A stretch of DNA of 46,453 nucleotides from a virus, in UHGV virus genome UHGV-1365003. The stretch is one strand, 5' to 3'. Positions within the stretch are counted from its first letter, which is position 1. The number at the start of each line of letters is the position of its first letter. The translations under genes were made by a program, and so were the position numbers. Below are positions 1 through 46,453 of the stretch, piece by piece. The notes beneath the pieces are model-generated. The model was not told the origin of the DNA. It saw nothing but the letters and a program-made list of their open reading frames with translations, and searched no databases.

Positions 1-49
1 ATTTTTTTTGAGTTCATTATTGCTGCATACAGATAGCAGAGGTAAACAC

Positions 50-292
50 ATGAAAAGCATCGCAGAACAGATAAGAGAAATGGAACAGACGAAGCTGTCA
101 GAGCTGATTGATTATGTTGGAGGGCAATCACAACTGGCAAGGTTTCTTGGTGTGTCAAAACAGGCTGTCAATCAGTGGGTGTCAAGAGGAAGAATTAGCG
201 CTACAGCAGCAATTGATGCCGAGAGACTTACTGGTGGCGTTTTCAGAAAGGAAGATTTAAGGCCAGCCGTTACAAAATGGATTGTTAAATAA
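50..292 (+). CDS. Cro/YdaS-like HTH DNA-binding protein (small transcriptional regulator)
   Basis: 81-aa ORF starting MKSIAEQ. AGAGG RBS sits 8 nt upstream. The HTH segment QSQLARFLGVSKQAVNQWVSRGRIS plus the C-terminal G-V-F-R-x-DLRP motif are typical of the YdaS/Cro family. A hairpin terminator follows. Confidence 0.65.
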   Translation: MKSIAEQIREMEQTKLSELIDYVGGQSQLARFLGVSKQAVNQWVSRGRISATAAIDAERLTGGVFRKEDLRPAVTKWIVK

Positions 293-293
293 T

Positions 294-320
294 AAAGCCC
301 GCGTTTGCGGGCTTTTTGTT
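294..320. terminator. bidirectional rho-independent terminator (AAGCCCGC-gttt-GCGGGCTT + T-tract)
   Basis: Perfect GC-rich stem with T-run on the plus strand and A-run upstream. Lies between the convergent Cro-like (+) and ASCH (-) genes. Confidence 0.7.
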
Positions 321-624
321 ATGCTTTGATGTTAACTTTTATTGCGAACACTTCCATTGGGTCAGGACCGAAGTGAGGGTGCGTGATGGTTTTAACCGTC
401 CATCCATTATATGGGATGTCAATGCGCCTGGATTTATCGTCCTTCTTTGGATATCCTTTTGTGATAATTAACCTTTCGTACTTCCTTCCAATCTTTCCGC
501 TATCTTTAAAGTTAATAAGGCGTTTCTTCCAGTAGTCATTAAAAAGGCGATACTCTTCCGTTTTCTCACCACGAATCATGGCATCGAAGTATTCGCCTTT
601 GACGGCAAGTTGCAAGTTAGCCAT
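319..624 (-). CDS. ASCH-domain protein
   Basis: ~101-aa ORF starting MANLQLAVKGEYFDAMIRGEKTEEYR. The GxKxxExR motif is characteristic of the ASCH fold. GGAGG RBS upstream. Start overlaps the stop of the upstream gene (TGATG). Confidence 0.55.
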   Translation of the reverse strand: MANLQLAVKGEYFDAMIRGEKTEEYRLFNDYWKKRLINFKDSGKIGRKYERLIITKGYPKKDDKSRRIDIPYNGWTVKTITHPHFGPDPMEVFAIKVNIKA

Positions 625-881
625 CAGTTTTCCTCCAGAATCCAAACTGAATTACCAATGCGACTGTTATTTAAATCCTTTGATACAAGGCCCTCCTTAC
701 AAAGAGAAACCAGAAGCTTCCGTAACTTTGCCGCCGTCCATTCATCATCAGGAAATTCATTCACCATCGATAGGCGTAAACTCCACGTAGCAACGGAGAA
801 CTTTCGACAAATCCCAAGTGTCTCCTCCTCAATGGATTTTCTCTTTCTCATCACGTATAAAACCTTATCTTTCACATCCAT
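624..881 (-). CDS. hypothetical protein (85 aa)
   Basis: ORF translationally coupled to the ASCH gene (stop/start overlap), in the same minus-strand operon as the primase. Confidence 0.45.
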   Translation of the reverse strand: MDVKDKVLYVMRKRKSIEEETLGICRKFSVATWSLRLSMVNEFPDDEWTAAKLRKLLVSLCKEGLVSKDLNNSRIGNSVWILEEN

Positions 882-891
882 TTCCTTGCCC

Positions 892-1095
892 TCACTTAAC
901 CATCAATTTTGAAATATCAACATAACCAACACAAAATCTATGCCAGTGATCATCAAGCACGTGGTAATTAGAGCGAATCCATACTTTGTTAATCCCGCTC
1001 CAGAAAAACCATGGCGAATAACCATGCGGCCTGAAATGCCATGAACCTTCTGAGCGACAAAGTTCGCCTGATATTGTTCTCATTGTGTTACACAT
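892..1095 (-). CDS. hypothetical protein (His/Trp-rich, ~63-67 aa)
   Basis: ORF in the operon. Start is ambiguous (ATG at 1095 overlapping the upstream stop, or ATG at ~1083). Confidence 0.35.
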   Translation of the reverse strand: MCNTMRTISGELCRSEGSWHFRPHGYSPWFFWSGINKVWIRSNYHVLDDHWHRFCVGYVDISKLMVK

Positions 1096-1510
1096 GGTTT
1101 TTATCCTTGTAGTTAGTCACACCTTTGGAACTCAAGCTATCTTTCTCACGCCTTCCGCTATACTCTTTGCTTACATCCTCATACAAAACACCAAACGCCT
1201 TGCAGAAATTAAATAGTGCGTCACCAGCAAATACTTCGCTTGGATGCCAGTTTCCGGATTTTCTTGCAACATCCCTGTAAGATGCTGTCACTATGCCAAC
1301 ATTGTTTTCATATTGTATTCGACAAAACAGTACGTCATCATCAATGCAGATACCCATATTGCAGCGGAATACAGGCATTTTCCAGTAGTAAACTTCCATC
1401 AGGTGCTTTCCTGTCATCATAGATATTGCGTTATCATGTGCGCGCTCAGGATTTTCTGACTCAAAATAGTCATACAAACCTCTCATCACCAGATACTTGT
1501 AATTAATCAT
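1088..1510 (-). CDS. hypothetical protein (140 aa)
   Basis: ORF whose ATG overlaps the stop of the primase gene (ATGA). No recognisable motif. Confidence 0.5.
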   Translation of the reverse strand: MINYKYLVMRGLYDYFESENPERAHDNAISMMTGKHLMEVYYWKMPVFRCNMGICIDDDVLFCRIQYENNVGIVTASYRDVARKSGNWHPSEVFAGDALFNFCKAFGVLYEDVSKEYSGRREKDSLSSKGVTNYKDKNHV

Positions 1511-3840
1511 ATCTCAACCTCATCATTTGTTAATTTGTAAATTATTACGTTGTGAGATGTTCTTTTTGCATTTTCATCAATGCAAATAATACCATCTGAT
1601 AACAACTTCTCTACGCACCTCTCGACATCAGCACGTTTATAACCACCTTCTTTTGCCACCCCTCTAACCATTGCTGTTTTGGTCATTCCTCTCTTCACAT
1701 ATTCTTTAACCATGGAGAAAATACCTTCAATTCGTTCTTCCATAGCTTTAGACTTCGCTCCGGCGATACTGTCAGCACGCATCATCAGATCGCTTGTTGA
1801 TTTAATTGTTAATGCTACCGCATATCTCAAGTGCTCCATGGTTATGACGCCAGTATCGCACGCGAGAATTCCAGCAATCTTTGCCACCTTCACAGCGCAT
1901 CTGTTTATCAATGGGTGATAACCAGTACCATTTTCTACATGCTTTCTTGCCACGGTTTTAATCCATGAGAAGAACTCCTTAGCGAGTTGAGAAACTTCAG
2001 GCGTAGCTTTTATAATCCGTCTTTCTTTTTGACTGATTATTGAGTCTGTCCAGTTTTTGTGCCCAGCCGTTCCGCCATTTATTATTGTTTTTATGGTCAG
2101 TTGCATATCCATAGGTAGATCACAGTAGTTTACGCTTTCGTTTTCATCAGCAATCTCCTGTAACTCCTGCATAATCATTGCGCGCCCCATAAGACCTGAC
2201 TTAATGTTCTCTTCAGTGATAAGGCGCTTAAACTGATCATCAGTAGACACACCAAAGATTGAAAAAAATGGATTCCTTATAGCTCCATCAATTCTGTTTA
2301 TCACATCATCAAACTGACACTTAATGTCAACGGGGTCTGCCTGTATCTCATTTTCCTCAATAGCCATCAACAGCATAGCCTTTCTCTTTTCGAAAGACTT
2401 AATGAAATCCTCAGTAACCCGCTGGTCACAATAAAGAACTTCTGACGTGTAAGCCTCCATGATCGCACCAGCGGTTGCCATGTTGTACTCGCTTACTTTC
2501 TGACCAACAACACTACCAAGTTTTATCCCAATTTCATCCATGATGATATTAAACATCTGGTTAGCGCAAAGACCTTCATATATCGCACGCTCTGAGCGTA
2601 TCTTACCGGCAACTGTCTTACTCAATCCTGAGCAATCAATTATCTTTTGTAGCGCAGCAAGAACATCACCCTTACCAGAACCTGAACCAGCTATACCAAC
2701 AGCAAACAGGTTTGGTAAGGCTTTCCTGTTTGTAAGGTAAATATCAGATGACGCTCCGCAAATCATGGATGCGGCATGCAATGCGGCAAGTGCTGCAATG
2801 TTCTCTCGCTTCTCTGCACAGTTCTTATTAATCCACGCCGTAAGGCGACCAACAAATCCAGGAGGATAACGGACATCAACACTTTTGTACTCTACAGGGC
2901 ATTCACCAACACCCATTGCCATCTCTCGCTCGAAAGACTCAAGTTTCTCAATTTCCTCTGGAGTAGCCTCAAAAGTTACTTTCCTTACCCACCCTCCCTC
3001 TTGCGCGAGATAAACCAGCGTTGCTTCGGTTATCTTTTCGCTAACACCGTCCTTTCCAAAGGAATGCCATTTTGCGTCCATTTCTTCAGCTCTGTACTTG
3101 CTGAACTGCGATGACCACCTATCCCAAAGCTCAAAACCATTGCCTTCTGTAGCTTCGTGGATAGCCATACCCACATGAAGCCATGGGTCATACTCATCAC
3201 CATCTTTGATGTATTTGAGCATATCCTCCATTTCGGCAATGCTGTAATTTTTACTATCAAGCGTGAAAACCTCGTCTTCCGTTCTCTCAGGACGCAACAA
3301 AAGCTCAATAAGTTCAGAAGGGCATTCAGTTATCTCTGAAGGAGAGCCATGCTCAGCTTCATAAAAGTTACCTGACTTATGGAATGAGCCGCAGCCAACA
3401 ACAAAACCAGATGATTTAAAGTCAATACCCTTAAACCTTCTGTCATGAGAGCGCAGCTTTATTCCTTCAGGAAGTTTGTAATAGATGTGGCGACCACCAC
3501 CACCAGTCTTAACAGTAAAGCCAGCTTCGTCAGCAAGCTCTACGTCTAAGGCATCACAAAGCGATTCATATCCATCATTACCTCCGTTGCGTGGATCAAT
3601 ATCAACTACCAGATAACCATTCACAAGGACACCGAATGACTGCAATTGACCATATTCAGCCATATTTTCAATCTGGTCATCAGCCCATATAACTCCAAGC
3701 TGCCAGTTACTCATAACCGGATGCTTGCCGGCAGCATTGCACTCTGGATCACCGCATGTGCAATTGCGGTCGATATCCATTGCATGGATTCCAATAATAG
3801 GGAAGCCACATTTGCGGTAATCTTCATAACCAATCATCAT
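1507..3840 (-). CDS. bifunctional DNA primase-polymerase (PrimPol N-terminal domain) / P-loop helicase (D5/P4-alpha-like) replication protein
   Basis: 777-aa ORF. N-terminus has a Cys/His cluster (CTCGDPEC) and a PrimPol-like region (VVDIDPRNGG). Central Walker A GIAGSGSGKGDV. Large C-terminal helicase-like domain. Adjacent to an iteron/AT-rich region. Confidence 0.8.
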   Translation of the reverse strand: MMIGYEDYRKCGFPIIGIHAMDIDRNCTCGDPECNAAGKHPVMSNWQLGVIWADDQIENMAEYGQLQSFGVLVNGYLVVDIDPRNGGNDGYESLCDALDVELADEAGFTVKTGGGGRHIYYKLPEGIKLRSHDRRFKGIDFKSSGFVVGCGSFHKSGNFYEAEHGSPSEITECPSELIELLLRPERTEDEVFTLDSKNYSIAEMEDMLKYIKDGDEYDPWLHVGMAIHEATEGNGFELWDRWSSQFSKYRAEEMDAKWHSFGKDGVSEKITEATLVYLAQEGGWVRKVTFEATPEEIEKLESFEREMAMGVGECPVEYKSVDVRYPPGFVGRLTAWINKNCAEKRENIAALAALHAASMICGASSDIYLTNRKALPNLFAVGIAGSGSGKGDVLAALQKIIDCSGLSKTVAGKIRSERAIYEGLCANQMFNIIMDEIGIKLGSVVGQKVSEYNMATAGAIMEAYTSEVLYCDQRVTEDFIKSFEKRKAMLLMAIEENEIQADPVDIKCQFDDVINRIDGAIRNPFFSIFGVSTDDQFKRLITEENIKSGLMGRAMIMQELQEIADENESVNYCDLPMDMQLTIKTIINGGTAGHKNWTDSIISQKERRIIKATPEVSQLAKEFFSWIKTVARKHVENGTGYHPLINRCAVKVAKIAGILACDTGVITMEHLRYAVALTIKSTSDLMMRADSIAGAKSKAMEERIEGIFSMVKEYVKRGMTKTAMVRGVAKEGGYKRADVERCVEKLLSDGIICIDENAKRTSHNVIIYKLTNDEVEI

Positions 3841-4052
3841 TTAATTCTCCGAACAGACACTTCGCCTTCTTCCATCTTTCTGGTTACAAAAAGCCACGAA
3901 TTATCTTTCGCAACACAGCACAGGCTCGCCCTGAATTTTTCAATACTGTTATTGGCACGGAAATCATCTACCACAAAAAATCGCACCTCTCCAATCGACA
4001 TCCCGCTAACAAACTCATACACCTCAGCCATTGCGCTACCAAACCTGTACAT
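3837..4052 (-). CDS. hypothetical protein (71 aa), first gene of the primase operon
   Basis: GGAGG RBS 5 nt upstream of ATG (MYRFGSAMAEVYEF). Stop overlaps the primase ATG (ATGA). Confidence 0.5.
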   Translation of the reverse strand: MYRFGSAMAEVYEFVSGMSIGEVRFFVVDDFRANNSIEKFRASLCCVAKDNSWLFVTRKMEEGEVSVRRIK

Positions 4053-4175
4053 GACAACCTCCAGACAATGAATCAACAACAAACTCAATTTAATATATCA
4101 ACTTTTCTATAATTCAGCAAGCACACGAAGAAACACTTAATAGCAACCTACATACTTTGCTTCCTGAGTTGACAC

Positions 4176-4420
4176 GCTTCCCGAAAAAGCGTATTAATAT
4201 TTCAGAGCTTAATTTTTACTTTATCTTTCAATAGTATATAGGTAAATGAGAAAAATTATCGGGAAGCCAATATTAAGCAAAATCAATAGTTTAGGTGTTC
4301 GCTTCCCGAGTCAAAAAAATGGATAAACAAAAGCTCATCATAAAAAAAAGGGGGGGGTATTTTCGGGAAGCTGGGAAGCGAGCGGAAAATACTGAAAACA
4401 AAAGGAATTTGGCTTCCCGA
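4176..4420. repeat. iteron array: 9-mer GCTTCCCGA in alternating orientation (approx. 4176-4184+, 4259-4267-, 4301-4309+, 4364-4372-, half-site 4373-4379, 4412-4420+)
   Basis: Seen directly in the sequence. Five full copies plus one partial in ~245 bp of non-coding DNA, immediately upstream of the primase-helicase operon. Confidence 0.55.
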
Positions 4421-4439
4421 TAACTTGGGATTCAAAATT

Positions 4440-4640
4440 AACTAAATTAATTAACAAATCAACCAGCTTAATTGCTGGTTTTGTGTTTCTGTATCGTAAG
4501 GTATTAATATCTATAATAAATATAAAGAAGATCTTAATATACTTTATAGAGGTAATAAACAAAGGCTACTATTAGTAATATATGTAACTATATATGTAAG
4601 CTAGCGTTCACTAACATTTAGCCGTGCTTTTTCTTTCTCT
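4440..4640. other. AT-rich tract (candidate DNA unwinding element) with internal hairpin AACCAGC-ttaatt-GCTGGTT+TTTTGTGTTT (approx. 4463-4492)
   Basis: ~75-80% A+T over ~180 bp next to the iterons. The hairpin plus T-tract looks like a plus-strand terminator. Confidence 0.4.
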
Positions 4641-4645
4641 GTGTG

Positions 4646-4674
4646 TTGACGTAGAATAACAACTGATGTAGATT
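4646..4674 (+). promoter_or_regulatory. sigma70-type promoter TTGACG-N17-TAGATT (conserved GTTGACGTAGA element) for the plus-strand early genes
   Basis: gtGTTGACGTAGAATaacaactgatgTAGATTgg. The -35 and -10 hexamers are 17 bp apart. Same element recurs at 7 other sites. Confidence 0.55.
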
Positions 4675-4947
4675 GGATTCATCGAAACAAACGAGGGTTA
4701 AGAAATGAAAATCAAAGACCGTGAAGAATTTTAGGATGCGCAGGCTATGGCACGTATCGCAGTTGAGCGCACAAACAACAGCATTCCTGCAGAATCATTC
4801 TGGAACGCAGCAATGCAGGCTTTAATCTCAGCGTATGGGTTAAGCAAATGACAGGCGCAACATTCGAACTTATCGCCAGTCTGGTTATCGTGTCGTTCAT
4901 CATTATCGCAGTGGCAGTTTCAAAATCAGGGTATAAGGAGTAACAAA

Positions 4948-5106
4948 ATGAGCAACAAACCAATCCAGCCAACAGAAGAGATGATTGAAGCAGGCATCCG
5001 TGAACTTATGGAAAACATTGATGTTGAGTCAATGACAAATGATGAGATGAGTGACGCCGTTGTATTCATCTGGCAGGCAATGTATCAGGCGCACGTGGGG
5101 AAATAA
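4948..5106 (+). CDS. hypothetical small acidic protein (52 aa)
   Basis: AAGGAG RBS 7 nt upstream of ATG (MSNKPIQPTEEMIEAG). Not in the ORF track because it is under 60 aa. Confidence 0.5.
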   Translation: MSNKPIQPTEEMIEAGIRELMENIDVESMTNDEMSDAVVFIWQAMYQAHVGK

Positions 5107-5109
5107 CAA

Positions 5110-5292
5110 ATGGCAAAAACTATCTATCGTCGCGAGAAACTGGAACAGGAACTCGGTCACGTTGGCGCGCAAAACTTTATGAGCAAGCAGGCACGCAATG
5201 CAATTGAATCTATCCGCGTGAATCGCGTTGTGCGCGTGTTTAATGGTGAAGGTAAGCGCAGAGTAATGGATGAGCTGATTATCGTGTTTTGA
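5110..5292 (+). CDS. hypothetical protein (60 aa)
   Basis: ORF in the early-gene run. Weak RBS. Confidence 0.4.
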   Translation: MAKTIYRREKLEQELGHVGAQNFMSKQARNAIESIRVNRVVRVFNGEGKRRVMDELIIVF

Positions 5293-5328
5293 CCTCGATT
5301 CAGTGCCCTTATTTTTAATGGTGATGAT

Positions 5329-5562
5329 ATGGTAAAAGTGAAAACATACGAGTTCTGGTTTGCTCAGAACAAGATGTATGCGAGCAAGACAATCAAGCGA
5401 GTGCGCTGGTGGAATAAGTGGTTAATCATTTCCGGCTGCATCGTTCTGGCAAGGTGCAAATTCAAAGCGGTTGACATCACAGATGATGATGCGCTCAAAA
5501 TCGCAAAGATTGAGTTTGAAGAAGATGGTTATTACGAAGAAATTATGGGAGTTAGGGTATGA
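5329..5562 (+). CDS. hypothetical protein (77 aa)
   Basis: ORF in the early-gene run. Stop overlaps the next small ORF's ATG. Confidence 0.45.
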   Translation: MVKVKTYEFWFAQNKMYASKTIKRVRWWNKWLIISGCIVLARCKFKAVDITDDDALKIAKIEFEEDGYYEEIMGVRV

Positions 5563-5666
5563 GTGAACAATCACGCGGAACAGTAAAAGCAAAAACATAC
5601 TCGGTCCTGAGAAGCGCAATTCCGCATCCTCCTGATGGTGATGGATATTACGTGACTGTTGTTTAA
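5559..5666 (+). CDS. hypothetical micro-protein (35 aa)
   Basis: ATGA overlap with the upstream stop. Sequence MSEQSRGTVKAKTYSVLRSAIPHPPDGDGYYVTVV. Confidence 0.3.
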   Translation: MSEQSRGTVKAKTYSVLRSAIPHPPDGDGYYVTVV

Positions 5667-5678
5667 CTTGCTGACTAC

Positions 5679-5837
5679 ATGTCCTGCCTAAACAGAATCA
5701 CAGAAATGAGCGTTGAGAACTATCACATGAAGAATCGCATTGCAGAACTGGAGTCTGCATTGAATCGCCATTATGAGATACCTGACGTTTATGATATGGC
5801 AATAAAGCAATTCGAAAGCCTGGCTAAAAGTGAATAG
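5679..5837 (+). CDS. hypothetical protein (52 aa, coiled-coil-like)
   Basis: ORF MSCLNRITEMSVENYHMKNRIAELESALNRHYEIPDVYDMAIKQFESLAKSE. Confidence 0.35.
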   Translation: MSCLNRITEMSVENYHMKNRIAELESALNRHYEIPDVYDMAIKQFESLAKSE

Positions 5838-5900
5838 CTACCAGTCCATATTAATTACCAGTGCGCTCTATGTGGCGCACGCTTTAGTGGAGATTTACGA

Positions 5901-6152
5901 ATGAGCAGCACACCAAAATTACAGCTTGGATTCTCTCCGTTAAGTAAAAAAATTGTTCTTGCTATGATGAAAGAACATAAGTCAGGAATGAGAGTTCGTG
6001 TTGGTAATAAACCTCCAAGAGATGTGACAGAAGAGGCTGCACAGATTGTATGGCAGCTTGTGATGTCTGAGGGTGGTGAGATTTTATGGGAAAGAGAGGA
6101 TGGGATGATTATGGCTCTTACGGCTGAGTTAAGAGAGGTTAGCAATGGGTAA
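5901..6152 (+). CDS. hypothetical protein (83 aa)
   Basis: GGAG RBS 8 nt upstream. Stop overlaps the next ORF's ATG. Confidence 0.5.
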   Translation: MSSTPKLQLGFSPLSKKIVLAMMKEHKSGMRVRVGNKPPRDVTEEAAQIVWQLVMSEGGEILWEREDGMIMALTAELREVSNG

Positions 6153-6261
6153 TATGAACAACCACCAACGACGCCGATACACCACTGGCGCTAAAATCTT
6201 CCTTGCTGTTTATATGCTGGCACTGGTAGCGGCTATTGCAGGAGTTGTGCATCATGTTTAA
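6145..6261 (+). CDS. hypothetical small membrane protein (38 aa, one TM helix)
   Basis: ATGGGTAA overlap with the upstream stop. Basic N-terminus then IFLAVYMLALVAAIAGVV. Confidence 0.35.
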   Translation: MGNMNNHQRRRYTTGAKIFLAVYMLALVAAIAGVVHHV

Positions 6262-6433
6262 CGATATCAATGACGCAATGCAAAACATGTGGGAACGATA
6301 CTGGAACAGCATGAAGACGTGTCACTACATGATGGTACAGATAGGTAATTACATTGAGGTTGCGCCTGATAATGGTGTTCACGACATCAAGTGCATGTGC
6401 TCAACGAGGGATTTTGCTAATGCAAACCACTAA
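6254..6433 (+). CDS. hypothetical protein (59 aa, Cys/His-containing)
   Basis: ORF MFNDINDAMQNMWERYWNSMKTCHYMM...CMCSTRDF. GGAG upstream. Confidence 0.4.
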   Translation: MFNDINDAMQNMWERYWNSMKTCHYMMVQIGNYIEVAPDNGVHDIKCMCSTRDFANANH

Positions 6434-6569
6434 ACAGAAAGTATGGGAGGCAGCAAAAAACGAGGGTGCGGATAGGTTTATATCAATGATTGCAAAGCAC
6501 TTCCCCGGCGCAATAGATGTTGTTCACATTAAGTCACCACGCTGTGATGTATGGTGTAAAGCAAAATAA
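6420..6569 (+). CDS. hypothetical protein (49 aa)
   Basis: ATG overlapping the end of the previous ORF. In frame with track ORF 6354..6569. Confidence 0.35.
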   Translation: MQTTKQKVWEAAKNEGADRFISMIAKHFPGAIDVVHIKSPRCDVWCKAK

Positions 6570-6622
6570 ACTCTTTACATGATACCTCCTAAAGGGTATC
6601 ATCATCTTCACGAGGTGCAAAA

Positions 6623-6757
6623 ATGATTTGTAAAACATGTGGTAAGGAGCTTCTTCCTGGATGCCGTAAGGATAAGAAGTATTGCTCTCCTTATTGCAAG
6701 CTAAAAGCCACGAGGAGGAGAAATGCTGACAAAAAGCAGAGCGTTCAAATGGGATGA
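6623..6757 (+). CDS. hypothetical zinc-ribbon micro-protein (CxxC...CxxxC, 44 aa)
   Basis: GAGGTG RBS. Sequence MICKTCGKELLPGCRKDKKYCSPYCKLKATRRR. 3' end overlaps the HNH gene start. Confidence 0.35.
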   Translation: MICKTCGKELLPGCRKDKKYCSPYCKLKATRRRNADKKQSVQMG

Positions 6758-7226
6758 TGTATTTGATTATAGCGATGGGGTGCTACTGTGGAAAATTAAG
6801 CCTTGTAAGAACATGGAAAAATCATCTCCCGCTGGAACCATGAGAAACGATGGTTACTTGCAAGTCAGATTCATGAATAAGATACATTTGATTCATAGAA
6901 TTGTATGGGAAATGCTTAACGGCGAGATACCTCATTGTATGCAAATAGACCACATCAACCACGACAGAAGTGACAACAGAATTCAAAATTTAAGGATGGT
7001 CACTAAAATATCAAACGGTAGAAATTTGACCAAGAAAATAAATAACACTAGTGGCGTTACAGGTGTCTCATGGTACAAAAGCCGGGAAAAGTGGAGGGTG
7101 CAAATAATGGTTGACAGAAAAAGTATACACATTGGGTATTTTAGTGATTTTGAATCAGCTGTTGCTGCAAGGATTTCTGCTAATGAAAGGTATGGGTTCC
7201 ACAAAAATCACGGAGTGAATTGTTGA
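6723..7226 (+). CDS. HNH homing endonuclease with AP2-type DNA-binding domain (paralog 1 of 3)
   Basis: HNH motif region IDHINHDRSDNRIQNLRMV. AP2-like segment GVTGVSWYKSREKWRVQIMVDRKSIHIGYFSDFESA. Paralogous to 7989..8504 and 17180..17668. Confidence 0.85.
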   Translation: MLTKSRAFKWDDVFDYSDGVLLWKIKPCKNMEKSSPAGTMRNDGYLQVRFMNKIHLIHRIVWEMLNGEIPHCMQIDHINHDRSDNRIQNLRMVTKISNGRNLTKKINNTSGVTGVSWYKSREKWRVQIMVDRKSIHIGYFSDFESAVAARISANERYGFHKNHGVNC

Positions 7227-7367
7227 ATTAATTCCCTGATGCACTTGAAATCGTTCATGTGCAGACGCAAACAGAAAACGCATGGTGCTATGCTGGCAAG
7301 CGTGATAATGATGGTGTACAATAAACGCATAACCACCATTGCTTCACTCATATCATCACCCAACCTT

Positions 7368-7396
7368 TAACCCGCCTTGTGCGGGTTCTTTTTTTG
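7368..7396 (+). terminator. rho-independent terminator (AACCCGCcttgtGCGGGTT + T8)
   Basis: GC stem followed by a run of 8 T. Confidence 0.7.
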
Positions 7397-7420
7397 CCAT
7401 TAACGACATGGTGTGGAATC

Positions 7421-7429
7421 TGTTACAAT
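7421..7429 (+). promoter_or_regulatory. extended -10 promoter element TGTTACAAT upstream of the terminase small subunit gene
   Basis: TGnTACAAT about 45 bp upstream of the ATG at 7473. Member of a recurring extended -10 class. Confidence 0.35.
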
Positions 7430-7472
7430 ATCGAATAACGGAAAAATAACGAAATATTGATAGGTTTTATCT

Positions 7473-7889
7473 ATGGCTAAAAAGTTATTCAGTAAAGAAA
7501 ATCAACCACAAAATAAACGCGGAAAAGACAAGCGAAAGCTGCTCGTTGAGGCTCTTGAGAGAAAGGGGTTTAGTGAGGAAAAACTCTATGACACCATCGT
7601 TGAGATGGCGATGATTGAACGTGACACGGCAATGATGAAGGAGCTTATCGTTCGATTCAGCCCGTTACCTAAGCCTGTCGCCCCTGTTTTTGAAGTTGAT
7701 TTCCCTGATGACGGAACTCCTGTTCAGAAGATTGACGCCGTTATTCGTGGCATAGCTGCTGGTGTTATACCTGTGGATATTGGCAAGACATTTGCTGAAG
7801 TTATCAGGACAGGACTGGATATTGCCGAAGTTACCGAACTCGCCGCGCGACTTGAGCGACTGGAGAAATTACTGGAGCAGCAACAGTAA
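7473..7889 (+). CDS. terminase small subunit (putative)
   Basis: 138-aa basic N-terminus (KRGKDKRK) followed by a coiled-coil C-terminus. Lies immediately upstream of HNH + terminase large subunit. Confidence 0.55.
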   Translation: MAKKLFSKENQPQNKRGKDKRKLLVEALERKGFSEEKLYDTIVEMAMIERDTAMMKELIVRFSPLPKPVAPVFEVDFPDDGTPVQKIDAVIRGIAAGVIPVDIGKTFAEVIRTGLDIAEVTELAARLERLEKLLEQQQ

Positions 7890-7988
7890 CTGATTTATAA
7901 TAATCAATGCGGCTAGGGGGCACCCGAAAAGCGACTCATCACCGCCTGCCGCATTCACTTCAATGATGCCCTGATGAGGAATCTATAT

Positions 7989-8504
7989 ATGCTTACGCAA
8001 GCAGAATTAAAACACATCCTTGATTACAATCCTGACACCGGAATTTTTACATGGAAAAACCCACACAAGCAGGGAAGGGCCAAACCCGGGAAGCCAGCAG
8101 GAACAATAAAATTATGCGGCCCCGTTGGTAGCAAACGACTGTATCACTATATTCATTTTGGAAGAAAGTGGTATAGATCGCACGGACTGGCTTGGCTTTA
8201 CATGACTGGTAGTTGGCCTGAAAAAGAAATAGACCACATAAACAACAATACGCTTGATAATCGTTTTGTTAATCTGCGAGAGGCTGACCATCAGCAAAAT
8301 GGTTACAACAAAAAACTACAGGCAAACAACACATCAGGGGTTAAGGGTGTGTATTGGGATAAATCAAGATGCAAGTGGATGGCAAGATTAAATATAAATG
8401 GCAGGATGGTTAACCTTGGCAGGTTCGCCAACATTGAAGATGCAGTCAAAAAGATAATGGAAGAAAGAGAGAAAAATCACGGGGAGTTTTGTAATCATGG
8501 CTAG
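7989..8504 (+). CDS. HNH homing endonuclease with AP2 domain (paralog 2), between terS and terL
   Basis: AGGAA RBS. HNH motif region IDHINNNTLDNRFVNL. AP2-like segment GVKGVYWDKSRCKWMARLNINGRMVNLGRFANIEDA. Confidence 0.85.
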   Translation: MLTQAELKHILDYNPDTGIFTWKNPHKQGRAKPGKPAGTIKLCGPVGSKRLYHYIHFGRKWYRSHGLAWLYMTGSWPEKEIDHINNNTLDNRFVNLREADHQQNGYNKKLQANNTSGVKGVYWDKSRCKWMARLNINGRMVNLGRFANIEDAVKKIMEEREKNHGEFCNHG

Positions 8505-9921
8505 AAAAAGACTCTCAAGTGTGGCAATCGAAAAACTTGAACAGGTAGTTGGCAACTCAACTGCAAAGCCTGAATCAGCAGTTTTTGGGCTTGTAGATAA
8601 GTTACTTCAGGATGGTTCTCCCAATGTCGTAAAGCGACTTAAGATGACAGCCACTGGGGTATCTGAAACTGATGAAGAGCCAACAATATTAATTCCTGAG
8701 CGGATGGAGCTTATCCTTTACCCACGGCGCTTTAAGGTGTTTTATGGTGGTAGGGGCAGTTCCAAGAGCCGAACGTGTATATCCTACCTTATCGAAAAGG
8801 CAAGGTTCCGCAACAGTCGCGTTGGTTGTTTTCGTGAGATACAGAACTCAATCAAAGAATCAAGCTATGCCGAACTGGTTGATGAGATAAACAGAAAAGG
8901 CCACGCTCAGGAATATCGTTGCGTTGATGGTGAGATAACCCACCACACAACGAAATCAAAGTTTGTTTTCCGTGGTCTGTGGAGAAATATAACCGCCATC
9001 AAGGGTATGGCTGGACTTACAGATGTGTTCTGTGAAGAATCTGAAAATATCAGCCAGATTTCATGGGATACGTTAATCCCAACGGTGCGAGCCTCTGGTT
9101 CTGAAATTATTATTGTTTTTAACCCAAATAAAGAGACTGACCCGACGTGGACTAACTTTGTTGAGCCTTACATCTGCAAGATGGTTGACGGCATATATCA
9201 GGATGATGACATCGTTGTTGTTAATGTTAACTACGTCCACAACCCGTGGTTCACGGAAGAACTTAAGCAGCACATGAACCAGATGAAAGCTGTGGATTAT
9301 GATCGCTATCTGTGGGTGTATGAAGGGTTATTCAACAAGCGTTCCGAAGAGGCCGTGCTTGGCGGAAAATGGCAAACGCTGGACTTCGAGCCATCTCCAG
9401 AATGGGGAGGCCCATATTATGGCATTGACTTTGGTTTTTCTCAGGATGCAACCGCAGCAACAGAATCATATGTAGAAGATTTGGGAGATGGGCGCAGAAA
9501 TCTATATATCTATCGTGACTTTGCAAAGGTTGGGCTTGAGATAACTGACACGCCGGAAGCGATGCGCTCAGCATTCCCAAATTCAGAGAAGTACAGATGG
9601 TATGGGGATTGCGCAAGGCCTGAAACAATAAGCCATATACGCCGATCTGGATTCGATATTCATCCGTGCGCAAAATGGCCGGGTAGCATTGAGGACGGGA
9701 TTACGTGGCTGCGTGGGTGTGACAGAATTTACGTACACTCAAGATGCAAGCACGTCATTGAAGAGATGACAATGTACAGCTACAAGGTGGATAAATTAAC
9801 AGGGAACATACTCCCCGACATAGTTGATAAATACAATCACGCGATTGACAGTTTGCGCTATGGACTTGGTGACCACATAGTCCAGCGAGGTAGCGGGATG
9901 CTAATCCGGCGCAGGCGTTAA
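8497..9921 (+). CDS. terminase large subunit
   Basis: 474 aa. Walker A-like FYGGRGSSKS. Size and position upstream of portal support the call. A nuclease-like C-terminal half is expected by family (not directly checked). Confidence 0.85.
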   Translation: MARKRLSSVAIEKLEQVVGNSTAKPESAVFGLVDKLLQDGSPNVVKRLKMTATGVSETDEEPTILIPERMELILYPRRFKVFYGGRGSSKSRTCISYLIEKARFRNSRVGCFREIQNSIKESSYAELVDEINRKGHAQEYRCVDGEITHHTTKSKFVFRGLWRNITAIKGMAGLTDVFCEESENISQISWDTLIPTVRASGSEIIIVFNPNKETDPTWTNFVEPYICKMVDGIYQDDDIVVVNVNYVHNPWFTEELKQHMNQMKAVDYDRYLWVYEGLFNKRSEEAVLGGKWQTLDFEPSPEWGGPYYGIDFGFSQDATAATESYVEDLGDGRRNLYIYRDFAKVGLEITDTPEAMRSAFPNSEKYRWYGDCARPETISHIRRSGFDIHPCAKWPGSIEDGITWLRGCDRIYVHSRCKHVIEEMTMYSYKVDKLTGNILPDIVDKYNHAIDSLRYGLGDHIVQRGSGMLIRRRR

Positions 9922-9951
9922 AAATAAAGCCCTCAATCGAGGGCTTAAAGC
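9921..9951. terminator. bidirectional hairpin terminator AAGCCCTC-aatc-GAGGGCTT
   Basis: Perfect 8-bp GC stem. T-tract on the minus-strand side. Lies between convergent terL and small minus-strand genes. Confidence 0.55.
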
Positions 9952-10142
9952 TCATCTCTCAATCTTGATATATCACTCACAGCTGCATACATGTTTGACT
10001 TAACGCGTTCAGACTTTTCATCTCTGCATCTGTCTTTTATTATCGAAATGGCAATATTGAAAGCCTCAATCTTTGCCTCCCTTATCGCTTGATTCCTTGG
10101 TTTCACTTTCGCCTTCGGTATTTCACGAAGGCATCTCGGCAT
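9945..10142 (-). CDS. hypothetical protein (65 aa, basic/coiled)
   Basis: ATG (MPRCLREIPKAK...) 4 nt after the stop of the upstream minus-strand gene. Ends at the hairpin terminator. Confidence 0.4.
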   Translation of the reverse strand: MPRCLREIPKAKVKPRNQAIREAKIEAFNIAISIIKDRCRDEKSERVKSNMYAAVSDISRLRDEL

Positions 10143-10146
10143 GTAA

Positions 10147-10302
10147 TTAGTAGGCATTTGATGGGTAGTAACCTTCTTTGATACCAAGCATCTTGGCGAT
10201 TGTCGGACCGACTTTCTGGGCGGTAACGATGCCAAATTTAACGTAGTCAGCACCATAAGTTTCGGCAATGTACGCTTCGCATTCTTTTTTAGTCTCAAAC
10301 AT
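10147..10302 (-). CDS. hypothetical protein (51 aa)
   Basis: AAGGA RBS. Sequence MFETKKECEAYIAETYGADYVKFGIVTAQKVGPTIAKMLGIKEGYYPSNAY. Not in the track because it is under 60 aa. Confidence 0.45.
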   Translation of the reverse strand: MFETKKECEAYIAETYGADYVKFGIVTAQKVGPTIAKMLGIKEGYYPSNAY

Positions 10303-10336
10303 TTCTCTTGTTCCTTAATCTCTTTTCGATAAGATG

Positions 10337-10365
10337 ATTCTACGTCACCAACATATCTACGTCAA
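10337..10365 (-). promoter_or_regulatory. sigma70-type promoter TTGACG-N17-TAGAAT (GTTGACGTAGAT element) driving the two small minus-strand genes
   Basis: Minus strand reads aTGTTGACGTAGATatgttggtgacgTAGAATcat. A second degenerate copy (GTGACGTAGAAT) is in the spacer. Confidence 0.5.
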
Positions 10366-10403
10366 CATTTATTATTGTTGTTGATAAATCTGCATCACCA
10401 CAC

Positions 10404-10435
10404 TTTACAAATCTACACCGAGCGCATAGTATAAT
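10404..10435 (+). promoter_or_regulatory. promoter TTTACA-N17-TAGTATAATC for the plus-strand small genes and portal operon
   Basis: cacTTTACAaatctacaccgagcgcaTAGTATAATCtacatc. Confidence 0.45.
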
Positions 10436-10463
10436 CTACATCAGGTTTATCGGAGACATCATT

Positions 10464-10670
10464 ATGCGCAGTTATGCAGGATTTACACAGGAGGAAAAAG
10501 AGCAGGTTTATTCCCTGGCGCGGGCTGGTGTGCCTGATGAGGTGATTTGCCGTCGGTATGATATTGACGAGGATTTCCTGCTGCGCGTTATTGATGATGT
10601 TTTCGTTAACCTGCAAGAGAAGCGCGGGTACAAGGGCATTTGCTGCAAGAATGATTTTTTGAGAGGGTGA
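10464..10670 (+). CDS. hypothetical protein (68 aa)
   Basis: ORF MRSYAGFTQEEKEQVYSLARAGVPDEVICRRYDIDEDF. Possible small HTH-like. Confidence 0.45.
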   Translation: MRSYAGFTQEEKEQVYSLARAGVPDEVICRRYDIDEDFLLRVIDDVFVNLQEKRGYKGICCKNDFLRG

Positions 10671-10673
10671 GTG

Positions 10674-10877
10674 ATGACAAGAAAAGAGGTTCACGAGATG
10701 GCTGTTGAACTTAGAAAAAGATTTGAGAACATCTGGTTTGATAACCGTCATGAATTCAATGATAAGCAGTATGAGATTTACGCAAAATGCAGAGGGCTTG
10801 TTATTGGAGATAGAATGGAAAATGCTGTATTCCATCACACTAACGCCACGATGCACAGGCGAGCCTTCGACTACTGA
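10674..10877 (+). CDS. hypothetical protein (67 aa)
   Basis: AGAGGGTGA RBS. ATG 4 nt after the upstream stop. Confidence 0.45.
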   Translation: MTRKEVHEMAVELRKRFENIWFDNRHEFNDKQYEIYAKCRGLVIGDRMENAVFHHTNATMHRRAFDY

Positions 10878-10882
10878 TACCG

Positions 10883-10915
10883 TGATATAATCCCCTTAAT
10901 TGGGGATTTTTTATT
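10883..10915 (+). terminator. hairpin terminator AATCCCCttaattGGGGATT+T6, overlapped by extended -10 TGATATAAT (10883-10891)
   Basis: Stem-loop plus T-run. The preceding TGATATAAT matches the extended -10 class seen before other late operons (portal starts at 10924). Confidence 0.55.
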
Positions 10916-10920
10916 GGTGA

Positions 10921-13267
<2,347 letters not shown>

Positions 13268-13350
13268 GGGCTTTGTTTCATCTTATCAGCATGCAAAGAA
13301 CAAATATTATTATCGCATAGCACAATATTTCTAAGACGCTGAATATTGTT

Positions 13351-13677
13351 TTAATCATCCAGTTTCACGCCGGGAATCTTGCCCGCTGCGATTTCTTCGT
13401 AAATGCCTTTAGCAGCCAGCGGCGTAATTCCTGCGCCAGTTCCCGCAAGGCATGTTCGCATAGCTGTTTCTGCATCTTCACGCACCTTTTCCGCTTCGGT
13501 GCGGAGTGGGCGGAACTGCGGTTTGTCGATGATGATATCTTTTGCTATTTCCGTGCCCTGCTCTACGCCGAGGATTTTAGTTATTCCAGAAATAACAACC
13601 AGTTGGTTTGACGCGTATTTAATTGTTACCGGATACCACTTGCCGTTGTTGTCGAGATATTCACACTCGCACCCCAC
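13351..13677 (-). CDS. hypothetical protein (~108 aa), possibly GTG-initiated
   Basis: ORF with no in-frame ATG near the 5' end. Sequence MGCECEYLDNNGKWYPV... Last gene of minus-strand island A. Confidence 0.35.
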   Translation of the reverse strand: MGCECEYLDNNGKWYPVTIKYASNQLVVISGITKILGVEQGTEIAKDIIIDKPQFRPLRTEAEKVREDAETAMRTCLAGTGAGITPLAAKGIYEEIAAGKIPGVKLDD

Positions 13678-13938
13678 TGGCGGAAGACCTTCGCCGCTCC
13701 ATGCTGGATTTTTCTTTCGATGCGGCGAGTGCGTATTCGTATCTATCCTTTGTCACCTTGTCGCCGTCGCGACGGTATATGTTTCTATGGTCAGAAGATA
13801 AGGTGAGATAAATTCCAGTCCTTACATTACCCCTCCCATAAAACATTATTTCCCCATCATAATCCTGCCCTATTTCACTTACACCATTAGGCCACCCGCC
13901 ACGCTTAGGTAATTCTTGAGCTAACAGGTCGATAAGCT

Positions 13939-14235
13939 TTATTTTGTTTCTCCCAACGCTTTATTAACCGCCGCACGCGCATTATCCAGAGCGCGACGCT
14001 TGCTTGATGTTGTCCAGACTTTGCCATCTGCAGAATCGTAGCATTCAATAATTTGCTGCATTGCAACAACCAATTCAGCAATAAGCATGTCGCGATACCC
14101 AAGTTCTGCAGCAATAGATGCCTTTGAATGTAGAGATTCAGATGTCATGGCGGATACATGCTTTGAATAGAGGTCGCCAAAGTTATCAAGAGCCTCTATA
14201 TCGCGCTCCTCATACAGATTGTTGCTGCCAGTCAT
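13939..14235 (-). CDS. hypothetical protein (98 aa)
   Basis: ATGA-coupled to the upstream 47-aa gene. Confidence 0.5.
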   Translation of the reverse strand: MTGSNNLYEERDIEALDNFGDLYSKHVSAMTSESLHSKASIAAELGYRDMLIAELVVAMQQIIECYDSADGKVWTTSSKRRALDNARAAVNKALGETK

Positions 14236-14375
14236 TTGATGTACTCCATAATTTCACATTCGCGCATCTGCACCAGACCAAATGGCGCAACCACTTTACC
14301 GCACGGACGGATTTTGATTTGCTCAAGGCAGAACACTCCGCAGCGTCCGTTTTCTTTGAATTTGACCATTACCAT
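14232..14375 (-). CDS. hypothetical Cys4 micro-protein (47 aa, CxxxxC...CGK zinc-ribbon-like)
   Basis: AAGGT RBS. Sequence MVMVKFKENGRCGVFCLEQIKIRPCGKVVAPFGLVQMRECEIMEYIK. Stop overlaps the next ATG. Confidence 0.45.
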   Translation of the reverse strand: MVMVKFKENGRCGVFCLEQIKIRPCGKVVAPFGLVQMRECEIMEYIK

Positions 14376-14384
14376 GATTTAACC

Positions 14385-14768
14385 TTAAAAAATAATTAAT
14401 GTAGGCTGCAATTCTTCTTCATACCAAGTCCAGCCAATACACTGCCCTTCCATGGCGTCAATGTAAGGCTTTACCCAATCCAAAAATGCCTGAATCTCAC
14501 CGCTATAGTTTTTGATATCGCTGCGACTGAAGATGTATTGCTCGTCGCTGTAGTCAAATTTTGGGCAACTATTAACTACGGATGGGTGATGGTAAAAGCT
14601 ACAGTAGTTACCAATAGAATCCCAGCGCGGTAGTGTGAAAAATTCATGCTCAGGAAGCTTTACTGGCCTGTCGGCACCAGCAAACATATACTGGATTACA
14701 TCCATCACCTCTTTCGGTACACCCCCCTTAATCTGACACTTAAGAACCAACTCTGTGTACATTCCCAT
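14385..14768 (-). CDS. hypothetical protein (127 aa)
   Basis: First gene downstream of the island A promoter. GAGGAATAAAAG RBS. Confidence 0.55.
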   Translation of the reverse strand: MGMYTELVLKCQIKGGVPKEVMDVIQYMFAGADRPVKLPEHEFFTLPRWDSIGNYCSFYHHPSVVNSCPKFDYSDEQYIFSRSDIKNYSGEIQAFLDWVKPYIDAMEGQCIGWTWYEEELQPTLIIF

Positions 14769-14796
14769 CTTTTATTCCTCACCGTTTGATTGATGT

Positions 14797-14829
14797 AGAT
14801 ACTATGCACCACCGCTCAATCTACGTCAA
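14797..14829 (-). promoter_or_regulatory. promoter with GTTGACGTAGATTGAG element (-10 CATAGT/TAGTAT) for minus-strand island A
   Basis: Minus strand reads gtGTTGACGTAGATTGAGcggtggtgCATAGTATCTACATC. The 16-mer is identical to the one at ~26830. Confidence 0.45.
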
Positions 14830-14872
14830 CACCATTGTGATAGAATTAATCATTATTTGAACAGGAGGCATA

Positions 14873-15151
14873 ATGAAACTATCGCAACGCGGCATGGAGA
14901 CGCTTGGAATCACCGATGCCGTGGATATATCGCCTTACATCACCACTGACACAACGCAGAATCAGTTCGACGCGCTGACAAGCCTTGCCACCGACATCGG
15001 CATTGACGTATTCCGTAAATCAACACTTCTGAAGAAACACAACCTGCGCTGCTTCTCATGTGCTGTTGCGCATTTCATCGTGTGGGGTGAGAAGACTGAC
15101 GACAAAGCTAAGCGCAAAACTGAAAAAGAGGTTTACTGGTATGGCTATTAG
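14873..15151 (+). CDS. GH24 (T4/P22/P21-type) lysozyme-like protein with internal deletion of the catalytic region (probable remnant)
   Basis: AGGAGG RBS. N-terminus MKLSQRGMETL resembles the P22 gp19 N-terminus. C-terminal half ISPYITTDTTQNQFDALTSLATDIGIDVFRKSTLLKK matches the conserved GH24 C-terminal half (NQYDAL..FNIG..F..STLLR). About 45 aa containing the catalytic Asp/Thr region are missing. Confidence 0.6.
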   Translation: MKLSQRGMETLGITDAVDISPYITTDTTQNQFDALTSLATDIGIDVFRKSTLLKKHNLRCFSCAVAHFIVWGEKTDDKAKRKTEKEVYWYGY

Positions 15152-15605
15152 CAAAAACATGAAGGCGTTTCTGGATATGCTGGCGTACAGCGAGGGCACG
15201 GATAACGGGCGACAGAAAACCAATAATCATGGTTATGATGTAATTGTTGGCGGCTCGCTATTTACTGACTACTCAGACCACCCGAGAAAGCTGATTAGCC
15301 TGCCAAAGCTGGGTATCAAATCCACTGCCGCCGGACGCTATCAGGTGCTGGCTAAGTTTTATGACGCGTACAAAAAGCAGTTGCGCCTGCCTGACTTCTC
15401 CCCCGCATCGCAGGACGCCATTGCAATGCAGCTAATCCGTGAATGCAAAGCAACCGCAGATATTGAGGCTGGTCGCATTGCCGATGCCATCCATAAATGC
15501 CGTTCCCGCTGGGCTTCGTTGCCGGGCGCTGGCTATGGTCAGCATGAGCAGAAACTGGATAAGCTGATTCAGGCATACAAGGCCGCTGGCGGAGGTGTGG
15601 CATGA
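15141..15605 (+). CDS. R: endolysin, lambda R-type lytic transglycosylase
   Basis: High similarity to lambda R: KAFLDMLAYSEGTDNGRQKT.NHGYDVIVGG.LFTDYSDHPRKL...AGRYQ...WASLPGAGYGQ.E.K.D.LI..YKAAGG. AAGAGG RBS. Confidence 0.9.
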   Translation: MAISKNMKAFLDMLAYSEGTDNGRQKTNNHGYDVIVGGSLFTDYSDHPRKLISLPKLGIKSTAAGRYQVLAKFYDAYKKQLRLPDFSPASQDAIAMQLIRECKATADIEAGRIADAIHKCRSRWASLPGAGYGQHEQKLDKLIQAYKAAGGGVA

Positions 15606-15841
15606 AAAAGCTAAGCAACTGGCTGCTCGGCGCGTGGATTTCGTTCTGCTCGCTGTTGCAGCTATGGCCTGATGCAATGATGCATGTATGGGTAATGATG
15701 CCGGATGACCTGAAATCAGCACTACCGCCAATCGTGGTTAAAGGGGTGAGCTATTCAATCATGCTGGTTGGTATTCTCACCAAAATGCACGGCATGAGGA
15801 AGGAAAACCGGAGGTTGCGCAATGATGTCGATTCTCGCTAA
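15602..15841 (+). CDS. putative holin (two TM helices, class II-like)
   Basis: 79 aa. TM1 WLLGAWISFCSLLQLW. TM2 VSYSIMLVGILTKM. Charged C-terminus. ATGA overlap with the endolysin stop. Located between endolysin and spanins. Confidence 0.5.
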   Translation: MKKLSNWLLGAWISFCSLLQLWPDAMMHVWVMMPDDLKSALPPIVVKGVSYSIMLVGILTKMHGMRKENRRLRNDVDSR

Positions 15842-16319
15842 ATACTGGCGACCGCTGGCAATTATTATAATTGTTGCCGCTGGCGCGCTGTGGGCAGCAA
15901 ATAAAGTATCAAGCTACGGCGAACAGCAATACGCCGCCGGGTATGCAAAAGCAGTCGCCGAACAGAAGGCCGCAGACGAACAAGAGGAGCAACGACGCAA
16001 TGCAGAACTGCAAAAGATTCAGGCCGACGCACAGCAAAGGATTGACGCTGCGCGCAATGACGCTGTCAATGCTGCTGCTAAGTCTGGCAGGTTGCAGCAA
16101 CAGCTCGCAAATATCCGCAAGCAGCTCATCGGATATTCCACCGCTGAGTCCATTGGCAATCCAGCCGCAAAAACCGGAGTTTTGCTTGGAAACGTGCTCA
16201 GCAAATCTGTCGAAAGAAATCGACAACTGGCAGATTACGCTGACAGGGCAAGAGAAGCAGGATTAGCGTGTGAGGCACAGTACAATTCATTGAGGGCGGG
16301 GAATGCTAAGCAGAGATAA
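15822..16319 (+). CDS. Rz: i-spanin (Rz-like)
   Basis: N-terminal TM (LAIIIIVAAGALWAA) followed by a long Ala/Gln-rich coiled coil. Position after endolysin/holin. Confidence 0.8.
   Translation: MMSILAKYWRPLAIIIIVAAGALWAANKVSSYGEQQYAAGYAKAVAEQKAADEQEEQRRNAELQKIQADAQQRIDAARNDAVNAAAKSGRLQQQLANIRKQLIGYSTAESIGNPAAKTGVLLGNVLSKSVERNRQLADYADRAREAGLACEAQYNSLRAGNAKQR
16057..16266 (+). CDS. Rz1: o-spanin (Rz1-like lipoprotein) embedded in +1 frame of Rz
   Basis: MTLSMLLLSLAGCSNSS has a signal peptide plus LAGC lipobox. Pro-rich mature part. Entirely inside Rz. Confidence 0.7.
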   Translation: MTLSMLLLSLAGCSNSSQISASSSSDIPPLSPLAIQPQKPEFCLETCSANLSKEIDNWQITLTGQEKQD

Positions 16320-16447
16320 GCGAGAAGAGTATGACAAGATGGCTTCTGATGTGGCAAGTGGTCGCGCTGGTTATCAGTCTGCGGTGAAATGCAGGCTAAG
16401 CAAATCACCAAAGAAATGCTATGGAAAACCACCTGAATCACTGCAAT

Positions 16448-16480
16448 AAAAAAGCCCCGTAATGGGGCTTGTGTTTAATT
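16448..16480. terminator. bidirectional hairpin terminator AAGCCCCgtaatGGGGCTT
   Basis: Lies between the convergent lysis cassette (+) and minus-strand island B. A-tract upstream and T-rich downstream. Confidence 0.65.
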
Positions 16481-16693
16481 GGCTTGCTCGGTGTTTTCTC
16501 TCTTCTTCCACATCTGTTTTAGCTGGAAATAAGCATAAGCCTCATCACCATCTTTCGCATTGCGCTCCATTTGCTCACACCATGCTGATGGTTTTGGTGG
16601 CTCACTCTGCTGGCGATGTTGTTGGTTCATCAACAGATTCCTCAACCGCAATTTCGACGATGCGCACCAACGAACACTCAAGGTCCGGTGCAT
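16475..16693 (-). CDS. hypothetical protein (start uncertain; possibly 16475..16570)
   Basis: ORF overlaps the upstream gene by ~90 nt unless initiated at the internal MERNAK... ATG (GGTG RBS). Confidence 0.3.
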   Translation of the reverse strand: MHRTLSVRWCASSKLRLRNLLMNQQHRQQSEPPKPSAWCEQMERNAKDGDEAYAYFQLKQMWKKRENTEQAN

Positions 16694-16910
16694 TGTAATT
16701 ACCCGCCAGAAACAGAACGCTACCCGTGCTAATCAGCACCTGTTTTGCGTTTGCCTGCGACAGATTCTGCACGATGAATTGCGCTGTTTCCGTGCCGATC
16801 TTGAGCACTGCGCTGCCTTCGCTGTTCAGTGATACCAGTTGCGCGGACGTGTCAGCAATGTTGGTAAAGTTTGCGTTTCGTTGCGCGATGGTGATGTCGC
16901 AGAATGCCAT
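16602..16910 (-). CDS. hypothetical protein (102 aa)
   Basis: Start overlaps the stop of the upstream gene. Confidence 0.45.
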   Translation of the reverse strand: MAFCDITIAQRNANFTNIADTSAQLVSLNSEGSAVLKIGTETAQFIVQNLSQANAKQVLISTGSVLFLAGNYNAPDLECSLVRIVEIAVEESVDEPTTSPAE

Positions 16911-17179
16911 TATTTAATATCTCCGCTCAGTTCATGAACAATTAACGTTGCATAGCCAGCAATATCTTTCCAGCTGTCATCATAGGTTGGGTCACCATTC
17001 AGGATGCGCCCAATCTTGTGTTGAATCATGTCGAGCGCCTCGCGTTGGCTTGGCGTCAGATTGCGCCATCCATCCACCTCGCGCATCACATCTTTCAGCT
17101 CCTGCATGATTTCAGCGCCATCTTTGAATTTACCGTATCGACTGCCGCGTTCGGTGATAAGTTGCTCTGTATCTTTCAT
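16910..17179 (-). CDS. hypothetical protein (89 aa)
   Basis: ORF MKDTEQLITERGSRYGKFKDGAEIMQELKDVMREVDGWRNLTPSQREALDMIQHKIGRILNGDPTYDDSW. Recognisable conserved-looking motifs but the family is not confidently identified. Confidence 0.5.
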   Translation of the reverse strand: MKDTEQLITERGSRYGKFKDGAEIMQELKDVMREVDGWRNLTPSQREALDMIQHKIGRILNGDPTYDDSWKDIAGYATLIVHELSGDIK

Positions 17180-17668
17180 TTACTTTAATGCTCCGTGATT
17201 TTTATGGAAACAATATTTTTCCTCAGCTGCTTTTCTGCATTCTGCAGCCATTGACAAGTTTGAGAATCTGCCAAGCGCAATCTGCTTTCCGTTCACGGCA
17301 ATCTTTGCATACCATTTCTTACCCTTGTTATCCCAACTAACTCCGACAACATTACTCGTGTTATCAGATCGCATAGAAAGATTCTTAGCGTTCTGCTTTC
17401 TGCTTACCAATCTGAGATTCTCAATCCTATTATCATCACGAATGTGGTTTATATGATCAATCTCCATCCCCTCTGGTATCTCACCATTGTGCATTCCCCA
17501 AATTATTCTATGCATCAGTCGCACTTTTCCAAAGCAATGAACCTGCATGTACCCATTACCTGCCATGCTTCCTGCCAGCCTCCCTATTTTCATGTTTCTG
17601 TTTGTTTTTATCTTCCAATATAGCAACCCATCACGGTATTCGAACACATCATTCCAATCCATCATCAC
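17180..17668 (-). CDS. HNH homing endonuclease with AP2 domain (paralog 3)
   Basis: MMMDWNDVFEYRDGLLYWKIK parallels the 6723 paralog. HNH motif region IDHINHIRDDNRIENLRLV. AP2-like segment GVSWDNKGKKWYAKIAVNGKQIALGRFSNLSMAA. Confidence 0.85.
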   Translation of the reverse strand: MMMDWNDVFEYRDGLLYWKIKTNRNMKIGRLAGSMAGNGYMQVHCFGKVRLMHRIIWGMHNGEIPEGMEIDHINHIRDDNRIENLRLVSRKQNAKNLSMRSDNTSNVVGVSWDNKGKKWYAKIAVNGKQIALGRFSNLSMAAECRKAAEEKYCFHKNHGALK

Positions 17669-17864
17669 TCTCCTTTATTGTGACTTTGTTATTCTCGTCA
17701 ACACTGAAGTTGGCGCGAATTAAATCATACATGTCATTTTTAGACATATCAGCCAGCGCCACATAGCAACGGGCAAAGTAGCGAACATCACGGAGTGTCA
17801 GCGGCTGCCGCTTCTCCACAATGCTGGTGATAATGTCCATCGGCTCGCGTCGTGGTCTTGGCAT
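17649..17864 (-). CDS. hypothetical protein (71 aa)
   Basis: Strong AAGGAG RBS. First gene of island B. Confidence 0.5.
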   Translation of the reverse strand: MPRPRREPMDIITSIVEKRQPLTLRDVRYFARCYVALADMSKNDMYDLIRANFSVDENNKVTIKESDDGLE

Positions 17865-17879
17865 ATTTACTACTCCTTC

Positions 17880-17935
17880 TCGAAAAACATCTTGACGTTT
17901 CTACATCACTTAGTCAATACTTATTGACGTAGATT
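17880..17935. promoter_or_regulatory. divergent promoter region containing TTGACGTAGATTG (+) and TTGACT (-) elements
   Basis: cTTGACGtttctacatcacttagtcaatacttaTTGACGTAGATTGtacc. Hexamer assignment for -10 is ambiguous. Confidence 0.35.
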
Positions 17936-17963
17936 GTACCACAACGGAAAAGGTGATGTGGAA

Positions 17964-18161
17964 ATGCGATACAAAGAAATAGCAGCGAGATACCAGAAAG
18001 AAGTGCGCGAGGTTATGGAAATCCTTAACGTTCGCGAAGATACCATTAAGTATGTGGAAACTGCCATGTGTTCACTTGCTCTTGAAGCGGAGGTTGCTGG
18101 TCGTGAAAAGGCTGACGAACTTATATCTGCGGTGGTTTATAGTTCAACCAGTAACGGTTGA
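17964..18161 (+). CDS. hypothetical protein (65 aa)
   Basis: GGTGATG RBS. Sequence MRYKEIAARYQKEVREVMEIL... Confidence 0.45.
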   Translation: MRYKEIAARYQKEVREVMEILNVREDTIKYVETAMCSLALEAEVAGREKADELISAVVYSSTSNG

Positions 18162-18221
18162 GGATGAAGGTTATCTGTGCGTTGAGCACGTTGTTATTAA
18201 ATTCTACGGGAGAAATTACAA

Positions 18222-18416
18222 ATGGCGCATGACGAACTGTACGAAGAATCGTTAATCCAGCGACTGAATGAAGTTGAGCGCACACGCGAATGGCTGGAGT
18301 GCGAGCTGCGGGAAGTGCGTAACCGCCTGCAACGCAAACGCAGCCAGCAGAAGGACGTTATCGACTGGTCTGGCGATACACCTAAATTTAATAATCTTGG
18401 GGAGTGGTTGAAATGA
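18222..18416 (+). CDS. hypothetical protein (64 aa, coiled-coil)
   Basis: GGGAGA RBS. Sequence MAHDELYEESLIQRLNEVERTREWLECELREVRNRLQRKR. Confidence 0.45.
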   Translation: MAHDELYEESLIQRLNEVERTREWLECELREVRNRLQRKRSQQKDVIDWSGDTPKFNNLGEWLK

Positions 18417-18634
18417 GAAAGTTCAGCACGTTAGTTGATTTGATTCTCGCTGACATCAGAGAGTCCAACGCCAGAAACAAGAAGTCAAGAAATCAGCAGC
18501 AGGATATTACGTTTCGCACACTACTTAAGCAATCGATGCGCGGCAAAAAGGAATGGAGATACAGGCGCGACCGAGTTCTGATAAGACTGTGCAAGTTGAA
18601 CATGAACAAGATACTTAAGGATATGACCAAATGA
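18413..18634 (+). CDS. hypothetical basic protein (73 aa)
   Basis: ATGA overlap with the upstream stop. Lys/Arg-rich. Confidence 0.45.
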   Translation: MRKFSTLVDLILADIRESNARNKKSRNQQQDITFRTLLKQSMRGKKEWRYRRDRVLIRLCKLNMNKILKDMTK

Positions 18635-18879
18635 GCGCACCACATATGCCGATGATGAATTATGAGGGATTGCTGGATTGCCCATTCTGCGGGAGCGGCG
18701 AGACGACAATGGATAGAGAGGATGGGTTATCGCAAGTTGTTTGCTTGGGGTGCGGCATTGCAACTGATTTATATCAACAGAAATCAATCATAATTAAAAA
18801 ATGGAATACCAGAAACGGACACCTCTACACCGCAGACGACTTCAATCAGGCAGCAGAGGAGCGCGATCATGGACTATAA
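18631..18879 (+). CDS. lar: Lar-family restriction alleviation protein (zinc ribbon)
   Basis: CPFCGSGETTMDREDGLSQVVCLGCGIATDLY...KWNTR matches the Lar family pattern CPFCG...C..CG...AW/KWN. Confidence 0.6.
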   Translation: MSAPHMPMMNYEGLLDCPFCGSGETTMDREDGLSQVVCLGCGIATDLYQQKSIIIKKWNTRNGHLYTADDFNQAAEERDHGL

Positions 18880-19357
18880 ATCACAAATCATGCGCGTGAT
18901 TATCAATCATCCAGGCGCAACGCGTGCATATATTGAAAAGCATTGCGGAGGAAAGCATTCAAGCACCACAACGCATCGTTTGCATGAGATGCTCGCACTT
19001 GGCTTTATTAGCCGCGAGAAGTCAGTTATTCGTGGTGGTAAGTGGCAGTATAAATATTTCATCTCTGATGATGCGGCTGGCATTGATGATGCGATTAAGT
19101 GCCATTTGCTTGATAACACTGGCGCAGAGGTGAAAGAAATCAGCGCAGCCACTGGCATTGATTACCGGATCGTAAAAAGCCGCATCCGCATTATGTTTCA
19201 TAACGGTGATGTGACGCGAAGCTATGACCACCACAAGAAGCTGTGGCGTTATTCATGGAAGGAGAAGGAAGTCAATGTAAGCAATCTATTTAATTCACTT
19301 CTTCGCAACGCAAGGGGGCGTCATGGGGAAAGCCAAACGCAAGAAGCAGGAGTATGA
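18869..19357 (+). CDS. putative winged-helix DNA-binding protein (two wHTH-like segments)
   Basis: 162 aa. Two wHTH-like segments: HPGATRAYIEKHCG...LHEMLALGFISREK and AEVKEISAATGIDYRIVKSRIRIMFHNGDVTR. Confidence 0.4.
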   Translation: MDYKSQIMRVIINHPGATRAYIEKHCGGKHSSTTTHRLHEMLALGFISREKSVIRGGKWQYKYFISDDAAGIDDAIKCHLLDNTGAEVKEISAATGIDYRIVKSRIRIMFHNGDVTRSYDHHKKLWRYSWKEKEVNVSNLFNSLLRNARGRHGESQTQEAGV

Positions 19358-19498
19358 GCCATTGCCGCCATGCGAAATGTCAGGAATGCCGCAGCAGGAG
19401 GATGTAATTCTTACCGAGGCAGAGTGGCGCAAAGTGGCAAGAGTGCAAATCATGTTCCGCAAACTTGCTGAGGACGTACTTAATGAGATGGGCTATTA
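19322..19498 (+). CDS. hypothetical protein (58 aa)
   Basis: AGGGGG RBS. Sequence MGKAKRKKQEYEPLPPCEMSGMPQQEDVILTEAEWRKVARVQIMFRKLAEDVLNEMGY. Overlaps the 3' end of the previous gene. Confidence 0.4.
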
Positions 19499-19887
19499 AG
19501 CATAAATCCGGCAGAACTCTGTTTGAAACATCGGATGAGTTTATTGCCAATAACCGTAAAGAGATGGGCTGGGTAGTGGAGGAAGTGAAGATGACGAGTA
19601 GAGAGCAGTTTGAAGAAGAAATGAGTGACAAGTATGAGTGGTTCAGCGATGCGATCGCTTGTGCTGATTTTTGCGGTAACGATGATGATGGCTACTATGT
19701 TGGCGGTGATTATCTCTATTATGGAAAATCATGTTCAGAGGCTTTGTTCTGGTTATGGAGAGGGTGGCAGGCATCGCGCGTGGCGATTCAGATTCAGGCG
19801 TGCCCATACCCAAGCGACCACGGACCACATGTTGATGACTATTATCGAGAGCAAATTAATAACGCAGGCTTAAAGGTGAAAAAATGA
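19483..19887 (+). CDS. hypothetical protein (134 aa, Cys/Trp-rich)
   Basis: Start MRWAIKHKSGRTLFE overlapping the previous stop. Confidence 0.45.
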   Translation: MRWAIKHKSGRTLFETSDEFIANNRKEMGWVVEEVKMTSREQFEEEMSDKYEWFSDAIACADFCGNDDDGYYVGGDYLYYGKSCSEALFWLWRGWQASRVAIQIQACPYPSDHGPHVDDYYREQINNAGLKVKK

Positions 19888-20210
19888 TTATCCAGTTAAA
19901 CGACATCATGAAAGCAGACATTATTCAGCTTGAAGATTATGACGTGCAACTGGCGTTCGAAATCGAAACGGTCGAGCGTCAACTGCAATATGCGGATAAG
20001 AAGAATGATCGCGTATGGCATGAGAAAGCACTTAAGGCGCGTGATCATATGAAGCGCACGCGAGCACTCATCAAAGCGCGACTCGATAAGCTGTATTTTG
20101 GTGAGGAAAGGATGATTCACGGGGCGATACTGGCGCAAATCCGCAAGGAAATGCCGATTGGCAAGTTTATGTCATACGTCCACCGGGCGAAACAGGAGGC
20201 TGGGTTATGA
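19884..20210 (+). CDS. hypothetical protein (108 aa)
   Basis: ATGA-coupled to the upstream gene. Confidence 0.5.
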   Translation: MIIQLNDIMKADIIQLEDYDVQLAFEIETVERQLQYADKKNDRVWHEKALKARDHMKRTRALIKARLDKLYFGEERMIHGAILAQIRKEMPIGKFMSYVHRAKQEAGL

Positions 20211-20395
20211 GCAGCCCAAAATTTCCAGAGCTGCCTGTTGAGGTTCAGGTTGCATTGATTAATGCAGCAAGTGCAATGGCGACAAAGAAGATTGAGGCAA
20301 TAGGCAGTGATTACAACAGGAACATAGACTGGTTTCAGAGGGAGTATCAAAAAATCTGCGACGCACTCTACAAAGAAAACAGAGGTAGATTATGA
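20207..20395 (+). CDS. hypothetical protein (62 aa)
   Basis: ATGA-coupled to the upstream gene. Confidence 0.45.
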   Translation: MSSPKFPELPVEVQVALINAASAMATKKIEAIGSDYNRNIDWFQREYQKICDALYKENRGRL

Positions 20396-20538
20396 TTCCA
20401 TCGCTTTGGATATTATCAGCATACGCATTCGCAAGGGTGTTTGAGGCGGATACTCTGTACCAGATGATTTGCTATGGCGCTCTGTTCTGTCTGTCAGGTG
20501 CTGCGCTTGCATTTATGGATAATGTGATTTCAGACTAA
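20392..20538 (+). CDS. hypothetical small membrane protein (48 aa)
   Basis: ORF MIPSLWILSAYAFARVFEADTLYQMICYGALFCLSGAALAFMDNVISD. ATGA-coupled to the upstream gene. Confidence 0.35.
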   Translation: MIPSLWILSAYAFARVFEADTLYQMICYGALFCLSGAALAFMDNVISD

Positions 20539-20593
20539 CTCCGTATATCTTTTGTTCATCATGGGCTGCTATCATTTAATCAGGAGGTAGCCC

Positions 20594-20716
20594 ATGAATA
20601 TAATCCCTATCACTTACTTTCTCACGCTATACGCACTCACCAATTCGCCATTGTTTGCACCGGCTACCGCCTCATGGTGCTATATCTCCCTGTGTTATAA
20701 TTCGACCACAAACTAA
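20594..20716 (+). CDS. hypothetical hydrophobic micro-protein (40 aa)
   Basis: Strong AGGAGG RBS. Sequence MNIIPITYFLTLYALTNSPLFAPATASWCYISLCYNSTTN. Confidence 0.35.
   Translation: MNIIPITYFLTLYALTNSPLFAPATASWCYISLCYNSTTN
20693..20701 (+). promoter_or_regulatory. extended -10 promoter TGTTATAAT upstream of the protease/scaffold-capsid operon
   Basis: ctgTGTTATAATtcgacc about 32 bp before the ATG at 20733. Confidence 0.4.
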
Positions 20717-20732
20717 CCGTGGAGAGTTAACC

Positions 20733-22612
<1,880 letters not shown>

Positions 22613-22614
22613 TA

Positions 22615-23685
22615 ATGGAAAAGATTATTTTTACCAAAGACCTGGTAGCCAACTCCGCAGTAGTGGCTGACCAGTGGAAACACCTCACCATCGACCGTAA
22701 GGTATTCTGCAATGCAGAAGCTGAACTGGCGAAAACTTACGGTGTTAACGCCACCGCACTGGTAACGAAAGATTACTGGCGCGACGTTGACAACGTCACC
22801 ACCCGCGTTTTCCGTAACGAAGCTGGTCAGGACATGATGGCCGACCTGATGGGCATCGCGGCAAATATCAATATCGGCAAGACCGTGGCAATAAGCCGCA
22901 TCGCTTCCGATGCTGGCAAGGTCGTCCGCACTCTGTCTGGTCAGGAACCGGAAGATTTGGATAAAACTCGCTACGATTACACTGGCGATGTGATTCCAAT
23001 CTTCAAGACTGGCTACAGCCGCGAATGGCGCGAACTGCTGGGTATGCAGTCTGAAGGCTTCGACCCGCTGCTGGACGATCAGGCTAACGTCACCTTTAAC
23101 CTGCGTTCCGACATGGCGCAATACCTGCTGACTGGTGACCAGACTCTGAATGTGAACGGCGTTTACACTGGCTACGGTATCACCAACCACCCGAACACTG
23201 TTCAGGTTAACCTGAATGCTTCCGTCGGTCTGAATATCGACCTGCAAACCGCAACGCCTGACCAAATCGTGACCTTCTTCAATCAGGATTTCCAGGCCAT
23301 TCTGGATGCGCAGAACGTATTTGAACAGGTAACTTTGTGGGTTTCCCCGGCAGTGCGTCGTAGCTTCATGCGTCCGTATTCTGATGCGGCTGGATTCAAA
23401 GGTGGCACTGTTGAGCAGTACATCACGCAGTTTGGTAATGGTCGCATCGGTAAGATTGGCACCAACTTCCTGCTGACTGGTAACCATTTCGTTGGCTACG
23501 TTCGCAACGACATGTACATCCGTCCGCGTGTTGCTCAGCCTGTTTCCACCTACGCAGCAGCCCGTGACAATCCGCACGATAACTTTAACTTTATGGTATG
23601 GTCTGCTTTTGGTCTGCAGATTCGCAAGGATGCCGCTGGAAAAAGCCGCGTCTTTAATGGCTATGGTAGCCAGGAAGCTAAATAA
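22615..23685 (+). CDS. major capsid protein
   Basis: 356 aa. Position after scaffold/decoration. Strong codon bias and abundant-protein composition. Followed by a strong terminator. Confidence 0.7.
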   Translation: MEKIIFTKDLVANSAVVADQWKHLTIDRKVFCNAEAELAKTYGVNATALVTKDYWRDVDNVTTRVFRNEAGQDMMADLMGIAANINIGKTVAISRIASDAGKVVRTLSGQEPEDLDKTRYDYTGDVIPIFKTGYSREWRELLGMQSEGFDPLLDDQANVTFNLRSDMAQYLLTGDQTLNVNGVYTGYGITNHPNTVQVNLNASVGLNIDLQTATPDQIVTFFNQDFQAILDAQNVFEQVTLWVSPAVRRSFMRPYSDAAGFKGGTVEQYITQFGNGRIGKIGTNFLLTGNHFVGYVRNDMYIRPRVAQPVSTYAAARDNPHDNFNFMVWSAFGLQIRKDAAGKSRVFNGYGSQEAK

Positions 23686-23716
23686 TAAAAAAGGGGGTTT
23701 ATCCCCCTTCTTTGTA
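23686..23716. terminator. bidirectional hairpin terminator AAGGGGGtttatCCCCCTT
   Basis: Perfect stem with A-tract upstream and T-rich downstream. Separates the capsid gene (+) from the HNH-like gene (-). Confidence 0.7.
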
Positions 23717-24505
23717 TCTAATTTCACCGTAAACCATGTACTGTAACATGTAACAAAACTCCCATTCCGTCATATCTGTCCGTAGCCACCTCCTGTTCTT
23801 CTTGTAATTGTACTCCGCCGGCTCCGCTTTTAAATTGTGAAGAGCATTAACCAGTTCTGGATATACGAGGTTATTCTTAACAAACCAGTTGACAGATAAA
23901 ATATGGTCAATATGCCAATTATTGCGGTCATCAAAACTCATCCATGGAAGCATGGTTGATTTTATATGCTTAATGAAATCATCCTTTGAGTACCCGAGAA
24001 CATCATCTACCGTTCTATCAAGCGCAATGTCAGATACTCTCATATCAAGCCGCTCAAGCATTTTTCTTAGGAACACGTGGTGTGGGTGCTTCTTTTGCCA
24101 TTGCCTGACATTATCCAGAGCCTTTTTATTGCCTTTCTCTGAGTAGTACCATCTGCGATAAGCTTCCCTTTTCTTTTGTAAAAACTCCTCCTTTTTCTCT
24201 GGATTCTCGTTAAGCCTTTGCATCTTCCTTTTGTTGTACTCCTGTTGTGATTGTTTTCTTTTCTTTTTGTACTCGCTGTTATCCTTGTTTTTCTGCCACT
24301 CCTTTTTTCTGTACTCACTTTCCTTGCGTTTGCGCTCCTCTGTTATTCTCTGCTTCCTTGTTCTTTCGTATACACAATGCTTGCACCCACATGATGCCGT
24401 AAAAAACACAGTTCCACCACATACAGAGCATGGGACCCATTCACATATAAATTGCTTCAATCCAGCAACTCTTGCTTCTCGCGCGGCTTCTTTTCTTGTT
24501 TTCAT
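23699..24505 (-). CDS. HNH-motif protein with N-terminal Cys4 zinc ribbon and long K/E/R-rich low-complexity region
   Basis: N-terminus CEWVPCSVCGG...CGCKHC. ~120 aa of KxxK/E repeats. C-terminus NWHIDHILSVNWF is HNH-like. GGAG RBS at an internal ATG (MKTRKE). Confidence 0.5.
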   Translation of the reverse strand: MKTRKEAAREARVAGLKQFICEWVPCSVCGGTVFFTASCGCKHCVYERTRKQRITEERKRKESEYRKKEWQKNKDNSEYKKKRKQSQQEYNKRKMQRLNENPEKKEEFLQKKREAYRRWYYSEKGNKKALDNVRQWQKKHPHHVFLRKMLERLDMRVSDIALDRTVDDVLGYSKDDFIKHIKSTMLPWMSFDDRNNWHIDHILSVNWFVKNNLVYPELVNALHNLKAEPAEYNYKKNRRWLRTDMTEWEFCYMLQYMVYGEIRYKEGG

Positions 24506-24553
24506 AAAAGTCACTCCTAATTTGGTTCTATATTACTACAGGTGTAATGAGTG

Positions 24554-24562
24554 TGCTACAAT
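24554..24562 (+). promoter_or_regulatory. extended -10 promoter TGCTACAAT
   Basis: gtgTGCTACAATtgacc ~30 bp upstream of the ATG at 24593. Confidence 0.35.
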
Positions 24563-24592
24563 TGACCTGCATTAACTCATGAGGATATTTAA

Positions 24593-24790
24593 ATGGCTAA
24601 ATACGAAGTGATCGCACGCGGAATCTTTGTTAAAGAGAAAGGCAAGATTCGTGAATTGCAGCTTGGCGAGGTGATCACCGAACCAGACGAGCATCTGCTA
24701 CCAAAACTGCGCGTCATGCCAGAACTGGAAAAGTCTTTCGAAGTCGCGACCCCACAAGAAAAGAAGACAAAGAAAAAGAAAACAGAGTAA
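24593..24790 (+). CDS. hypothetical protein (65 aa, Lys-rich C-terminus)
   Basis: ORF flanked by a promoter-like element and a strong terminator. Confidence 0.5.
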   Translation: MAKYEVIARGIFVKEKGKIRELQLGEVITEPDEHLLPKLRVMPELEKSFEVATPQEKKTKKKKTE

Positions 24791-24791
24791 A

Positions 24792-24821
24792 TAAAACCCG
24801 CATTATGCGGGTTTTTTATTG
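24792..24821. terminator. bidirectional hairpin terminator AAACCCGCattatGCGGGTTT
   Basis: Perfect stem with T6 downstream. Also ends minus-strand island C. Confidence 0.7.
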
Positions 24822-25358
24822 CTACAGACGCACCGGCATAACAACAATCTTCGCAGTCTCGCCAGATGGCGCACTAAGGCAGCAAACTGCAGCATTTGTA
24901 TTTCCATTCAGTTCTAATTTGACACCACAGAATTTTGGATTAAACAGCTTAGCCACTTTTTCGATATCAACCAGATAGCCAGCATTAAAGCCAATCTCCT
25001 CTGCTGCTTTCGTTTCCTTAGGTATCACGCGATCAATGTCAGGGAACCGACCATCAATCTCTTCGCAGATACCAGTGCCAACCATCGCTCCAGCTTCATC
25101 ATGATACGTTGCAATTTTCGACTTGGTATCAATGATGGCGTACTCATAACGTTTTGTTGGAGACTTGCTAATCTTGATGATCACATTTTCTGTCAGCTTA
25201 TTGTCATGGCTTCCACCAATGAATGCGCGATGACCGTCAGTTGATGCAATGCGACCATCAGGCATGAAGCAGATGCCGTTCAGGTAGTAACGCACATCAT
25301 TGCGCGCATGAAATATTAACGCTGATTCAAGTAATAGTTTGCTGATTTTTAGTTTCAT
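24822..25358 (-). CDS. truncated beta sliding clamp (DnaN) homolog: domain II plus C-terminal end of domain III
   Basis: 178 aa. Aligns to E. coli DnaN residues ~138-366: HARNDVRYYLNGICF vs HQDVRYYLNGMLF; STDGHRAF vs ATDGHRLA; DGRFPDIDRVIPK vs DGRFPDYRRVLPK; EIGFNAGYLVD vs EIGFNVSYVLD; C-terminus AKIVVMPVRL vs AAYVVMPMRL. About 65 aa of domain III are absent. Confidence 0.7.
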   Translation of the reverse strand: MKLKISKLLLESALIFHARNDVRYYLNGICFMPDGRIASTDGHRAFIGGSHDNKLTENVIIKISKSPTKRYEYAIIDTKSKIATYHDEAGAMVGTGICEEIDGRFPDIDRVIPKETKAAEEIGFNAGYLVDIEKVAKLFNPKFCGVKLELNGNTNAAVCCLSAPSGETAKIVVMPVRL

Positions 25359-25533
25359 CACTTCACCTTAATCATGTGTTGTTTTGCAACCTTCAGGCAC
25401 TCTTCAAAAATGCCACCCTTCTTTGCGCTCTGGTTGCGCTTGTAATACTGGATCGCCGCATCAATTGCCATCTGGTCGATGTCAGGCAGCTTGGCGCGCA
25501 GCTGTTTTTCGATGAATTGTTCAGCGTTCACTT
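25358..25533 (-). CDS. hypothetical protein (~57 aa, GTG start)
   Basis: GAGGTG RBS. Sequence VNAEQFIEKQLRAKLPDIDQMAIDAAIQYYKRNQSAKKGGIFEECLKVAKQHMIKVK. Stop overlaps the clamp-fragment ATG. Confidence 0.4.
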
Positions 25534-25616
25534 GTCACCTCACTTACAAAATGGACACGTTGATTTCGTTCCGCTACCGCCATGCTGCGGGCAGCATATT
25601 TTCTCTATCGGTGTCA

Positions 25617-26426
25617 TCACATCTTCTCCAGAATTGCCATAACCTCGTGAATATCAGCAACAGGAATCTGGATAAATTCCTCGTCCTCAGCCACAACATG
25701 ACCAGCAGGTAGAATCACATGGTCTGCTGGTTTCAATAACTCGATCATGCGGTCTACTGGCTTAATCTTTTTCGACTTCAGCACCTTTGCCGTGACCTTA
25801 TCCTTACCTTGCGCTTTGGCCTCTTCGACTGCCTCGTCGATAACTTTAACCGCATCATCGCCATGCTCACGCGTTACTGCTACGGCATTTGCATAGCTGA
25901 TTTGCCCTGCACTGATGCGCGCTTTTACTTCCGCTGGCACATCACCAAGCGACAGGTGCATTTGCACGTCAGATACTGAGCGACCGACCTTTTTGGCGAT
26001 TTCTTCATTCGTCCAGCCAAAGCCTTTCAGTCGCGTGTAAGCCTTTGCGCGCTCAAACGGGTCGAGCTGCTTGCCCTGACTGGATGACACCATGAAGGCA
26101 ATTTTATCCGCCTCATCGCCAGCGAAATCCTTACACTCAATGCGAACGATTGGCGCGCCACGCTCAATGGCACGCAATGCGCCGAGATAGCGATGCTGAC
26201 CATCAAGAATGCGGATTCCCTTCTCGTCAGGAATAACTGTTAATGCTGGCAGTGGCTGACCTGATTCCCAGCACTGCGCGAAATATTCCACATGCTGCTC
26301 ATCTGCTTCGCGGATGTTATATCCCGGCTCCAGATAGATTTGCTCCACTGGTACGAGATAGGTTTTGTTTACAGCGATGCCGTTCCGCGTTTCTTTGTCT
26401 GAATAGATTTTACTGAGCGTTTTCAT
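25617..26426 (-). CDS. ParB-like nuclease-domain (ParB/Srx fold) protein with HTH
   Basis: ParB N-terminal motifs IRILDGQHRYLGA. HTH segment GWTNEEIAKKVGRSVSDVQMHLSLG. Confidence 0.65.
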   Translation of the reverse strand: MKTLSKIYSDKETRNGIAVNKTYLVPVEQIYLEPGYNIREADEQHVEYFAQCWESGQPLPALTVIPDEKGIRILDGQHRYLGALRAIERGAPIVRIECKDFAGDEADKIAFMVSSSQGKQLDPFERAKAYTRLKGFGWTNEEIAKKVGRSVSDVQMHLSLGDVPAEVKARISAGQISYANAVAVTREHGDDAVKVIDEAVEEAKAQGKDKVTAKVLKSKKIKPVDRMIELLKPADHVILPAGHVVAEDEEFIQIPVADIHEVMAILEKM

Positions 26427-26776
26427 TGTTTCTTTCCTAATGCTTTCTTGATAGATTCTTCAGCTAACAGCAATTCTTCTGGGTATTGCTCATTCCAGTT
26501 TTGTTTGTATGCCTTGCTAAGCATTTTTTGCAGAGCTTCAAGCAACTCAGGTGCTGCTGCCATTAAATTAAAGTCATGTTCAACAGATGAATCAATTTCC
26601 CATCGCATTCCATTAAATTTGGCCCCCTTATTTGAATAAGCAATATTGCGAGAATCATCCCTGTGACATCCTGGAGTGTCATCGATGCAACTGGCTGGGT
26701 AAATTGCTGCGCAACCTCCACGGATGTCTGCAACCCAAGGCCATTTCGTACCTTTAAATTCATTTTCCATCTTCAT
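26423..26776 (-). CDS. hypothetical protein (117 aa)
   Basis: AGAGGTG RBS. Start MKMENEF. First gene of island C. Confidence 0.5.
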   Translation of the reverse strand: MKMENEFKGTKWPWVADIRGGCAAIYPASCIDDTPGCHRDDSRNIAYSNKGAKFNGMRWEIDSSVEHDFNLMAAAPELLEALQKMLSKAYKQNWNEQYPEELLLAEESIKKALGKKQ

Positions 26777-26810
26777 CACCTCTAACATTTATTGTTGTTT
26801 CTACGTAATT

Positions 26811-26839
26811 ACTATAAACACCCTCTCAATCTACGTCAA
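26811..26839 (-). promoter_or_regulatory. sigma70 promoter TTGACG-N17-TATAGT (GTTGACGTAGATTGAG element) for island C
   Basis: Minus strand reads ctGTTGACGTAGATTGAGagggtgttTATAGTaattacgtagaa. Confidence 0.55.
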
Positions 26840-26887
26840 CAGGAATATGCTAAAATCATGCTAATCAAACAACAGGAGATTTAAACA

Positions 26888-27004
26888 TGGGTTCAACAAA
26901 CGGTCCGTCTCGTTCGCGCGCCACTGGCAATACCAAAACTGGCGGAAAAACTGGCGCAGTGAAGCCAAACGGCTCCACCCGCTCACCATCGCGCGGTAAA
27001 AAAT
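26888..27004 (+). CDS. hypothetical small basic Gly/Ser/Thr-rich protein (38 aa)
   Basis: CAGGAG RBS. Sequence MGSTNGPSRSRATGNTKTGGKTGAVKPNGSTRSPSRGKK. Confidence 0.35.
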
Positions 27005-27005
27005 A

Positions 27006-27446
27006 ATGTTCGACGCAGATATTGTCATCATGATCATGTATGTGCTGGGCTTTGCCTGCACGGGCATGGTCGCGTTTCTGGTGTTCATTCCGGCAATGGT
27101 GATGTCTGTGTATCTTGGATGGGTGCTTGTTGATTCATTTCCCGCCGAACATCTGTATTACCTTGCGCAGTCTATGGTCTGGTTGTTTCCAGCGATTGCG
27201 CTGCGCAAAAGTACAAAGATGGCGCTCTGCGTGCTGACGATGAGCCTTTACGAATGGCTGGTTGCGATAGAGTCATTCGTATGGGAATTTATCACGCCTG
27301 TAGAAACGCCGCTTCATGCGCAGTATGCATTTATTATTATCGGCATCCATCTGTTCATCCTTTCCATCACTTTTAAATGGGGCGGCGAAATTGGACATTA
27401 TTCTTGGCGTGGTCGCCATTGTTTTTTCGCTGAACCAAATCTATAA
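27006..27446 (+). CDS. hypothetical polytopic membrane protein (~4 TM)
   Basis: 146 aa with 4 predicted hydrophobic helices. Confidence 0.45.
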   Translation: MFDADIVIMIMYVLGFACTGMVAFLVFIPAMVMSVYLGWVLVDSFPAEHLYYLAQSMVWLFPAIALRKSTKMALCVLTMSLYEWLVAIESFVWEFITPVETPLHAQYAFIIIGIHLFILSITFKWGGEIGHYSWRGRHCFFAEPNL

Positions 27447-27478
27447 GTGCTGGAAACATATCATCAGCGAGACACGCA

Positions 27479-27763
27479 ATGAACGGAGCACTAAGACAAG
27501 TCGCAGAGCAGATTATAAGCGGAACGACAGGACAGGTGATTGATAAGGCTGGATATGCTTCTATTGGAACCAGCATCGGCCTGAAAATTGCAGAGCAAAC
27601 ACCTGTTACGCAATCTTATTTTGAGGCTATGATTCCACACAGCCTGACAGAGTGGGCGGCAGTAGCGTCAATCCTCGGCGCTCTGTCTCTGGTAATAAAG
27701 AACCTGTTTGAAATGTGGTGGAAAGTTAGGGAGTCAAAGAGAAATGACAGCACCAACACCTGA
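27479..27763 (+). CDS. hypothetical membrane-associated protein (94 aa, C-terminal TM)
   Basis: ORF with C-terminal TM WAAVASILGALSLVIKNLF followed by a basic tail. Confidence 0.35.
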   Translation: MNGALRQVAEQIISGTTGQVIDKAGYASIGTSIGLKIAEQTPVTQSYFEAMIPHSLTEWAAVASILGALSLVIKNLFEMWWKVRESKRNDSTNT

Positions 27764-28136
27764 AGAGCTGGTCAGCCAGATGGCTAATCGCGGGATGACC
27801 ATCACCACGACGGATGCGTCTGGCATTCTGTGCCTTGTGGCATCAATCAGCGAATGCCTTGAGCTGAACTATCCCAATGATGAATGCCGACAAAATGCGA
27901 TCATGCTGTGGGCTTCCATCCTGATTAGCGCAAATACCGCAGGTCGCTACGTTACCAGTCAGAGCGCACCTTCTGGCGCATCGCAATCATTCGCGTATGG
28001 CAGTAAGCCGTGGATGGCGCTGTACAACCAGATGAAACTACTGGATACAGCCGGATGCACTGGCGATTTAGTGGAAGACCCTGACGGAAGCGGTAAACCG
28101 TGGTTTGCGGTTGTGCGCGGGAGTAAGTGTAAATGA
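27744..28136 (+). CDS. head-tail connector / adaptor protein (putative, gp6-like)
   Basis: 130 aa. Position is the first of four small head-tail joining genes upstream of the major tail gene. Confidence 0.45.
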   Translation: MTAPTPEELVSQMANRGMTITTTDASGILCLVASISECLELNYPNDECRQNAIMLWASILISANTAGRYVTSQSAPSGASQSFAYGSKPWMALYNQMKLLDTAGCTGDLVEDPDGSGKPWFAVVRGSKCK

Positions 28137-28474
28137 CTTCACTGGCTCGGTTTTCCTACACGCAACCATGCACAATCTGGCACAAAATCGGCACTGACAA
28201 GTACGGCAAGCCGACTTTTGACGCACCAGTAAGCATCATGTGCGATTATGGTTTTAACGATGATGTATCGACCGATGCGAAAGGCAATGAGATTGTGCAG
28301 AAGAACACATTCTGGACAGAATACACTGCCGCTAAGGTGGGTGATTACATCATGATTGGCACGGTGACAGAAGCTGACCCACTGGCGGCTGGCGCAAACC
28401 AGATCCTGAATGTGATTAATTATGGCAATACGTTCAATCGCGCTGAGCCGCCTGACTTTGCACTGGTGACATAA
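28133..28474 (+). CDS. head-tail joining / head closure protein (putative)
   Basis: 113 aa. ATGA-coupled to the upstream gene. Confidence 0.45.
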   Translation: MTSLARFSYTQPCTIWHKIGTDKYGKPTFDAPVSIMCDYGFNDDVSTDAKGNEIVQKNTFWTEYTAAKVGDYIMIGTVTEADPLAAGANQILNVINYGNTFNRAEPPDFALVT

Positions 28475-28872
28475 TGCCAGCAAAATTAAGAGGCGTCCGT
28501 CAGGCCGTAGAAAGAACATCGCAGATTGTGGATGAGATAATTGCCACGAAAGCTGTGCGTGCTCTGAAATCGGCGACATACATCATCCGCACCGAATCAG
28601 CCACGTTGACGCCGATTGATACATCGACTCTGATTAACAGCCAGTTTGATACCGTGGAAGTTAGCGGAACGCGGATCACTGGCAAAGTTGGCTACTCTGC
28701 AAAATATGCGCTGTACGTTCATAACGCCAGTGGCAAACTAAAAGGAAGGCCGCGTAGTAATGGGAATGGTACATACTGGTCGCCGGGCGGTGAGCCGCAA
28801 TTCCTGACCAAAGCAGCGCAACGCACAAAAGACCTGGTTGATAGTGTGATTAAGAAGGAGATGAAGCTGTGA
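28474..28872 (+). CDS. tail completion protein (HK97 gp10-like, putative)
   Basis: 132 aa. ATGA-coupled. Size typical of the family. Confidence 0.45.
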   Translation: MPAKLRGVRQAVERTSQIVDEIIATKAVRALKSATYIIRTESATLTPIDTSTLINSQFDTVEVSGTRITGKVGYSAKYALYVHNASGKLKGRPRSNGNGTYWSPGGEPQFLTKAAQRTKDLVDSVIKKEMKL

Positions 28873-29243
28873 ACATGCTTGAGCTGGTTGATGCATATCT
28901 TCAGGATGCCGGATTATACGATGGCTGGACTTCGCAGTTGCAGTTCTGGAATGATACTGGAGATGGCAACGAGCAATTCATTATCCTACAATCCAACGGC
29001 GGCACGCAGGTGATGGATGGCCTCGCCGGTGATTTCTATTTCTCTCTGTACGTTGTTGGGAAGCAAGGCCAGTACAACGTTGCTGATGTTGACGCGAAGG
29101 CGCTGGAGATTATCGAATACATCAAGACACATCCGATTGATTCATGCGTTAACTACATCCAGTTGCAGGCTCCGCTCGGCAGGCCGATGCTGACGGAAGA
29201 AAAACGTCCTGTGCATGAGTTGCTTTTGCGGGTTGTGAAATGA
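28869..29243 (+). CDS. tail terminator protein (putative)
   Basis: 124 aa. Last of the connector set, directly before the tail genes. Confidence 0.4.
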   Translation: MNMLELVDAYLQDAGLYDGWTSQLQFWNDTGDGNEQFIILQSNGGTQVMDGLAGDFYFSLYVVGKQGQYNVADVDAKALEIIEYIKTHPIDSCVNYIQLQAPLGRPMLTEEKRPVHELLLRVVK

Positions 29244-29245
29244 AT

Positions 29246-29272
29246 AAAGCCGCACGAAGCGGCTTTTAATTT
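29246..29272 (+). terminator. hairpin terminator AAGCCGCacgaaGCGGCTT
   Basis: Stem followed by TTTAATTT. Confidence 0.55.
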
Positions 29273-29280
29273 GGTGGACA

Positions 29281-29357
29281 CGGACGGGTTTGAACCTTCA
29301 ATCAGCCGATTATGAGTCGGTTGCTTTAACCAATTAAGCTACGCGTCCATAAGTGCT
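29281..29357 (-). tRNA. tRNA-like gene, anticodon CAU (Met, or Ile if lysidinylated), CCA encoded
   Basis: Cloverleaf on the reverse complement. Acceptor GGACGCG/CGTGTCC (one G-U). D-arm GCTT-AATTGGTTA-AAGC. Anticodon loop CU-CAU-AA. T-loop TTCAAAC. One mismatch each in the anticodon stem (A27-C43) and T stem (A51-G63). Confidence 0.55.
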
Positions 29358-29894
29358 GGTTTAAGCATTGCCAGCGTGCTTTCTTAACACCCAGCCCCGT
29401 AACCCATACATACCCCTATATATGATTGCGATAATGCTGAATGTTAAGTGTTGTGGGGCCGGTGCTGATCTCCGACTTGCGGTTATTTCAGACTCTCACG
29501 GGCGTTTAATTGCCCCGCCGAACAGCTCTTTTCCGCAATAGCTGCAATGTCTTTCGCGCATCAGCCTGCGCATTCACCACAACGGAAAGAGCACTCAGTT
29601 GTACATGCCAGTTGTGCCACTAGGAAATGCTTTCGCAGACCGTTAAGCTCTTTGCAAGTTCTTTAATGCTCTTACCTGTTGTGTGCACATTATTAATCAC
29701 ACCGGGCCAGTGCGCCGAATTTGTTTACAAGGAATCGGAAGACCTTGCTGACTTACAGGCTATTACGCCGCCATCAGAACAACATCATCGTTTGTATTTA
29801 TCTTTGTGGTCAGTTTCTAAAAAGTCCGCAAAGTCGCTCACGGAAACTATCTGAAATACAATCTACACCACAAAATAATCACTGTCAATACCTG

Positions 29895-29903
29895 TGATAT
29901 AAT
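29895..29903 (+). promoter_or_regulatory. extended -10 promoter TGTGATATAATC upstream of the major tail protein gene
   Basis: cctgTGATATAATCacc ~37 bp before the ATG at 29940. Confidence 0.45.
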
Positions 29904-29939
29904 CACCACGTTAGCAGCTAACACAATTCGGAGATCGAA

Positions 29940-30659
29940 ATGGCTATTTGTGCAAATGATAAGGGCGTTCTTGTCGGTCGCATGACCCGACTGTTCCTTG
30001 CTGAGGGGTGCGGTGACGCAGTTCCTGATGCAGAAGACTGGAAGTATTTAGGTTCAACCACCAGCAAAGGTGTTGACTACTCTCCGCAGACTACCACGTC
30101 TGAAGCGGATACCGCTGGCGGCTTTGTTTCCACTCTCGTTACCAGCTCTGATATGACCATCAGCGCAGAGGTTGAAATCCGCAAGAATGACCCGAGCGAT
30201 GAGTTTGGCTTCCACCGTCTGGTTGAGATTTACGCCACTGAACTGAAAGCGCGTCGCCAGCCTTCCTTGTGGGTGCGCCAGGTGACTGGTGCAACTATCG
30301 TTACCGCTTACTGCAACATTACCAGCATCAGCTACGAAGGCGGCACGAACGACATCGTAACTGGCAGCCTTGAATTCAAGGTTTACGATTCTGATAGCGT
30401 TACAGTAGAAAGCCTTGAACCTCTGAAGTTCACTACTGACCTGCAATCAACTGGCAGCACAGGCAGTCCGTTAACGGTTGTTGTTGAAGGTGGCGTCTCT
30501 CCTTACACCTACGTGTGGCGCAAGAATGGCGCGGTAGTTAGTGGTGAGTCCGACGCATCGCTGGCAAGCCCGGAAGCTGGTGTAGTATACACCGTCACGG
30601 TGACTGATTCGTCTACTGACCCTGAAATTATTATCAGCATGGCTTGCACTGTATCCTGA
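29940..30659 (+). CDS. major tail protein with C-terminal Ig-like domain
   Basis: 239 aa. GGAGA RBS. C-terminal ~80 aa Ig-like segment (PLTVVVEGGVSPYTYVWRKNGAVVSG...YTVTVTD). Position before the chaperone and tape measure genes. Confidence 0.7.
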   Translation: MAICANDKGVLVGRMTRLFLAEGCGDAVPDAEDWKYLGSTTSKGVDYSPQTTTSEADTAGGFVSTLVTSSDMTISAEVEIRKNDPSDEFGFHRLVEIYATELKARRQPSLWVRQVTGATIVTAYCNITSISYEGGTNDIVTGSLEFKVYDSDSVTVESLEPLKFTTDLQSTGSTGSPLTVVVEGGVSPYTYVWRKNGAVVSGESDASLASPEAGVVYTVTVTDSSTDPEIIISMACTVS

Positions 30660-30663
30660 TAAA

Positions 30664-30694
30664 GAAAAAGCCCCGAAAGGGGCTTTGTTTTATT
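30664..30694. terminator. bidirectional hairpin terminator AAAGCCCCgaaaGGGGCTTT
   Basis: Perfect stem with T-tract. Lies between the major tail gene (+) and the moron (-). Confidence 0.7.
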
Positions 30695-30890
30695 CTTGTG
30701 GCGGTTCTGGTAGTGGCATCCAGTGAGTCACGTACTTACCATAGTGATTCCAGAATGGCTTTCTCCCGTCATCAGGAACGATGTAATAATCATGCTGAAC
30801 TGCGTTATTCAACGTTTCATACACCAGGAACTCCTTATCCGTACACCCATCACCAGGAAGCATCTCACCACACTTAATCCACTGGATCAT
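30690..30890 (-). CDS. DUF551-family phage protein
   Basis: MIQWIKCGEMLPGDG...EFLVYE matches the DUF551 N-terminal signature (W-I-x-V/C-x-D/E-x-LP). Confidence 0.55.
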   Translation of the reverse strand: MIQWIKCGEMLPGDGCTDKEFLVYETLNNAVQHDYYIVPDDGRKPFWNHYGKYVTHWMPLPEPPQE

Positions 30891-31270
30891 AATTTATCCT
30901 CATTCATTTTCAGGAAGACAATCATGGCGGCGCGGAGTGGGTTTTCATGCTGGCAAATAAACACATCATCACCACGGAACATCATTACTGCACTATTTGT
31001 TGCCAACGGGCAATCTTGGCCATTGTTTTGAATGACGTCAATTTCATACTTAACAATAATGGGCCATGCGTCATCTGGGTTGTTGCAGTAGTCATGCAGT
31101 CCGTTCTTCGTGTAGCCAACAATACCTATCTCCCACTCCCCGCCACGAACTTTGTCTTTCCATGTTATTTTTCCTTCTCCGTGAAATGTTAATTCATATG
31201 GCTTATCTAGCAACGCATTGTGAACGGCGCTGTTAATCTCAAAGTCACTCATATCTTCATAATTTTTCAT
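30887..31270 (-). CDS. DUF2591-like phage protein (tentative)
   Basis: 127 aa. DFEINSAVHNALL... pattern resembles DUF2591. ATGA-coupled on both sides. Confidence 0.4.
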   Translation of the reverse strand: MKNYEDMSDFEINSAVHNALLDKPYELTFHGEGKITWKDKVRGGEWEIGIVGYTKNGLHDYCNNPDDAWPIIVKYEIDVIQNNGQDCPLATNSAVMMFRGDDVFICQHENPLRAAMIVFLKMNEDKL

Positions 31271-31410
31271 GTCACCTTATCCTCATCAAAAATCACACCA
31301 ATAACGCGAAGCAAGTCTTTAGCCATGCGTTCCGCCTCTTCATAGTCGTAACCTGCATCGACATACAAATCAGTGTAGAAAATCAGGTCTGCTTTTGTTT
31401 GTTCGTTCAT
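31267..31410 (-). CDS. hypothetical acidic micro-protein (47 aa)
   Basis: ORF MNEQTKADLIFYTDLYVDAGYDYEEAERMAKDLLRVIGVIFDEDKVT. ATGA overlaps with both neighbours. Confidence 0.4.
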   Translation of the reverse strand: MNEQTKADLIFYTDLYVDAGYDYEEAERMAKDLLRVIGVIFDEDKVT

Positions 31411-31601
31411 TTCTTATCGTTGCTCTTAACTAATGCCCAGACAAGTGCCGCAACCCAGCCAATAAAACTCCATCCTACAAGAATATTCAGCACACAGATT
31501 GCTGTCGTGTTTGTGTGCTTTCTTTGCAATGCCACAAATGATGGGAGAAGATAAGCAAATACAACCAACCCAGCGAAAAGCAACAAAATAACAACATCCA
31601 T
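31407..31601 (-). CDS. superinfection immunity family membrane protein (Imm_superinfect-like)
   Basis: 64 aa with two TM helices. Motif ALQRKHTNTTAICVLNILVGWSFIGWVAALVWAL matches the family signature (RKHPN...LN.L.GWT.IGW..AL.WA). Confidence 0.6.
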   Translation of the reverse strand: MDVVILLLFAGLVVFAYLLPSFVALQRKHTNTTAICVLNILVGWSFIGWVAALVWALVKSNDKK

Positions 31602-31636
31602 AACTCACCTCAGTCATATCTCGTTTCGATGACTTG

Positions 31637-31665
31637 AATCTACATCACCACCTCGCAGGTGTCAA
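31637..31665 (-). promoter_or_regulatory. strong sigma70 promoter TTGACA-N17-TAGATT driving the moron operon
   Basis: Minus strand reads gtgTTGACAcctgcgaggtggtgatgTAGATTcaag. Consensus -35 with exact 17-bp spacing. Confidence 0.65.
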
Positions 31666-31676
31666 CACCACTGAGA

Positions 31677-31685
31677 TGATATAAT
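31677..31685 (+). promoter_or_regulatory. extended -10 promoter TGATATAATC upstream of the tail assembly chaperone/tape measure operon
   Basis: gagaTGATATAATCaac ~20 bp before the ATG at 31706. Back-to-back with the moron promoter. Confidence 0.45.
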
Positions 31686-31705
31686 CAACATCAGTCAAAT
31701 TTAGG

Positions 31706-32428
31706 ATGCAAAACATGAGCAATCGCACGCCACTAACAGAAATCGGAGAGATGTGCATCTCGCTTTCTGACAGGAGTTTTTTCTTCAAACCATCATTCCG
31801 CGCCATGAATGAAATCGGCACACCGAAAGAAATTGTGGAAGTGTACGCCAGACTCAATGGCATTGATTATGTTGCGCCATTGCAGCACGTGGAATACCTG
31901 CCATTTGGCGCGCAGATGCAGGTTATGAAGACTATCAGCAAGCCAGTCTATGGTCGCCATGTGCTGAGTGCGGCCTATATTGTCATGCAGTCATGCTGTG
32001 AAGAAGATGTTTCCGTGCTGATTGGTGGTTGGAAACCAACACCGCGCGGCGTGCGATACGTGCCTGGCATCATGCCAGTGAACGACATTATTATAATTGC
32101 GCGTAACCTTATGCAACACGGCATCATTGGCAAGTCACCACTCAAAGTACCTGAACGACTGGAAGAGCAGGGCAAGAAAACCACAAACGAGTTTCATGCG
32201 TCTCAATACATCATCTCGGCACGCACGCATTTCGACATGTCGCGCGATGAGGCTGAAAACCTGTCCATGACAGAGTTTCAGATGATGATTAAGAATAAAT
32301 ATCCAGAGCCGAAAGGTCTGACAAAAGAAGAGCGCGCGGCAGAGTACGATCAGGCTAAAGCAGACCGAGAGCGCATGAAGGCACTGGCTGAACGCAAAGC
32401 GAAAAAGCGAGGAATACATAATGGCTGA
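31706..32428 (+). CDS. tail assembly chaperone (by position; possible G/GT fusion)
   Basis: 240 aa. Lies between the major tail and tape measure genes. K/E-rich C-terminus. Confidence 0.45.
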   Translation: MQNMSNRTPLTEIGEMCISLSDRSFFFKPSFRAMNEIGTPKEIVEVYARLNGIDYVAPLQHVEYLPFGAQMQVMKTISKPVYGRHVLSAAYIVMQSCCEEDVSVLIGGWKPTPRGVRYVPGIMPVNDIIIIARNLMQHGIIGKSPLKVPERLEEQGKKTTNEFHASQYIISARTHFDMSRDEAENLSMTEFQMMIKNKYPEPKGLTKEERAAEYDQAKADRERMKALAERKAKKRGIHNG

Positions 32429-34795
32429 AGAAGTTGGCGGAATTGTTTATGAAGTCGGAATGGATGTTAAAGGCCTGAAAGCTGGCGCGACAACAGCTAA
32501 CAAGACTCTGGATGACCTTGAATCATCTCTGAATAAAACCACTGGTGAGCTTAACAAACTGGATAAAGGCGCACGCAATGCTGGCAGCGGAATGAAGAAT
32601 GCTGGCGGAGCAGCCTCAGGGCTTAAAACCAGCATGTCGATGTTGGCTGGCGCAATATCCGTGTCACTGATTATCGAATGGGGCAAGCGATTCCTTGAGG
32701 TTGCCGATAACATGACGCAGCTTCAGGCAAGGATTGCTCGCCTGTCAACTGATGCGAAAACCGCGAACGAAACATTCAGCACACTGGCAAATATCGCCTC
32801 AACAACTGGCGCAAGCCTCAGTGACACCACGAAGCTGTGGGAAACATTGACGTCATCACTGAAAGAGGCTGGCGCAACAAATGCGCAGGTTCTTAACCTT
32901 ACAGATACCCTGCAAAAAATAGGTAGAATCGGCGGATCATCAACTGAAGAAATGGCTAACGCCTTACGTCAGTTCGGTCAGTCAATCGCATCTGGTACAA
33001 TCCGCGCCGAAGAATTTAACTCCATTCTTGAGCAGATGCCTGAACTTGCGCGCCAGATAGCCGCTGGACTTGGCATTTCAATGGGCGAGCTTCGCGCCAG
33101 AATGCTTGACGGGAAACTGACGGCAGAAGATGCCCTGAATGCCATTCAGGACAGAACAAGCGTCGTCAATGCTGAGTTTGAAAAACTTCCTCGCACAATG
33201 GATCAGGCCGTTGGTTCTCTTGAAGTTTCATTCTCAAAACTTGTGGTTGCCGTCAATGATGCGACTGGCGCATCAAAAACAGCAGTAGAGATCATCGACC
33301 AGCTGGCAAAATACATTGATTTCCTCGGCGATAAATCAACCAGCACGAGCGATAAAATTCTGTCTCTCGCCACGGTTATATCGAAGTTAAACCCGGGCGC
33401 GTGGGCGCAAATGGGAGTTGATGCGCTTTTTGGTGATGACGATATTGAAAAGCAAAAGCAATATAACGAACAGGTTGAGCGATTCGTTAAGGCATCAGCG
33501 GAAGGTTATGAGCAGACAAAGAAACAGGCTGAAGCAACAAAACACCTGAAGATTGCACAAGCACCAACCAAAGACAAAAAGGGAAAAGGAAAGGGCAAGA
33601 GCGCCGAAGAACGACAAGCTGAGTCAGTCGCTGAAAAGCTGGAGAAATTACGCCAGCAAACCATGCTCAATGCCACATCTACCAGCGAATTATCCCGCGA
33701 GCAAGCAATCCTCAACGCGCAGCAATCGCTTGGCAAGGCAGCCACTCAGGAGCAAATAAAACTGGCTGGAGAATACGCCGCTAAGATTTGGGATCAGAAG
33801 AATGCGTTGAAGGAGCAGGCGGCAGCGGAGAAGGAAAAGCAGCGCATAGAACAATCATATCAGGGATTGCGTGCCATTGTGTCACCAACGACTGGCATTG
33901 ATAGTGAATACCAGCAACGCATGGCTGACCTTGACGCTTACGCCGCAGCATATCCGCAGAAAATCACGGAGATTGAACAAACTCGCGCAGCAATTGAGGA
34001 ACAATATCGACAGCAGCGAATGGATGCGATGTGGCAGGAATGGCAGCAACAAAGCCTCGGTGCGCAACTGTTCGGTACCGCTCTTGATTCGGCAATGAGC
34101 ACGGCATCAAACAGCATTACAGGATTGCTTACCGGAACGATGAGCGTACAGGATGCCATGCGCAGTCTCGGCTCTACGGTTCTTAACTCTCTGGTAAACA
34201 GCTTTGTTGAAATGGGCGTTCAGTGGGTTAAGTCTGCTGTTATGGGGCAAACTGCGCAGGTTGCTGCTACGGCAACCACAACGGCGGCGCAAACGGCAGG
34301 ATTAGCAACCACAACAGCAGCATCGACGGCGGCGGCGGCAACCACTACTGCAGTATGGACTCCTGCAGCAATCGTCGCATCAATCGGTTCATTCGGCGGT
34401 GCTGCTGCAATTGGGGTAGGTGCCGTTCTCGGGGCTCTGGCGATGGGTATTGCTGGCAAGCGTAAAAATGGCGGCTCAGTTAGTGCCGGAAGTATGTACG
34501 AAGTGGGCGAAAATGGATTGCCTGAAATATTCCATGCGTCCAACGGTCGCCAGTATATGATCCCCGGTAACGATGGCTCCGTTATCAGCAACAAAGACCT
34601 TACCGGAGGTGGTAGTGGCGTTGTGGTTTATAATAACGTCATCAATAACAGCTCAGCGCAGGTTAGCAGCAGCGCCAGAGATAACGGTGACGGCAGTGTG
34701 ACGATTGAGACTATCGTTAGTGACATAGAAAACAACGGCCCCATTGGGCAAAGCATTAGCCGCAACTACTCAGCAAACCGGAGAGCAACCGAATA

Positions 34796-34796
<1 letters not shown>
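32421..34796 (+). CDS. tail tape measure protein
   Basis: 791 aa. Mostly alpha-helical/coiled-coil composition. Ala/Thr-rich repeats near the C-terminus. Hydrophobic segment GSFGGAAAIGVGAVLGALAMGIAG. Confidence 0.85.
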
Positions 34797-38597
<3,801 letters not shown>

Positions 38598-38636
38598 TAC
38601 AATATATATCAAATTCACAAAGGAGCATTTATTATA

Positions 38637-41360
38637 ATGGCTACCACACCAACTAATAAACCAATTCCGTCAGAAGACCCGCGCGACCTCAAGTTTAACG
38701 CCGGGAAGATTGACGAGTTCGTTACTTCCCTTGCACGGCAGTATTTCGACCGGTTCGGTAACAGGCATTACACAATTGAAGGCCTGAAGCAGCTGTTTTT
38801 GGAGCATATCTATAATCTCGGTTGGAATCTTGCAGGCTCATTTCAGGGTGGTGGGACAGTTACGTCTGCCGGAGACCTCCTGCAGGACAAGTCCACGAAT
38901 ATTTGGTATCGCTGGGATGATCTTGAAACATTGCCAAAAACTGTACCGGCAGGATCAACGCCCGCATCAGCAGGTGGTACTGGTGAGGGAAAATGGCAGC
39001 CTGTTGATGTAGCCGATGTTCTTCGTAAAGACCTTGCAAGCTCAGCGGATGATAAAGGCGATAACTTAATCACGGTTAAGTTGTCATACCCAGGTGCTGT
39101 AAGCCTTACTCAGCATGACAATAACGCGCTTTTTATTAACGTCAGACAGTTCGGATCTATAGGGGATGGCACATATCATCCGCTATCCGAGCGTTACGCA
39201 TCCCTTGTAGATGCGCAGGCGCAATATACTTTCGTGACGAGCTTAACGCAAAGTATCGACTGGGCAGCATGGCAGGCTGCATTAAACACCGGAAAAGTTG
39301 TGTATGGTACTGATAATGCGTATGTAATAACGGATACGTTAACACCTGTTTCTGGTGGTGGGATAATTGGTCTTGGTGTGGGCAAATGGGTCTCCGGATA
39401 TACTGCAACATTTGCTCCTGATATTACCACAGGGACCACATTCCTGATGTACGGTGTAGGAAATAAAAAATATACTGTAGATTGTGTTTCTAATATGGAT
39501 GTTAGTGGTGGTGTGGTTTCTAATCCATCTTCCGAAGACCCGTATACAACAACGGCACCTGCGTCATCATATGATTTATTGGATTTTACTAACGGTGATG
39601 CTAATGGGGCTACAAGAGCCACGCTTAAACCATTCTCTGCCGCAATATTGATGCCAGAGACAGGATGTGTTCGCCTTGAGAACTTTCGTGTTGTTCCATA
39701 TTTCAATGGGCTGGATGGTTATAAAGACATTGCAAATACCGGTCTTGGCGATGAGTGGGATGTAGGTATTTGGTCACGTGCTTCTTTTGGCAATGAATAC
39801 CGCAATTTGCAGGTGGTTGGATACTGGCGCAAGACGGCACTTTTAAAAACGAACATTCCTGTATCTGGCACGCTGGCCTCTCAGGGCGAGGATGAAAACT
39901 ATTATCACTGTAGATTCCAGGGATTCAAAGGTGTTTCGATCCGCGCCCATGATGTATTCCGAATTACAGCGGTAACGCCCAGCACTATCGAAATCCCATG
40001 GTCAGCAAGCCACACCTTCGAAACGTCCGGAGTTTTAAGATCTGGAGGCAGGAATTTCACTTATTCAGGATTATCCGTATCCGGTGATAAGTTAGTATTT
40101 ACTGGAGTGTCTAACGCTTCTGAGGCAACAGTAGGTTCTACTATACGGCGAAATGACATAGATAACTTTGGTATGGCGGGAACGCAATTTTTCGATTGCT
40201 ACATTACCAGCCTGTATCACCACACACATCTGCTTGCCACATCGCAATACCTGTCTCAACCATTCAGCCGACCATCAGAGTGTATGGAGGTTTCAGGGGA
40301 ACCAGTTCGCGGTGTACAGGTACATGCAGGAACCATTCAGGGATGGGATGATGTTCTTATTCATCTGCATGACTGTGGAAATATGAACTTTTACAGTACA
40401 TATTTCGAAAGCCAGCAAGCATATGTAACTATAAATGGTGGTAATGCTATTGGTTATGGAGCACGTATGATAGCTTCCCGGCAATCAACAAGCTCATTAC
40501 CATATGCAGCAGTGAATACACGAGTGCTTAGAATGGTCGGGTGCTCTGAAGGCAATGGCGTTGACTGGGGTCCTGTATTTAACAACTATACAGGAGGAAG
40601 ATATAATTCTGGAGACGGTGTATTTAACCCCCGCGATGCATTTATAGACCATAAATCTCTTCCTGAGCAGTCAGGAGGTGAGTCAAGACTCGTATCACAA
40701 AAAGGAAATGCCAGAGTAGTATGTGGTGTTGGTAAAACTGTACTGTTTGGACCAACGTCAGGAGATTGTAATTTACAGAGTAATACTGGAAGTTTAAATA
40801 TTAGAAGCGGGATAAGAGTAAGAATCGGTCACGCTGATGGAACAAACTGGTGGTTGGCAGATGATAAGAAAATAGCTCCTGTTGATGATAACGTTAAAGC
40901 TATTGGACAGCCATCAAACAGATGCTCTGTTATCTATGCAGGAACCGGGTCAATCAATACATCAGATGAAACTCTTAAAACAAGATATGATATTCTTAAT
41001 GCAGAGCGTGATGCCGCTATTGAAATAAAGTCAGTCATCTATAAATTTAAATTTAATGACTCAATTAATCACAAAGGAATTGAGTCGTCCAGGTATCATT
41101 TTGGCGTTGGCGCTCAAACCGTAGGGGATATTCTTAGAAAGCATGGTTTAAATCCTGAGCAATATGCTTTTTGGTGTTACGATGAATGGCCTGACGTATG
41201 GGATGAAGAGGTGATAACTGAAGAGAGCACAGATCCTGATACAGGTGAGAAAATTTATTCTCAATATAAAACAGGAGATATGATTCTTGTAAAAAAAGCA
41301 GGAGGACGCTACGGAATTCGTTATGACGAATTGGCTATGTTTATATTAATGGCAATGTAG
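38637..41360 (+). CDS. tail fibre / tailspike protein with C-terminal peptidase S74 intramolecular chaperone domain
   Basis: 907 aa. C-terminus SDETLKTRYDILNAERDAAIEIKSVIYKFKF...IESSRYHFGVGAQ is typical of the autoproteolytic chaperone domain. Gly-rich beta-helix-like central region. Confidence 0.7.
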   Translation: MATTPTNKPIPSEDPRDLKFNAGKIDEFVTSLARQYFDRFGNRHYTIEGLKQLFLEHIYNLGWNLAGSFQGGGTVTSAGDLLQDKSTNIWYRWDDLETLPKTVPAGSTPASAGGTGEGKWQPVDVADVLRKDLASSADDKGDNLITVKLSYPGAVSLTQHDNNALFINVRQFGSIGDGTYHPLSERYASLVDAQAQYTFVTSLTQSIDWAAWQAALNTGKVVYGTDNAYVITDTLTPVSGGGIIGLGVGKWVSGYTATFAPDITTGTTFLMYGVGNKKYTVDCVSNMDVSGGVVSNPSSEDPYTTTAPASSYDLLDFTNGDANGATRATLKPFSAAILMPETGCVRLENFRVVPYFNGLDGYKDIANTGLGDEWDVGIWSRASFGNEYRNLQVVGYWRKTALLKTNIPVSGTLASQGEDENYYHCRFQGFKGVSIRAHDVFRITAVTPSTIEIPWSASHTFETSGVLRSGGRNFTYSGLSVSGDKLVFTGVSNASEATVGSTIRRNDIDNFGMAGTQFFDCYITSLYHHTHLLATSQYLSQPFSRPSECMEVSGEPVRGVQVHAGTIQGWDDVLIHLHDCGNMNFYSTYFESQQAYVTINGGNAIGYGARMIASRQSTSSLPYAAVNTRVLRMVGCSEGNGVDWGPVFNNYTGGRYNSGDGVFNPRDAFIDHKSLPEQSGGESRLVSQKGNARVVCGVGKTVLFGPTSGDCNLQSNTGSLNIRSGIRVRIGHADGTNWWLADDKKIAPVDDNVKAIGQPSNRCSVIYAGTGSINTSDETLKTRYDILNAERDAAIEIKSVIYKFKFNDSINHKGIESSRYHFGVGAQTVGDILRKHGLNPEQYAFWCYDEWPDVWDEEVITEESTDPDTGEKIYSQYKTGDMILVKKAGGRYGIRYDELAMFILMAM

Positions 41361-41377
41361 TTGCAATAAATGCAGTA

Positions 41378-41410
41378 TATCCCGCATAAAAATGCGGGAT
41401 TGTTTTTATC
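41378..41410 (+). terminator. hairpin terminator ATCCCGCataaaaatGCGGGAT + T5
   Basis: Stem plus tgtttttatc. Confidence 0.65.
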
Positions 41411-41639
41411 TGGTGTATTTATGAATTTTAAGTAAATTTTAGTATTGATTACTGCATCGCAGTTAAAGCCTCATTACCTATGAGGCAAAACTGAGACACA
41501 CAAGGCTTTGCACTGGATTGCAAGGCTTTGTGCTATCTGAGATATAGCAATGTTGGTTGCTCCACCTTTTCATCAAGCCAGTCCGCCCACCACTGCATCA
41601 TCTCCAGGCGAGAGTCGAGATATGCATTTATGTAATAAC

Positions 41640-41670
41640 AATAACCCCGCTTCGGCGGGGTTATTTTTAT
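41640..41670. terminator. bidirectional hairpin terminator AACCCCGCttcgGCGGGGTT
   Basis: Perfect stem flanked by A- and T-tracts. Ends the minus-strand replication module. Confidence 0.65.
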
Positions 41671-41789
41671 CATCAGAAGGGTATTGAATCATCGAAGTCC
41701 ATCGGAGTCTCATTCCCTCCTTGTTGGCTTTTTTGTTTTGGTGGCTGTTGTTGTCGTTGCGGTTGCTGTCCTGATTGCTGGCGTGGTTG

Positions 41790-42245
41790 CTAAAAACCAT
41801 CAAATATCAATGGCTCTGATGGTTTTTTATAGTTTGGGTAATTTATTGCTCTCCAGTCGTTAAATGCCATCATTGCAGCTTCCCAACCAAGGCATACACA
41901 CGCGAAGGAACCTAATTCTTTTGCCGCCTTTAGGTATGCCATTTGACCGGGCTGCCATTTTGATAAAGTATGATCCATTCTTTTCATCTCCATGACGAAT
42001 GATTGCTTTCCGATGATAATGATGTCTGATGCCCCAAAGTTTAGCGCACCTTTTTTCTTCAGGTTTTCAACTTCATACCCTTTACGCTTTCCTTCATTTG
42101 GTACATGAATCATAACTCTTGCAAAGTCAGGATATAGCTTCCTTATCTGATTAACAAAAGTCTCCAGCTCAGCATCTTCTGACGGGCACTTTTTGTTTCT
42201 GTAATCTAAATTTCCATATACCTTAACGCCTTCTGGAAAAATCAT
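41790..42245 (-). CDS. VRR-NUC domain nuclease (PD-(D/E)xK)
   Basis: GGGGGG RBS. Motif GASDIIIIGKQ...FVMEMKR...LSKWQPGQ..YLKAAKELG fits the VRR-NUC D...E.K core. Confidence 0.6.
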   Translation of the reverse strand: MIFPEGVKVYGNLDYRNKKCPSEDAELETFVNQIRKLYPDFARVMIHVPNEGKRKGYEVENLKKKGALNFGASDIIIIGKQSFVMEMKRMDHTLSKWQPGQMAYLKAAKELGSFACVCLGWEAAMMAFNDWRAINYPNYKKPSEPLIFDGF

Positions 42246-44107
42246 AATACCCCCCAATACATGCCTTTAACGTTGAAATATTTACTACCCTTATCTCTTC
42301 TGAACATAATCACTGATGGCGCGACAGCCTCATCTCTTTTAGATATTGCATCATCAATTGACATGTTATGTTCACCAAAGCACTTCTCACAAAATTCTTC
42401 CCACTCCTTCTTCATCCATTCTTTCTCAGAGTTTGGATTGTAGAACTTGCTAACAAAAAATGGTTTCTGTTCAATAGCAAATTTTACGTGCACCAAATCT
42501 TCACCGCTTGAAACGTAATGCTTCATGATGTTCATCATGGTTACGCTTGATTGCTTTGTTGAATAAGGAGAAGAATCAAGCCTGTCAGCTTCTTCTTTTA
42601 GCTTTTGGTTTGGGTCAATGATTTCAGCACCGCATGATGTGCAGTTTCTTGCCGCTATATCATTTTCAAATCCACAATCAGGACACTCTTTCACCGACCA
42701 CTTATAAGTACACCTGTGCATTTCCCTTAATGGCCCGTGCATAACGTAGTTTTTACACCTCCTCCCAAAATGAGCAGGCATAGGCTTGCTTCCAATTTTT
42801 TCACCTGATTTATCAAAAATATCAATCATCACCCTGTCACTAGCCAAATCAAGCCAGTAACCTTCCTTGTCAACTTCAAGATTTTCAGGATTTGGACGCA
42901 CACCAAATTCATTAATAAAGCCACAAAGAGGGCATTTGACATCCATTGGCACGGATGGTTTTTTCCTTGTTGCTTTTATTTCTGGAGTAAACAAGTCTCC
43001 AGTCTCAGAAAAGTGGCGCTGAATGTTGCCTGCGTAATCGCTGACAAGAAAGTCTTCCTTACCTTCATAAAGACGCGTCCCCCTGCCAATTATTTGCTGG
43101 TAGAGTCTTGGTGATTCTGTGGCTCTCATTACTGCTATGTGATCACAATGAGGAACATCCACCCCTACAGTAAGGATATTCTGGTTAACGATGTATTTAA
43201 CTTTTTGTGCCTTGAAGTCTGATATTGCCTTGTTGCGATCTGCTGTTGGCATATCACCAAAAACATAACTATAAGAACCGGGAGGAAGTGACTCCATTAT
43301 CTCCATAGCGTGTTTCTTGGTGCTGGCAAAAATCATCGTTCCGCGCCGATTAACAGAGCGACGGATAATATCTTCAACAATACGTGATGTTTTTCTTCCT
43401 TTGCCAACCATCGCCTTTTCAACTGAAGATGTTGTATACCTACCAAACTTATCCTTTTCAAGACAAGACGTATCATACTCGTCAAAAACAGGCTCTGTCA
43501 CTGGAGGCGTAAGGTATCCGTTTTCGATGAGAAATTTAGCTTCAAGCTCATAAACGACTTTGTCGTAATATGGGTCTATGGCTGTTTCTTCATCTGTAGG
43601 ACCGTCGAGGTAATGCTCTTTGTAGATGTATCCAGTTCCAAGGCGATAAGGCGTAGCGGTCATTCCAATAACACGCAGTTTTGGATTGCGACGCTTCATC
43701 TCATTAATAATAAATTTAATGGTTGGCGTTATTCCATCACATTCATCAATAATGACAGCGCCATACTTATCACCAAACATCTCTATTGAGTTCTTTATGG
43801 TTACTGGTGAACCAAATACTACAGGATGACGCAGGTTTTTGGGACCAGCTTTTGCACTGAACATGCTGGCTGGTTCTCCTGTAAGGAGATATTTAGCGCG
43901 ATTTTGTGTGACGAGTTCCGCTGTGGGAGCAATGCACAAAACTCGCTTTTTGCTCATACCATAAATACGAGATGCAAGTTCTGCTACAACCATAGATTTT
44001 CCTGCACCTGTCGGGAGGATGATAACGCATGATGAGATGGTGCTGCGAATGTGTGCCATAGCTGAATCCACAGCTTCTTGTTGGTATGGCCTTAGTGTGT
44101 ATTTCAT
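42242..44107 (-). CDS. SF2 (DEAD/DEAH-box type) DNA helicase with C-terminal zinc-ribbon region
   Basis: Motif I ILPTGAGKSMV. Motif II VIIDECD. Motif III MTATP. Motif VI QIIGRGTR. C-terminal CPLCG...CPDCG...CTSCG. Confidence 0.8.
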   Translation of the reverse strand: MKYTLRPYQQEAVDSAMAHIRSTISSCVIILPTGAGKSMVVAELASRIYGMSKKRVLCIAPTAELVTQNRAKYLLTGEPASMFSAKAGPKNLRHPVVFGSPVTIKNSIEMFGDKYGAVIIDECDGITPTIKFIINEMKRRNPKLRVIGMTATPYRLGTGYIYKEHYLDGPTDEETAIDPYYDKVVYELEAKFLIENGYLTPPVTEPVFDEYDTSCLEKDKFGRYTTSSVEKAMVGKGRKTSRIVEDIIRRSVNRRGTMIFASTKKHAMEIMESLPPGSYSYVFGDMPTADRNKAISDFKAQKVKYIVNQNILTVGVDVPHCDHIAVMRATESPRLYQQIIGRGTRLYEGKEDFLVSDYAGNIQRHFSETGDLFTPEIKATRKKPSVPMDVKCPLCGFINEFGVRPNPENLEVDKEGYWLDLASDRVMIDIFDKSGEKIGSKPMPAHFGRRCKNYVMHGPLREMHRCTYKWSVKECPDCGFENDIAARNCTSCGAEIIDPNQKLKEEADRLDSSPYSTKQSSVTMMNIMKHYVSSGEDLVHVKFAIEQKPFFVSKFYNPNSEKEWMKKEWEEFCEKCFGEHNMSIDDAISKRDEAVAPSVIMFRRDKGSKYFNVKGMYWGVL

Positions 44108-44481
44108 AAATCAAATCCCTCACACCATGCAACAACATACTCACACTGCTCAACATTGAACATGCCAATGTGACATTGCTCTTTGTAAATACCCATGCTT
44201 TTAGCCAGTGCTGAATAAGCAGCACCACGCGTCATTTTCCCTGATTTCCATAATGGATCAAAAGCGGAGTGTGCTTTACTTTTTGCCTTCCTTAATTCTT
44301 CGTTAGCCACCCTTCCAAGAGGTCTTTTACCATCACCATTTTTATGGCAACCAACATAAGCACCACAAGAATCACATAGATAAAAATTAAGAGATGAAAG
44401 GTCTGGTCTGTGTGGGTAAATTTCACTCCCTTTAGCTAGTCTTGTCGCAATATTGCAGTAATCACAGATAACTTTGTACAT
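44104..44481 (-). CDS. zinc-finger protein (CxxC...CxxC; DUF3268-like, tentative)
   Basis: GGGGG RBS. Sequence MYKVICDYCNIATRL...YLCDSCGAYVGCH. Confidence 0.45.
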   Translation of the reverse strand: MYKVICDYCNIATRLAKGSEIYPHRPDLSSLNFYLCDSCGAYVGCHKNGDGKRPLGRVANEELRKAKSKAHSAFDPLWKSGKMTRGAAYSALAKSMGIYKEQCHIGMFNVEQCEYVVAWCEGFDL

Positions 44482-44494
44482 ACAACCCCCCAAT

Positions 44495-44522
44495 TAAAAG
44501 CCCCGTTACGGGGCTTTATTTA
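44495..44522. terminator. bidirectional hairpin terminator AAAGCCCCgttacGGGGCTTT
   Basis: Perfect stem between two minus-strand genes. Confidence 0.65.
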
Positions 44523-44538
44523 GATAAACATCAAGTCA

Positions 44539-45060
44539 TTAAAAAGGCACGTCAGAGTCGAAGTCCATCGGAGGCTCGTTAGACGGTGCAGATTGCTTAG
44601 GAGCAGATGCTGCTTTTGTCTGTTGACGACTGAAAACACCAGCCACATAGTTACCAGTTTTTTGCTTATCCTCAGACTCCCAAACGCGAAGAAGAAGAAT
44701 CATTGGGCGATTTGCAAGAGCACTGGCAATAGCAAAATCAGTCGGCTCTTTACCTGATGCCATCAGTTTGCCACCAGCATTTGCGTCAATTGCTGCAAGC
44801 ATAGTGATAGCATTGTCACGCTGCTTCTCTTTTGAGCTAAATACTTTCAGTTTCTGGAAGATGATGCGATTTTTATAATCACCCTCAAGGATTCGCCACT
44901 TAAGATTGAAGAATCGCTCACCTTCCCACTGATCGTCTTTACACTCTTCAACGGCAGCAAGAACACGGCTACCATCGGGAATTACCTCGAAACCACCACC
45001 CAACTCAAATTCAGATTTAGATTCAACAGCTTTACCGTCAGAAAGATTCCAGAAACCCAT
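44539..45060 (-). CDS. putative ssDNA-binding protein with SSB-like acidic C-terminal tail (…PPMDFDSDVPF)
   Basis: GAGAGGA RBS. C-terminal DFDSDVPF resembles the SSB-Ct (DDDIPF). Adjacent to Sak4/Gp157. N-terminal fold not recognised from sequence. Confidence 0.45.
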   Translation of the reverse strand: MGFWNLSDGKAVESKSEFELGGGFEVIPDGSRVLAAVEECKDDQWEGERFFNLKWRILEGDYKNRIIFQKLKVFSSKEKQRDNAITMLAAIDANAGGKLMASGKEPTDFAIASALANRPMILLLRVWESEDKQKTGNYVAGVFSRQQTKAASAPKQSAPSNEPPMDFDSDVPF

Positions 45061-45077
45061 TTTTGTGTCCTCTCGAT

Positions 45078-45557
45078 TTATTTGATGATCAGTTTTGGTT
45101 TGCCGTCGGTGATGGCACAACCCTTAATTTCAATCCCGGCTTTTATCGCATTTTTAATTGCTGCATTATCTGCCGACACTTTCACAACTCGGTACTGCTC
45201 AGGAAGCTGTTCAGCAGGAACAAACACATCAAGAACTGGTGACGGCTTGCCAAGAGTGATACTGAACAACTTACCTTTGATATTTGTCTTTCCTGACGCC
45301 ATCATGTTTTGACGAAGATAATCTTTAAGGTTATCAATCTTCGCAACTAAAACACGCTTACGTTCAGAAAGACGGTCAATCTCGGATTTAAGTCCAGCTT
45401 CATCAGCTTCAAGCTCACGAATGTAAGCAGCAACCATTTCAGCCTTTCCTTCAAACTCCTCTTCAATAAGATTGATGGTATCTTCAATCTGCTCCCGTGG
45501 AATATCCTCCATCGCCAGCAGTTCATTAAGCTGTTTGGTTATCTCGTATAGATGCAT
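45078..45557 (-). CDS. Siphovirus Gp157-family protein
   Basis: MHLYEITKQLNELLAM...IEEEFEGKAEMVAAYIRELEADEAGLKSEIDRLSERKRVLVAKIDNLKDYL matches the Gp157 family architecture. Paired with Sak4. Confidence 0.65.
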   Translation of the reverse strand: MHLYEITKQLNELLAMEDIPREQIEDTINLIEEEFEGKAEMVAAYIRELEADEAGLKSEIDRLSERKRVLVAKIDNLKDYLRQNMMASGKTNIKGKLFSITLGKPSPVLDVFVPAEQLPEQYRVVKVSADNAAIKNAIKAGIEIKGCAITDGKPKLIIK

Positions 45558-46368
45558 AATATTTAATCTCACTCAAAAGTGGGTTCTCACCTTTTTCAAA
45601 AGGAATTTCAGGTTCAAGGTTGTATCTGTTTTTTGCATTAACATACCCAACCCGACCGTCACCAGAGGTGATAAGAACTCGCTGACCAGTCTGAACAACC
45701 TTTCCAAACTTAGTGACTTGCCCTTTCTTATCAGTCTCAGTCCCTTTCACAAACTCTTCATTCCGGATATAAATAACAGCATCACTAAGATTCACATAAC
45801 CAGAAACAGAAGCATCATGCATGTCAAGTGTGTAAACAGTGTATTCATCAGCATCAGGGCGATTCTTCATCTTTTTAACACCTGCGTGTGCAAGATAAAT
45901 AATGCTCATCCCTTTTTCTTTGCGAAGATACTTACATGCATTTATTATTTCAGCGTGCATTTCAGAAACAACAATATATCCTTTGTTGTAACCACCAGCC
46001 GCAGAACCTACGTTGTCAACACCGTAATTTTCACAAACCTCATGCTCAAACATTGAATGCAGGCTTGTGATTGAGTCAATTACAAGCGTTTTGTAATTAT
46101 GTTCCTCAGTAATTAATGCGCGTAGCTGTGACAGCAAATCATCCTTTGTGCTTGTTTTGCGTTTAGCGTCAGCGCGCTTCAGAACAGGAAATGAATCAGG
46201 TTTCTTTTCATCATCCCAGTCATCAAAAACACCAGTGATCTCTTCAGCCTGAATAAACACTGGGTTTGGGAATAGCGCCGCAAGAGTTGTCTTGCCTACA
46301 CCTGGAGTACCAACCAATGTTATGATTGGCGCTGCTGGTTTTGGTTTTTGAATCATTGATAAGCTCAT
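45526..46368 (-). CDS. Sak4-like RecA-core ATPase (AAA_24 family single-strand annealing/recombination protein)
   Basis: Walker A GTPGVGKTT. Walker B VIDSIT. Synteny with Gp157 and an SSB-like gene. Confidence 0.7.
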   Translation of the reverse strand: MSLSMIQKPKPAAPIITLVGTPGVGKTTLAALFPNPVFIQAEEITGVFDDWDDEKKPDSFPVLKRADAKRKTSTKDDLLSQLRALITEEHNYKTLVIDSITSLHSMFEHEVCENYGVDNVGSAAGGYNKGYIVVSEMHAEIINACKYLRKEKGMSIIYLAHAGVKKMKNRPDADEYTVYTLDMHDASVSGYVNLSDAVIYIRNEEFVKGTETDKKGQVTKFGKVVQTGQRVLITSGDGRVGYVNAKNRYNLEPEIPFEKGENPLLSEIKYYASIRDNQTA

Positions 46369-46394
46369 AGTGTCCTCTCGATTTAACTCAGCAT

Positions 46395-46440
46395 ATCGCT
46401 GGTGTGACTTAAAGATACGTCAACGTGATGGTAAACGCAA
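46395..46440 (-). promoter_or_regulatory. probable promoter with GTTGACGTATC element for the Sak4 operon
   Basis: Minus strand reads cacGTTGACGTATCtttaagtcacaccagcgatatg. -10 assignment is weak. Confidence 0.3.
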
Positions 46441-46453
46441 TACCTTGACGAAA

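Follow-up and report, generated by a model that had tools for sequence, protein, structure and literature searches.

Organization of the repeated element

The window analysed here is the whole 46,453-nucleotide stretch of virus genome UHGV-1365003. Its repeat unit is an asymmetric 10-mer, TGAYGTAGAW, with the invariant core GTAGAT, and its copies and relatives in this 46-kb Skatevirus-like phage are distributed as follows.

4647..4656, plus strand: site TGACGTAGAA, covering the -35 of PA (TTGACG 4646-4651), the rightward early promoter
4664..4673, plus strand: site TGATGTAGAT, supplying the PA -10 (TAGATT 4669-4674)
10338..10347, minus strand: site TGACGTAGAA, supplying the PB -10 (TAGAAT 10342..10337)
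10355..10364, minus strand: site TGACGTAGAT, over the PB -35 (10365..10360)
10388..10397, minus strand: one-mismatch site TGATGCAGAT, upstream of PB
10434..10443, minus strand: site TGATGTAGAT, reversed, abutting the -10 (TATAAT 10430-10435) of the plus-strand promoter of gene 10464-10670
14791..14800, plus strand: inverted site TGATGTAGAT, at about -6..+4 of PC (-10 CATAGT 14806..14801)
14819..14828, minus strand: site TGACGTAGAT, over the PC -35 (14829..14824); PC leads into island 13351-14768
17899..17908, minus strand: site TGATGTAGAA, reversed, in the spacer of a rightward promoter (TTGACG 17892-17897 / AATACT 17916-17921)
17925..17934, plus strand: site TGACGTAGAT, in the start region of the same rightward promoter
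17954..17963, plus strand: one-mismatch site TGATGTGGAA, where gene 17964-18161 has its ribosome-binding region
26769..26778, minus strand: one-mismatch site TGATGAAGAT, in the ribosome-binding/start region of gene 26423-26770, 30 bp beyond the 26799 site
26799..26808, minus strand: one-mismatch site TTACGTAGAA, over the PE start region, 30 bp from the -35 site
26829..26838, minus strand: site TGACGTAGAT, over the PE -35 (26839..26834; PE -10 TATAGT 26816..26811)
29861..29870, minus strand: one-mismatch site TGGTGTAGAT, supplying the -10 (TAGATT 29865..29860) of a promoter with TTGACA at 29888..29883
31638..31647, minus strand: site TGATGTAGAT, supplying the PF -10 (TAGATT 31642..31637; PF -35 TTGACA 31665..31660)
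31684..31693, minus strand: one-mismatch site TGATGTTGAT, reversed, abutting the tail operon's extended -10 promoter (TGATATAAT, 31677-31685)
46413..46424, minus strand: weak relative GTTGACGTATCT, with 2 mismatches, at the -35 of the Sak4/helicase operon

PB is the predicted promoter of a small minus-strand unit (9945-10302), PE that of the ParB-like/RusA operon, and PF that of the superinfection-immunity/NinX island. The two PA sites are direct repeats 17 bp apart, and TCATCGAAA begins 4 nt past the -10 in PA and in PF. Two sites also fall within a second predicted promoter: that at 14819..14828 occupies positions -34..-25 of the divergent extended -10 promoter of the lysis operon (TGATAGAAT, 14838-14846), and that at 26829..26838 the same positions of a divergent extended -10 promoter at 26848-26856 (TGCTAAAAT). 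Likewise, the site at 17925..17934 abuts the TG-extended -10 (TACAAT 17938..17933) of the leftward promoter for wH71, a small predicted winged-helix protein, and its operon. Transcription from the promoter with TTGACA at 29888..29883 would enter a non-coding stretch of ~500 nt and tRNA-Met (29272-29348). Phage C1, Klebsiella phage 6991 and seszw have an exact TGACGTAGAA as the counterpart of the 26799 site. No canonical -10 lies 16-18 bp from GTTGACGTATCT, and no site accompanies TTGACG-N17-CATTAT, the divergent Cro-like promoter.

Enrichment and placement on predicted promoter elements

The window holds 11 exact copies of TGAYGTAGAW against 0.42 +/- 0.64 expected from shuffles, none of which reached 11, and the 12-mer GTTGACGTAGAT, at two or fewer mismatches, has 14 matches against 2.98 +/- 1.84, a count reached by 0 of 100 dinucleotide shuffles. 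Comparison with shuffled sequence was a check that the initial annotation had itself named, and with both patterns enriched the recurring element it described is real. Every exact copy is intergenic (11/11), though intergenic DNA makes up ~9% of the genome, and every one (11/11) falls within -36..+10 of a predicted sigma-70 promoter, the promoters being consensus matches that overall are not enriched (45 vs 37.9 in shuffles). At least six one-mismatch copies lie beside exact sites (10388, 26769, 26799, 29861 and 31684 on the minus strand, 17954 on the plus strand). The 10-mer supplies the 10-12-mers that recur most often in the genome and is its sole dispersed specific repeat, once AATAATAAAT-type words, which are of low complexity and mostly within coding sequence, are set aside; a search of the genome for repeated palindromes found none. 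A search of the literature found no description of the motif.

The unit had been taken for a 12-16-mer anchored on the -35, which does not hold, as the 10-mer can equally make up the -10 region and is found inverted too. It stands in three registers, over the -35 (TTGACGTAGAT), as the -10 (TGAYG+TAGAWT), and reversed, abutting an opposite-strand -10, with copies in both orientations and spacings of 17, 26-30 or 46 bp. TAGAT comes after the -35 at four promoters, TGAYG before the -10 at four, and the non-consensus -10 TAGAWT is used repeatedly. Among the occurrences proposed initially, those at 4645-4656(+), 10355-10366(-), 14819-14830(-), 17923-17934(+) and 26829-26840(-) are exact or near-exact, the fourth having been placed 7 bp off, at ~17916. 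The degenerate copies at 10338(-), 26799(-) and 17892-17908 and the TTGACA variant at 31665..31660(-) were recovered, as was the site near 46425, at 46413-46424(-) with 2 mismatches; the 16-mer GTTGACGTAGATTGAG is identical at 14819 and 26829. A -10 at 17 bp accompanies the elements at 4646 (TAGATT), 10365 (TAGAAT), 14829 (CATAGT), 26839 (TATAGT) and 31665 (TAGATT), and is missing at 17924 and 46423. The proposed promoter class, with a TTGACR -35, a 17-bp spacer and a TAGAWT or TATAGT -10, is indeed predicted for minus-strand islands and the rightward early operon, and a pattern scan agrees that plus-strand operons use extended -10 elements (TGnTAnAAT at 14838, 26848, 29895, 31677, 20693, 7421 and 24554). 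That the element precedes every opposite-strand island is true of nearly all; the HNH-like gene 23699-24505(-) is without a copy, the Sak4 operon has a 2-mismatch copy only, and none was seen upstream of the primase operon.

Whether such a pattern calls for a dedicated factor must be asked, given that a single strong sigma-70 promoter cassette might have spread through the genome by copying and persisted through descent and selection on promoter strength alone. Within the motif, TTGAC is close to a consensus -35 and TAGAWT can serve as a -10, the 16-mer at 14819 equals that at 26829, and promoters A, B and F are alike beyond the -10; because TCATCGAAA is common to PA, PB and PF downstream of the -10, part of the promoter similarity could be common descent of a cassette. 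However, the position of the 10-mer against the hexamers varies among three registers, both orientations occur, and TAGAWT is a weaker -10 than the TATAAT of other promoters in the same genome. We consider the copied cassette unlikely, and comparison among relatives weighs further against it.

Conservation and lineage variation

Sites lie at identical positions in every relative examined, from Skatevirus, Cedarrivervirus and Deseoctovirus to the Klebsiella clade and metagenomic clades. Positions match in 30/30 core-family loci and likewise in the ParB-centred loci L075-L118 (mostly Klebsiella clade), are also kept in phages Sf11, C1, 6991 and seszw and in the differently organised genomes of the L119 clade, although much of this orthologous conservation comes from genomes ~90% identical and the informative comparisons are a handful of diverged lineages. 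E. coli phage C1 carries 14 exact sites and a viable 36.5-kb seszw mutant 11. Cross-clade identity is 104/130 (~0.8) at site positions, or 113/130 (~0.87) once one 18-bp spacer is corrected, 57/67 at hexamer-only positions, and 228/562 (0.41) at other positions. Spacers and flanks diverge between relatives while sites stay, and at locus C the promoter block is retained although the downstream gene varies between phages. The initial annotation had read conservation past the hexamers as a sign of a dedicated DNA-binding factor, and the comparison does suggest one: non-hexamer site positions are as conserved across clades as the hexamers while spacers diverge, which argues against a copied cassette.

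Lineages also possess their own versions of the site, TGACGCAGAT and GCGGTAGAT among them. L161 has TGACGCAGATA at -35 positions and retains GTAGAT where the site doubles as a -10, L162 has GCGGTAGAT ahead of TAGATT -10s, and genomes of the L164 type combine TGACGTAGAT with TTGGTAGAT. The 5' half varies by lineage (TGAYG, GCGG, TTGG) and the -10 is constant, shifts that sigma-70 contacts do not explain and that indicate, instead of sigma-70, a DNA-binding protein co-evolving with the site. Such a protein might in principle be an enterobacterial transcription factor exploited by the phages, as the motif is common to phages of Salmonella, Escherichia, Shigella and Klebsiella. We know of no E. 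coli regulator whose consensus matches it, and lineage variants of the 5' half in related phages are better fitted by a phage-borne, co-evolving factor; a host regulator is highly improbable.

Candidate regulators

17649..17864, minus strand: wH71, of 71 aa, a predicted winged-helix protein carrying a basic N-terminal arm, candidate site binder
25617..26426, minus strand: ParB/KorB-like HTH protein, second gene of the PE operon, candidate binder or partner
50..292, plus strand: Cro/YdaS-like HTH protein, rejected as common binder
18869..19357, plus strand: MarR-like wHTH protein, rejected as common binder

The gene for wH71 is the first downstream of the site-bearing region D and occurs in every motif-bearing lineage; it was not found in the 14-21-kb pieces representing the motif-less L163 and L124-128 loci. 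The best fold matches of its model (pLDDT 85) are all winged-helix domains, matched weakly (Foldseek E 0.4-1), with forkhead, ROQ and MarR-type domains at the top. Where sites read G-GTAGAT, Tyr45 of helix 3 is replaced by His, and the L164 type has both wH71 paralogs and both site types, although helix 3 differs considerably between the window and Klebsiella phage 6991 despite the same motif in both. The ParB-like protein is a true ParB/Spo0J homologue (PDB 8qa8 and 1r71 were matched weakly) with a recognition helix identical among clades with an identical motif; in L255 the helix is changed and the motif is not. ParB-family proteins usually bind palindromes. Both genes are retained in the 36.5-kb minimal seszw genome, and in L162 and the L164 type they are divergent neighbours flanking the site-rich region. 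The leading candidate is wH71, at somewhat less than an even chance, and the ParB/KorB-like protein a possible, if doubtful, binder; the two may act together. Another phage protein is rather unlikely, and the remainder falls to there being no dedicated phage factor.

Neither of the two regulators put forward initially qualifies as the common one. The Cro/YdaS-like gene is absent from the motif-bearing E. coli phage C1 and from seszw. The MarR-like (tandem-wHTH) protein has 35-38% identity to its Klebsiella clade counterpart, where the motif is identical, is not at the syntenic place in L161, and is deleted in the viable seszw mutant that keeps its sites.

The presence of a universally kept ParB/Spo0J homologue raises a further question, namely whether the copies are parS-type loading sites for condensation, partition or spreading-based silencing rather than for promoter-specific control. 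Apart from AATAATAAAT-type words, no other specific repeat is dispersed in the genome, no repeated palindrome occurs, and in phage N15 scattered SopB sites influence expression. Yet the site is asymmetric and merely 10 bp, a centromere would not be expected to align exactly with -35 and -10 hexamers, and the arginine patch of the protein is degenerate (GQHRYLGA vs GERRxRA). A ParA partner is not among the annotations of Sf11, C1 and phage 6991, and ParB-bearing relatives without wH71 are also without the motif, having TGCGCA-type palindromes instead. Loading sites of this type are very unlikely.

A proposed operator regulon

Present on the predicted promoters of almost all accessory or early units in this phage and its many relatives, TGAYGTAGAW is most likely the operator of a phage regulator predicted to switch these units off jointly. 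The best explanation, and one we hold to be probable, is an asymmetric operator embedded in sigma-70 promoter cores and bound by a phage-encoded protein that would repress them, so that the whole would work like a dispersed asymmetric operator regulon. Host RNA polymerase (sigma-70) promoters would drive the accessory, early and opposite-strand units, the operator being built into their core elements, and a sequence-specific phage protein would bind each 10-mer, probably as one subunit per site, which would allow copies to function whichever way they point and whether they are 17, 26-30 or 46 bp apart. As the regulator accumulated, sites would be occupied, RNA polymerase excluded and the units shut down together; exclusion is to be expected because no copy lies outside a -35, a -10 or a start region. 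Since both best candidates appear to be transcribed from site-bearing promoters, shutdown would include autoregulation. A literature search found no transcription start, binding or expression data for these phages. Overall, the interpretation in the initial annotation is partly supported.

At 14819 and 26829 a dual effect is possible because the sites form -34..-25 of divergent extended -10 promoters without a -35: a single protein bound there could shut off the island promoter and release or assist that of the structural genes. The same geometry could instead be primary, the site being an activator box at which a protein at ~-30 turns on these divergent promoters in the style of the T4 MotA box, its overlap with island promoters being secondary. 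Both sites lie 12 nt from the -10 of TGnTAnAAT promoters, and a 12-13-nt geometry is met again in Klebsiella phage 6991, L161, L233 and L237. However, 5 further extended -10 promoters of the window lack a site at -30, and most sites lie over a -10 or start region, unsuited to an activator. MotA/AsiA homologues were not detected, and the similarity that Foldseek gave between wH71 and the N-terminal domain of MotA is not significant (E 0.52). Activation as the main role is quite unlikely.

Comparison with known systems

The proposed operator regulon has parallels in several well-studied systems. The T4 MotA box, a phage-specific element centred near -30, precedes a sigma-70 -10 by 12 +/- 1 bp and marks promoters that lack a -35. 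Two divergent promoters here have that arrangement, but most sites fall on a consensus -35 or on the -10 itself, and other extended -10 promoters are boxless. P2 Cox, 186 Apl and lambda Xis, of ~70-90 aa, repress promoters from asymmetric 9-13-bp boxes, often in arrays of one subunit per box. The predicted winged-helix wH71 is of similar size, although this phage has no recombination module and wH71 gave no sequence match and no significant fold match to Cox or Xis. In plasmid RK2, the ParB-family HTH protein KorB and the small DNA-binding protein KorA act at many operator copies at promoters, and their sites are palindromes. A ParB-family HTH protein and a small predicted DNA-binding protein are likewise encoded together here, with many promoter-located copies, but both are candidate binders, the 10-mer is not palindromic, the CTP-binding arginine patch is degenerate, and the phage is lytic.

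The operators of phage P1 C1 are asymmetric, dispersed and promoter-overlapping, single or paired in either orientation; they are 17 bp long and bound by the 283-aa repressor of a temperate plasmid-prophage. The sites described here share the asymmetry, dispersal and promoter overlap, but the P1 sequence is unrelated and no homologue of its repressor was detected in this phage. Mycobacteriophage L5 has gp71 operators or 'stoperators', a short asymmetric site at many intergenic places in one genome, one class of which includes an early promoter's -35 hexamer. The D29 context for these elements is given in PMC12266134. The present sites differ in sequence, lie on promoter elements rather than within operons as elongation blocks, and belong to a phage group regarded as virulent and without a gp71-type immunity repressor or integrase, but they resemble the L5 sites in being scattered, asymmetric and intergenic, in having one class over an early -35, and in the expectation that a single phage protein acts over many units.

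A Recurring Asymmetric Element in Intergenic DNA

The initial annotation described a recurring element of 12 to 16 bp of the −35 type, and the recurrence is real: with up to two mismatches allowed, GTTGACGTAGAT occurs 14 times against 2.98 ± 1.84 in shuffled sequence, so that the enrichment over shuffled sequence that had been named as a check is borne out. The positions listed for the element were accurate to within a few bases, the degenerate copies also exist, and the 16-mer reported as identical at two sites is indeed so, at 14819 and 26829. The broad proposal, promoters of one class that carry an operator, was likewise sound, but its anatomy and the regulators assigned to it needed correction. 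The unit is a 10-mer, TGAYGTAGAW, which was recognized from the flanks, the same sequence recurring at what had been taken as plain −10 hexamers.

This 10-mer has no dyad symmetry. Exact copies number 11 in the window against 0.42 ± 0.64 expected, and 11 of 11 are intergenic although intergenic DNA makes up ~9% of the genome, for a random-placement chance of ~0.09^11. At least six further copies carry one mismatch and either adjoin exact copies or lie at a further promoter. Together, exact and one-mismatch copies fall in seven control regions of the window, all intergenic, and every exact copy lies within −36 to +10 of a predicted sigma-70 promoter, in one of the following placements.

Placement of sites relative to predicted promoters
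4647, 10355, 14819, 26829: register 1, site over the −35 as TTGACGTAGAT
4664, 10338, 31638, and 29861 with one mismatch: register 2, site forward over the −10 (TGAYG then TAGAWT)
10434, 17925, 14791, and 31684 with one mismatch: register 3, site in reverse orientation, next to the −10 or across the start region (TAnAAT-CTACRTCA)
17899: site reversed, inside a promoter spacer

Regions A and B each hold two direct repeats 17 bp apart, region E holds three copies 30 bp apart, and the arrangement in regions C and D (the latter with the sites at 17899 and 17925) is inverted.

In genome-wide k-mer counts the motif is among the most repeated 10- to 12-mers of the window, and the only words that outrank it at 10–11 bases are AATAATAAAT and its extensions. 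AATAATAAAT was rejected as a motif, its copies being mostly coding, mutually unrelated, and without a coherent element. Similarly, TCATCGAAA is not enriched as a genome-wide motif (23 versus 16.6), and CTGGCGCA, with 13 copies versus 2.1 expected, was set aside as a signal since nearly all copies lie in plus-strand coding sequence. Its 13 places (for example 32647, 32806, 32869, and 33265) include 11 plus-strand copies inside structural genes, and the excess is probably a codon-usage effect (Leu-Ala-Gln).

Predicted Promoters and Their Sites

A −35 of TTGACG or TTGACA (5–6 of 6 matches to TTGACA) lies at 4646 (promoter PA), 10365 (PB), 14829 (PC), 17892, 26839 (PE), 29888, and 31665 (PF), and seven promoters have a −10 (A2 and T6) reading TAGATT, TAGAAT, CATAGT, TATAGT, or AATACT 17–18 bp downstream. 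A −10 exactly 17 bp downstream, as first proposed, is plausible at five of the seven elements originally listed and not at the other two; no −10 hexamer was found 16–18 bp downstream of 46423. The register 2 sites at 31638 and 29861 pair with a perfect TTGACA 17 bp upstream.

The element appears to be more than promoter consensus because TAGAT after the −35 and TGAYG before the −10 occupy positions for which, to our knowledge, no specific sigma-70 contacts are described, because the motif promoters keep a sub-optimal TAGAWT −10 while plus-strand promoters of the same genome use TATAAT, and because the sites are conserved while spacers drift. Further, the TG of TGAYG is displaced by one base from the position that an extended −10 would need.

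A second class of promoter, the extended −10 (TGnTAnAAT) with no recognizable −35, is predicted as follows.

Extended −10 promoters
14838-14846, plus strand
26848-26856, plus strand
29895-29903, plus strand
31677-31685, plus strand
20693-20701, plus strand
7421-7429, plus strand
24554-24562, plus strand
17941..17933, minus strand

Extended −10 promoters precede the plus-strand lysis, head-completion, tail, and head operons, and several stand back-to-back with the promoters of islands (short minus-strand transcription units), a "TTTTATCATAA" arrangement that is kept in other lineages. At PC and PE the site occupies −34 to −25 of the back-to-back extended −10 promoter, which has no −35, and the 12–13-nt distance from site to −10 at back-to-back promoters is conserved in four other lineages. 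The geometry of a T4 MotA-box middle promoter, a box centered near −30, 12 ± 1 bp from the −10, and without a −35, is found at 2 of the ~8 extended −10 promoters (14838 and 26848) and is absent at the others.

Two further observations concern the transcribed side of these promoters. At three motif promoters, a spacing of exactly 4 nt separates the −10 from a downstream TCATCGAAA:
4679-4687, plus strand
10324-10332, minus strand, in the form TTATCGAAA
31624-31632, minus strand
The sequence recurs in the L119 clade at the ortholog of the early promoter (L119 about 19255; L-numbers denote loci of related phages), and probably includes the start site and the first transcribed bases. Separately, a promoter of consensus form, TTGACA-N17-TAGATT, is directed into ~500 nt of sequence that contains no sizeable ORF (29349-29888, minus strand); a tRNA-Met (29272-29348) and then a terminator follow this stretch, where Sf11 has tRNA-Ser and tRNA-Arg.

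The Phage Group and Conservation of the Element

The window is a complete, circularly permuted siphophage genome of 46,453 bp, both ends of which meet within a single intergenic region. Identity of ~90% over 50–60% of its length relates it to Shigella phage Sf11 (Cedarrivervirus), to Salmonella phages VSt472, KFS-SE2, and Vi II-E1, and to E. coli phages C1 (Deseoctovirus), swi2, and Bas77-81, which the second BASEL paper groups as "Skatevirus and relatives" (PMC11990801). The Skatevirus-type group takes in Vi II-E1, Sf11, C1, seszw, BASEL Bas77-81, and many Salmonella, E. coli, and Klebsiella biocontrol isolates, and hundreds have been sequenced. The annotations of Sf11, C1, phage 6991, and seszw include neither an immunity repressor nor an integrase. 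The literature searched by sequence, phage names, and genera yielded no description of the motif sequence, promoters, or regulators of this group, and no transcript data for it were found in the literature searched.

The plus strand of the window carries packaging, lysis, head, and tail genes together with a block of small early genes, and the minus strand carries replication genes and a series of islands between the structural operons. The replication module (41573-46368 and 1-4052) is a mosaic cassette of Cro-like, Sak4-like, Gam-like, SSB, helicase, and primase-polymerase genes found in only some family members; C1 and seszw have in its place a DnaB/primase/DEAD-helicase/ExoVIII/Erf module with its own TGAYGTAGAW sites. 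Between the primase operon and the early operon is an AT-rich intergenic stretch of ~690 bp (4053-4746), at the equivalent of which the Sf11 record begins and ends and for which the L119 equivalent has C-rich and AT-rich repeats; this stretch may be an origin or packaging region. An Rfam int-alpA RNA motif (RF02996; 7906-7969, plus strand; 42.6 bits versus a gathering score of 35.8) sits within the gap between the gene at 7473-7889 and an HNH endonuclease gene at 7989-8504, just upstream of the terminase. Finally, the interval from the capsid gene to the gene at 24593-24790 holds, in opposite orientation, a lysine-rich 268-aa ORF with an HNH-like "WHIDHI" motif (23699-24505, minus strand). This ORF replaces the gp37-like gene of Sf11 and C1, is 96% identical in DNA to VSt472 loci (L026 and L058), and has neither a Pfam match nor a TGAYGTAGAW promoter.

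Orthologous promoters were compared among the window, Klebsiella phage 6991, the L119/L120 clade, and L161; drift is seen in their spacers and flanks but not in the sites. Ungapped comparisons across clades give 104/130 identical site positions, a figure that rises to 113/130 when one promoter is aligned with its 18-bp spacer; hexamer-only positions score 57/67 and all remaining positions 228/562. At locus C the downstream gene varies between phages, and a promoter block of ~45 bp forms the constant boundary. Sites stand at the same map positions in 30 of 30 core-family IMG/VR loci, in the ParB-centered loci L075-L118 (mostly the Klebsiella clade), and in complete genomes, where exact copies number 12 in Sf11, 14 in C1, 9 in phage 6991, and 11 in a seszw mutant; they are also kept in a clade with a different gene order (L119/L120, L246-L252).

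The form of the site varies among lineages. L161 has TGACGCAGATA wherever the site overlaps the −35 and keeps TGAYGTAGAT where the site doubles as the −10, the L162/L242 promoters read TTGACN-N17-TAGATT with GCGG replacing TGAYG before the −10, and the L164/L233/L237/L244 type has TGACGTAGAT alongside TTGGTAGAT and GGGTAGAT. GTAGAT is the constant core and the 5′ half varies by lineage, which is the behavior expected of an operator co-evolving with its protein. As judged by these sequence comparisons, the motif is real and strongly conserved, and it is probably a regulatory element.

Other relatives carry different repeats. The ParB-bearing relative L163 has no GTAGAT motif and has repeated TTGCGCAA-like palindromes in its control regions (1-205, 9363-10001, and 11680-11932). 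Serratia-prophage-like loci L124-128, also ParB-bearing, have a hairpin-like TATGCGC...GCGCATA just upstream of ParB; beyond it no dispersed motif was found there that might co-vary.

Candidate Binding Proteins

Proteins considered as binders
17649-17864, minus strand: wH71, a 71-aa predicted winged-helix protein
25617-26426, minus strand: ParB/KorB-like protein
50-292: Cro/YdaS-like protein
18869-19357: MarR-like wHTH protein
25358-25531: 57-aa gene after ParB
5110-5292: DUF7540

Neither of the regulators originally put forward qualifies as the common binder. The Cro/YdaS-like protein (Pfam YdaS/P22_Cro) is part of the exchangeable replication module, its gene is found in only 6 of ~45 family contigs, and it is absent from C1 and seszw, which keep all sites. 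A lambdoid Cro/CI operator was rejected on related grounds, as the site is asymmetric, the promoter region of the Cro-like gene has no exact site, and the motif persists without the gene. The MarR-like wHTH protein is 35–38% identical in the Klebsiella clade despite an identical motif, was not found at the syntenic position in L161, and has been lost from MZ375351, a viable 36.5-kb mutant of seszw that was obtained in the CiPGr genome-reduction study (PMC9825161). The 57-aa gene and DUF7540 were also set aside; their loss from this minimal mutant shows dispensability, not lack of binding. Pfam and PHROG scans gave no DNA-binding annotation for the small conserved proteins.

No family annotation was found for wH71. 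It is the first gene after control region D, and in the L162 and L164 type it diverges from the neighboring ParB-like gene across a site-rich spacer. All motif-bearing lineages examined have it, and the fetched parts of motif-less lineages (for L163, one piece) did not yield it. Its AlphaFold model, a confident winged-helix-like prediction (pLDDT 85, pTM 0.69), has an H-S-H-H-H-wing topology, and its best PDB matches in Foldseek are all winged-helix nucleic-acid-binding domains, but weak (E 0.4–1, TM 0.5–0.66). Small box-binding regulators of the Cox/Apl/Xis kind are winged-helix proteins of ~70–90 aa, and none of the matches is Cox or Xis. The basic N-terminal arm (RxRKEP) is conserved. His takes the place of helix-3 Tyr45 in the two lineages whose sites have G, not C/T, immediately before GTAGAT, and the L164 type has one paralog of each kind together with both kinds of site.

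Proposed pairings of protein and site form
L161 proteins: TGACGCAGAT
L162-type wH71 (His45): GCGGTAGAT
Window protein (Tyr45): TGAYGTAGAT

Further, an asymmetric 10-bp box used in either orientation fits a winged helix acting as one subunit per site better than a ParB dimer. Against wH71, the window and phage 6991 have the motif in common, yet their helix-3 sequences diverge at many positions. On balance wH71 is a credible candidate for the site binder, its chances falling a little short of even.

The ParB/KorB-like protein matches PF17762 at 2.5e-11 and PF08535 at 1.4e-5, residues 39-201 match Spo0J 1vz0 at 3e-12, and these matches identify it as a true homologue of ParB/Spo0J over both its N-terminal and its HTH domain. 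Its gene stands behind the most site-rich promoter and is kept in minimal mutant MZ375351. A search with the gene returned 166 matching records, 164 of which cover at least 80% of it; 70 have no stated host, the same number as in the capsid search, and these are probably mostly seszw mutants. Protein identity is 99% in Sf11 and C1, 80% in phage 6991, and 72% in L119, and wherever clades have an identical motif the recognition helix keeps the sequence RSVSDVQMHLSL; L161 (IHT) and L162 (KRS...VQQ) have altered versions. Against this protein as the binder, L255 combines the standard motif with an altered helix (VQTHLAF), and L163 and L124-128 bear ParB without the motif and have TGCGCA-type palindromes instead. 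ParB sites are normally palindromes. Neither a palindromic ParB-type site of 13–16 bp nor a separate parS-type repeated palindrome was found in the window, the 10-mer being asymmetric and the only repeated palindromes being terminators. The segment aligned to the CTP-binding GERRxRA arginine patch reads GQHRYLGA and is degenerate, and no ParA/IncC partner ATPase is annotated in three related complete genomes (Sf11, C1, and phage 6991). The ParB-like protein, possibly acting together with wH71, is a less likely candidate than wH71. That another phage protein binds the site is improbable, and the absence of any dedicated phage factor takes up whatever likelihood these three leave.

Proposed Regulation and Known Systems

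Repression by occlusion is the simplest reading of sites that overlie a −35, a −10, or a start region. Occlusion would act in parallel on the early operon (PA), the small unit 9945-10302 (PB), the island 13351-14768 (PC), both region D promoters, the ParB/RusA operon (PE), the tRNA unit, and the superinfection-immunity/NinX island (PF). At PC and PE, where the site lies at −34 to −25 of an extended −10 promoter at a conserved distance, the same occupancy could favor the structural-gene promoter, a secondary possibility because other extended −10 promoters have no site there. The most elaborate proposal, and an unlikely one taken whole, is a two-protein switch in a large group of virulent siphophages: wH71 would read the GTAGAT box with one subunit per site, and the ParB/KorB-like protein would partner it as KorB does KorA, silencing all island and early promoters. 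Back-to-back pairs would be handed over to the extended −10 structural-gene promoters, and specificity would be re-tuned by lineage through single substitutions, for example Tyr45 to His (Y-GTAGAT becoming G-GTAGAT).

The motif marks control regions and likely co-regulated units, among them anti-restriction, superinfection immunity, ParB/RusA, tRNA, and early genes, and so provides a map of regulation, together with two candidate regulators, for a phage group in wide use. Natural operator variants paired with natural protein variants represent a ready-made experiment on specificity change. Likewise, for a genome-reduced chassis such as seszw, knowledge of the controlling 10-mers and of two small genes would be directly useful.

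More broadly, the motif may be likened to the dispersed asymmetric operators of mycobacteriophage L5 gp71, whose sites include a −35, and of phage P1 C1. Common to these is a short, non-palindromic intergenic site in many copies that overlaps predicted promoter core elements; this phage group differs in lacking both a temperate module and a homologue of gp71 or C1. The pairing of a ParB-family protein with a small candidate DNA-binding partner similarly recalls the RK2 KorA/KorB regulon, whereas the present case departs from KorB/ParB systems in its non-palindromic site, its degenerate CTP-binding box, and the lack of an annotated ParA in the three relatives. The element thus resembles L5 gp71, P1 C1, and RK2 KorA/KorB in different respects and belongs to none of these systems.

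Follow-up and report, generated by a model that had tools for sequence, protein, structure and literature searches.

A half-lysozyme at the head of a phage lysis cassette is probably an unrecognised helper protein rather than a dead remnant

Organization of the lysis cassette

The stretch of DNA analysed (the window) comprises 46,453 nucleotides of the viral genome UHGV-1365003 and carries a lysis cassette with the following features:

14769..14872, plus strand: intergenic control region of the lysis cassette, read from the sequence, carrying the AGGAGG ribosome-binding site
14863-14868, plus strand: AGGAGG ribosome-binding site of ORF92, 4 nt 5' of the ATG at 14873
14873..15151, plus strand: ORF92, 92 aa, derivative of a GH24 lysozyme that lacks the N-terminal catalytic lobe (Pfam, PHROG, alignment)
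15128..15131, plus strand: GAGG Shine-Dalgarno of the GH104 gene, within the ORF92 3' end and 9 nt 5' of the ATG at 15141
15141..15605, plus strand: lambda-R-type lytic transglycosylase, GH104 (PHROG 90, lambda lysozyme match)
15602..15841, plus strand: 79-aa two-TM holin candidate, DUF7940 (PF25612, PHROG 13249)
15822..16319, plus strand: Rz-type inner-membrane spanin, DUF2514 (PF10721, PHROG 312)
16000..16266, plus strand: Rz1-type spanin, an outer-membrane lipoprotein encoded within Rz in the +1 frame (PHROG 11621)
16452..16470, no strand assigned: bidirectional intrinsic-terminator-like hairpin closing the cassette (terminator scan, both strands)

An earlier note, made from the letters alone, had described an AGGAGG ahead of the first ORF, a lambda-R-like enzyme directly after it and a holin-like 79-aa gene between the endolysin and Rz/Rz1. 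All of these are present where they had been placed, and the similarities that identify the cassette genes are far beyond chance. The start of the GH104 gene overlaps the end of ORF92 by 11 nt, and a ribosome-binding site is annotated in phage Skate where the GAGG lies here. The holin start and the GH104 stop overlap as ATGA, and a terminator is also annotated at the equivalent site in Skate. A simple consensus scan of the cassette control region found no sigma-70 promoter on the plus strand. Positions 14801-14900 are about 90% nucleotide-identical to phage D10, in which the endolysin gene downstream is unrelated at the DNA level. Judged from this sequence identity, the control region is a 5' recombination flank common to relatives with an intact GH24.

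The GH104 protein matched lambda lysozyme (1AM7/3D3D) over residues 3-153 with an E value of 3e-61 and PHROG 90 with 1e-56, and the motif AYSEGTD was kept. Full-length homology together with the catalytic Glu in SEGT identifies it as a lambda-R-type enzyme. It is 66% identical to lambda R and 69-70% identical to rV5-like enzymes, which are its nearest relatives outside the phage group. Hydropathy analysis detected no hydrophobic N-terminus, and this soluble protein is presumed to be the working endolysin.

The 79-aa protein matched PF25612 (DUF7940, E 6.6e-9) and PHROG 13249 'holin' (E 3e-51). Topology prediction, which had been proposed as a check on the holin assignment, gave one strong hydrophobic segment (residues 44-60) and one weaker, moderate segment (about residues 7-23), followed by a charged C-terminal tail HGMRKENRRLRNDVDSR. 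Two TM segments, a charged tail and a position adjoining the endolysin give the protein a predicted class II holin architecture, and the Center for Phage Technology curators annotate the same gene in phage Skate as 'class II holin'. Our literature search found no experimental reports on DUF7940 proteins. The Rz protein matched PF10721 (DUF2514, E 7e-30) and PHROG 312 and has an N-terminal TM segment at residues 10-27. The Rz1 reading frame matched PHROG 11621 (E 5e-35), its translation contains a signal sequence and the lipobox LLSLAGC, and the Vi II-E1 and Skate annotations include a homologous Rz1 CDS. With a TM segment in one protein and an embedded lipobox lipoprotein as the other, the pair has the features of a two-component spanin.

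The placement of the holin after the endolysin had been singled out as unusual, but the endolysin-holin-Rz/Rz1 order is identical in relatives with an intact GH24. The order is ancestral to the phage group and ordinary, and because it is the same where GH24 is intact it is not a by-product of endolysin replacement.

Homology, deletion map and predicted fold of ORF92

ORF92 matched PF00959 (Phage_lysozyme) with 38.4 bits (cut-off 22.3, E 1.8e-9), and this match covers only profile positions 55-110 of 125. The 95-aa profile PHROG 10457 'endolysin' covers ORF92 over its full length (E 7e-41), and the GH24 of phage D10 matched it by tblastn with an E value of 4.6e-19. The earlier note called for a search of relatives for an intact ancestor, and intact GH24s of 145-146 aa occupy the same genomic position in Salmonella phage D10 and Klebsiella phage MK54, and these were used as references to map the deletion. 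Alignment placed an in-frame gap of 50 residues in ORF92, with borders ambiguous within about 7 residues, and a second gap of 5 residues near the C-terminus. The expectation of an in-frame loss therefore held, while the predicted size of about 45 residues was too small and took no account of the second gap.

The 50-residue gap removes the whole N-terminal catalytic lobe, including the catalytic Asp and Thr. An active GH24 carries a Glu at the end of helix A and an Asp and Thr in the N-lobe beta-hairpin (E11, D20 and T26 in T4), and ORF92 lacks this arrangement. Among the short forms the column of the catalytic Glu is not conserved and holds D, N, G or E. ORF92 was proposed to be a catalytically gutted GH24 derivative, and the partial PF00959 match, the position of the Asp and Thr inside the gap and the unconserved Glu column all bear this out. 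Where the intact enzymes have a conserved (Y/F)N pair within 'AYNIG', all short forms have TD, TS, TA, AS, AA or AE, and the loop after the conserved Trp is 5 residues shorter. The motif KHNxxCxxC and the aromatic tail Y(W/Y)YGY are kept in the short forms. A split lysozyme with its N-lobe at another site was considered and rejected, as tblastn found no N-lobe encoded elsewhere in the window. ORF92 also contains no SAR-like or membrane segment; its maximum 17-residue Kyte-Doolittle hydropathy is 0.85, at residues 56-72 and not at the N-terminus. A SAR-like role, which had been raised for the remnant, is contradicted by this lack of a hydrophobic N-terminal segment.

An AF2 model of ORF92 (pLDDT 91.2, pTM 0.85) consists of six helices in a compact, all-alpha arrangement with no beta-sheet lobe. 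The top Foldseek matches of the model were GH24 endolysins, with TM-scores of about 0.7 when normalised to the query and about 0.35-0.5 when normalised to the target. P22 lysozyme was among the best PDB matches (74 columns, rmsd 2.3 A). The model does not form the two-lobe fold with an active-site cleft between the lobes; the predicted fold corresponds to helix A together with the C-terminal lobe of GH24. The C-terminal subdomain of T4 lysozyme (residues 75-164 plus 1-12) folds autonomously (bioRxiv 10.1101/353649), and the part retained in ORF92 equals this subdomain.

Selection, relatives and laboratory mutants

Tree-based substitution counts were made on the 33 distinct sequences of the type-A short form, in all of which the 92-codon frame is open. 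We counted 269.5 synonymous and 116.5 non-synonymous changes, giving an omega of 0.124 (p 5e-88), and the variable sites were distributed over the three codon positions as 29, 18 and 77%. In the central codons 25-62, where no other ORF overlaps, omega was 0.063. The holin, Rz and GH104 gave whole-gene values of 0.110, 0.259 and 0.047, respectively; purifying selection on ORF92 is as strong as on the holin. The pS was 0.17 in codons 73-93 as compared to 0.31-0.41 in codons 25-72, and this lower value fits extra sequence constraints at the 3' end, where the GH104 Shine-Dalgarno region lies.

Natural ORF92 genes are 92-93 codons long in 37 of 37 distinct sequences and carry no stops or frameshifts. 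Apparent natural frameshifts in P0029 and P0033, with the frame regained before the stop, had seemed to favour a coupling function only and were set aside, as the neighbouring genes are broken too in these error-laden assemblies. The type-B short form is 53-57% identical and type C is 36% identical; both gaps, KHNxxCxxC and the YYYGY tail are common to all. Between types A and B pS was 0.74 (saturated) and pN 0.29. A pseudogene is recognised by an omega near 1 and by frameshifts or stops among its relatives, and ORF92 showed none of these. The earlier reading of a vestigial fragment and clear fossil conflicts with the omega of 0.12, the three deeply diverged short types and the persistence of the gene beside GH108. 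Purifying selection, the three diverged short types and this persistence instead favour the alternative in the same note, that ORF92 retains a role that would be new.

Among phage records, 135 contain ORF92 DNA and 138 contain this GH104 DNA. In phage D10 an intact GH24 lies exactly in place of ORF92 plus GH104, between flanks that are 90-96% nucleotide-identical, and types A and B diverge exactly within ORF92, between flanks that are 90-100% identical. Endolysin replacement by recombination, as had been proposed, agrees with this exchange, in which the intact D10 GH24 is swapped for ORF92 plus GH104 as one block. In type C the next gene encodes a GH108+PG_binding_3 endolysin, whose start overlaps the short form as ATGA, and the DUF7940 holin and spanins follow.

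The rule that a GH24 lobe always accompanies a DUF7940 holin was true in Salmonella, Klebsiella, Escherichia, Shigella, Vibrio and Aeromonas records, in which the counts of the two agree, and was dropped, as L081/L082 break it; BcepNazgul probably does so too. In one cassette a DUF7940 holin 57% identical to this one occurs alongside a PF11860 muramidase, and a GH24 lobe is missing within 2.5 kb; the holin therefore has no strict need of ORF92. Within type A, Mantel tests detected no co-variation between ORF92 and either the holin or GH104. Co-evolution with these partners was discarded as a candidate, since the sole signal (r 0.30) comes from the split between types A and B. A viral-contig scan with the holin as query returned contigs identical to those of the first scan. 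Other short GH24 matches in the representative search were mostly N-terminally truncated gene calls; P0060, P0122 and P0135 may be independent lobe-only forms, and their contexts are uninformative. The 'two endolysins' of Jerseyvirus S10 (PMC9677904) belong to a different, non-homologous cassette, and PMC11180984 was set aside as having no bearing on the cassette. We found no discussion of ORF92 in the literature on DUF7940, Skatevirus endolysins or the Vi II-E1 lysozyme.

Laboratory mutants of the relative seszw were available from a genome-reduction paper (PMC9825161). ORF92 DNA was kept in 70 of 70 seszw-lineage records (the wild type and 69 sequenced genome-reduced mutants), including a 35,993-bp mutant from which most neighbouring genes are gone. 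This retention could in part reflect polar effects on GH104 expression. The viable, large-plaque CRISPR-escape mutant seszw_30L has a 1-nt deletion at ORF92 codon 57 that leaves the C-terminal third scrambled and creates a fusion of ORF92 with GH104, the only frameshift besides the P0029/P0033 artefacts. As this mutant is viable, intact ORF92 is dispensable for laboratory plaque formation.

A proposed history, rival explanations and known systems

ORF92 is probably an unrecognised helper protein and not a dead remnant, because it is actively preserved across more than 130 phages. Homology, the deletion map, the loss of catalytic residues, the predicted fold, purifying selection, module swapping and the two endolysin-family partners are established, and we infer for ORF92 a timing or regulatory role in lysis. 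With moderate confidence we consider that it is not a pseudogene and is instead an exapted, non-catalytic protein, a GH24 C-terminal lobe plus helix A that serves as an accessory lysis factor. The ancestor of the phage group would have had a cassette of GH24 endolysin, DUF7940 holin and Rz/Rz1. In one lineage a single in-frame deletion may have taken out the whole N-terminal lobe, with its beta-sheet and catalytic Asp and Thr, followed by loss of the catalytic Glu and of C-lobe residues that align with substrate contacts. Muralytic activity would now come from an unrelated gene directly downstream, GH104 here and GH108 in a distant relative, and the half-lysozyme would since have been kept as the first and, we presume, well-translated gene of the cassette. 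As it has no signal or membrane segment, ORF92 should be cytoplasmic until the holin fires. It would act by binding rather than by catalysis, most likely modulating lysis timing or the function of the holin or endolysin; alternatively, it may perform a second function that the intact GH24s of the group also carry out with their C-lobe.

That alternative has a specific form in which the GH24s of the group are bifunctional. Besides its part in forming the catalytic cleft, the C-lobe would have a non-enzymatic function; it might, for instance, control the DUF7940 holin or the timing of lysis from the cytoplasm, perhaps through the conserved His/CxxC site, and selection would have kept the lobe alone after the handover to GH104/GH108. 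We regard this as conceivable but on the unlikely side.

It is unlikely that ORF92 is a trans-acting peptidoglycan-binding helper whose C-lobe binds murein (glycan or peptide stem) after holin release and assists the single-domain GH104/GH108 enzyme. A catalytic endolysin always accompanies the ORF92-type protein, and the C-terminal lobe of T4 lysozyme bears the peptide-stem contacts and a portion of the substrate groove. However, the (Y/F)N pair of 'AYNIG' is lost and the post-Trp loop shortened by 5 residues in all short forms, and these are presumably the parts of T4 lysozyme that contact substrate, around Gln105 and around residues 139-144. A PG_binding_3 domain is, moreover, already present in the GH108 partner itself.

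The junctions of ORF92 would fit a translated leader, in which ribosomes on ORF92 deliver or unmask the endolysin ribosome-binding site, by coupling or through mRNA stability, and the amino acids are idle. Both the ribosome-binding site and the start of GH104 fall within the last part of ORF92, with an 11-nt overlap, type C has its ATGA overlap and pS drops at the 3' end. The CRISPR-escape mutant kept translation running into GH104 and did not delete the gene, and none of the 69 genome-reduced mutants deleted ORF92. Coupling, however, selects for an open frame and not for amino acids, and the omega minimum (0.06) lies in the central codons 25-62, well away from either junction, in a stretch with a high pS of 0.31-0.41. 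Even at 36% identity the short forms conserve GH24 core residues, KHNxxCxxC and the new tail, and a compact fold is predicted confidently, making a function as leader only quite improbable.

A vestigial fossil, a decaying leftover of the replaced endolysin expressed only through its inherited promoter and ribosome-binding site, would fit the absence of any catalytic residues, the unrelated intact endolysin that comes next and the viable frameshift mutant. We consider it highly improbable given an omega of 0.12 over some 270 synonymous changes, natural isolates free of stops and frameshifts, the same length and motifs in three short types down to 36% identity, and the survival of an ORF92-type gene next to a second endolysin family. 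An active small muramidase, as implied by the 'endolysin' labels in RefSeq and PHROGs, by the Skate annotation ('endolysin/glycosidase; has Ex5Dx8T motif') and by an E9-x8-D18-x5-T24 spacing in the window that mimics E11-x8-D20-x5-T26 of T4, is hardly credible. The residues of that spacing are not conserved, as E9 varies in type A and type B combines E10-x7-D18 with a following S or R. The position of the true catalytic Glu is occupied by D, N, G or E, one wall of the active-site cleft is missing along with the whole beta-sheet lobe, and no N-lobe lies elsewhere in the window.

Lysis cassettes are usually read as holin, endolysin and spanin, and the few known accessory factors come mostly from the genetics of a handful of model phages. 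More than 130 genomes label ORF92 'endolysin' or 'lysozyme', and this annotation should be corrected. Antibacterial 'endolysins' cloned from these Salmonella, E. coli and Shigella phages call for caution, as ORF92 is, judging by its sequence, no enzyme. The ORF92-type protein has outlasted at least one exchange of its catalytic endolysin partner for another family. Should ORF92 prove to regulate lysis, it would represent a new regulator type, soluble and derived from half of an enzyme's catalytic domain, and a natural case of a catalytic domain split at a folding-subdomain boundary with one half reused. The relatives Bas77-80 grow on E. coli K-12, making the system directly testable.

The intact syntenic GH24s of D10 and vB_KpnS_MK54 are 43-52% identical to ORF92 over the C-lobe, and like ORF92 they are the first gene of the cassette, carry the clade-specific KHNxxCxxC and have the same promoter/ribosome-binding-site flank. 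ORF92 differs from them in lacking the N-lobe (about 50 aa), the catalytic Glu/Asp/Thr, the AYN motif and 5 loop residues, in its new aromatic tail Y(W/Y)YGY and in always needing an adjoining enzyme gene. The cytoplasmic antiholin RIII of T4 and LydB of P1 are likewise small, cytoplasmic, encoded among lysis genes and conserved yet nonessential in the laboratory; this is a functional analogy only, with no sequence or fold relationship to ORF92. TcdL of Clostridioides difficile is, like ORF92, a truncated non-catalytic endolysin derivative proposed to act by binding protein, and it is conserved beside the holin-like TcdE. Unlike ORF92, it derives from another endolysin family and belongs to a bacterial toxin-export locus, not to a phage cassette with a working endolysin. 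CTP1L, CD27L and Lys170 produce free cell-wall-binding domains from internal starts that are co-expressed with the enzyme and are, like ORF92, non-catalytic and endolysin-derived. Those products are dedicated binding domains from the same gene that assemble with the full-length enzyme, whereas ORF92 is a separate gene, is half a catalytic domain and accompanies non-homologous enzymes. SpmX of Caulobacter/Asticcacaulis, which was among the fold and family matches of ORF92, reuses a GH24 domain as a localisation factor, but it keeps the complete two-lobe domain in a bacterial membrane protein and its sequence relationship to ORF92 is at family level only. The engineered C-terminal fragment of T4 lysozyme (75-164 plus helix A 1-12; 10.1101/353649) has a structural unit in common with ORF92 as modelled by AF2. 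That fragment is a folding-study construct without a biological role, whereas ORF92 is a natural, selected gene in which helix A is still N-terminal.

Layout of the lysis cassette

The 46.5-kb window is approximately an entire siphophage genome of the Skatevirus/Macdonaldcampvirus group, and it shows about 90-92% nucleotide identity to Shigella Sf11, Salmonella VSt472 and KFS-SE2, Vi II-E1 and E. coli Bas77-81. The lysis cassette is on the + strand, with a block of divergently transcribed genes on one side and a bidirectional terminator on the other, and its genes were all present as described in the earlier note.

Features of the lysis cassette
14863-14868: AGGAGG box preceding ORF92
14873-15151 (+): ORF92, the 92-aa half-lysozyme gene (Pfam Phage_lysozyme, PHROGs)
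15141-15605: lambda-R-type GH104 enzyme, 11-nt overlap with ORF92
After GH104: holin candidate of 79 aa (DUF7940; 'holin' in PHROGs) with a charged tail behind two hydrophobic segments
3' of the holin: Rz (DUF2514)
Embedded in Rz: Rz1, with a lipobox
16452-16470: bidirectional terminator

The GH104 enzyme matched lambda lysozyme structures (E 3e-61) and kept the SEGT catalytic Glu. The strong ribosome-binding site reported for ORF92 was confirmed, but a good Shine-Dalgarno sequence preceded every cassette gene, so strong translation signals are not peculiar to ORF92. A 48-aa ORF without a family match (16303-16449, +) overlaps the end of Rz and reaches the terminator. The holin does lie between endolysin and Rz/Rz1. 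This order was found in every group member, including those with an intact GH24 lysozyme; it is ancestral and not a by-product of endolysin replacement. In one intact-GH24 relative (L083) a gene of the Acb2/Tad1-hairpin family, an anti-CBASS/Thoeris sponge family, was located just downstream of the lysis cassette (3228-3512, -).

Retained and missing parts of ORF92

The Pfam Phage_lysozyme match of ORF92 was above threshold and covered profile positions 55-110 of 125 only, while in PHROGs ORF92 matched a family of ~95-aa proteins end to end. A search of relatives for the intact form found a GH24 of 145-146 aa in the place of ORF92 and GH104 in Salmonella phage D10 and Klebsiella phage MK54, which share the gene order and carry the same holin and Rz directly after it. 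Alignment to these enzymes revealed that 50 consecutive residues were gone from ORF92 in frame, along with 5 more in the loop after a conserved Trp; the exact ends of the longer gap could shift by a few residues. The catalytic Asp and Thr fall within the larger gap, as does most of the connecting helix; the earlier note had recognized this in-frame loss but underestimated it at ~45 residues. The catalytic-Glu column holds D in ORF92 and N, G or E in the other short forms. None of the short forms keeps the AYN motif that the intact enzymes conserve; other residues stand at its position, which aligns with the T4 lysozyme substrate-contact region around Gln105.

ORF92 retains helix A and the C-terminal lobe. 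No GH24 N-lobe was encoded elsewhere in the window, and no signal or membrane segment was found in the ORF92 protein. AlphaFold2 produced a confident all-helical model (pLDDT 91.2, pTM 0.85) whose top PDB matches were GH24 endolysins, over the retained part only (query-normalised TM-score ~0.7; 74 columns at 2.3 A against P22 lysozyme). A KHNxxCxxC motif (15037-15063, residues 55-63, with His56, Cys60 and Cys63) was invariant in the three short types and the syntenic intact GH24s (also in loci L003, L002, L036 and L077) and missing from other GH24s, e.g. 6ET6-like enzymes and the database proteins P0040-P0044. Its CxxC opens a predicted helix, suggesting a metal or redox site. Three metagenomic proteins of 101-110 aa, P0060 (L079 120-425), P0122 (L084 3001-3333) and P0135 (L085 2150-2464), apparently join GH24 helix A straight to the C-lobe and are unrelated to the ORF92 clade; one is preceded by a protein of 1722 aa. 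They could have arisen independently as lobe-only derivatives, or they could be artefacts.

Public records, including RefSeq NC_010495 and NC_0546xx, label the ORF92 homologue 'endolysin', 'lysozyme' or 'endolysin/glycosidase', and the phage Skate homologue CPT_Skate_015 (L073 772-1050) is annotated 'endolysin/glycosidase, has Ex5Dx8T motif'. The window ORF92 has the T4-like spacing E9-x8-D18-x5-T24. We rejected the Ex5Dx8T annotation as the motif residues are not conserved across the family. On the evidence here these labels are a systematic, widespread misannotation.

Selection, laboratory mutants and module exchange

The four cassette genes were taken from 37 related loci, in all of which ORF92 was 92-93 codons long, and changes were counted on a neighbour-joining tree. 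For the 33 distinct ORF92 sequences of the common type this gave 269.5 synonymous and 116.5 non-synonymous changes, an omega of 0.124 (p 5e-88 against neutrality), as compared to 0.110 for the holin, 0.259 for Rz and 0.047 for GH104. Variable sites at codon positions 1, 2 and 3 were 29, 18 and 77%. Constraint was tightest (omega 0.063) in codons 25-62, where synonymous divergence was high and which are clear of both junctions and any overlapping frame. ORF92 is under protein-level purifying selection. This pattern would be seen neither in a decaying remnant nor in an ORF whose frame is held open solely for translational coupling. The earlier reading of a vestigial fossil is thus contradicted, given also the constant length and the persistence of a short form beside a GH108 endolysin; its alternative, a remnant that retains a role, is favoured.

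Phage seszw, whose ORF92 homologue is 95.7% identical, was subjected to iterative CRISPR genome reduction, in which 53 of its 81 genes could be removed in populations and 34 turned out to be missing or disrupted among sequenced isolates (PMC9825161). ORF92 DNA was kept in 70/70 seszw-lineage records, and a 35,993-bp mutant lacking most neighbouring genes still had genes 75-78 (ORF92, GH104, holin and Rz). A clean removal of ORF92 is difficult to obtain; either its function or polar effects on GH104 could explain this. The large-plaque pick seszw_30L had a 1-nt deletion at codon 57 that scrambled the C-terminal third and produced a viable 243-aa ORF92(1-56)-GH104 fusion via the open +1 frame. 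Ahead of the GH104 ATG, 27 codons of the GH104 frame are open, beginning with a GTG at 15060 (15060-15140), and this is also the case in LPST10. The intact ORF92 protein is therefore dispensable for plaque formation, a trait typical of accessory lysis regulators.

Large-database searches identified a second (type B, 53-57% identity) and a third short type (type C, 36%) besides that of the window (type A). All share both gaps, KHNxxCxxC and a new aromatic tail, Y(W/Y)YGY, and the parsimonious reading would be one ancient deletion. Between types A and B synonymous sites were saturated (pS 0.74), while flanking genes had diverged no more than within type A. Sliding nucleotide comparison limited the divergence exactly to ORF92, with flanks 90-100% identical; against L036-L038 identity was 48-78% within the gene (14873-15150), an exact gene-sized replacement. 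Such a profile suggests either a dimorphism that is maintained or repeated exchange of alleles at this one gene. Against D10, identity was ~90% across promoter, RBS and first codons, fell to near zero in the endolysin slot and rose to 96% where the holin begins, at its first base. One slot therefore holds either of two alternative modules, intact GH24 or ORF92 plus GH104, in agreement with the endolysin replacement by recombination suggested earlier. The type C locus, on a syntenic 45-kb contig, has the order short form, GH108+PG_binding_3 endolysin, DUF7940 holin and spanins, so the half-lysozyme has survived its catalytic partner being exchanged at least once. Phage database records held ORF92 DNA in 135 cases and this GH104 in 138; the closest relatives of GH104 outside the group were rV5-like and lambdoid enzymes (66-70% identity). 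HNH_3-type homing-endonuclease genes occur around the cassette at positions that vary by relative (17180-17668, -, in the window; L016 1921-2400; L036 6898-7410; L077 2464-2988), and in LPST10 one directly precedes the cassette promoter. These genes may help to bring about the sharp module swaps.

Proposed role of ORF92

ORF92 heads the cassette as a selected, non-catalytic protein that, judging from its predicted model, can fold. It would act by binding. A peptidoglycan-binding helper is possible, but no short form keeps the C-lobe positions aligned with substrate contacts, which are either replaced or deleted, and a binding domain is already part of the GH108 partner itself. For these reasons we favour an accessory or regulatory role in lysis, exerted at the protein level and possibly one that the C-lobe of intact GH24 also provides in relatives. 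The evidence is against a strict partnership with the holin, as ORF92 showed no co-variation with it and a 57%-identical DUF7940 holin works in a cassette that has a PF11860 muramidase and a membrane protein of 129 aa but no GH24 lobe within 2.5 kb. That one-TM protein (L081 1532-1921) is the first gene of its cassette, in the place of the GH24 lobe, where it might serve as another kind of accessory or regulatory protein.

With this proposed role, ORF92 offers phage-lysis specialists a clean, testable lead. We found no literature on the gene. As a putative non-catalytic accessory protein derived from an endolysin it has partial precedents in TcdL, free cell-wall-binding-domain products and SpmX.

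Follow-up and report, generated by a model that had tools for sequence, protein, structure and literature searches.

A pruned, pocket-bearing homolog of the bacterial beta clamp in Skatevirus-type and other phages

The beta clamp (DnaN) is the hub that gives polymerases, the clamp loader, mismatch repair, Hda, and mobile-element proteins access to DNA, and its peptide-binding pocket is an antibiotic target. What, then, might a phage do with a diverged piece of it? We asked this of virus genome UHGV-1365003, the whole 46,453-nucleotide stretch of which is referred to here as the window. This 46.5-kb genome is that of a Skatevirus-type siphophage, with ~92% nucleotide identity to Salmonella phages VSt472 and ST1UNAM and to Shigella phage Sf11. 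Its gene content includes a Prim-Pol/PriCT-2 primase fused to a helicase-like region, a superfamily-2 helicase, SSB, Gam, and Sak4, and no DNA polymerase gene was found anywhere in the 46.5 kb. An earlier note, made from the sequence without database searches, had assigned positions 24822 to 25358 to a phage-encoded mini clamp of 178 amino acids. Both the coordinates and the length of the product were borne out; the gene is read from the minus strand, starting with an ATG at 25358 and stopping with a TAG at 24822 to 24824.

The clamp gene closes a four-gene minus-strand unit located between the capsid and tail genes. The first gene is a 121-amino-acid open reading frame (ORF) of unknown function (26423 to 26788; phrog_1273). 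It is followed by a 269-amino-acid ParB-like helix-turn-helix (HTH)/KorB-domain protein (25617 to 26426; PHROG 1033, E = 4e-90; Pfam HTH_ParB and KorB) and, directly upstream of the clamp gene, by a 57-amino-acid ORF of unknown function (25358 to 25531; phrog_4439). Because the TGA stop of this small ORF shares one base with the ATG of the clamp gene (TGATG) and an AAGGTG Shine-Dalgarno sequence 5' of the clamp gene lies inside the 3' end of the same ORF, the two genes are probably translationally coupled. Upstream of the unit is a putative sigma-70-like promoter on the minus strand (26811 to 26839; TTGACG, 17-nt spacer, TATAGT; 10/12), which is a consensus match alone, of a kind no commoner in this region than in shuffled sequences. 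At the other end, a GC-rich hairpin (24793 to 24815) starts 7 nt beyond the clamp stop codon. T-runs flank it on either strand, and it resembles a bidirectional intrinsic terminator at which the unit would end. PADLOC defense-system models gave no matches for the clamp-like protein or its three operon neighbors, and a defense or counterdefense component was rejected on that basis.

The product is clearly related to DnaN. In a phmmer search of all PDB chains, beta clamps were the only matches, with those of enterobacteria best (E = 5e-13 to 3e-12). Query residues 7 to 154 aligned with DnaN 136 to 289 and, in a weaker second stretch, residues 118 to 178 aligned with DnaN 313 to 366. When a profile was built from 95 diverse members of the family, it matched DnaN at E = 1.4e-26, so the similarity is far above chance. 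Identity to DnaN was 31% in a local BLAST alignment and 36% (59/165) in a global alignment permitting a large deletion, near the ~35 to 40% estimated by eye beforehand. Bcep43 gp15, a short clamp from another phage, also matches enterobacterial clamps best, in a PDB sampled too unevenly for any inference about host tracking.

Curated models see this relationship only faintly. The two Pfam domains that the earlier note had named for a check were both matched, and both fell short of the 27-bit cutoff: PF02767 (beta_2) scored 15.8 bits (E = 0.018) and PF02768 (beta_3) 14 bits (E = 0.044). PF00712 gave no match in the Pfam scan of the 178-amino-acid protein. TIGR00663 scored 34.3 bits against a cutoff of 137.65, and at 178 amino acids the protein lies outside the full-length DnaN class, which is defined by three domains, ~366 amino acids, and curated cutoffs. 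These subthreshold Pfam and NCBIfam scores probably account for the many records that call the gene hypothetical.

The fold agrees with the sequence matches. An AlphaFold2 model made from the family alignment reached a pLDDT of 96.8 and a pTM of 0.91, and in a Foldseek comparison of this model with the PDB, the structural check proposed beforehand, the top matches were all DnaN. The repeated beta-alpha-beta-beta-beta units of the DNA-clamp fold are present. The model opens with a strand at residues 2 to 6, a helix at 7 to 16, and strands at 29 to 31, 37 to 40, 44 to 48, and 59 to 63. There follow a loop, strands at 73 to 77, 82 to 86, and 92 to 101, a linker, and a single beta-alpha-beta-beta-beta unit with its helix at 126 to 139. 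The loop has 9 residues (amino acids 64 to 72; 25143 to 25169, minus strand) and stands in place of the second helix of domain II, both in the model, which has no helix between strands 59 to 63 and 73 to 77, and as a gap in the alignment. In the global alignment, DnaN residues 1 to 129 and ~251 to 314 have no counterpart in the phage protein. Thus, domain I and ~60 amino acids of domain III are absent, much as first proposed; the loss of the second domain II helix had been overlooked. What is retained is domain II minus that helix plus one beta-alpha-beta-beta-beta unit of domain III, and with the phmmer match (E = 5e-13), the profile match, and the AlphaFold2 fold in agreement, the description of the protein as a diverged DnaN fragment of domain II and part of domain III holds. 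Past the linker, the beginning of the C-terminal unit resembles the first half of domain III, whereas its end (EIGFN...VVMPxRL) resembles the second, which explains its alignment to both. In terms of the clamp fold, what is left comprises a sheet running unbroken from domain II into domain III, a pair of helices beneath that sheet, and the outer sheet of domain II; these parts of the fold bear the partner-binding cleft.

Is the cleft itself preserved? In DnaN, subsite I of the pocket is formed by R152, L155, T172, G174, H175, R176, L177, P242, R246, V247, V360, and M362, and subsite II is formed by H175, N320, Y323, V344, M362, P363, M364, and R365 (PMC11139829). All of the conserved blocks quoted in the earlier note were found in the phage protein, and the pocket residues lie within them. 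The codons for DVRYYLNG (amino acids 21 to 28, DnaN 150 to 157; 25275 to 25298) supply R152 and L155. TDGHR (amino acids 40 to 44), extended by one residue to TDGHRA (amino acids 40 to 45, DnaN 172 to 177; 25224 to 25241), belongs to subsite I, with H175 bridging the two subsites. The interdomain linker DGRFPDIDRVIPK (amino acids 102 to 114, DnaN 238 to 250; 25017 to 25055) contributes P242, R246, and V247. EIGFN occupies amino acids 121 to 125, and the stretch from IGFN through the helix AGYLVDIEKVAKLF (amino acids 122 to 139, DnaN 317 to 333; 24942 to 24995) contributes N320 and Y323, as well as the conserved lysines K134 and K137. The C-terminal strand VVMPVRL (amino acids 172 to 178, DnaN 360 to 366; 24825 to 24845) provides V360, M362, P363, and R365. 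All of these codons are on the minus strand.

Fifteen of the 18 published pocket residues are identical in the phage protein (hypergeometric P = 1.7e-5 against the 36% identity background), the exceptions being L177A, V344T, and M364V. The family as a whole gives the same picture. In the 95-sequence family, M1 aside, 16 columns are at least 80% conserved (D21, R23, Y25, L26, G28, T40, G42, H43, I60, G103, P106, D107, Y128, M174, P175, and R177), and 10 of these are pocket residues (R23, L26, T40, G42, H43, P106, Y128, M174, P175, and R177). T40, G42, H43, M174, P175, and R177 are near invariant among the 95 members, and P106 is present in 94 of them. The claim that the conserved blocks coincide with the pocket is therefore upheld, and because pocket residues make up 10 of the 16 best-conserved columns, selection in this family acts on the pocket and not merely on the fold. 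Judged from the alignment and from superposition of the predicted fold, the protein carries the hydrophobic pocket of domains II and III that receives clamp-binding motifs.

The elements that close the ring have fared differently. Mutation of I272/L273 renders beta monomeric (PMC11139829), and the head-to-tail dimer interface, composed of the edge of domain I and the I272/L273 region of domain III, is missing from the phage protein. The earlier note had concluded that such a protein cannot form a ring. This is correct for the canonical interface, since domain I and the I272/L273 segment are both deleted, but some homo-oligomeric ring might still close, and a four-copy form of it is considered below. 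The protein also differs from clamps of the PCNA and T4 gp45 type, in which two complete clamp domains per chain make a trimeric ring.

Comparison with known clamps places the protein more precisely. It shares the fold of E. coli DnaN (PDB 1MMI/2POL), with homology over DnaN residues ~130 to 250 and ~315 to 366 and nearly all of its pocket. It differs in having 178 rather than 366 amino acids, in lacking domain I, helix 2 of domain II, the first half of domain III, and the I272/L273 dimer interface, in being basic where DnaN is acidic, and in failing the TIGR00663 and Pfam cutoffs. E. coli beta*, the dnaN* product described by the Livneh laboratory in 1996, is reportedly a UV-induced form of beta with an internal start near residue 135, and it is said to keep domains II and III in full and to form a trimeric ring that supports processivity. 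The phage protein resembles it as a natural clamp form that has no domain I and starts at the domain I/II boundary; however, it lacks half of domain III and one helix of domain II, so it does not have the two complete domains of beta*. The monomeric beta mutant I272A/L273A is likewise a nonring form with an intact pocket and is the best experimental proxy for a free pocket module, although it is engineered and has three domains, whereas the phage protein is natural and has one and a half. The herpesvirus factors UL42, UL44, and BMRF1 have two complete domains, no detectable sequence relation to the phage protein, and a dedicated viral polymerase partner; for the short clamp, in contrast, motif scans found no convincing phage partner.

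The gene is not peculiar to this phage. By tblastn, a homolog was found in 290 phage records, and 281 of these cover at least 80% of the query. The carriers include Skatevirus, Dhillonvirus, Kagunavirus- and Jersey-like phages, Naesvirus (Bcep43), Lietduovirus, Yokohamavirus, and many Vibrio phages. An exhaustive search among 50%-identity cluster representatives gave 186 matches at E < 1e-10, and 127 of the 150 best representatives are 160 to 215 amino acids long. Many short viral models in BFVD superpose on the protein, with TM scores of 0.8 to 0.9. Among Skatevirus orthologs, dN/dS is ~0.1, and the family is under purifying selection. Hundreds of phage records, a shared short length, and this low ratio fit the proposal of an old, evolving homolog rather than a recently captured host fragment. 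The gene product is thus a folded, selected, pruned beta clamp.

Parts of this family have been labeled before. The protein matches PHROG 3007 end to end (E = 1.5e-63; residues 1 to 178 on profile positions 1 to 186 of 190), which makes it a member of a family of short phage beta-clamp-like proteins of ~170 to 210 amino acids. Bcep43 gp15, annotated as a "DNA Pol III b subunit fragment," Sodalis phage SO-1 gp07, annotated as a "possible moron gene product," and the beta subunit of Pantoea phage LIET2 belong to the same length class, and nothing essential separates these short phage "Pol III beta" proteins from ours. PHROG 3007, and RefSeq through it, names the family "RusA-like Holliday junction resolvase." This label is wrong: no RusA family was matched in Pfam even at E ≤ 10, and the fold is that of a DNA clamp. 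Bcep43 carries a separate Rus gene, gp22. A literature search for a characterized short phage clamp or clamp decoy found no functional study of the family. The earlier impression of an uncharacterized architecture thus stands with regard to function, but the gene family itself and its annotation were already known from the Bcep43 and SO-1 records.

Next to which genes the clamp is found may bear on what it does. We observed contexts of two kinds, lone antisense genes in head modules and early DNA-metabolism operons. In SO-1, Bcep43, and Ivi, the clamp gene is a lone antisense gene within the head module; a GC-rich hairpin lies 3' of it in SO-1 and Ivi, and none was found after the Bcep43 gene. 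Among the early DNA-metabolism operons, a ParB-HTH gene lies upstream of the clamp gene in this genome and directly precedes it in locus L020, the short clamp of which is 40% identical. In the lambdoid phage yong1, the clamp gene sits between cII and O/P-type replication genes, before a Phage_rep_O gene, and in L021 it immediately precedes an O-type initiator (Phage_rep_O) gene. It lies downstream of RecT/YqaJ in L027, in the early region of an integrated prophage in L022, beside helicase and nuclease genes in Nafs113, and directly after the Pol A gene in PEi21, the clamp copy of which has an in-frame stop. A Pol III theta homolog is encoded 40 nt downstream of the clamp gene in L018, an arrangement seen in that one locus only.

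A family-A polymerase is present in the carriers SO-1, Bcep43, and PEi21. Because carriers occur both with and without a polymerase of their own, a role bound to one particular polymerase is unlikely and one directed at the host is favored, and the idea of a processivity factor specific for host Pol III is weakened by the carriers that encode their own Pol A. Scans for clamp-binding motifs were similarly unrewarding. Among the window's proteins, nothing convincing was found, the two hits being internal hexamer-pattern matches (QMHLSL in the ParB-like protein and QLHLLL in a 52-amino-acid ORF). No strict motif was present in SO-1, Nafs113, or two Vibrio phage stretches, and none was detected in the yong1 neighbors of the clamp gene. 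Bcep43 yielded three pattern matches (QLSLF in gp17, QVSMF in a 308-amino-acid ORF, and QIVMHL in the Pol I gene, gp61), and PEi21 yielded loose matches alone (QIDLY in the polymerase and QAAIL in an 89-amino-acid ORF). We rejected the matches in the window, Bcep43, and PEi21 as evidence for a phage-encoded partner.

A relative of this phage provides information about dispensability. A genome-reduction study of Skatevirus seszw deposited many mutant genomes (PMC9825161), and from these deposited genomes we inferred whether the clamp gene can be deleted. The seszw region from ParB to coat was found in 72 records at an identity of at least 99%, and the clamp gene alone was found in 47, leaving ~25 of the 72 without the gene. 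Clones seszw_150S and seszw_170S are viable without gene 16 (the clamp) and gene 17 (the small upstream ORF), and the clamp gene is therefore unnecessary for plaque formation in the laboratory. Other strongly reduced seszw genomes, down to 37.7 kb, retain it. Viability is not the same as neutrality, however, and the seszw allele already has Y25C and R177L exchanges at near-invariant pocket positions.

What function would suit a clamp pocket that has been released from its ring? The earlier note had put forward a decoy, a poison subunit, and an adaptor for the phage primase-helicase as plausible roles. The reading that we favor, at a little short of even confidence, is that the protein is a soluble, nonring receptor of clamp-binding motifs and a competitor of the host beta ring for the clients of that ring. 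This reading is suggested by the selection on the pocket, the loss of the ring elements, the lack of a convincing phage motif, the polymerase-independent presence of the gene, its early context, and its accessory status. The engineered monomeric beta mutant may serve as a precedent by analogy, in that it binds delta ~50-fold more tightly than the ring does, still binds DNA, and cannot tether Pol III (PMC11139829). The phage protein would be produced early, from a host-RNA polymerase-type promoter, alongside other DNA-metabolism accessory genes. As a pocket module with a cleft for QL[SD]LF-type motifs, it would not encircle DNA, and its candidate clients would be the clamp-loader subunit delta, Hda, MutS/MutL, Pol II/IV/V, Pol I/ligase, and Pol III alpha/epsilon. 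The outcome would be that clamp-dependent replication control or repair by the host is diverted from phage replication and recombination intermediates. We infer peptide binding, a monomeric state, the identity of the clients, and a benefit to the phage from the features described above.

Since single-strand-annealing, exonuclease, and initiator genes recur as neighbors, MutS/MutL, Hda, and the translesion polymerases are attractive guesses as clients. Some selectivity among clients must be assumed because trapping Pol III alpha, epsilon, or delta would harm phages that depend on the host replicase. This phage and the lambdoid carriers are of that kind. A more specific form of the idea, which we hold more tentatively still, is that the free-standing pocket acts as a sponge or switch that blunts mismatch repair, Hda control, or the translesion polymerases; this would be a principle of host takeover that has not been described. 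Three further points count against a receptor. The basic isoelectric point and the conserved helix lysines suit a tether in contact with DNA at least as well as they suit a pure sponge; replication genes are frequent neighbors, which fits an adaptor too; and the evidence for dispensability comes from the seszw allele with Y25C and R177L.

The main rival is a nonring tether or adaptor on DNA, similar to UL42, in which a basic inner face would hold DNA or the phage replisome and the pocket would recruit a motif-bearing protein. The host Pol III core, the phage Pol A, and ligase are candidate recruits. In several lineages, the gene adjoins those for O-type initiators, Pol A, helicase and nuclease, or a theta homolog, which fits an adaptor. 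The family is mildly basic, with a median pI of 8.3 compared with 5.2 for DnaN, and K19, K134, and K137 are conserved on elements that formerly faced the channel, K134 and K137 being on the retained helix. The ability of the monomeric beta mutant to bind DNA agrees with such a role, yet that same mutant gives no processivity (PMC11139829). An adaptor is also hard to reconcile with carriers both with and without their own polymerase, with motif scans that gave nothing convincing among the window's proteins and loose or isolated matches among the neighbors in other phages, with a DNA-facing surface that must be small because two helices are left, and with a gene that can be deleted in seszw. We regard the adaptor as unlikely, if still a serious competitor of the receptor. 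A function as a decoy or an adaptor is in either case reasonable, if unproven.

Four copies might instead make a true sliding clamp, in which paired half-domains would give a 12-motif ring of D2 symmetry with pockets on both faces. In such a geometry, two C-terminal half-domains would pair across a twofold axis, so restoring one full domain, and two N-terminal edges would do likewise. To our knowledge, there is no precedent for a four-copy clamp ring. The arithmetic is suitable (4 × 1.5 domains = 6 domains), the internal pseudo-twofold symmetry of the fold makes homotypic pairing of half-domains geometrically conceivable, and the C-terminal unit aligns to both halves of domain III. Against this, the absence of the second helix of domain II leaves the channel lining incomplete, and contacts for the host loader are deleted, such as the five-residue loop of domain III touched by delta (PMC11139829). 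We consider a ring of this kind improbable.

More improbable again is a poison subunit, the exposed edge strands of which would cap newly made host beta monomers so that host rings stay open. By pseudosymmetry, the N-side sheet of domain II would be homologous to the interface sheet of domain I, and phages do attack the clamp or its loader by other means, an example being the Gp168-beta complex (7evp) that came up in our structure search. However, conservation falls on the peptide pocket and not on the edge strands, blocking beta would hurt a phage that has no polymerase of its own, and host beta dimers are very stable. Both the four-copy ring and the beta-capping poison are possible readings without specific support.

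We find it very hard to believe that the gene is what is left of a captured dnaN, functionless and in decay: deletion in seszw, the in-frame stop in the PEi21 copy, and the two altered near-invariant positions of the seszw allele would suit decay, but the dN/dS of ~0.1, a length and two deletions common to hundreds of diverse phages, pocket-specific conservation, a confident fold prediction, and the gene's own Shine-Dalgarno sequence and terminator all speak against it.

If the favored receptor reading is true, a compact, probably monomeric pocket module would point to a new viral route for rewiring host DNA transactions. As a natural pocket module, the protein could also serve as a minimal scaffold for the study or screening of pocket ligands. 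The assignment would also correct a "RusA-like resolvase" misannotation that has propagated across phage genomes by the hundreds. With related phages (BASEL Bas77-81 and seszw) and deletion mutants already in existence, the family lends itself to direct tests. A small part of the Pol III holoenzyme is borne by another phage as well: Hot of phage P1, a theta homolog from a different protein family, is likewise a phage-borne copy of such a part, and it binds epsilon.

The product of window 24822-25358 (minus strand), the 178-amino-acid DnaN fragment that we call the short clamp, belongs to a family labelled "RusA-like Holliday junction resolvase" by PHROG 3007 and by the RefSeq annotations derived from it, for example, NC_054644.1 gp34. 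Because both fold and profile searches return a beta-clamp fragment, we rejected a RusA-like resolvase identity for this product and regard the label as a propagated misannotation.

The genes beside the short clamp were examined in other phages and contigs. In a temperate phage on Logan contig ERR11525732 (locus L018, 4001-4754), a 172-amino-acid short-clamp homolog is followed after 40 nt by a gene for a 64-amino-acid member of the Pol III theta family (PF06440), which resembles Hot of phage P1, and then by a RelA_SpoT gene. Phage copies of two Pol III holoenzyme accessory parts adjoin each other at this locus. A second neighbor is a ParB-HTH/KorB-domain gene. It lies a short distance upstream of the short-clamp gene not only in Skatevirus (window 25617-26426, minus strand) but also in the unrelated phage contig L020 (3207-4564), where the short clamp is only 40% identical and the two genes share a 4-nt stop/start overlap. 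These two genes may form a functional pair. In Burkholderia phage Bcep43, the large head-module protein gp17 (L010 11926-14070), whose gene lies two genes from that of the short clamp, carries at residue 462 a single QLSLF, a perfect sequence match to the consensus clamp-binding motif.

Two lineages carry altered or interrupted alleles. The allele of Salmonella phage seszw and Skate (L002 3001-3537) has the exchanges Y25C and R177L, both at near-invariant positions of the family's partner-binding pocket. These exchanges hint, at the level of sequence, that short-clamp function is relaxed in seszw, the phage in which the gene proved deletable. In Edwardsiella phage PEi21, the short-clamp gene (L016 3459-4028) comes right after the Pol A gene, and an in-frame stop breaks it into a pair of annotated open reading frames (ORFs). 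This may reflect a pseudogene, a sequencing error, or readthrough.

The window itself encodes a 777-amino-acid replication protein (1507-3840, minus strand), a fusion of Prim-Pol, PriCT-2, and DUF3987, and has no separate DNA polymerase gene anywhere along its length. Three HNH endonuclease paralogs (6723-7226 and 7974-8504, plus strand; 17180-17668, minus strand), all matching phrog_99 with E values of about 1e-64 to 1e-66, are dispersed over the genome, and two of the three flank the terminase region. A 271-amino-acid ORF (23699-24514, minus strand) with no Pfam match weakly resembles endonuclease VII (phrog_1035, E = 4e-17) and has a cysteine-rich N terminus and a long Lys/Glu/Gln-rich middle. 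It lies within the stretch of greatest gene-content difference among related phages, some of which carry methylase or EaC genes there.

Follow-up and report, generated by a model that had tools for sequence, protein, structure and literature searches.

The window analysed here (UHGV virus genome UHGV-1365003, the whole stretch of 46,453 nucleotides) is a virulent Skatevirus-like siphovirus of the Salmonella/E. coli type, whose tail module contains a cassette of four small minus-strand genes. This cassette is probably a self-contained leftward accessory operon lying inside a rightward block of tail genes, whose Imm-family product excludes later phages. Along the window the relevant features are:

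29940-30659, plus strand: gene for the major tail (tube) protein, the left flank (phrog_853, E 4.7e-85)
30667-30686, both strands: stem of a predicted bidirectional intrinsic terminator (hairpin scan, fold, conservation)
30890-30690, minus strand: gene 4, DUF551, 66 aa (PF04448)
31270-30887, minus strand: gene 3, NinX (formerly DUF2591), 127 aa (PF10765, phrog_444)
31410-31267, minus strand: gene 2, a micro-protein of 47 aa (phrog_17424 in PHROGs)
31601-31407, minus strand: gene 1, Imm family, 64 aa (PF14373 in Pfam)
31605-31611, minus strand: Shine-Dalgarno sequence GAGGTGA of the Imm gene (sequence reading)
31665-31660 (-35) and 31642-31637 (-10), minus strand: putative sigma-70-type promoter TTGACA-N17-TAGATT (scan, conservation in relatives)
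31677-31685, plus strand: putative extended -10 promoter TGATATAAT with no recognisable -35 (sequence reading, conservation)
31715-32428, plus strand: gene for a DUF6246 protein, the right flank, just upstream of the tape measure gene (PF19759, E 2.6e-73)

Read from the sequence, the cassette consists of ORFs of 64, 47, 127 and 66 aa, which follow one another from the promoter in the order Imm, 47-aa gene, NinX and DUF551, and each of the three junctions between them is a 4-nt ATGA overlap, in agreement with an earlier note on this DNA that had described four coupled reverse-strand genes. As third codon positions hold most of the variation (variable sites by codon position, 23/12/52 in the Imm gene and 8/9/29 in the 47-aa gene), these are real coding genes; two plus-strand ORFs overlapping the cassette (30644-30877 and 30723-31031) and an alternative-frame ORF (31426-31617) were taken as spurious shadows of the minus-strand genes. 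The GC content of the cassette is 42.5%, which differs from the 49-52% of the flanking tail genes, as suits an accessory unit, but is close to the genome mean of 45.5%. Pfam recovers all three of the families named earlier from the letters alone, i.e. Imm_superinfect, a DUF2591-like family (now NinX) and DUF551: the 127-aa protein matches PF10765 (Phage_P22_NinX) over its full length with 53.1 bits (cut-off 22.6, E 4.7e-14) as well as phrog_444 (E 2.4e-33), and the 66-aa protein matches PF04448, again full-length, with 44.7 bits (cut-off 22, E 2.6e-11). Both products are acidic, with pI values of 4.7 for NinX and 4.9 for DUF551. NCBIfam returned no match for any of the five proteins submitted, comparison of the NinX, DUF551 and DUF6246 proteins with solved structures gave no significant match, and an Rfam scan of 29200-31750 returned a tRNA-Met and sub-threshold noise, and nothing else. 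On the left, the major tail protein is 92-97% identical among relatives. The right flank had been taken for a tail-assembly chaperone gene, which is a call by position: its product is a DUF6246 protein without a named function in Pfam or PHROGs and with no convincing solved relative.

The product of gene 1 is, on the evidence of its sequence, a homologue of T4 Imm with two predicted transmembrane segments. The profile search upholds its assignment to PF14373 (Imm_superinfect) with 66 bits against a cut-off of 27.9 (E 2.8e-18), the match spanning profile positions 2-42 of 42, and the protein also matches phrog_1039, 'immunity to superinfection' (E 1.5e-23). In BLASTP it shows 32% identity to T4 Imm over 62 aa (E 4e-12), and T4 Imm likewise passes PF14373, with 58 bits. 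Kyte-Doolittle analysis predicts hydrophobic segments at residues 1-26 and 32-58, with QRKHTNT between them. According to the T4 RefSeq note superinfecting DNA is left in the periplasm by Imm, and a review states that Imm keeps DNA from being injected (PMC11436027). By homology, superinfection exclusion is our best guess at the function of this gene, and its role is likely to be T4-style exclusion during lytic infection. To carry the Imm mechanism over to a siphovirus is an assumption, since T4, as a myovirus, injects its DNA with a different apparatus.

The signals around the four genes suggest how such an operon would be expressed. The minus-strand promoter had been called 'perfect', a description that holds for its consensus -35 and 17-nt spacing but not for its -10, which agrees with TATAAT at 4 of 6 positions. 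The exact TTGACA-N17-TAGATT pattern occurs twice in the window against an expectation of 0.02; across 38 related loci the -10 is identical in all and the -35 in 37, with 15 variants of the spacer between them, and the same promoter design recurs in a second phage group in which the 47-aa protein is only 50% identical. At the other end, the bidirectional terminator proposed earlier is corroborated by a hairpin, AAAGCCCC-GAAA-GGGGCTTT with the core GCCCC-GAAA-GGGGC and T-runs on both strands, which folds at -17.4 and -14.0 kcal/mol (z -4.55 and -3.89), and whose stem is conserved among close relatives; it is predicted to terminate transcription of the tail tube gene on one strand and of the cassette on the other. 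Host sigma-70 RNA polymerase would thus start near 31630, about 29 nt ahead of the Imm ATG, and these conserved signals point to a tetracistronic mRNA of about 950 nt that would end at the hairpin. Ribosomes would enter at the strong GAGGTGA of the first gene and would probably reach the next three through ATGA stop-start coupling, which would also account for translation of the 47-aa gene, itself devoid of a Shine-Dalgarno sequence. The 64-aa Imm homologue would then block the crossing of later phages' DNA, as T4 Imm does in lytic infection, and three small acidic and presumably cytoplasmic proteins (the 47-aa anchor, NinX and DUF551) would be co-produced with it. Because the terminator would also halt rightward transcription from the tail tube gene, we propose that the tail genes further downstream are transcribed anew from the TGATATAAT promoter, for which the earlier note had assumed late timing. 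This element lies 11 nt from the minus-strand -35 hexamer and is identical in 37 of the 38 related loci, the remaining locus having TGTTATAAT, and the four TGNTATAAT sites in the window, all on the plus strand, immediately precede structural operons. A search of the literature found no transcript, start site, timing, phenotype data or exclusion test for this phage group.

This back-to-back arrangement of two promoters recurs in the genome, with at least three copies. Predicted promoters of one class, with both a -35 and a -10, carry the motif TGRYGTAGAWW and head the Imm operon, the tRNA unit, the ParB/RusA operon and units of small unassigned ORFs; those of the other class, TGNTAnAAT with an extended -10 and no -35, head the plus-strand portal, capsid, lysis, tail tube and tail operons. 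As the two classes stand back to back at at least three loci, polymerase footprints would overlap there. The earlier note had the pair share a -35 hexamer and took this as a sign of coordinated or antagonistic regulation; the distance between the opposed promoters is 11, 3 or 0 nt depending on the relative, so that the promoter-to-promoter geometry is not conserved. It is a tentative and rather unlikely suggestion that the pair serves as a reusable insertion adaptor and timing switch; by analogy with AsiA in T4, a phage factor that disables -35 recognition could flip such loci from leftward accessory to rightward structural expression. The literature searched described no transcription programme for this phage group, and the candidate regulators beside the portal promoter (ORFs of 68 and 67 aa) match only PHROGs of no assigned function. 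It is also conceivable that the conserved hexamers are not chiefly a host sigma-70 promoter but sites for a phage-encoded regulator or a modified polymerase, placing the cassette under phage-programmed control instead of independent expression. The hexamers belong to an 11-nt phage-specific motif, TGRYGTAGAWW, which is present 12 times (0.52 expected), in every case between genes at a switch of coding strand, and which overlaps the -10 of the Imm operon promoter here and the -35 in other copies; sequence variation among relatives stays inside the degeneracy of the motif, and three promoters have a common start of the transcribed region, TCATCGAA / TTATCGAA. However, the retention of TTGACA at exactly 17 nt among relatives is what sigma-70 requires, scanning of ORFs revealed neither a phage RNA polymerase nor a sigma factor, and the motif may merely mark promoters copied from one another, so that we consider control by a phage-encoded regulator or polymerase improbable.

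The comparison with relatives lacking the insert, which the earlier note had called for, is informative: in 13 distant relatives the tail tube and DUF6246 genes are only 40-51 bp apart, as against 1055 bp here, which identifies the cassette as a true insertion. All 37 of the 37 close relatives have an insert of 672-1379 bp at this point; a cassette as a whole is present in each of them, and its individual genes are patchy. Identity to the relatives is 88-98% for Imm, 37-64% for NinX and 32-94% for DUF551, and at most 67% of the cassette DNA is covered by any one database record; the alleles in the window are a new combination. The gene order Imm, 47-aa gene, NinX, DUF551 is identical in six other loci, those of VSt472 and ASO78B included, in a count that enters at least one phage twice.

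With extra DNA between otherwise adjacent genes, and with a promoter and a terminator of its own (predicted and conserved), the cassette resembles a moron, and the earlier note had accordingly suggested lysogenic conversion, i.e. expression from a repressed prophage that shields the lysogen. The founding moron, HK97 gp15, is indeed a small inner-membrane exclusion protein encoded in a tail operon (Juhala et al. 2000; Cumby et al. 2012; reviewed in PMC3594210). The part of the moron definition that concerns a benefit to the lysogen from a repressed prophage does not hold here: the large non-structural ORFs encode primase, helicase, SSB, Sak4, RusA, a ParB-like protein and endonuclease VII, neither they nor the annotated relative include an integrase or repressor, and the relatives are reported to be strictly lytic (PMC12001532). 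Moreover, none of 5,426 E. coli genomes has a chromosome with the cassette, the only matches being 34-37 bp pieces of NinX genes, and each of the 37 close relatives is a phage genome some 45-48 kb long. As lysogenic conversion does not apply to a virulent phage without lysogeny genes, that explanation is largely refuted and was dropped as very improbable.

Exclusion by Imm, the reading we prefer, has to be set beside the distribution of the individual genes, in which Imm does not behave as a core gene. Across the 38 related loci the 47-aa gene is present in 37, Imm in 30 (absent from 8), a signal-peptide gene in 22 and NinX in 14; seszw and Vi II-E1 are examples of relatives without Imm. What stays constant in the cassette is the 47-aa gene, with Imm as an optional, promoter-proximal component; since 8 of the 38 related cassettes are without Imm, the conserved purpose of the locus cannot be Imm exclusion. 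The 47-aa protein is acidic (pI 4.1), 91-100% identical among close relatives, without a Pfam match and assigned to phrog_17424 (E 6e-36), and an exhaustive HMMER search of 1.8 billion proteins retrieved 7 cluster representatives, all from this phage lineage. The locus is an old cargo hot spot of this lineage, in which Imm, the signal-peptide protein, NinX, DUF551 and a DNA methylase interchange around the 47-aa gene, and this acidic, lineage-restricted protein, rather than Imm, may be the functional core of the locus. Deposited genomes of seszw mutants bear on the same question: the DUF551 homologue was cleanly deleted in clones that were viable, in keeping with an accessory nature, and all 70 of the 70 laboratory-evolved reduced genomes derived from seszw, grown without competitor phages, keep the first gene and the 47-aa gene. 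Their persistence there may mean that they contribute to a normal infection, or that the tail promoter is affected in cis.

This raises the possibility that the Imm-family protein modifies the membrane to the phage's own advantage instead of excluding rivals, perhaps with the 47-aa protein as a partner; it might keep progeny or sister phages from spending their genomes on a cell already infected, set the timing of lysis or counter a membrane-based host defence. The promoter-proximal slot is always filled by an envelope protein, either Imm or the signal-peptide protein, the pairing of Imm with the 47-aa gene is kept at 38% identity in a relative with a DNA methylase as downstream cargo, and the sole PADLOC match of Imm is a weak one to the two-transmembrane part of the candidate defence protein 2TM-TIR (E 0.007). 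The retention of both genes in the seszw genomes would fit such a role as well, but it may equally stem from cis effects on the tail promoter or from incomplete targeting. T4 Imm, the sole experimentally characterised member of the family, is an exclusion factor, and we found nothing that ties Imm to the 47-aa protein, whether physically or in function. A membrane role of this kind is a possibility that we consider unlikely, and exclusion of later phages is retained as the preferred function of gene 1.

An Imm-family gene in a virulent siphovirus is a tidy and well-conserved case, annotated already in relatives, and in practical terms it offers a test case. Biocontrol and therapy applications are being developed for Skatevirus and Jerseyvirus phages, and a lytic-phase exclusion factor would alter the behaviour of such phages in cocktails. 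The receptor of these phages is the abundant O-antigen, which has been argued to be hard to mask within a lytic cycle (PMC11990801); a block at the inner membrane, for which the 195-bp Imm gene is the candidate, is therefore the obvious alternative. If confirmed, the never-lost 47-aa anchor gene and the two classes of back-to-back promoters would matter more.

The closest functional precedent, T4 Imm, is homologous to the 64-aa protein over the whole core; both score above the Pfam cut-off, both come from virulent phages, and they share a layout of two hydrophobic segments joined by a short basic loop, along with YxxP and WSxIGW motifs. T4 Imm differs in having 83 aa with a C-terminal tail, which the protein described here lacks, and in belonging to a contractile-tailed phage rather than to a siphovirus that uses tailspikes. 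Its gene lies in the T4 early region beside gene 42/43 and not in a four-gene coupled operon among tail genes, and no partner resembling T4 Sp was identified. The gp15 moron of HK97 is similar in that a gene for a small inner-membrane protein, with its own promoter and terminator, lies in the tail operon of a siphovirus at nearly the same position, and gp15 blocks genome entry without acting on the receptor (PMC3594210). The 'classic moron position' assigned earlier to the cassette is accordingly correct as regards insertion between tail genes but imprecise in detail: in HK97, gene 15 is placed after the chaperone gene and before the tape measure gene, which is one gene beyond the site of the cassette (PMC3594210). 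Furthermore, gp15 belongs to the YebO family and not to the Imm family, and its gene stands alone and is expressed from the prophage of a temperate phage, in contrast to the four genes found here in a virulent phage, where a cassette is fixed in the whole clade. Jerseyviruses, strictly lytic siphoviruses of Salmonella, carry an Imm-annotated gene that was noted as unexplained (PMC8425127); they represent a different phage genus, and the likeness of their imm genes to the one described here is one of annotation. In the Skatevirus-group phages (VSt472, ASO78B, IME207, Skate, Sf11, ZCEC08 and others) the locus, the promoter, the terminator and the 47-aa gene are the same. The cassette type is already known from these relatives, whose records and papers annotate the gene: the ZCEC08 paper notes a superinfection immunity gene on the reverse strand (PMC12001532), and the ASO78B record annotates the terminator and both promoters.

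Re-reading of the region 30400-32000 bore out all coordinates of the earlier note, and the ORF listing and signal scan of the segment between the tail tube (major tail protein) gene and the DUF6246 gene gave the following features:
31601-31407, minus strand, Imm gene (64 aa)
31410-31267, minus strand, 47-aa micro-protein gene
31270-30887, minus strand, NinX gene (127 aa)
30890-30690, minus strand, DUF551 gene (66 aa)
31665-31637, minus strand, promoter TTGACA-17-TAGATT (signal scan)
30667-30686, both strands, terminator-like hairpin (signal scan and folding)
31677-31685, plus strand, TGATATAAT, 30 nt upstream of the DUF6246 gene start at 31715

The four ORFs overlap by 4 nt (ATGA) at every junction. 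Good Shine-Dalgarno sites precede the first (GAGGTGA), third (GAGGATAAGGTGA) and fourth (GAGGATAAA) genes; the 47-aa gene has none, and its translation must therefore depend on coupling. Pfam searches assigned the 64-aa protein to Imm_superinfect (E 2.8e-18, 66 bits against a cut-off of 27.9), in agreement with PHROGs (phrog_1039, 'immunity to superinfection'), the 127-aa protein to Phage_P22_NinX (formerly DUF2591; E 4.7e-14) and the 66-aa protein to DUF551 (E 2.6e-11). The 47-aa protein retrieved zero Pfam matches and is a member of phrog_17424 (E 6e-36). Variable sites by codon position number 8/9/29 in the 47-aa gene and 23/12/52 in the Imm gene, and because third positions dominate, both are genuine genes under purifying selection. 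The description of the right-hand neighbor as a tail-assembly chaperone had position as its sole basis and, judged by Pfam, PHROGs and solved structures, was slightly overstated.

We obtained 52 loci from IMG/VR via the DUF6246 protein and located the tail tube and DUF6246 genes in each. In 13 distant relatives (DUF6246 38-47% identical) the gap between these genes is only 40-51 bp and holds a GC-rich hairpin without a T-run. An insert of 672-1379 bp is present in 37/37 close relatives, and one of 1507 bp in an intermediate relative (DUF6246 56% identical). By this comparison the cassette is an insertion of long standing. Clustering of minus-strand ORFs in the 38 insert-bearing loci, one of which is the window, yielded a modular layout of a 93-aa gene, a gene for a signal-peptide protein of ~100 aa, Imm, the 47-aa gene, NinX and DUF551, in which all components other than the 47-aa gene are optional. 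The 47-aa gene occurs in 37/38 loci (91-100% identity among close relatives), DUF551 in 35 (32-94% identity), Imm in 30, the signal-peptide gene in 22 and NinX in 14; the order Imm > 47 aa > NinX > DUF551 is found in 7 loci, counting the window and with at least VSt472 fetched from two sources. As the 47-aa gene is near-universal and Imm optional across these loci, the micro-protein is the anchor of the locus, with Imm as one among several optional envelope proteins in the promoter-proximal position. The 47-aa gene always lies directly after an envelope protein gene or the promoter. Its product has the conserved core DLxFYTDLYVDxGYxxEEAExxAK, and in an exhaustive profile search the family comprised 7 representatives, only in this phage lineage. 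This acidic protein (31267-31410 in the window; related loci L005-L038 and L058-L061) is the sole near-universal gene product of the cassette. The intermediate relative (locus L038, about 2860-3600, minus strand) encodes Imm, a 47-aa homologue (38% identical) and an N6/N4 DNA methylase in that order, so the downstream cargo slot can carry an anti-restriction function. A second phage group, with a 47-aa protein only 50% identical, lacks Imm here, and its order at this locus is 47 aa > NinX > DUF7740.

The seszw clones, ~70 deposited genomes from a CRISPR genome-reduction study (PMC9825161; records MZ3752xx/MZ3753xx and OL9647xx; our loci L062 and L063), have a cassette of the form signal-peptide gene > 47 aa > DUF551. 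Both the first gene and the 47-aa gene are retained in 70/70 seszw-derived records (those without a host entry), and the DUF551 homologue in only 63/70. In seszw_290L (36.5 kb) exactly gene 29, encoding DUF551, is gone from the cassette, with the 47-aa and signal-peptide genes kept. Thus DUF551, missing in ~7 clones, can be dispensed with under laboratory conditions. No clone has lost the 47-aa gene or its upstream neighbor; these two could be needed, or deletions there could harm the adjoining tail promoter.

The promoter of the cassette had been termed perfect: TTGACA and the 17-nt spacing are indeed present, but the -10 matches the consensus at 4/6 positions only. The exact pattern TTGACA-N17-TAGATT occurs 2 times in 46 kb against 0.02 expected, and with two mismatches permitted the match count is at chance level. 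The hairpin at 30667-30686 folds with -17.4 and -14.0 kcal/mol (z -4.55 and -3.89), and its stem is conserved in close relatives. Across the same 38 insert-bearing loci the minus-strand -10 is invariant, the -35 is unchanged in 37 (TTGACT in the remaining locus) and the plus-strand TGATATAAT is likewise unchanged in 37 (TGTTATAAT in the remaining one); the 17-nt spacer shows 15 variants, and the inter-promoter segment 9 variants of 11, 3 or 0 nt. The second phage group keeps TTGACG-N18-TAGATT, immediately adjoining TGGTATAAT. These signals make up a good phylogenetic footprint of two divergent promoters and a terminator, which does not in itself prove activity. Because the distance between the two promoters varies, mechanisms requiring a fixed shared -35, such as the coordinated regulation proposed in the earlier note, are disfavored. 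Competition between the back-to-back promoters is plausible, since polymerase footprints would overlap in every case. The labels 'late' for the plus-strand and 'early' for the minus-strand promoter are reasonable guesses.

The sole other exact TTGACA-N17-TAGATT in the window (29888-29860, minus strand) likewise forms a back-to-back pair, its partner being the plus-strand TGATATAAT at 29895, upstream of the tail tube gene. This minus-strand promoter reads into a minus-strand unit (module span 29246-29903) with a ~500-nt leader free of ORFs >=30 aa, followed by a tRNA and a terminator. Among relatives the inside of the unit is a mosaic, but its promoter block is 98-99% conserved. Other tRNAs (Arg+Ser, Ile) are seen at this position in relatives. 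The corresponding features, and hairpins elsewhere in the window, are:
29348-29272, minus strand, tRNA-Met in the unit of promoter 29888-29860
29266-29246, minus strand, terminator at the end of the tRNA-Met unit
294-315, 9927-9946, 13252-13274, 16452-16470, 23687-23713 and 24793-24815, strong hairpin terminators, mostly bidirectional and of the AAAGCCC...GGGCTTT form, at coding-strand switches

The stretch CGTCAA-8 nt-TGATAGAAT at 14801-14846 is a third back-to-back copy, located upstream of the lysis genes. Its minus-strand TTGACG-N17-CATAGT, 8 nt from the plus-strand TGATAGAAT, is predicted to drive a 127-aa gene (14768-14385); the lysis cassette starts at 14873. All four TGNTATAAT extended -10 sites in the window (10883, 20693, 29895 and 31677) are on the plus strand, <=45 nt upstream of the portal, capsid, tail tube and tail operon starts, and none of the four has a recognizable -35. 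One-mismatch versions precede the lysis genes (14838) and the large tail protein gene (36016). This distribution suggests a separate promoter class for structural and lysis genes. Two conserved plus-strand ORFs of 67-68 aa (phrog_13301, phrog_17303) lie at 10464-10877, flanked on one side by a sigma-70-like promoter region and on the other by the portal promoter; the first is helix-turn-helix-like by eye, with no supporting family matches. The 11-nt motif TGRYGTAGAWW has 12 copies in the window against 0.52 expected (4647, 4664, 10347, 10364, 10443, 14791, 14828, 17908, 17925, 26838, 29870 and 31647), all intergenic where the coding strand switches, with paired copies 17 nt apart in two cases. 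It overlaps the -10 or -35 of sigma-70-like promoters, the class with a -35, three of which share a transcript start, TCATCGAA / TTATCGAA, and may be a phage-specific promoter element or regulator site. Bidirectional AAAGCCC...GGGCTTT terminators occur at several other strand switches. The genome is broken up into many short transcription units, convergent as well as divergent, and in view of the repeated promoter pairs, motif and terminators at strand switches, the Imm operon is one among several reverse-facing accessory units with their own promoters, scattered through the structural genes.

The window represents a Skatevirus-group siphovirus of the lineage of Salmonella phage Vi II-E1, with Sf11, ST1UNAM, Sa179lw, VSt472 and IME207 as best relatives (~90-92% identical over 70-75% of 24 kb). 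Its large non-structural ORFs encode a primase, helicase, SSB, Sak4-like annealase, RusA, ParB-like protein and endonuclease VII. The fully annotated VSt472 encodes no integrase or repressor, published relatives are described as strictly lytic (PMC12001532), and the cassette was found in 0 of 5,426 complete E. coli genomes. Hence the lysogenic-conversion role raised earlier is not tenable.

T4 Imm (NC_000866) scores 58 bits against PF14373 and so belongs to this family itself. The window Imm is 32% identical to it over 62 residues (E 4e-12), and YxxP and WSxIGW motifs occur in both, as does a layout of two hydrophobic segments and a basic loop. T4 Imm acts in lytic infection, such that superinfecting DNA does not cross the membrane (T4 RefSeq note; PMC11436027). 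Given this homology, the best reading is that the window Imm would mediate exclusion at the inner membrane in lytic growth. Virulent O-antigen-targeting phages can hardly mask their receptor, according to the BASEL paper (PMC11990801), a remark that fits exclusion, its application to the cassette being our own. The weak points of this reading are the different injection machinery of siphoviruses and the 8 related cassettes without Imm. The two-transmembrane region of Imm weakly matches 2TM-TIR (E 0.007), a PADLOC model for a candidate defence protein of bacteria, a hint that host defence systems reuse this membrane module.

Many GenBank records already annotate the cassette, and that of ASO78B includes both promoters and the terminator; a reverse-strand immunity gene is mentioned for ZCEC08 (PMC12001532), and imm in lytic phages, unexplained, for Jerseyvirus (PMC8425127). 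At most 67% of the cassette DNA is covered by any one record, and the window contributes a new allele combination of a known cassette. Its DUF551 allele (30695-30883) is closest, at 88-91% DNA identity, to those of the E. coli/Salmonella phages 590B, NTEC3, SE-W109 and Bas73, which are smaller (~42-45 kb) and outside the Skatevirus group (Bas73 being a Kagunavirus); most Skatevirus relatives have DUF551 proteins just 32-46% identical to that of the window. This affinity indicates that virulent phages of different groups have exchanged DUF551. The feature is genuine, tidy and unexceptional; a modest upside lies with the 47-aa anchor gene and with the two-class design of back-to-back promoters. 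Built from the Imm_superinfect, NinX and DUF551 families, the cassette resembles both a moron and T4 imm in the way it works; it lacks prophage expression, one of the defining features of morons. Throughout its clade the cassette is fixed. In function its nearest counterpart is HK97 gp15, an unrelated small exclusion protein of the inner membrane, which a temperate phage encodes in its tail operon, one gene further on (PMC3594210).
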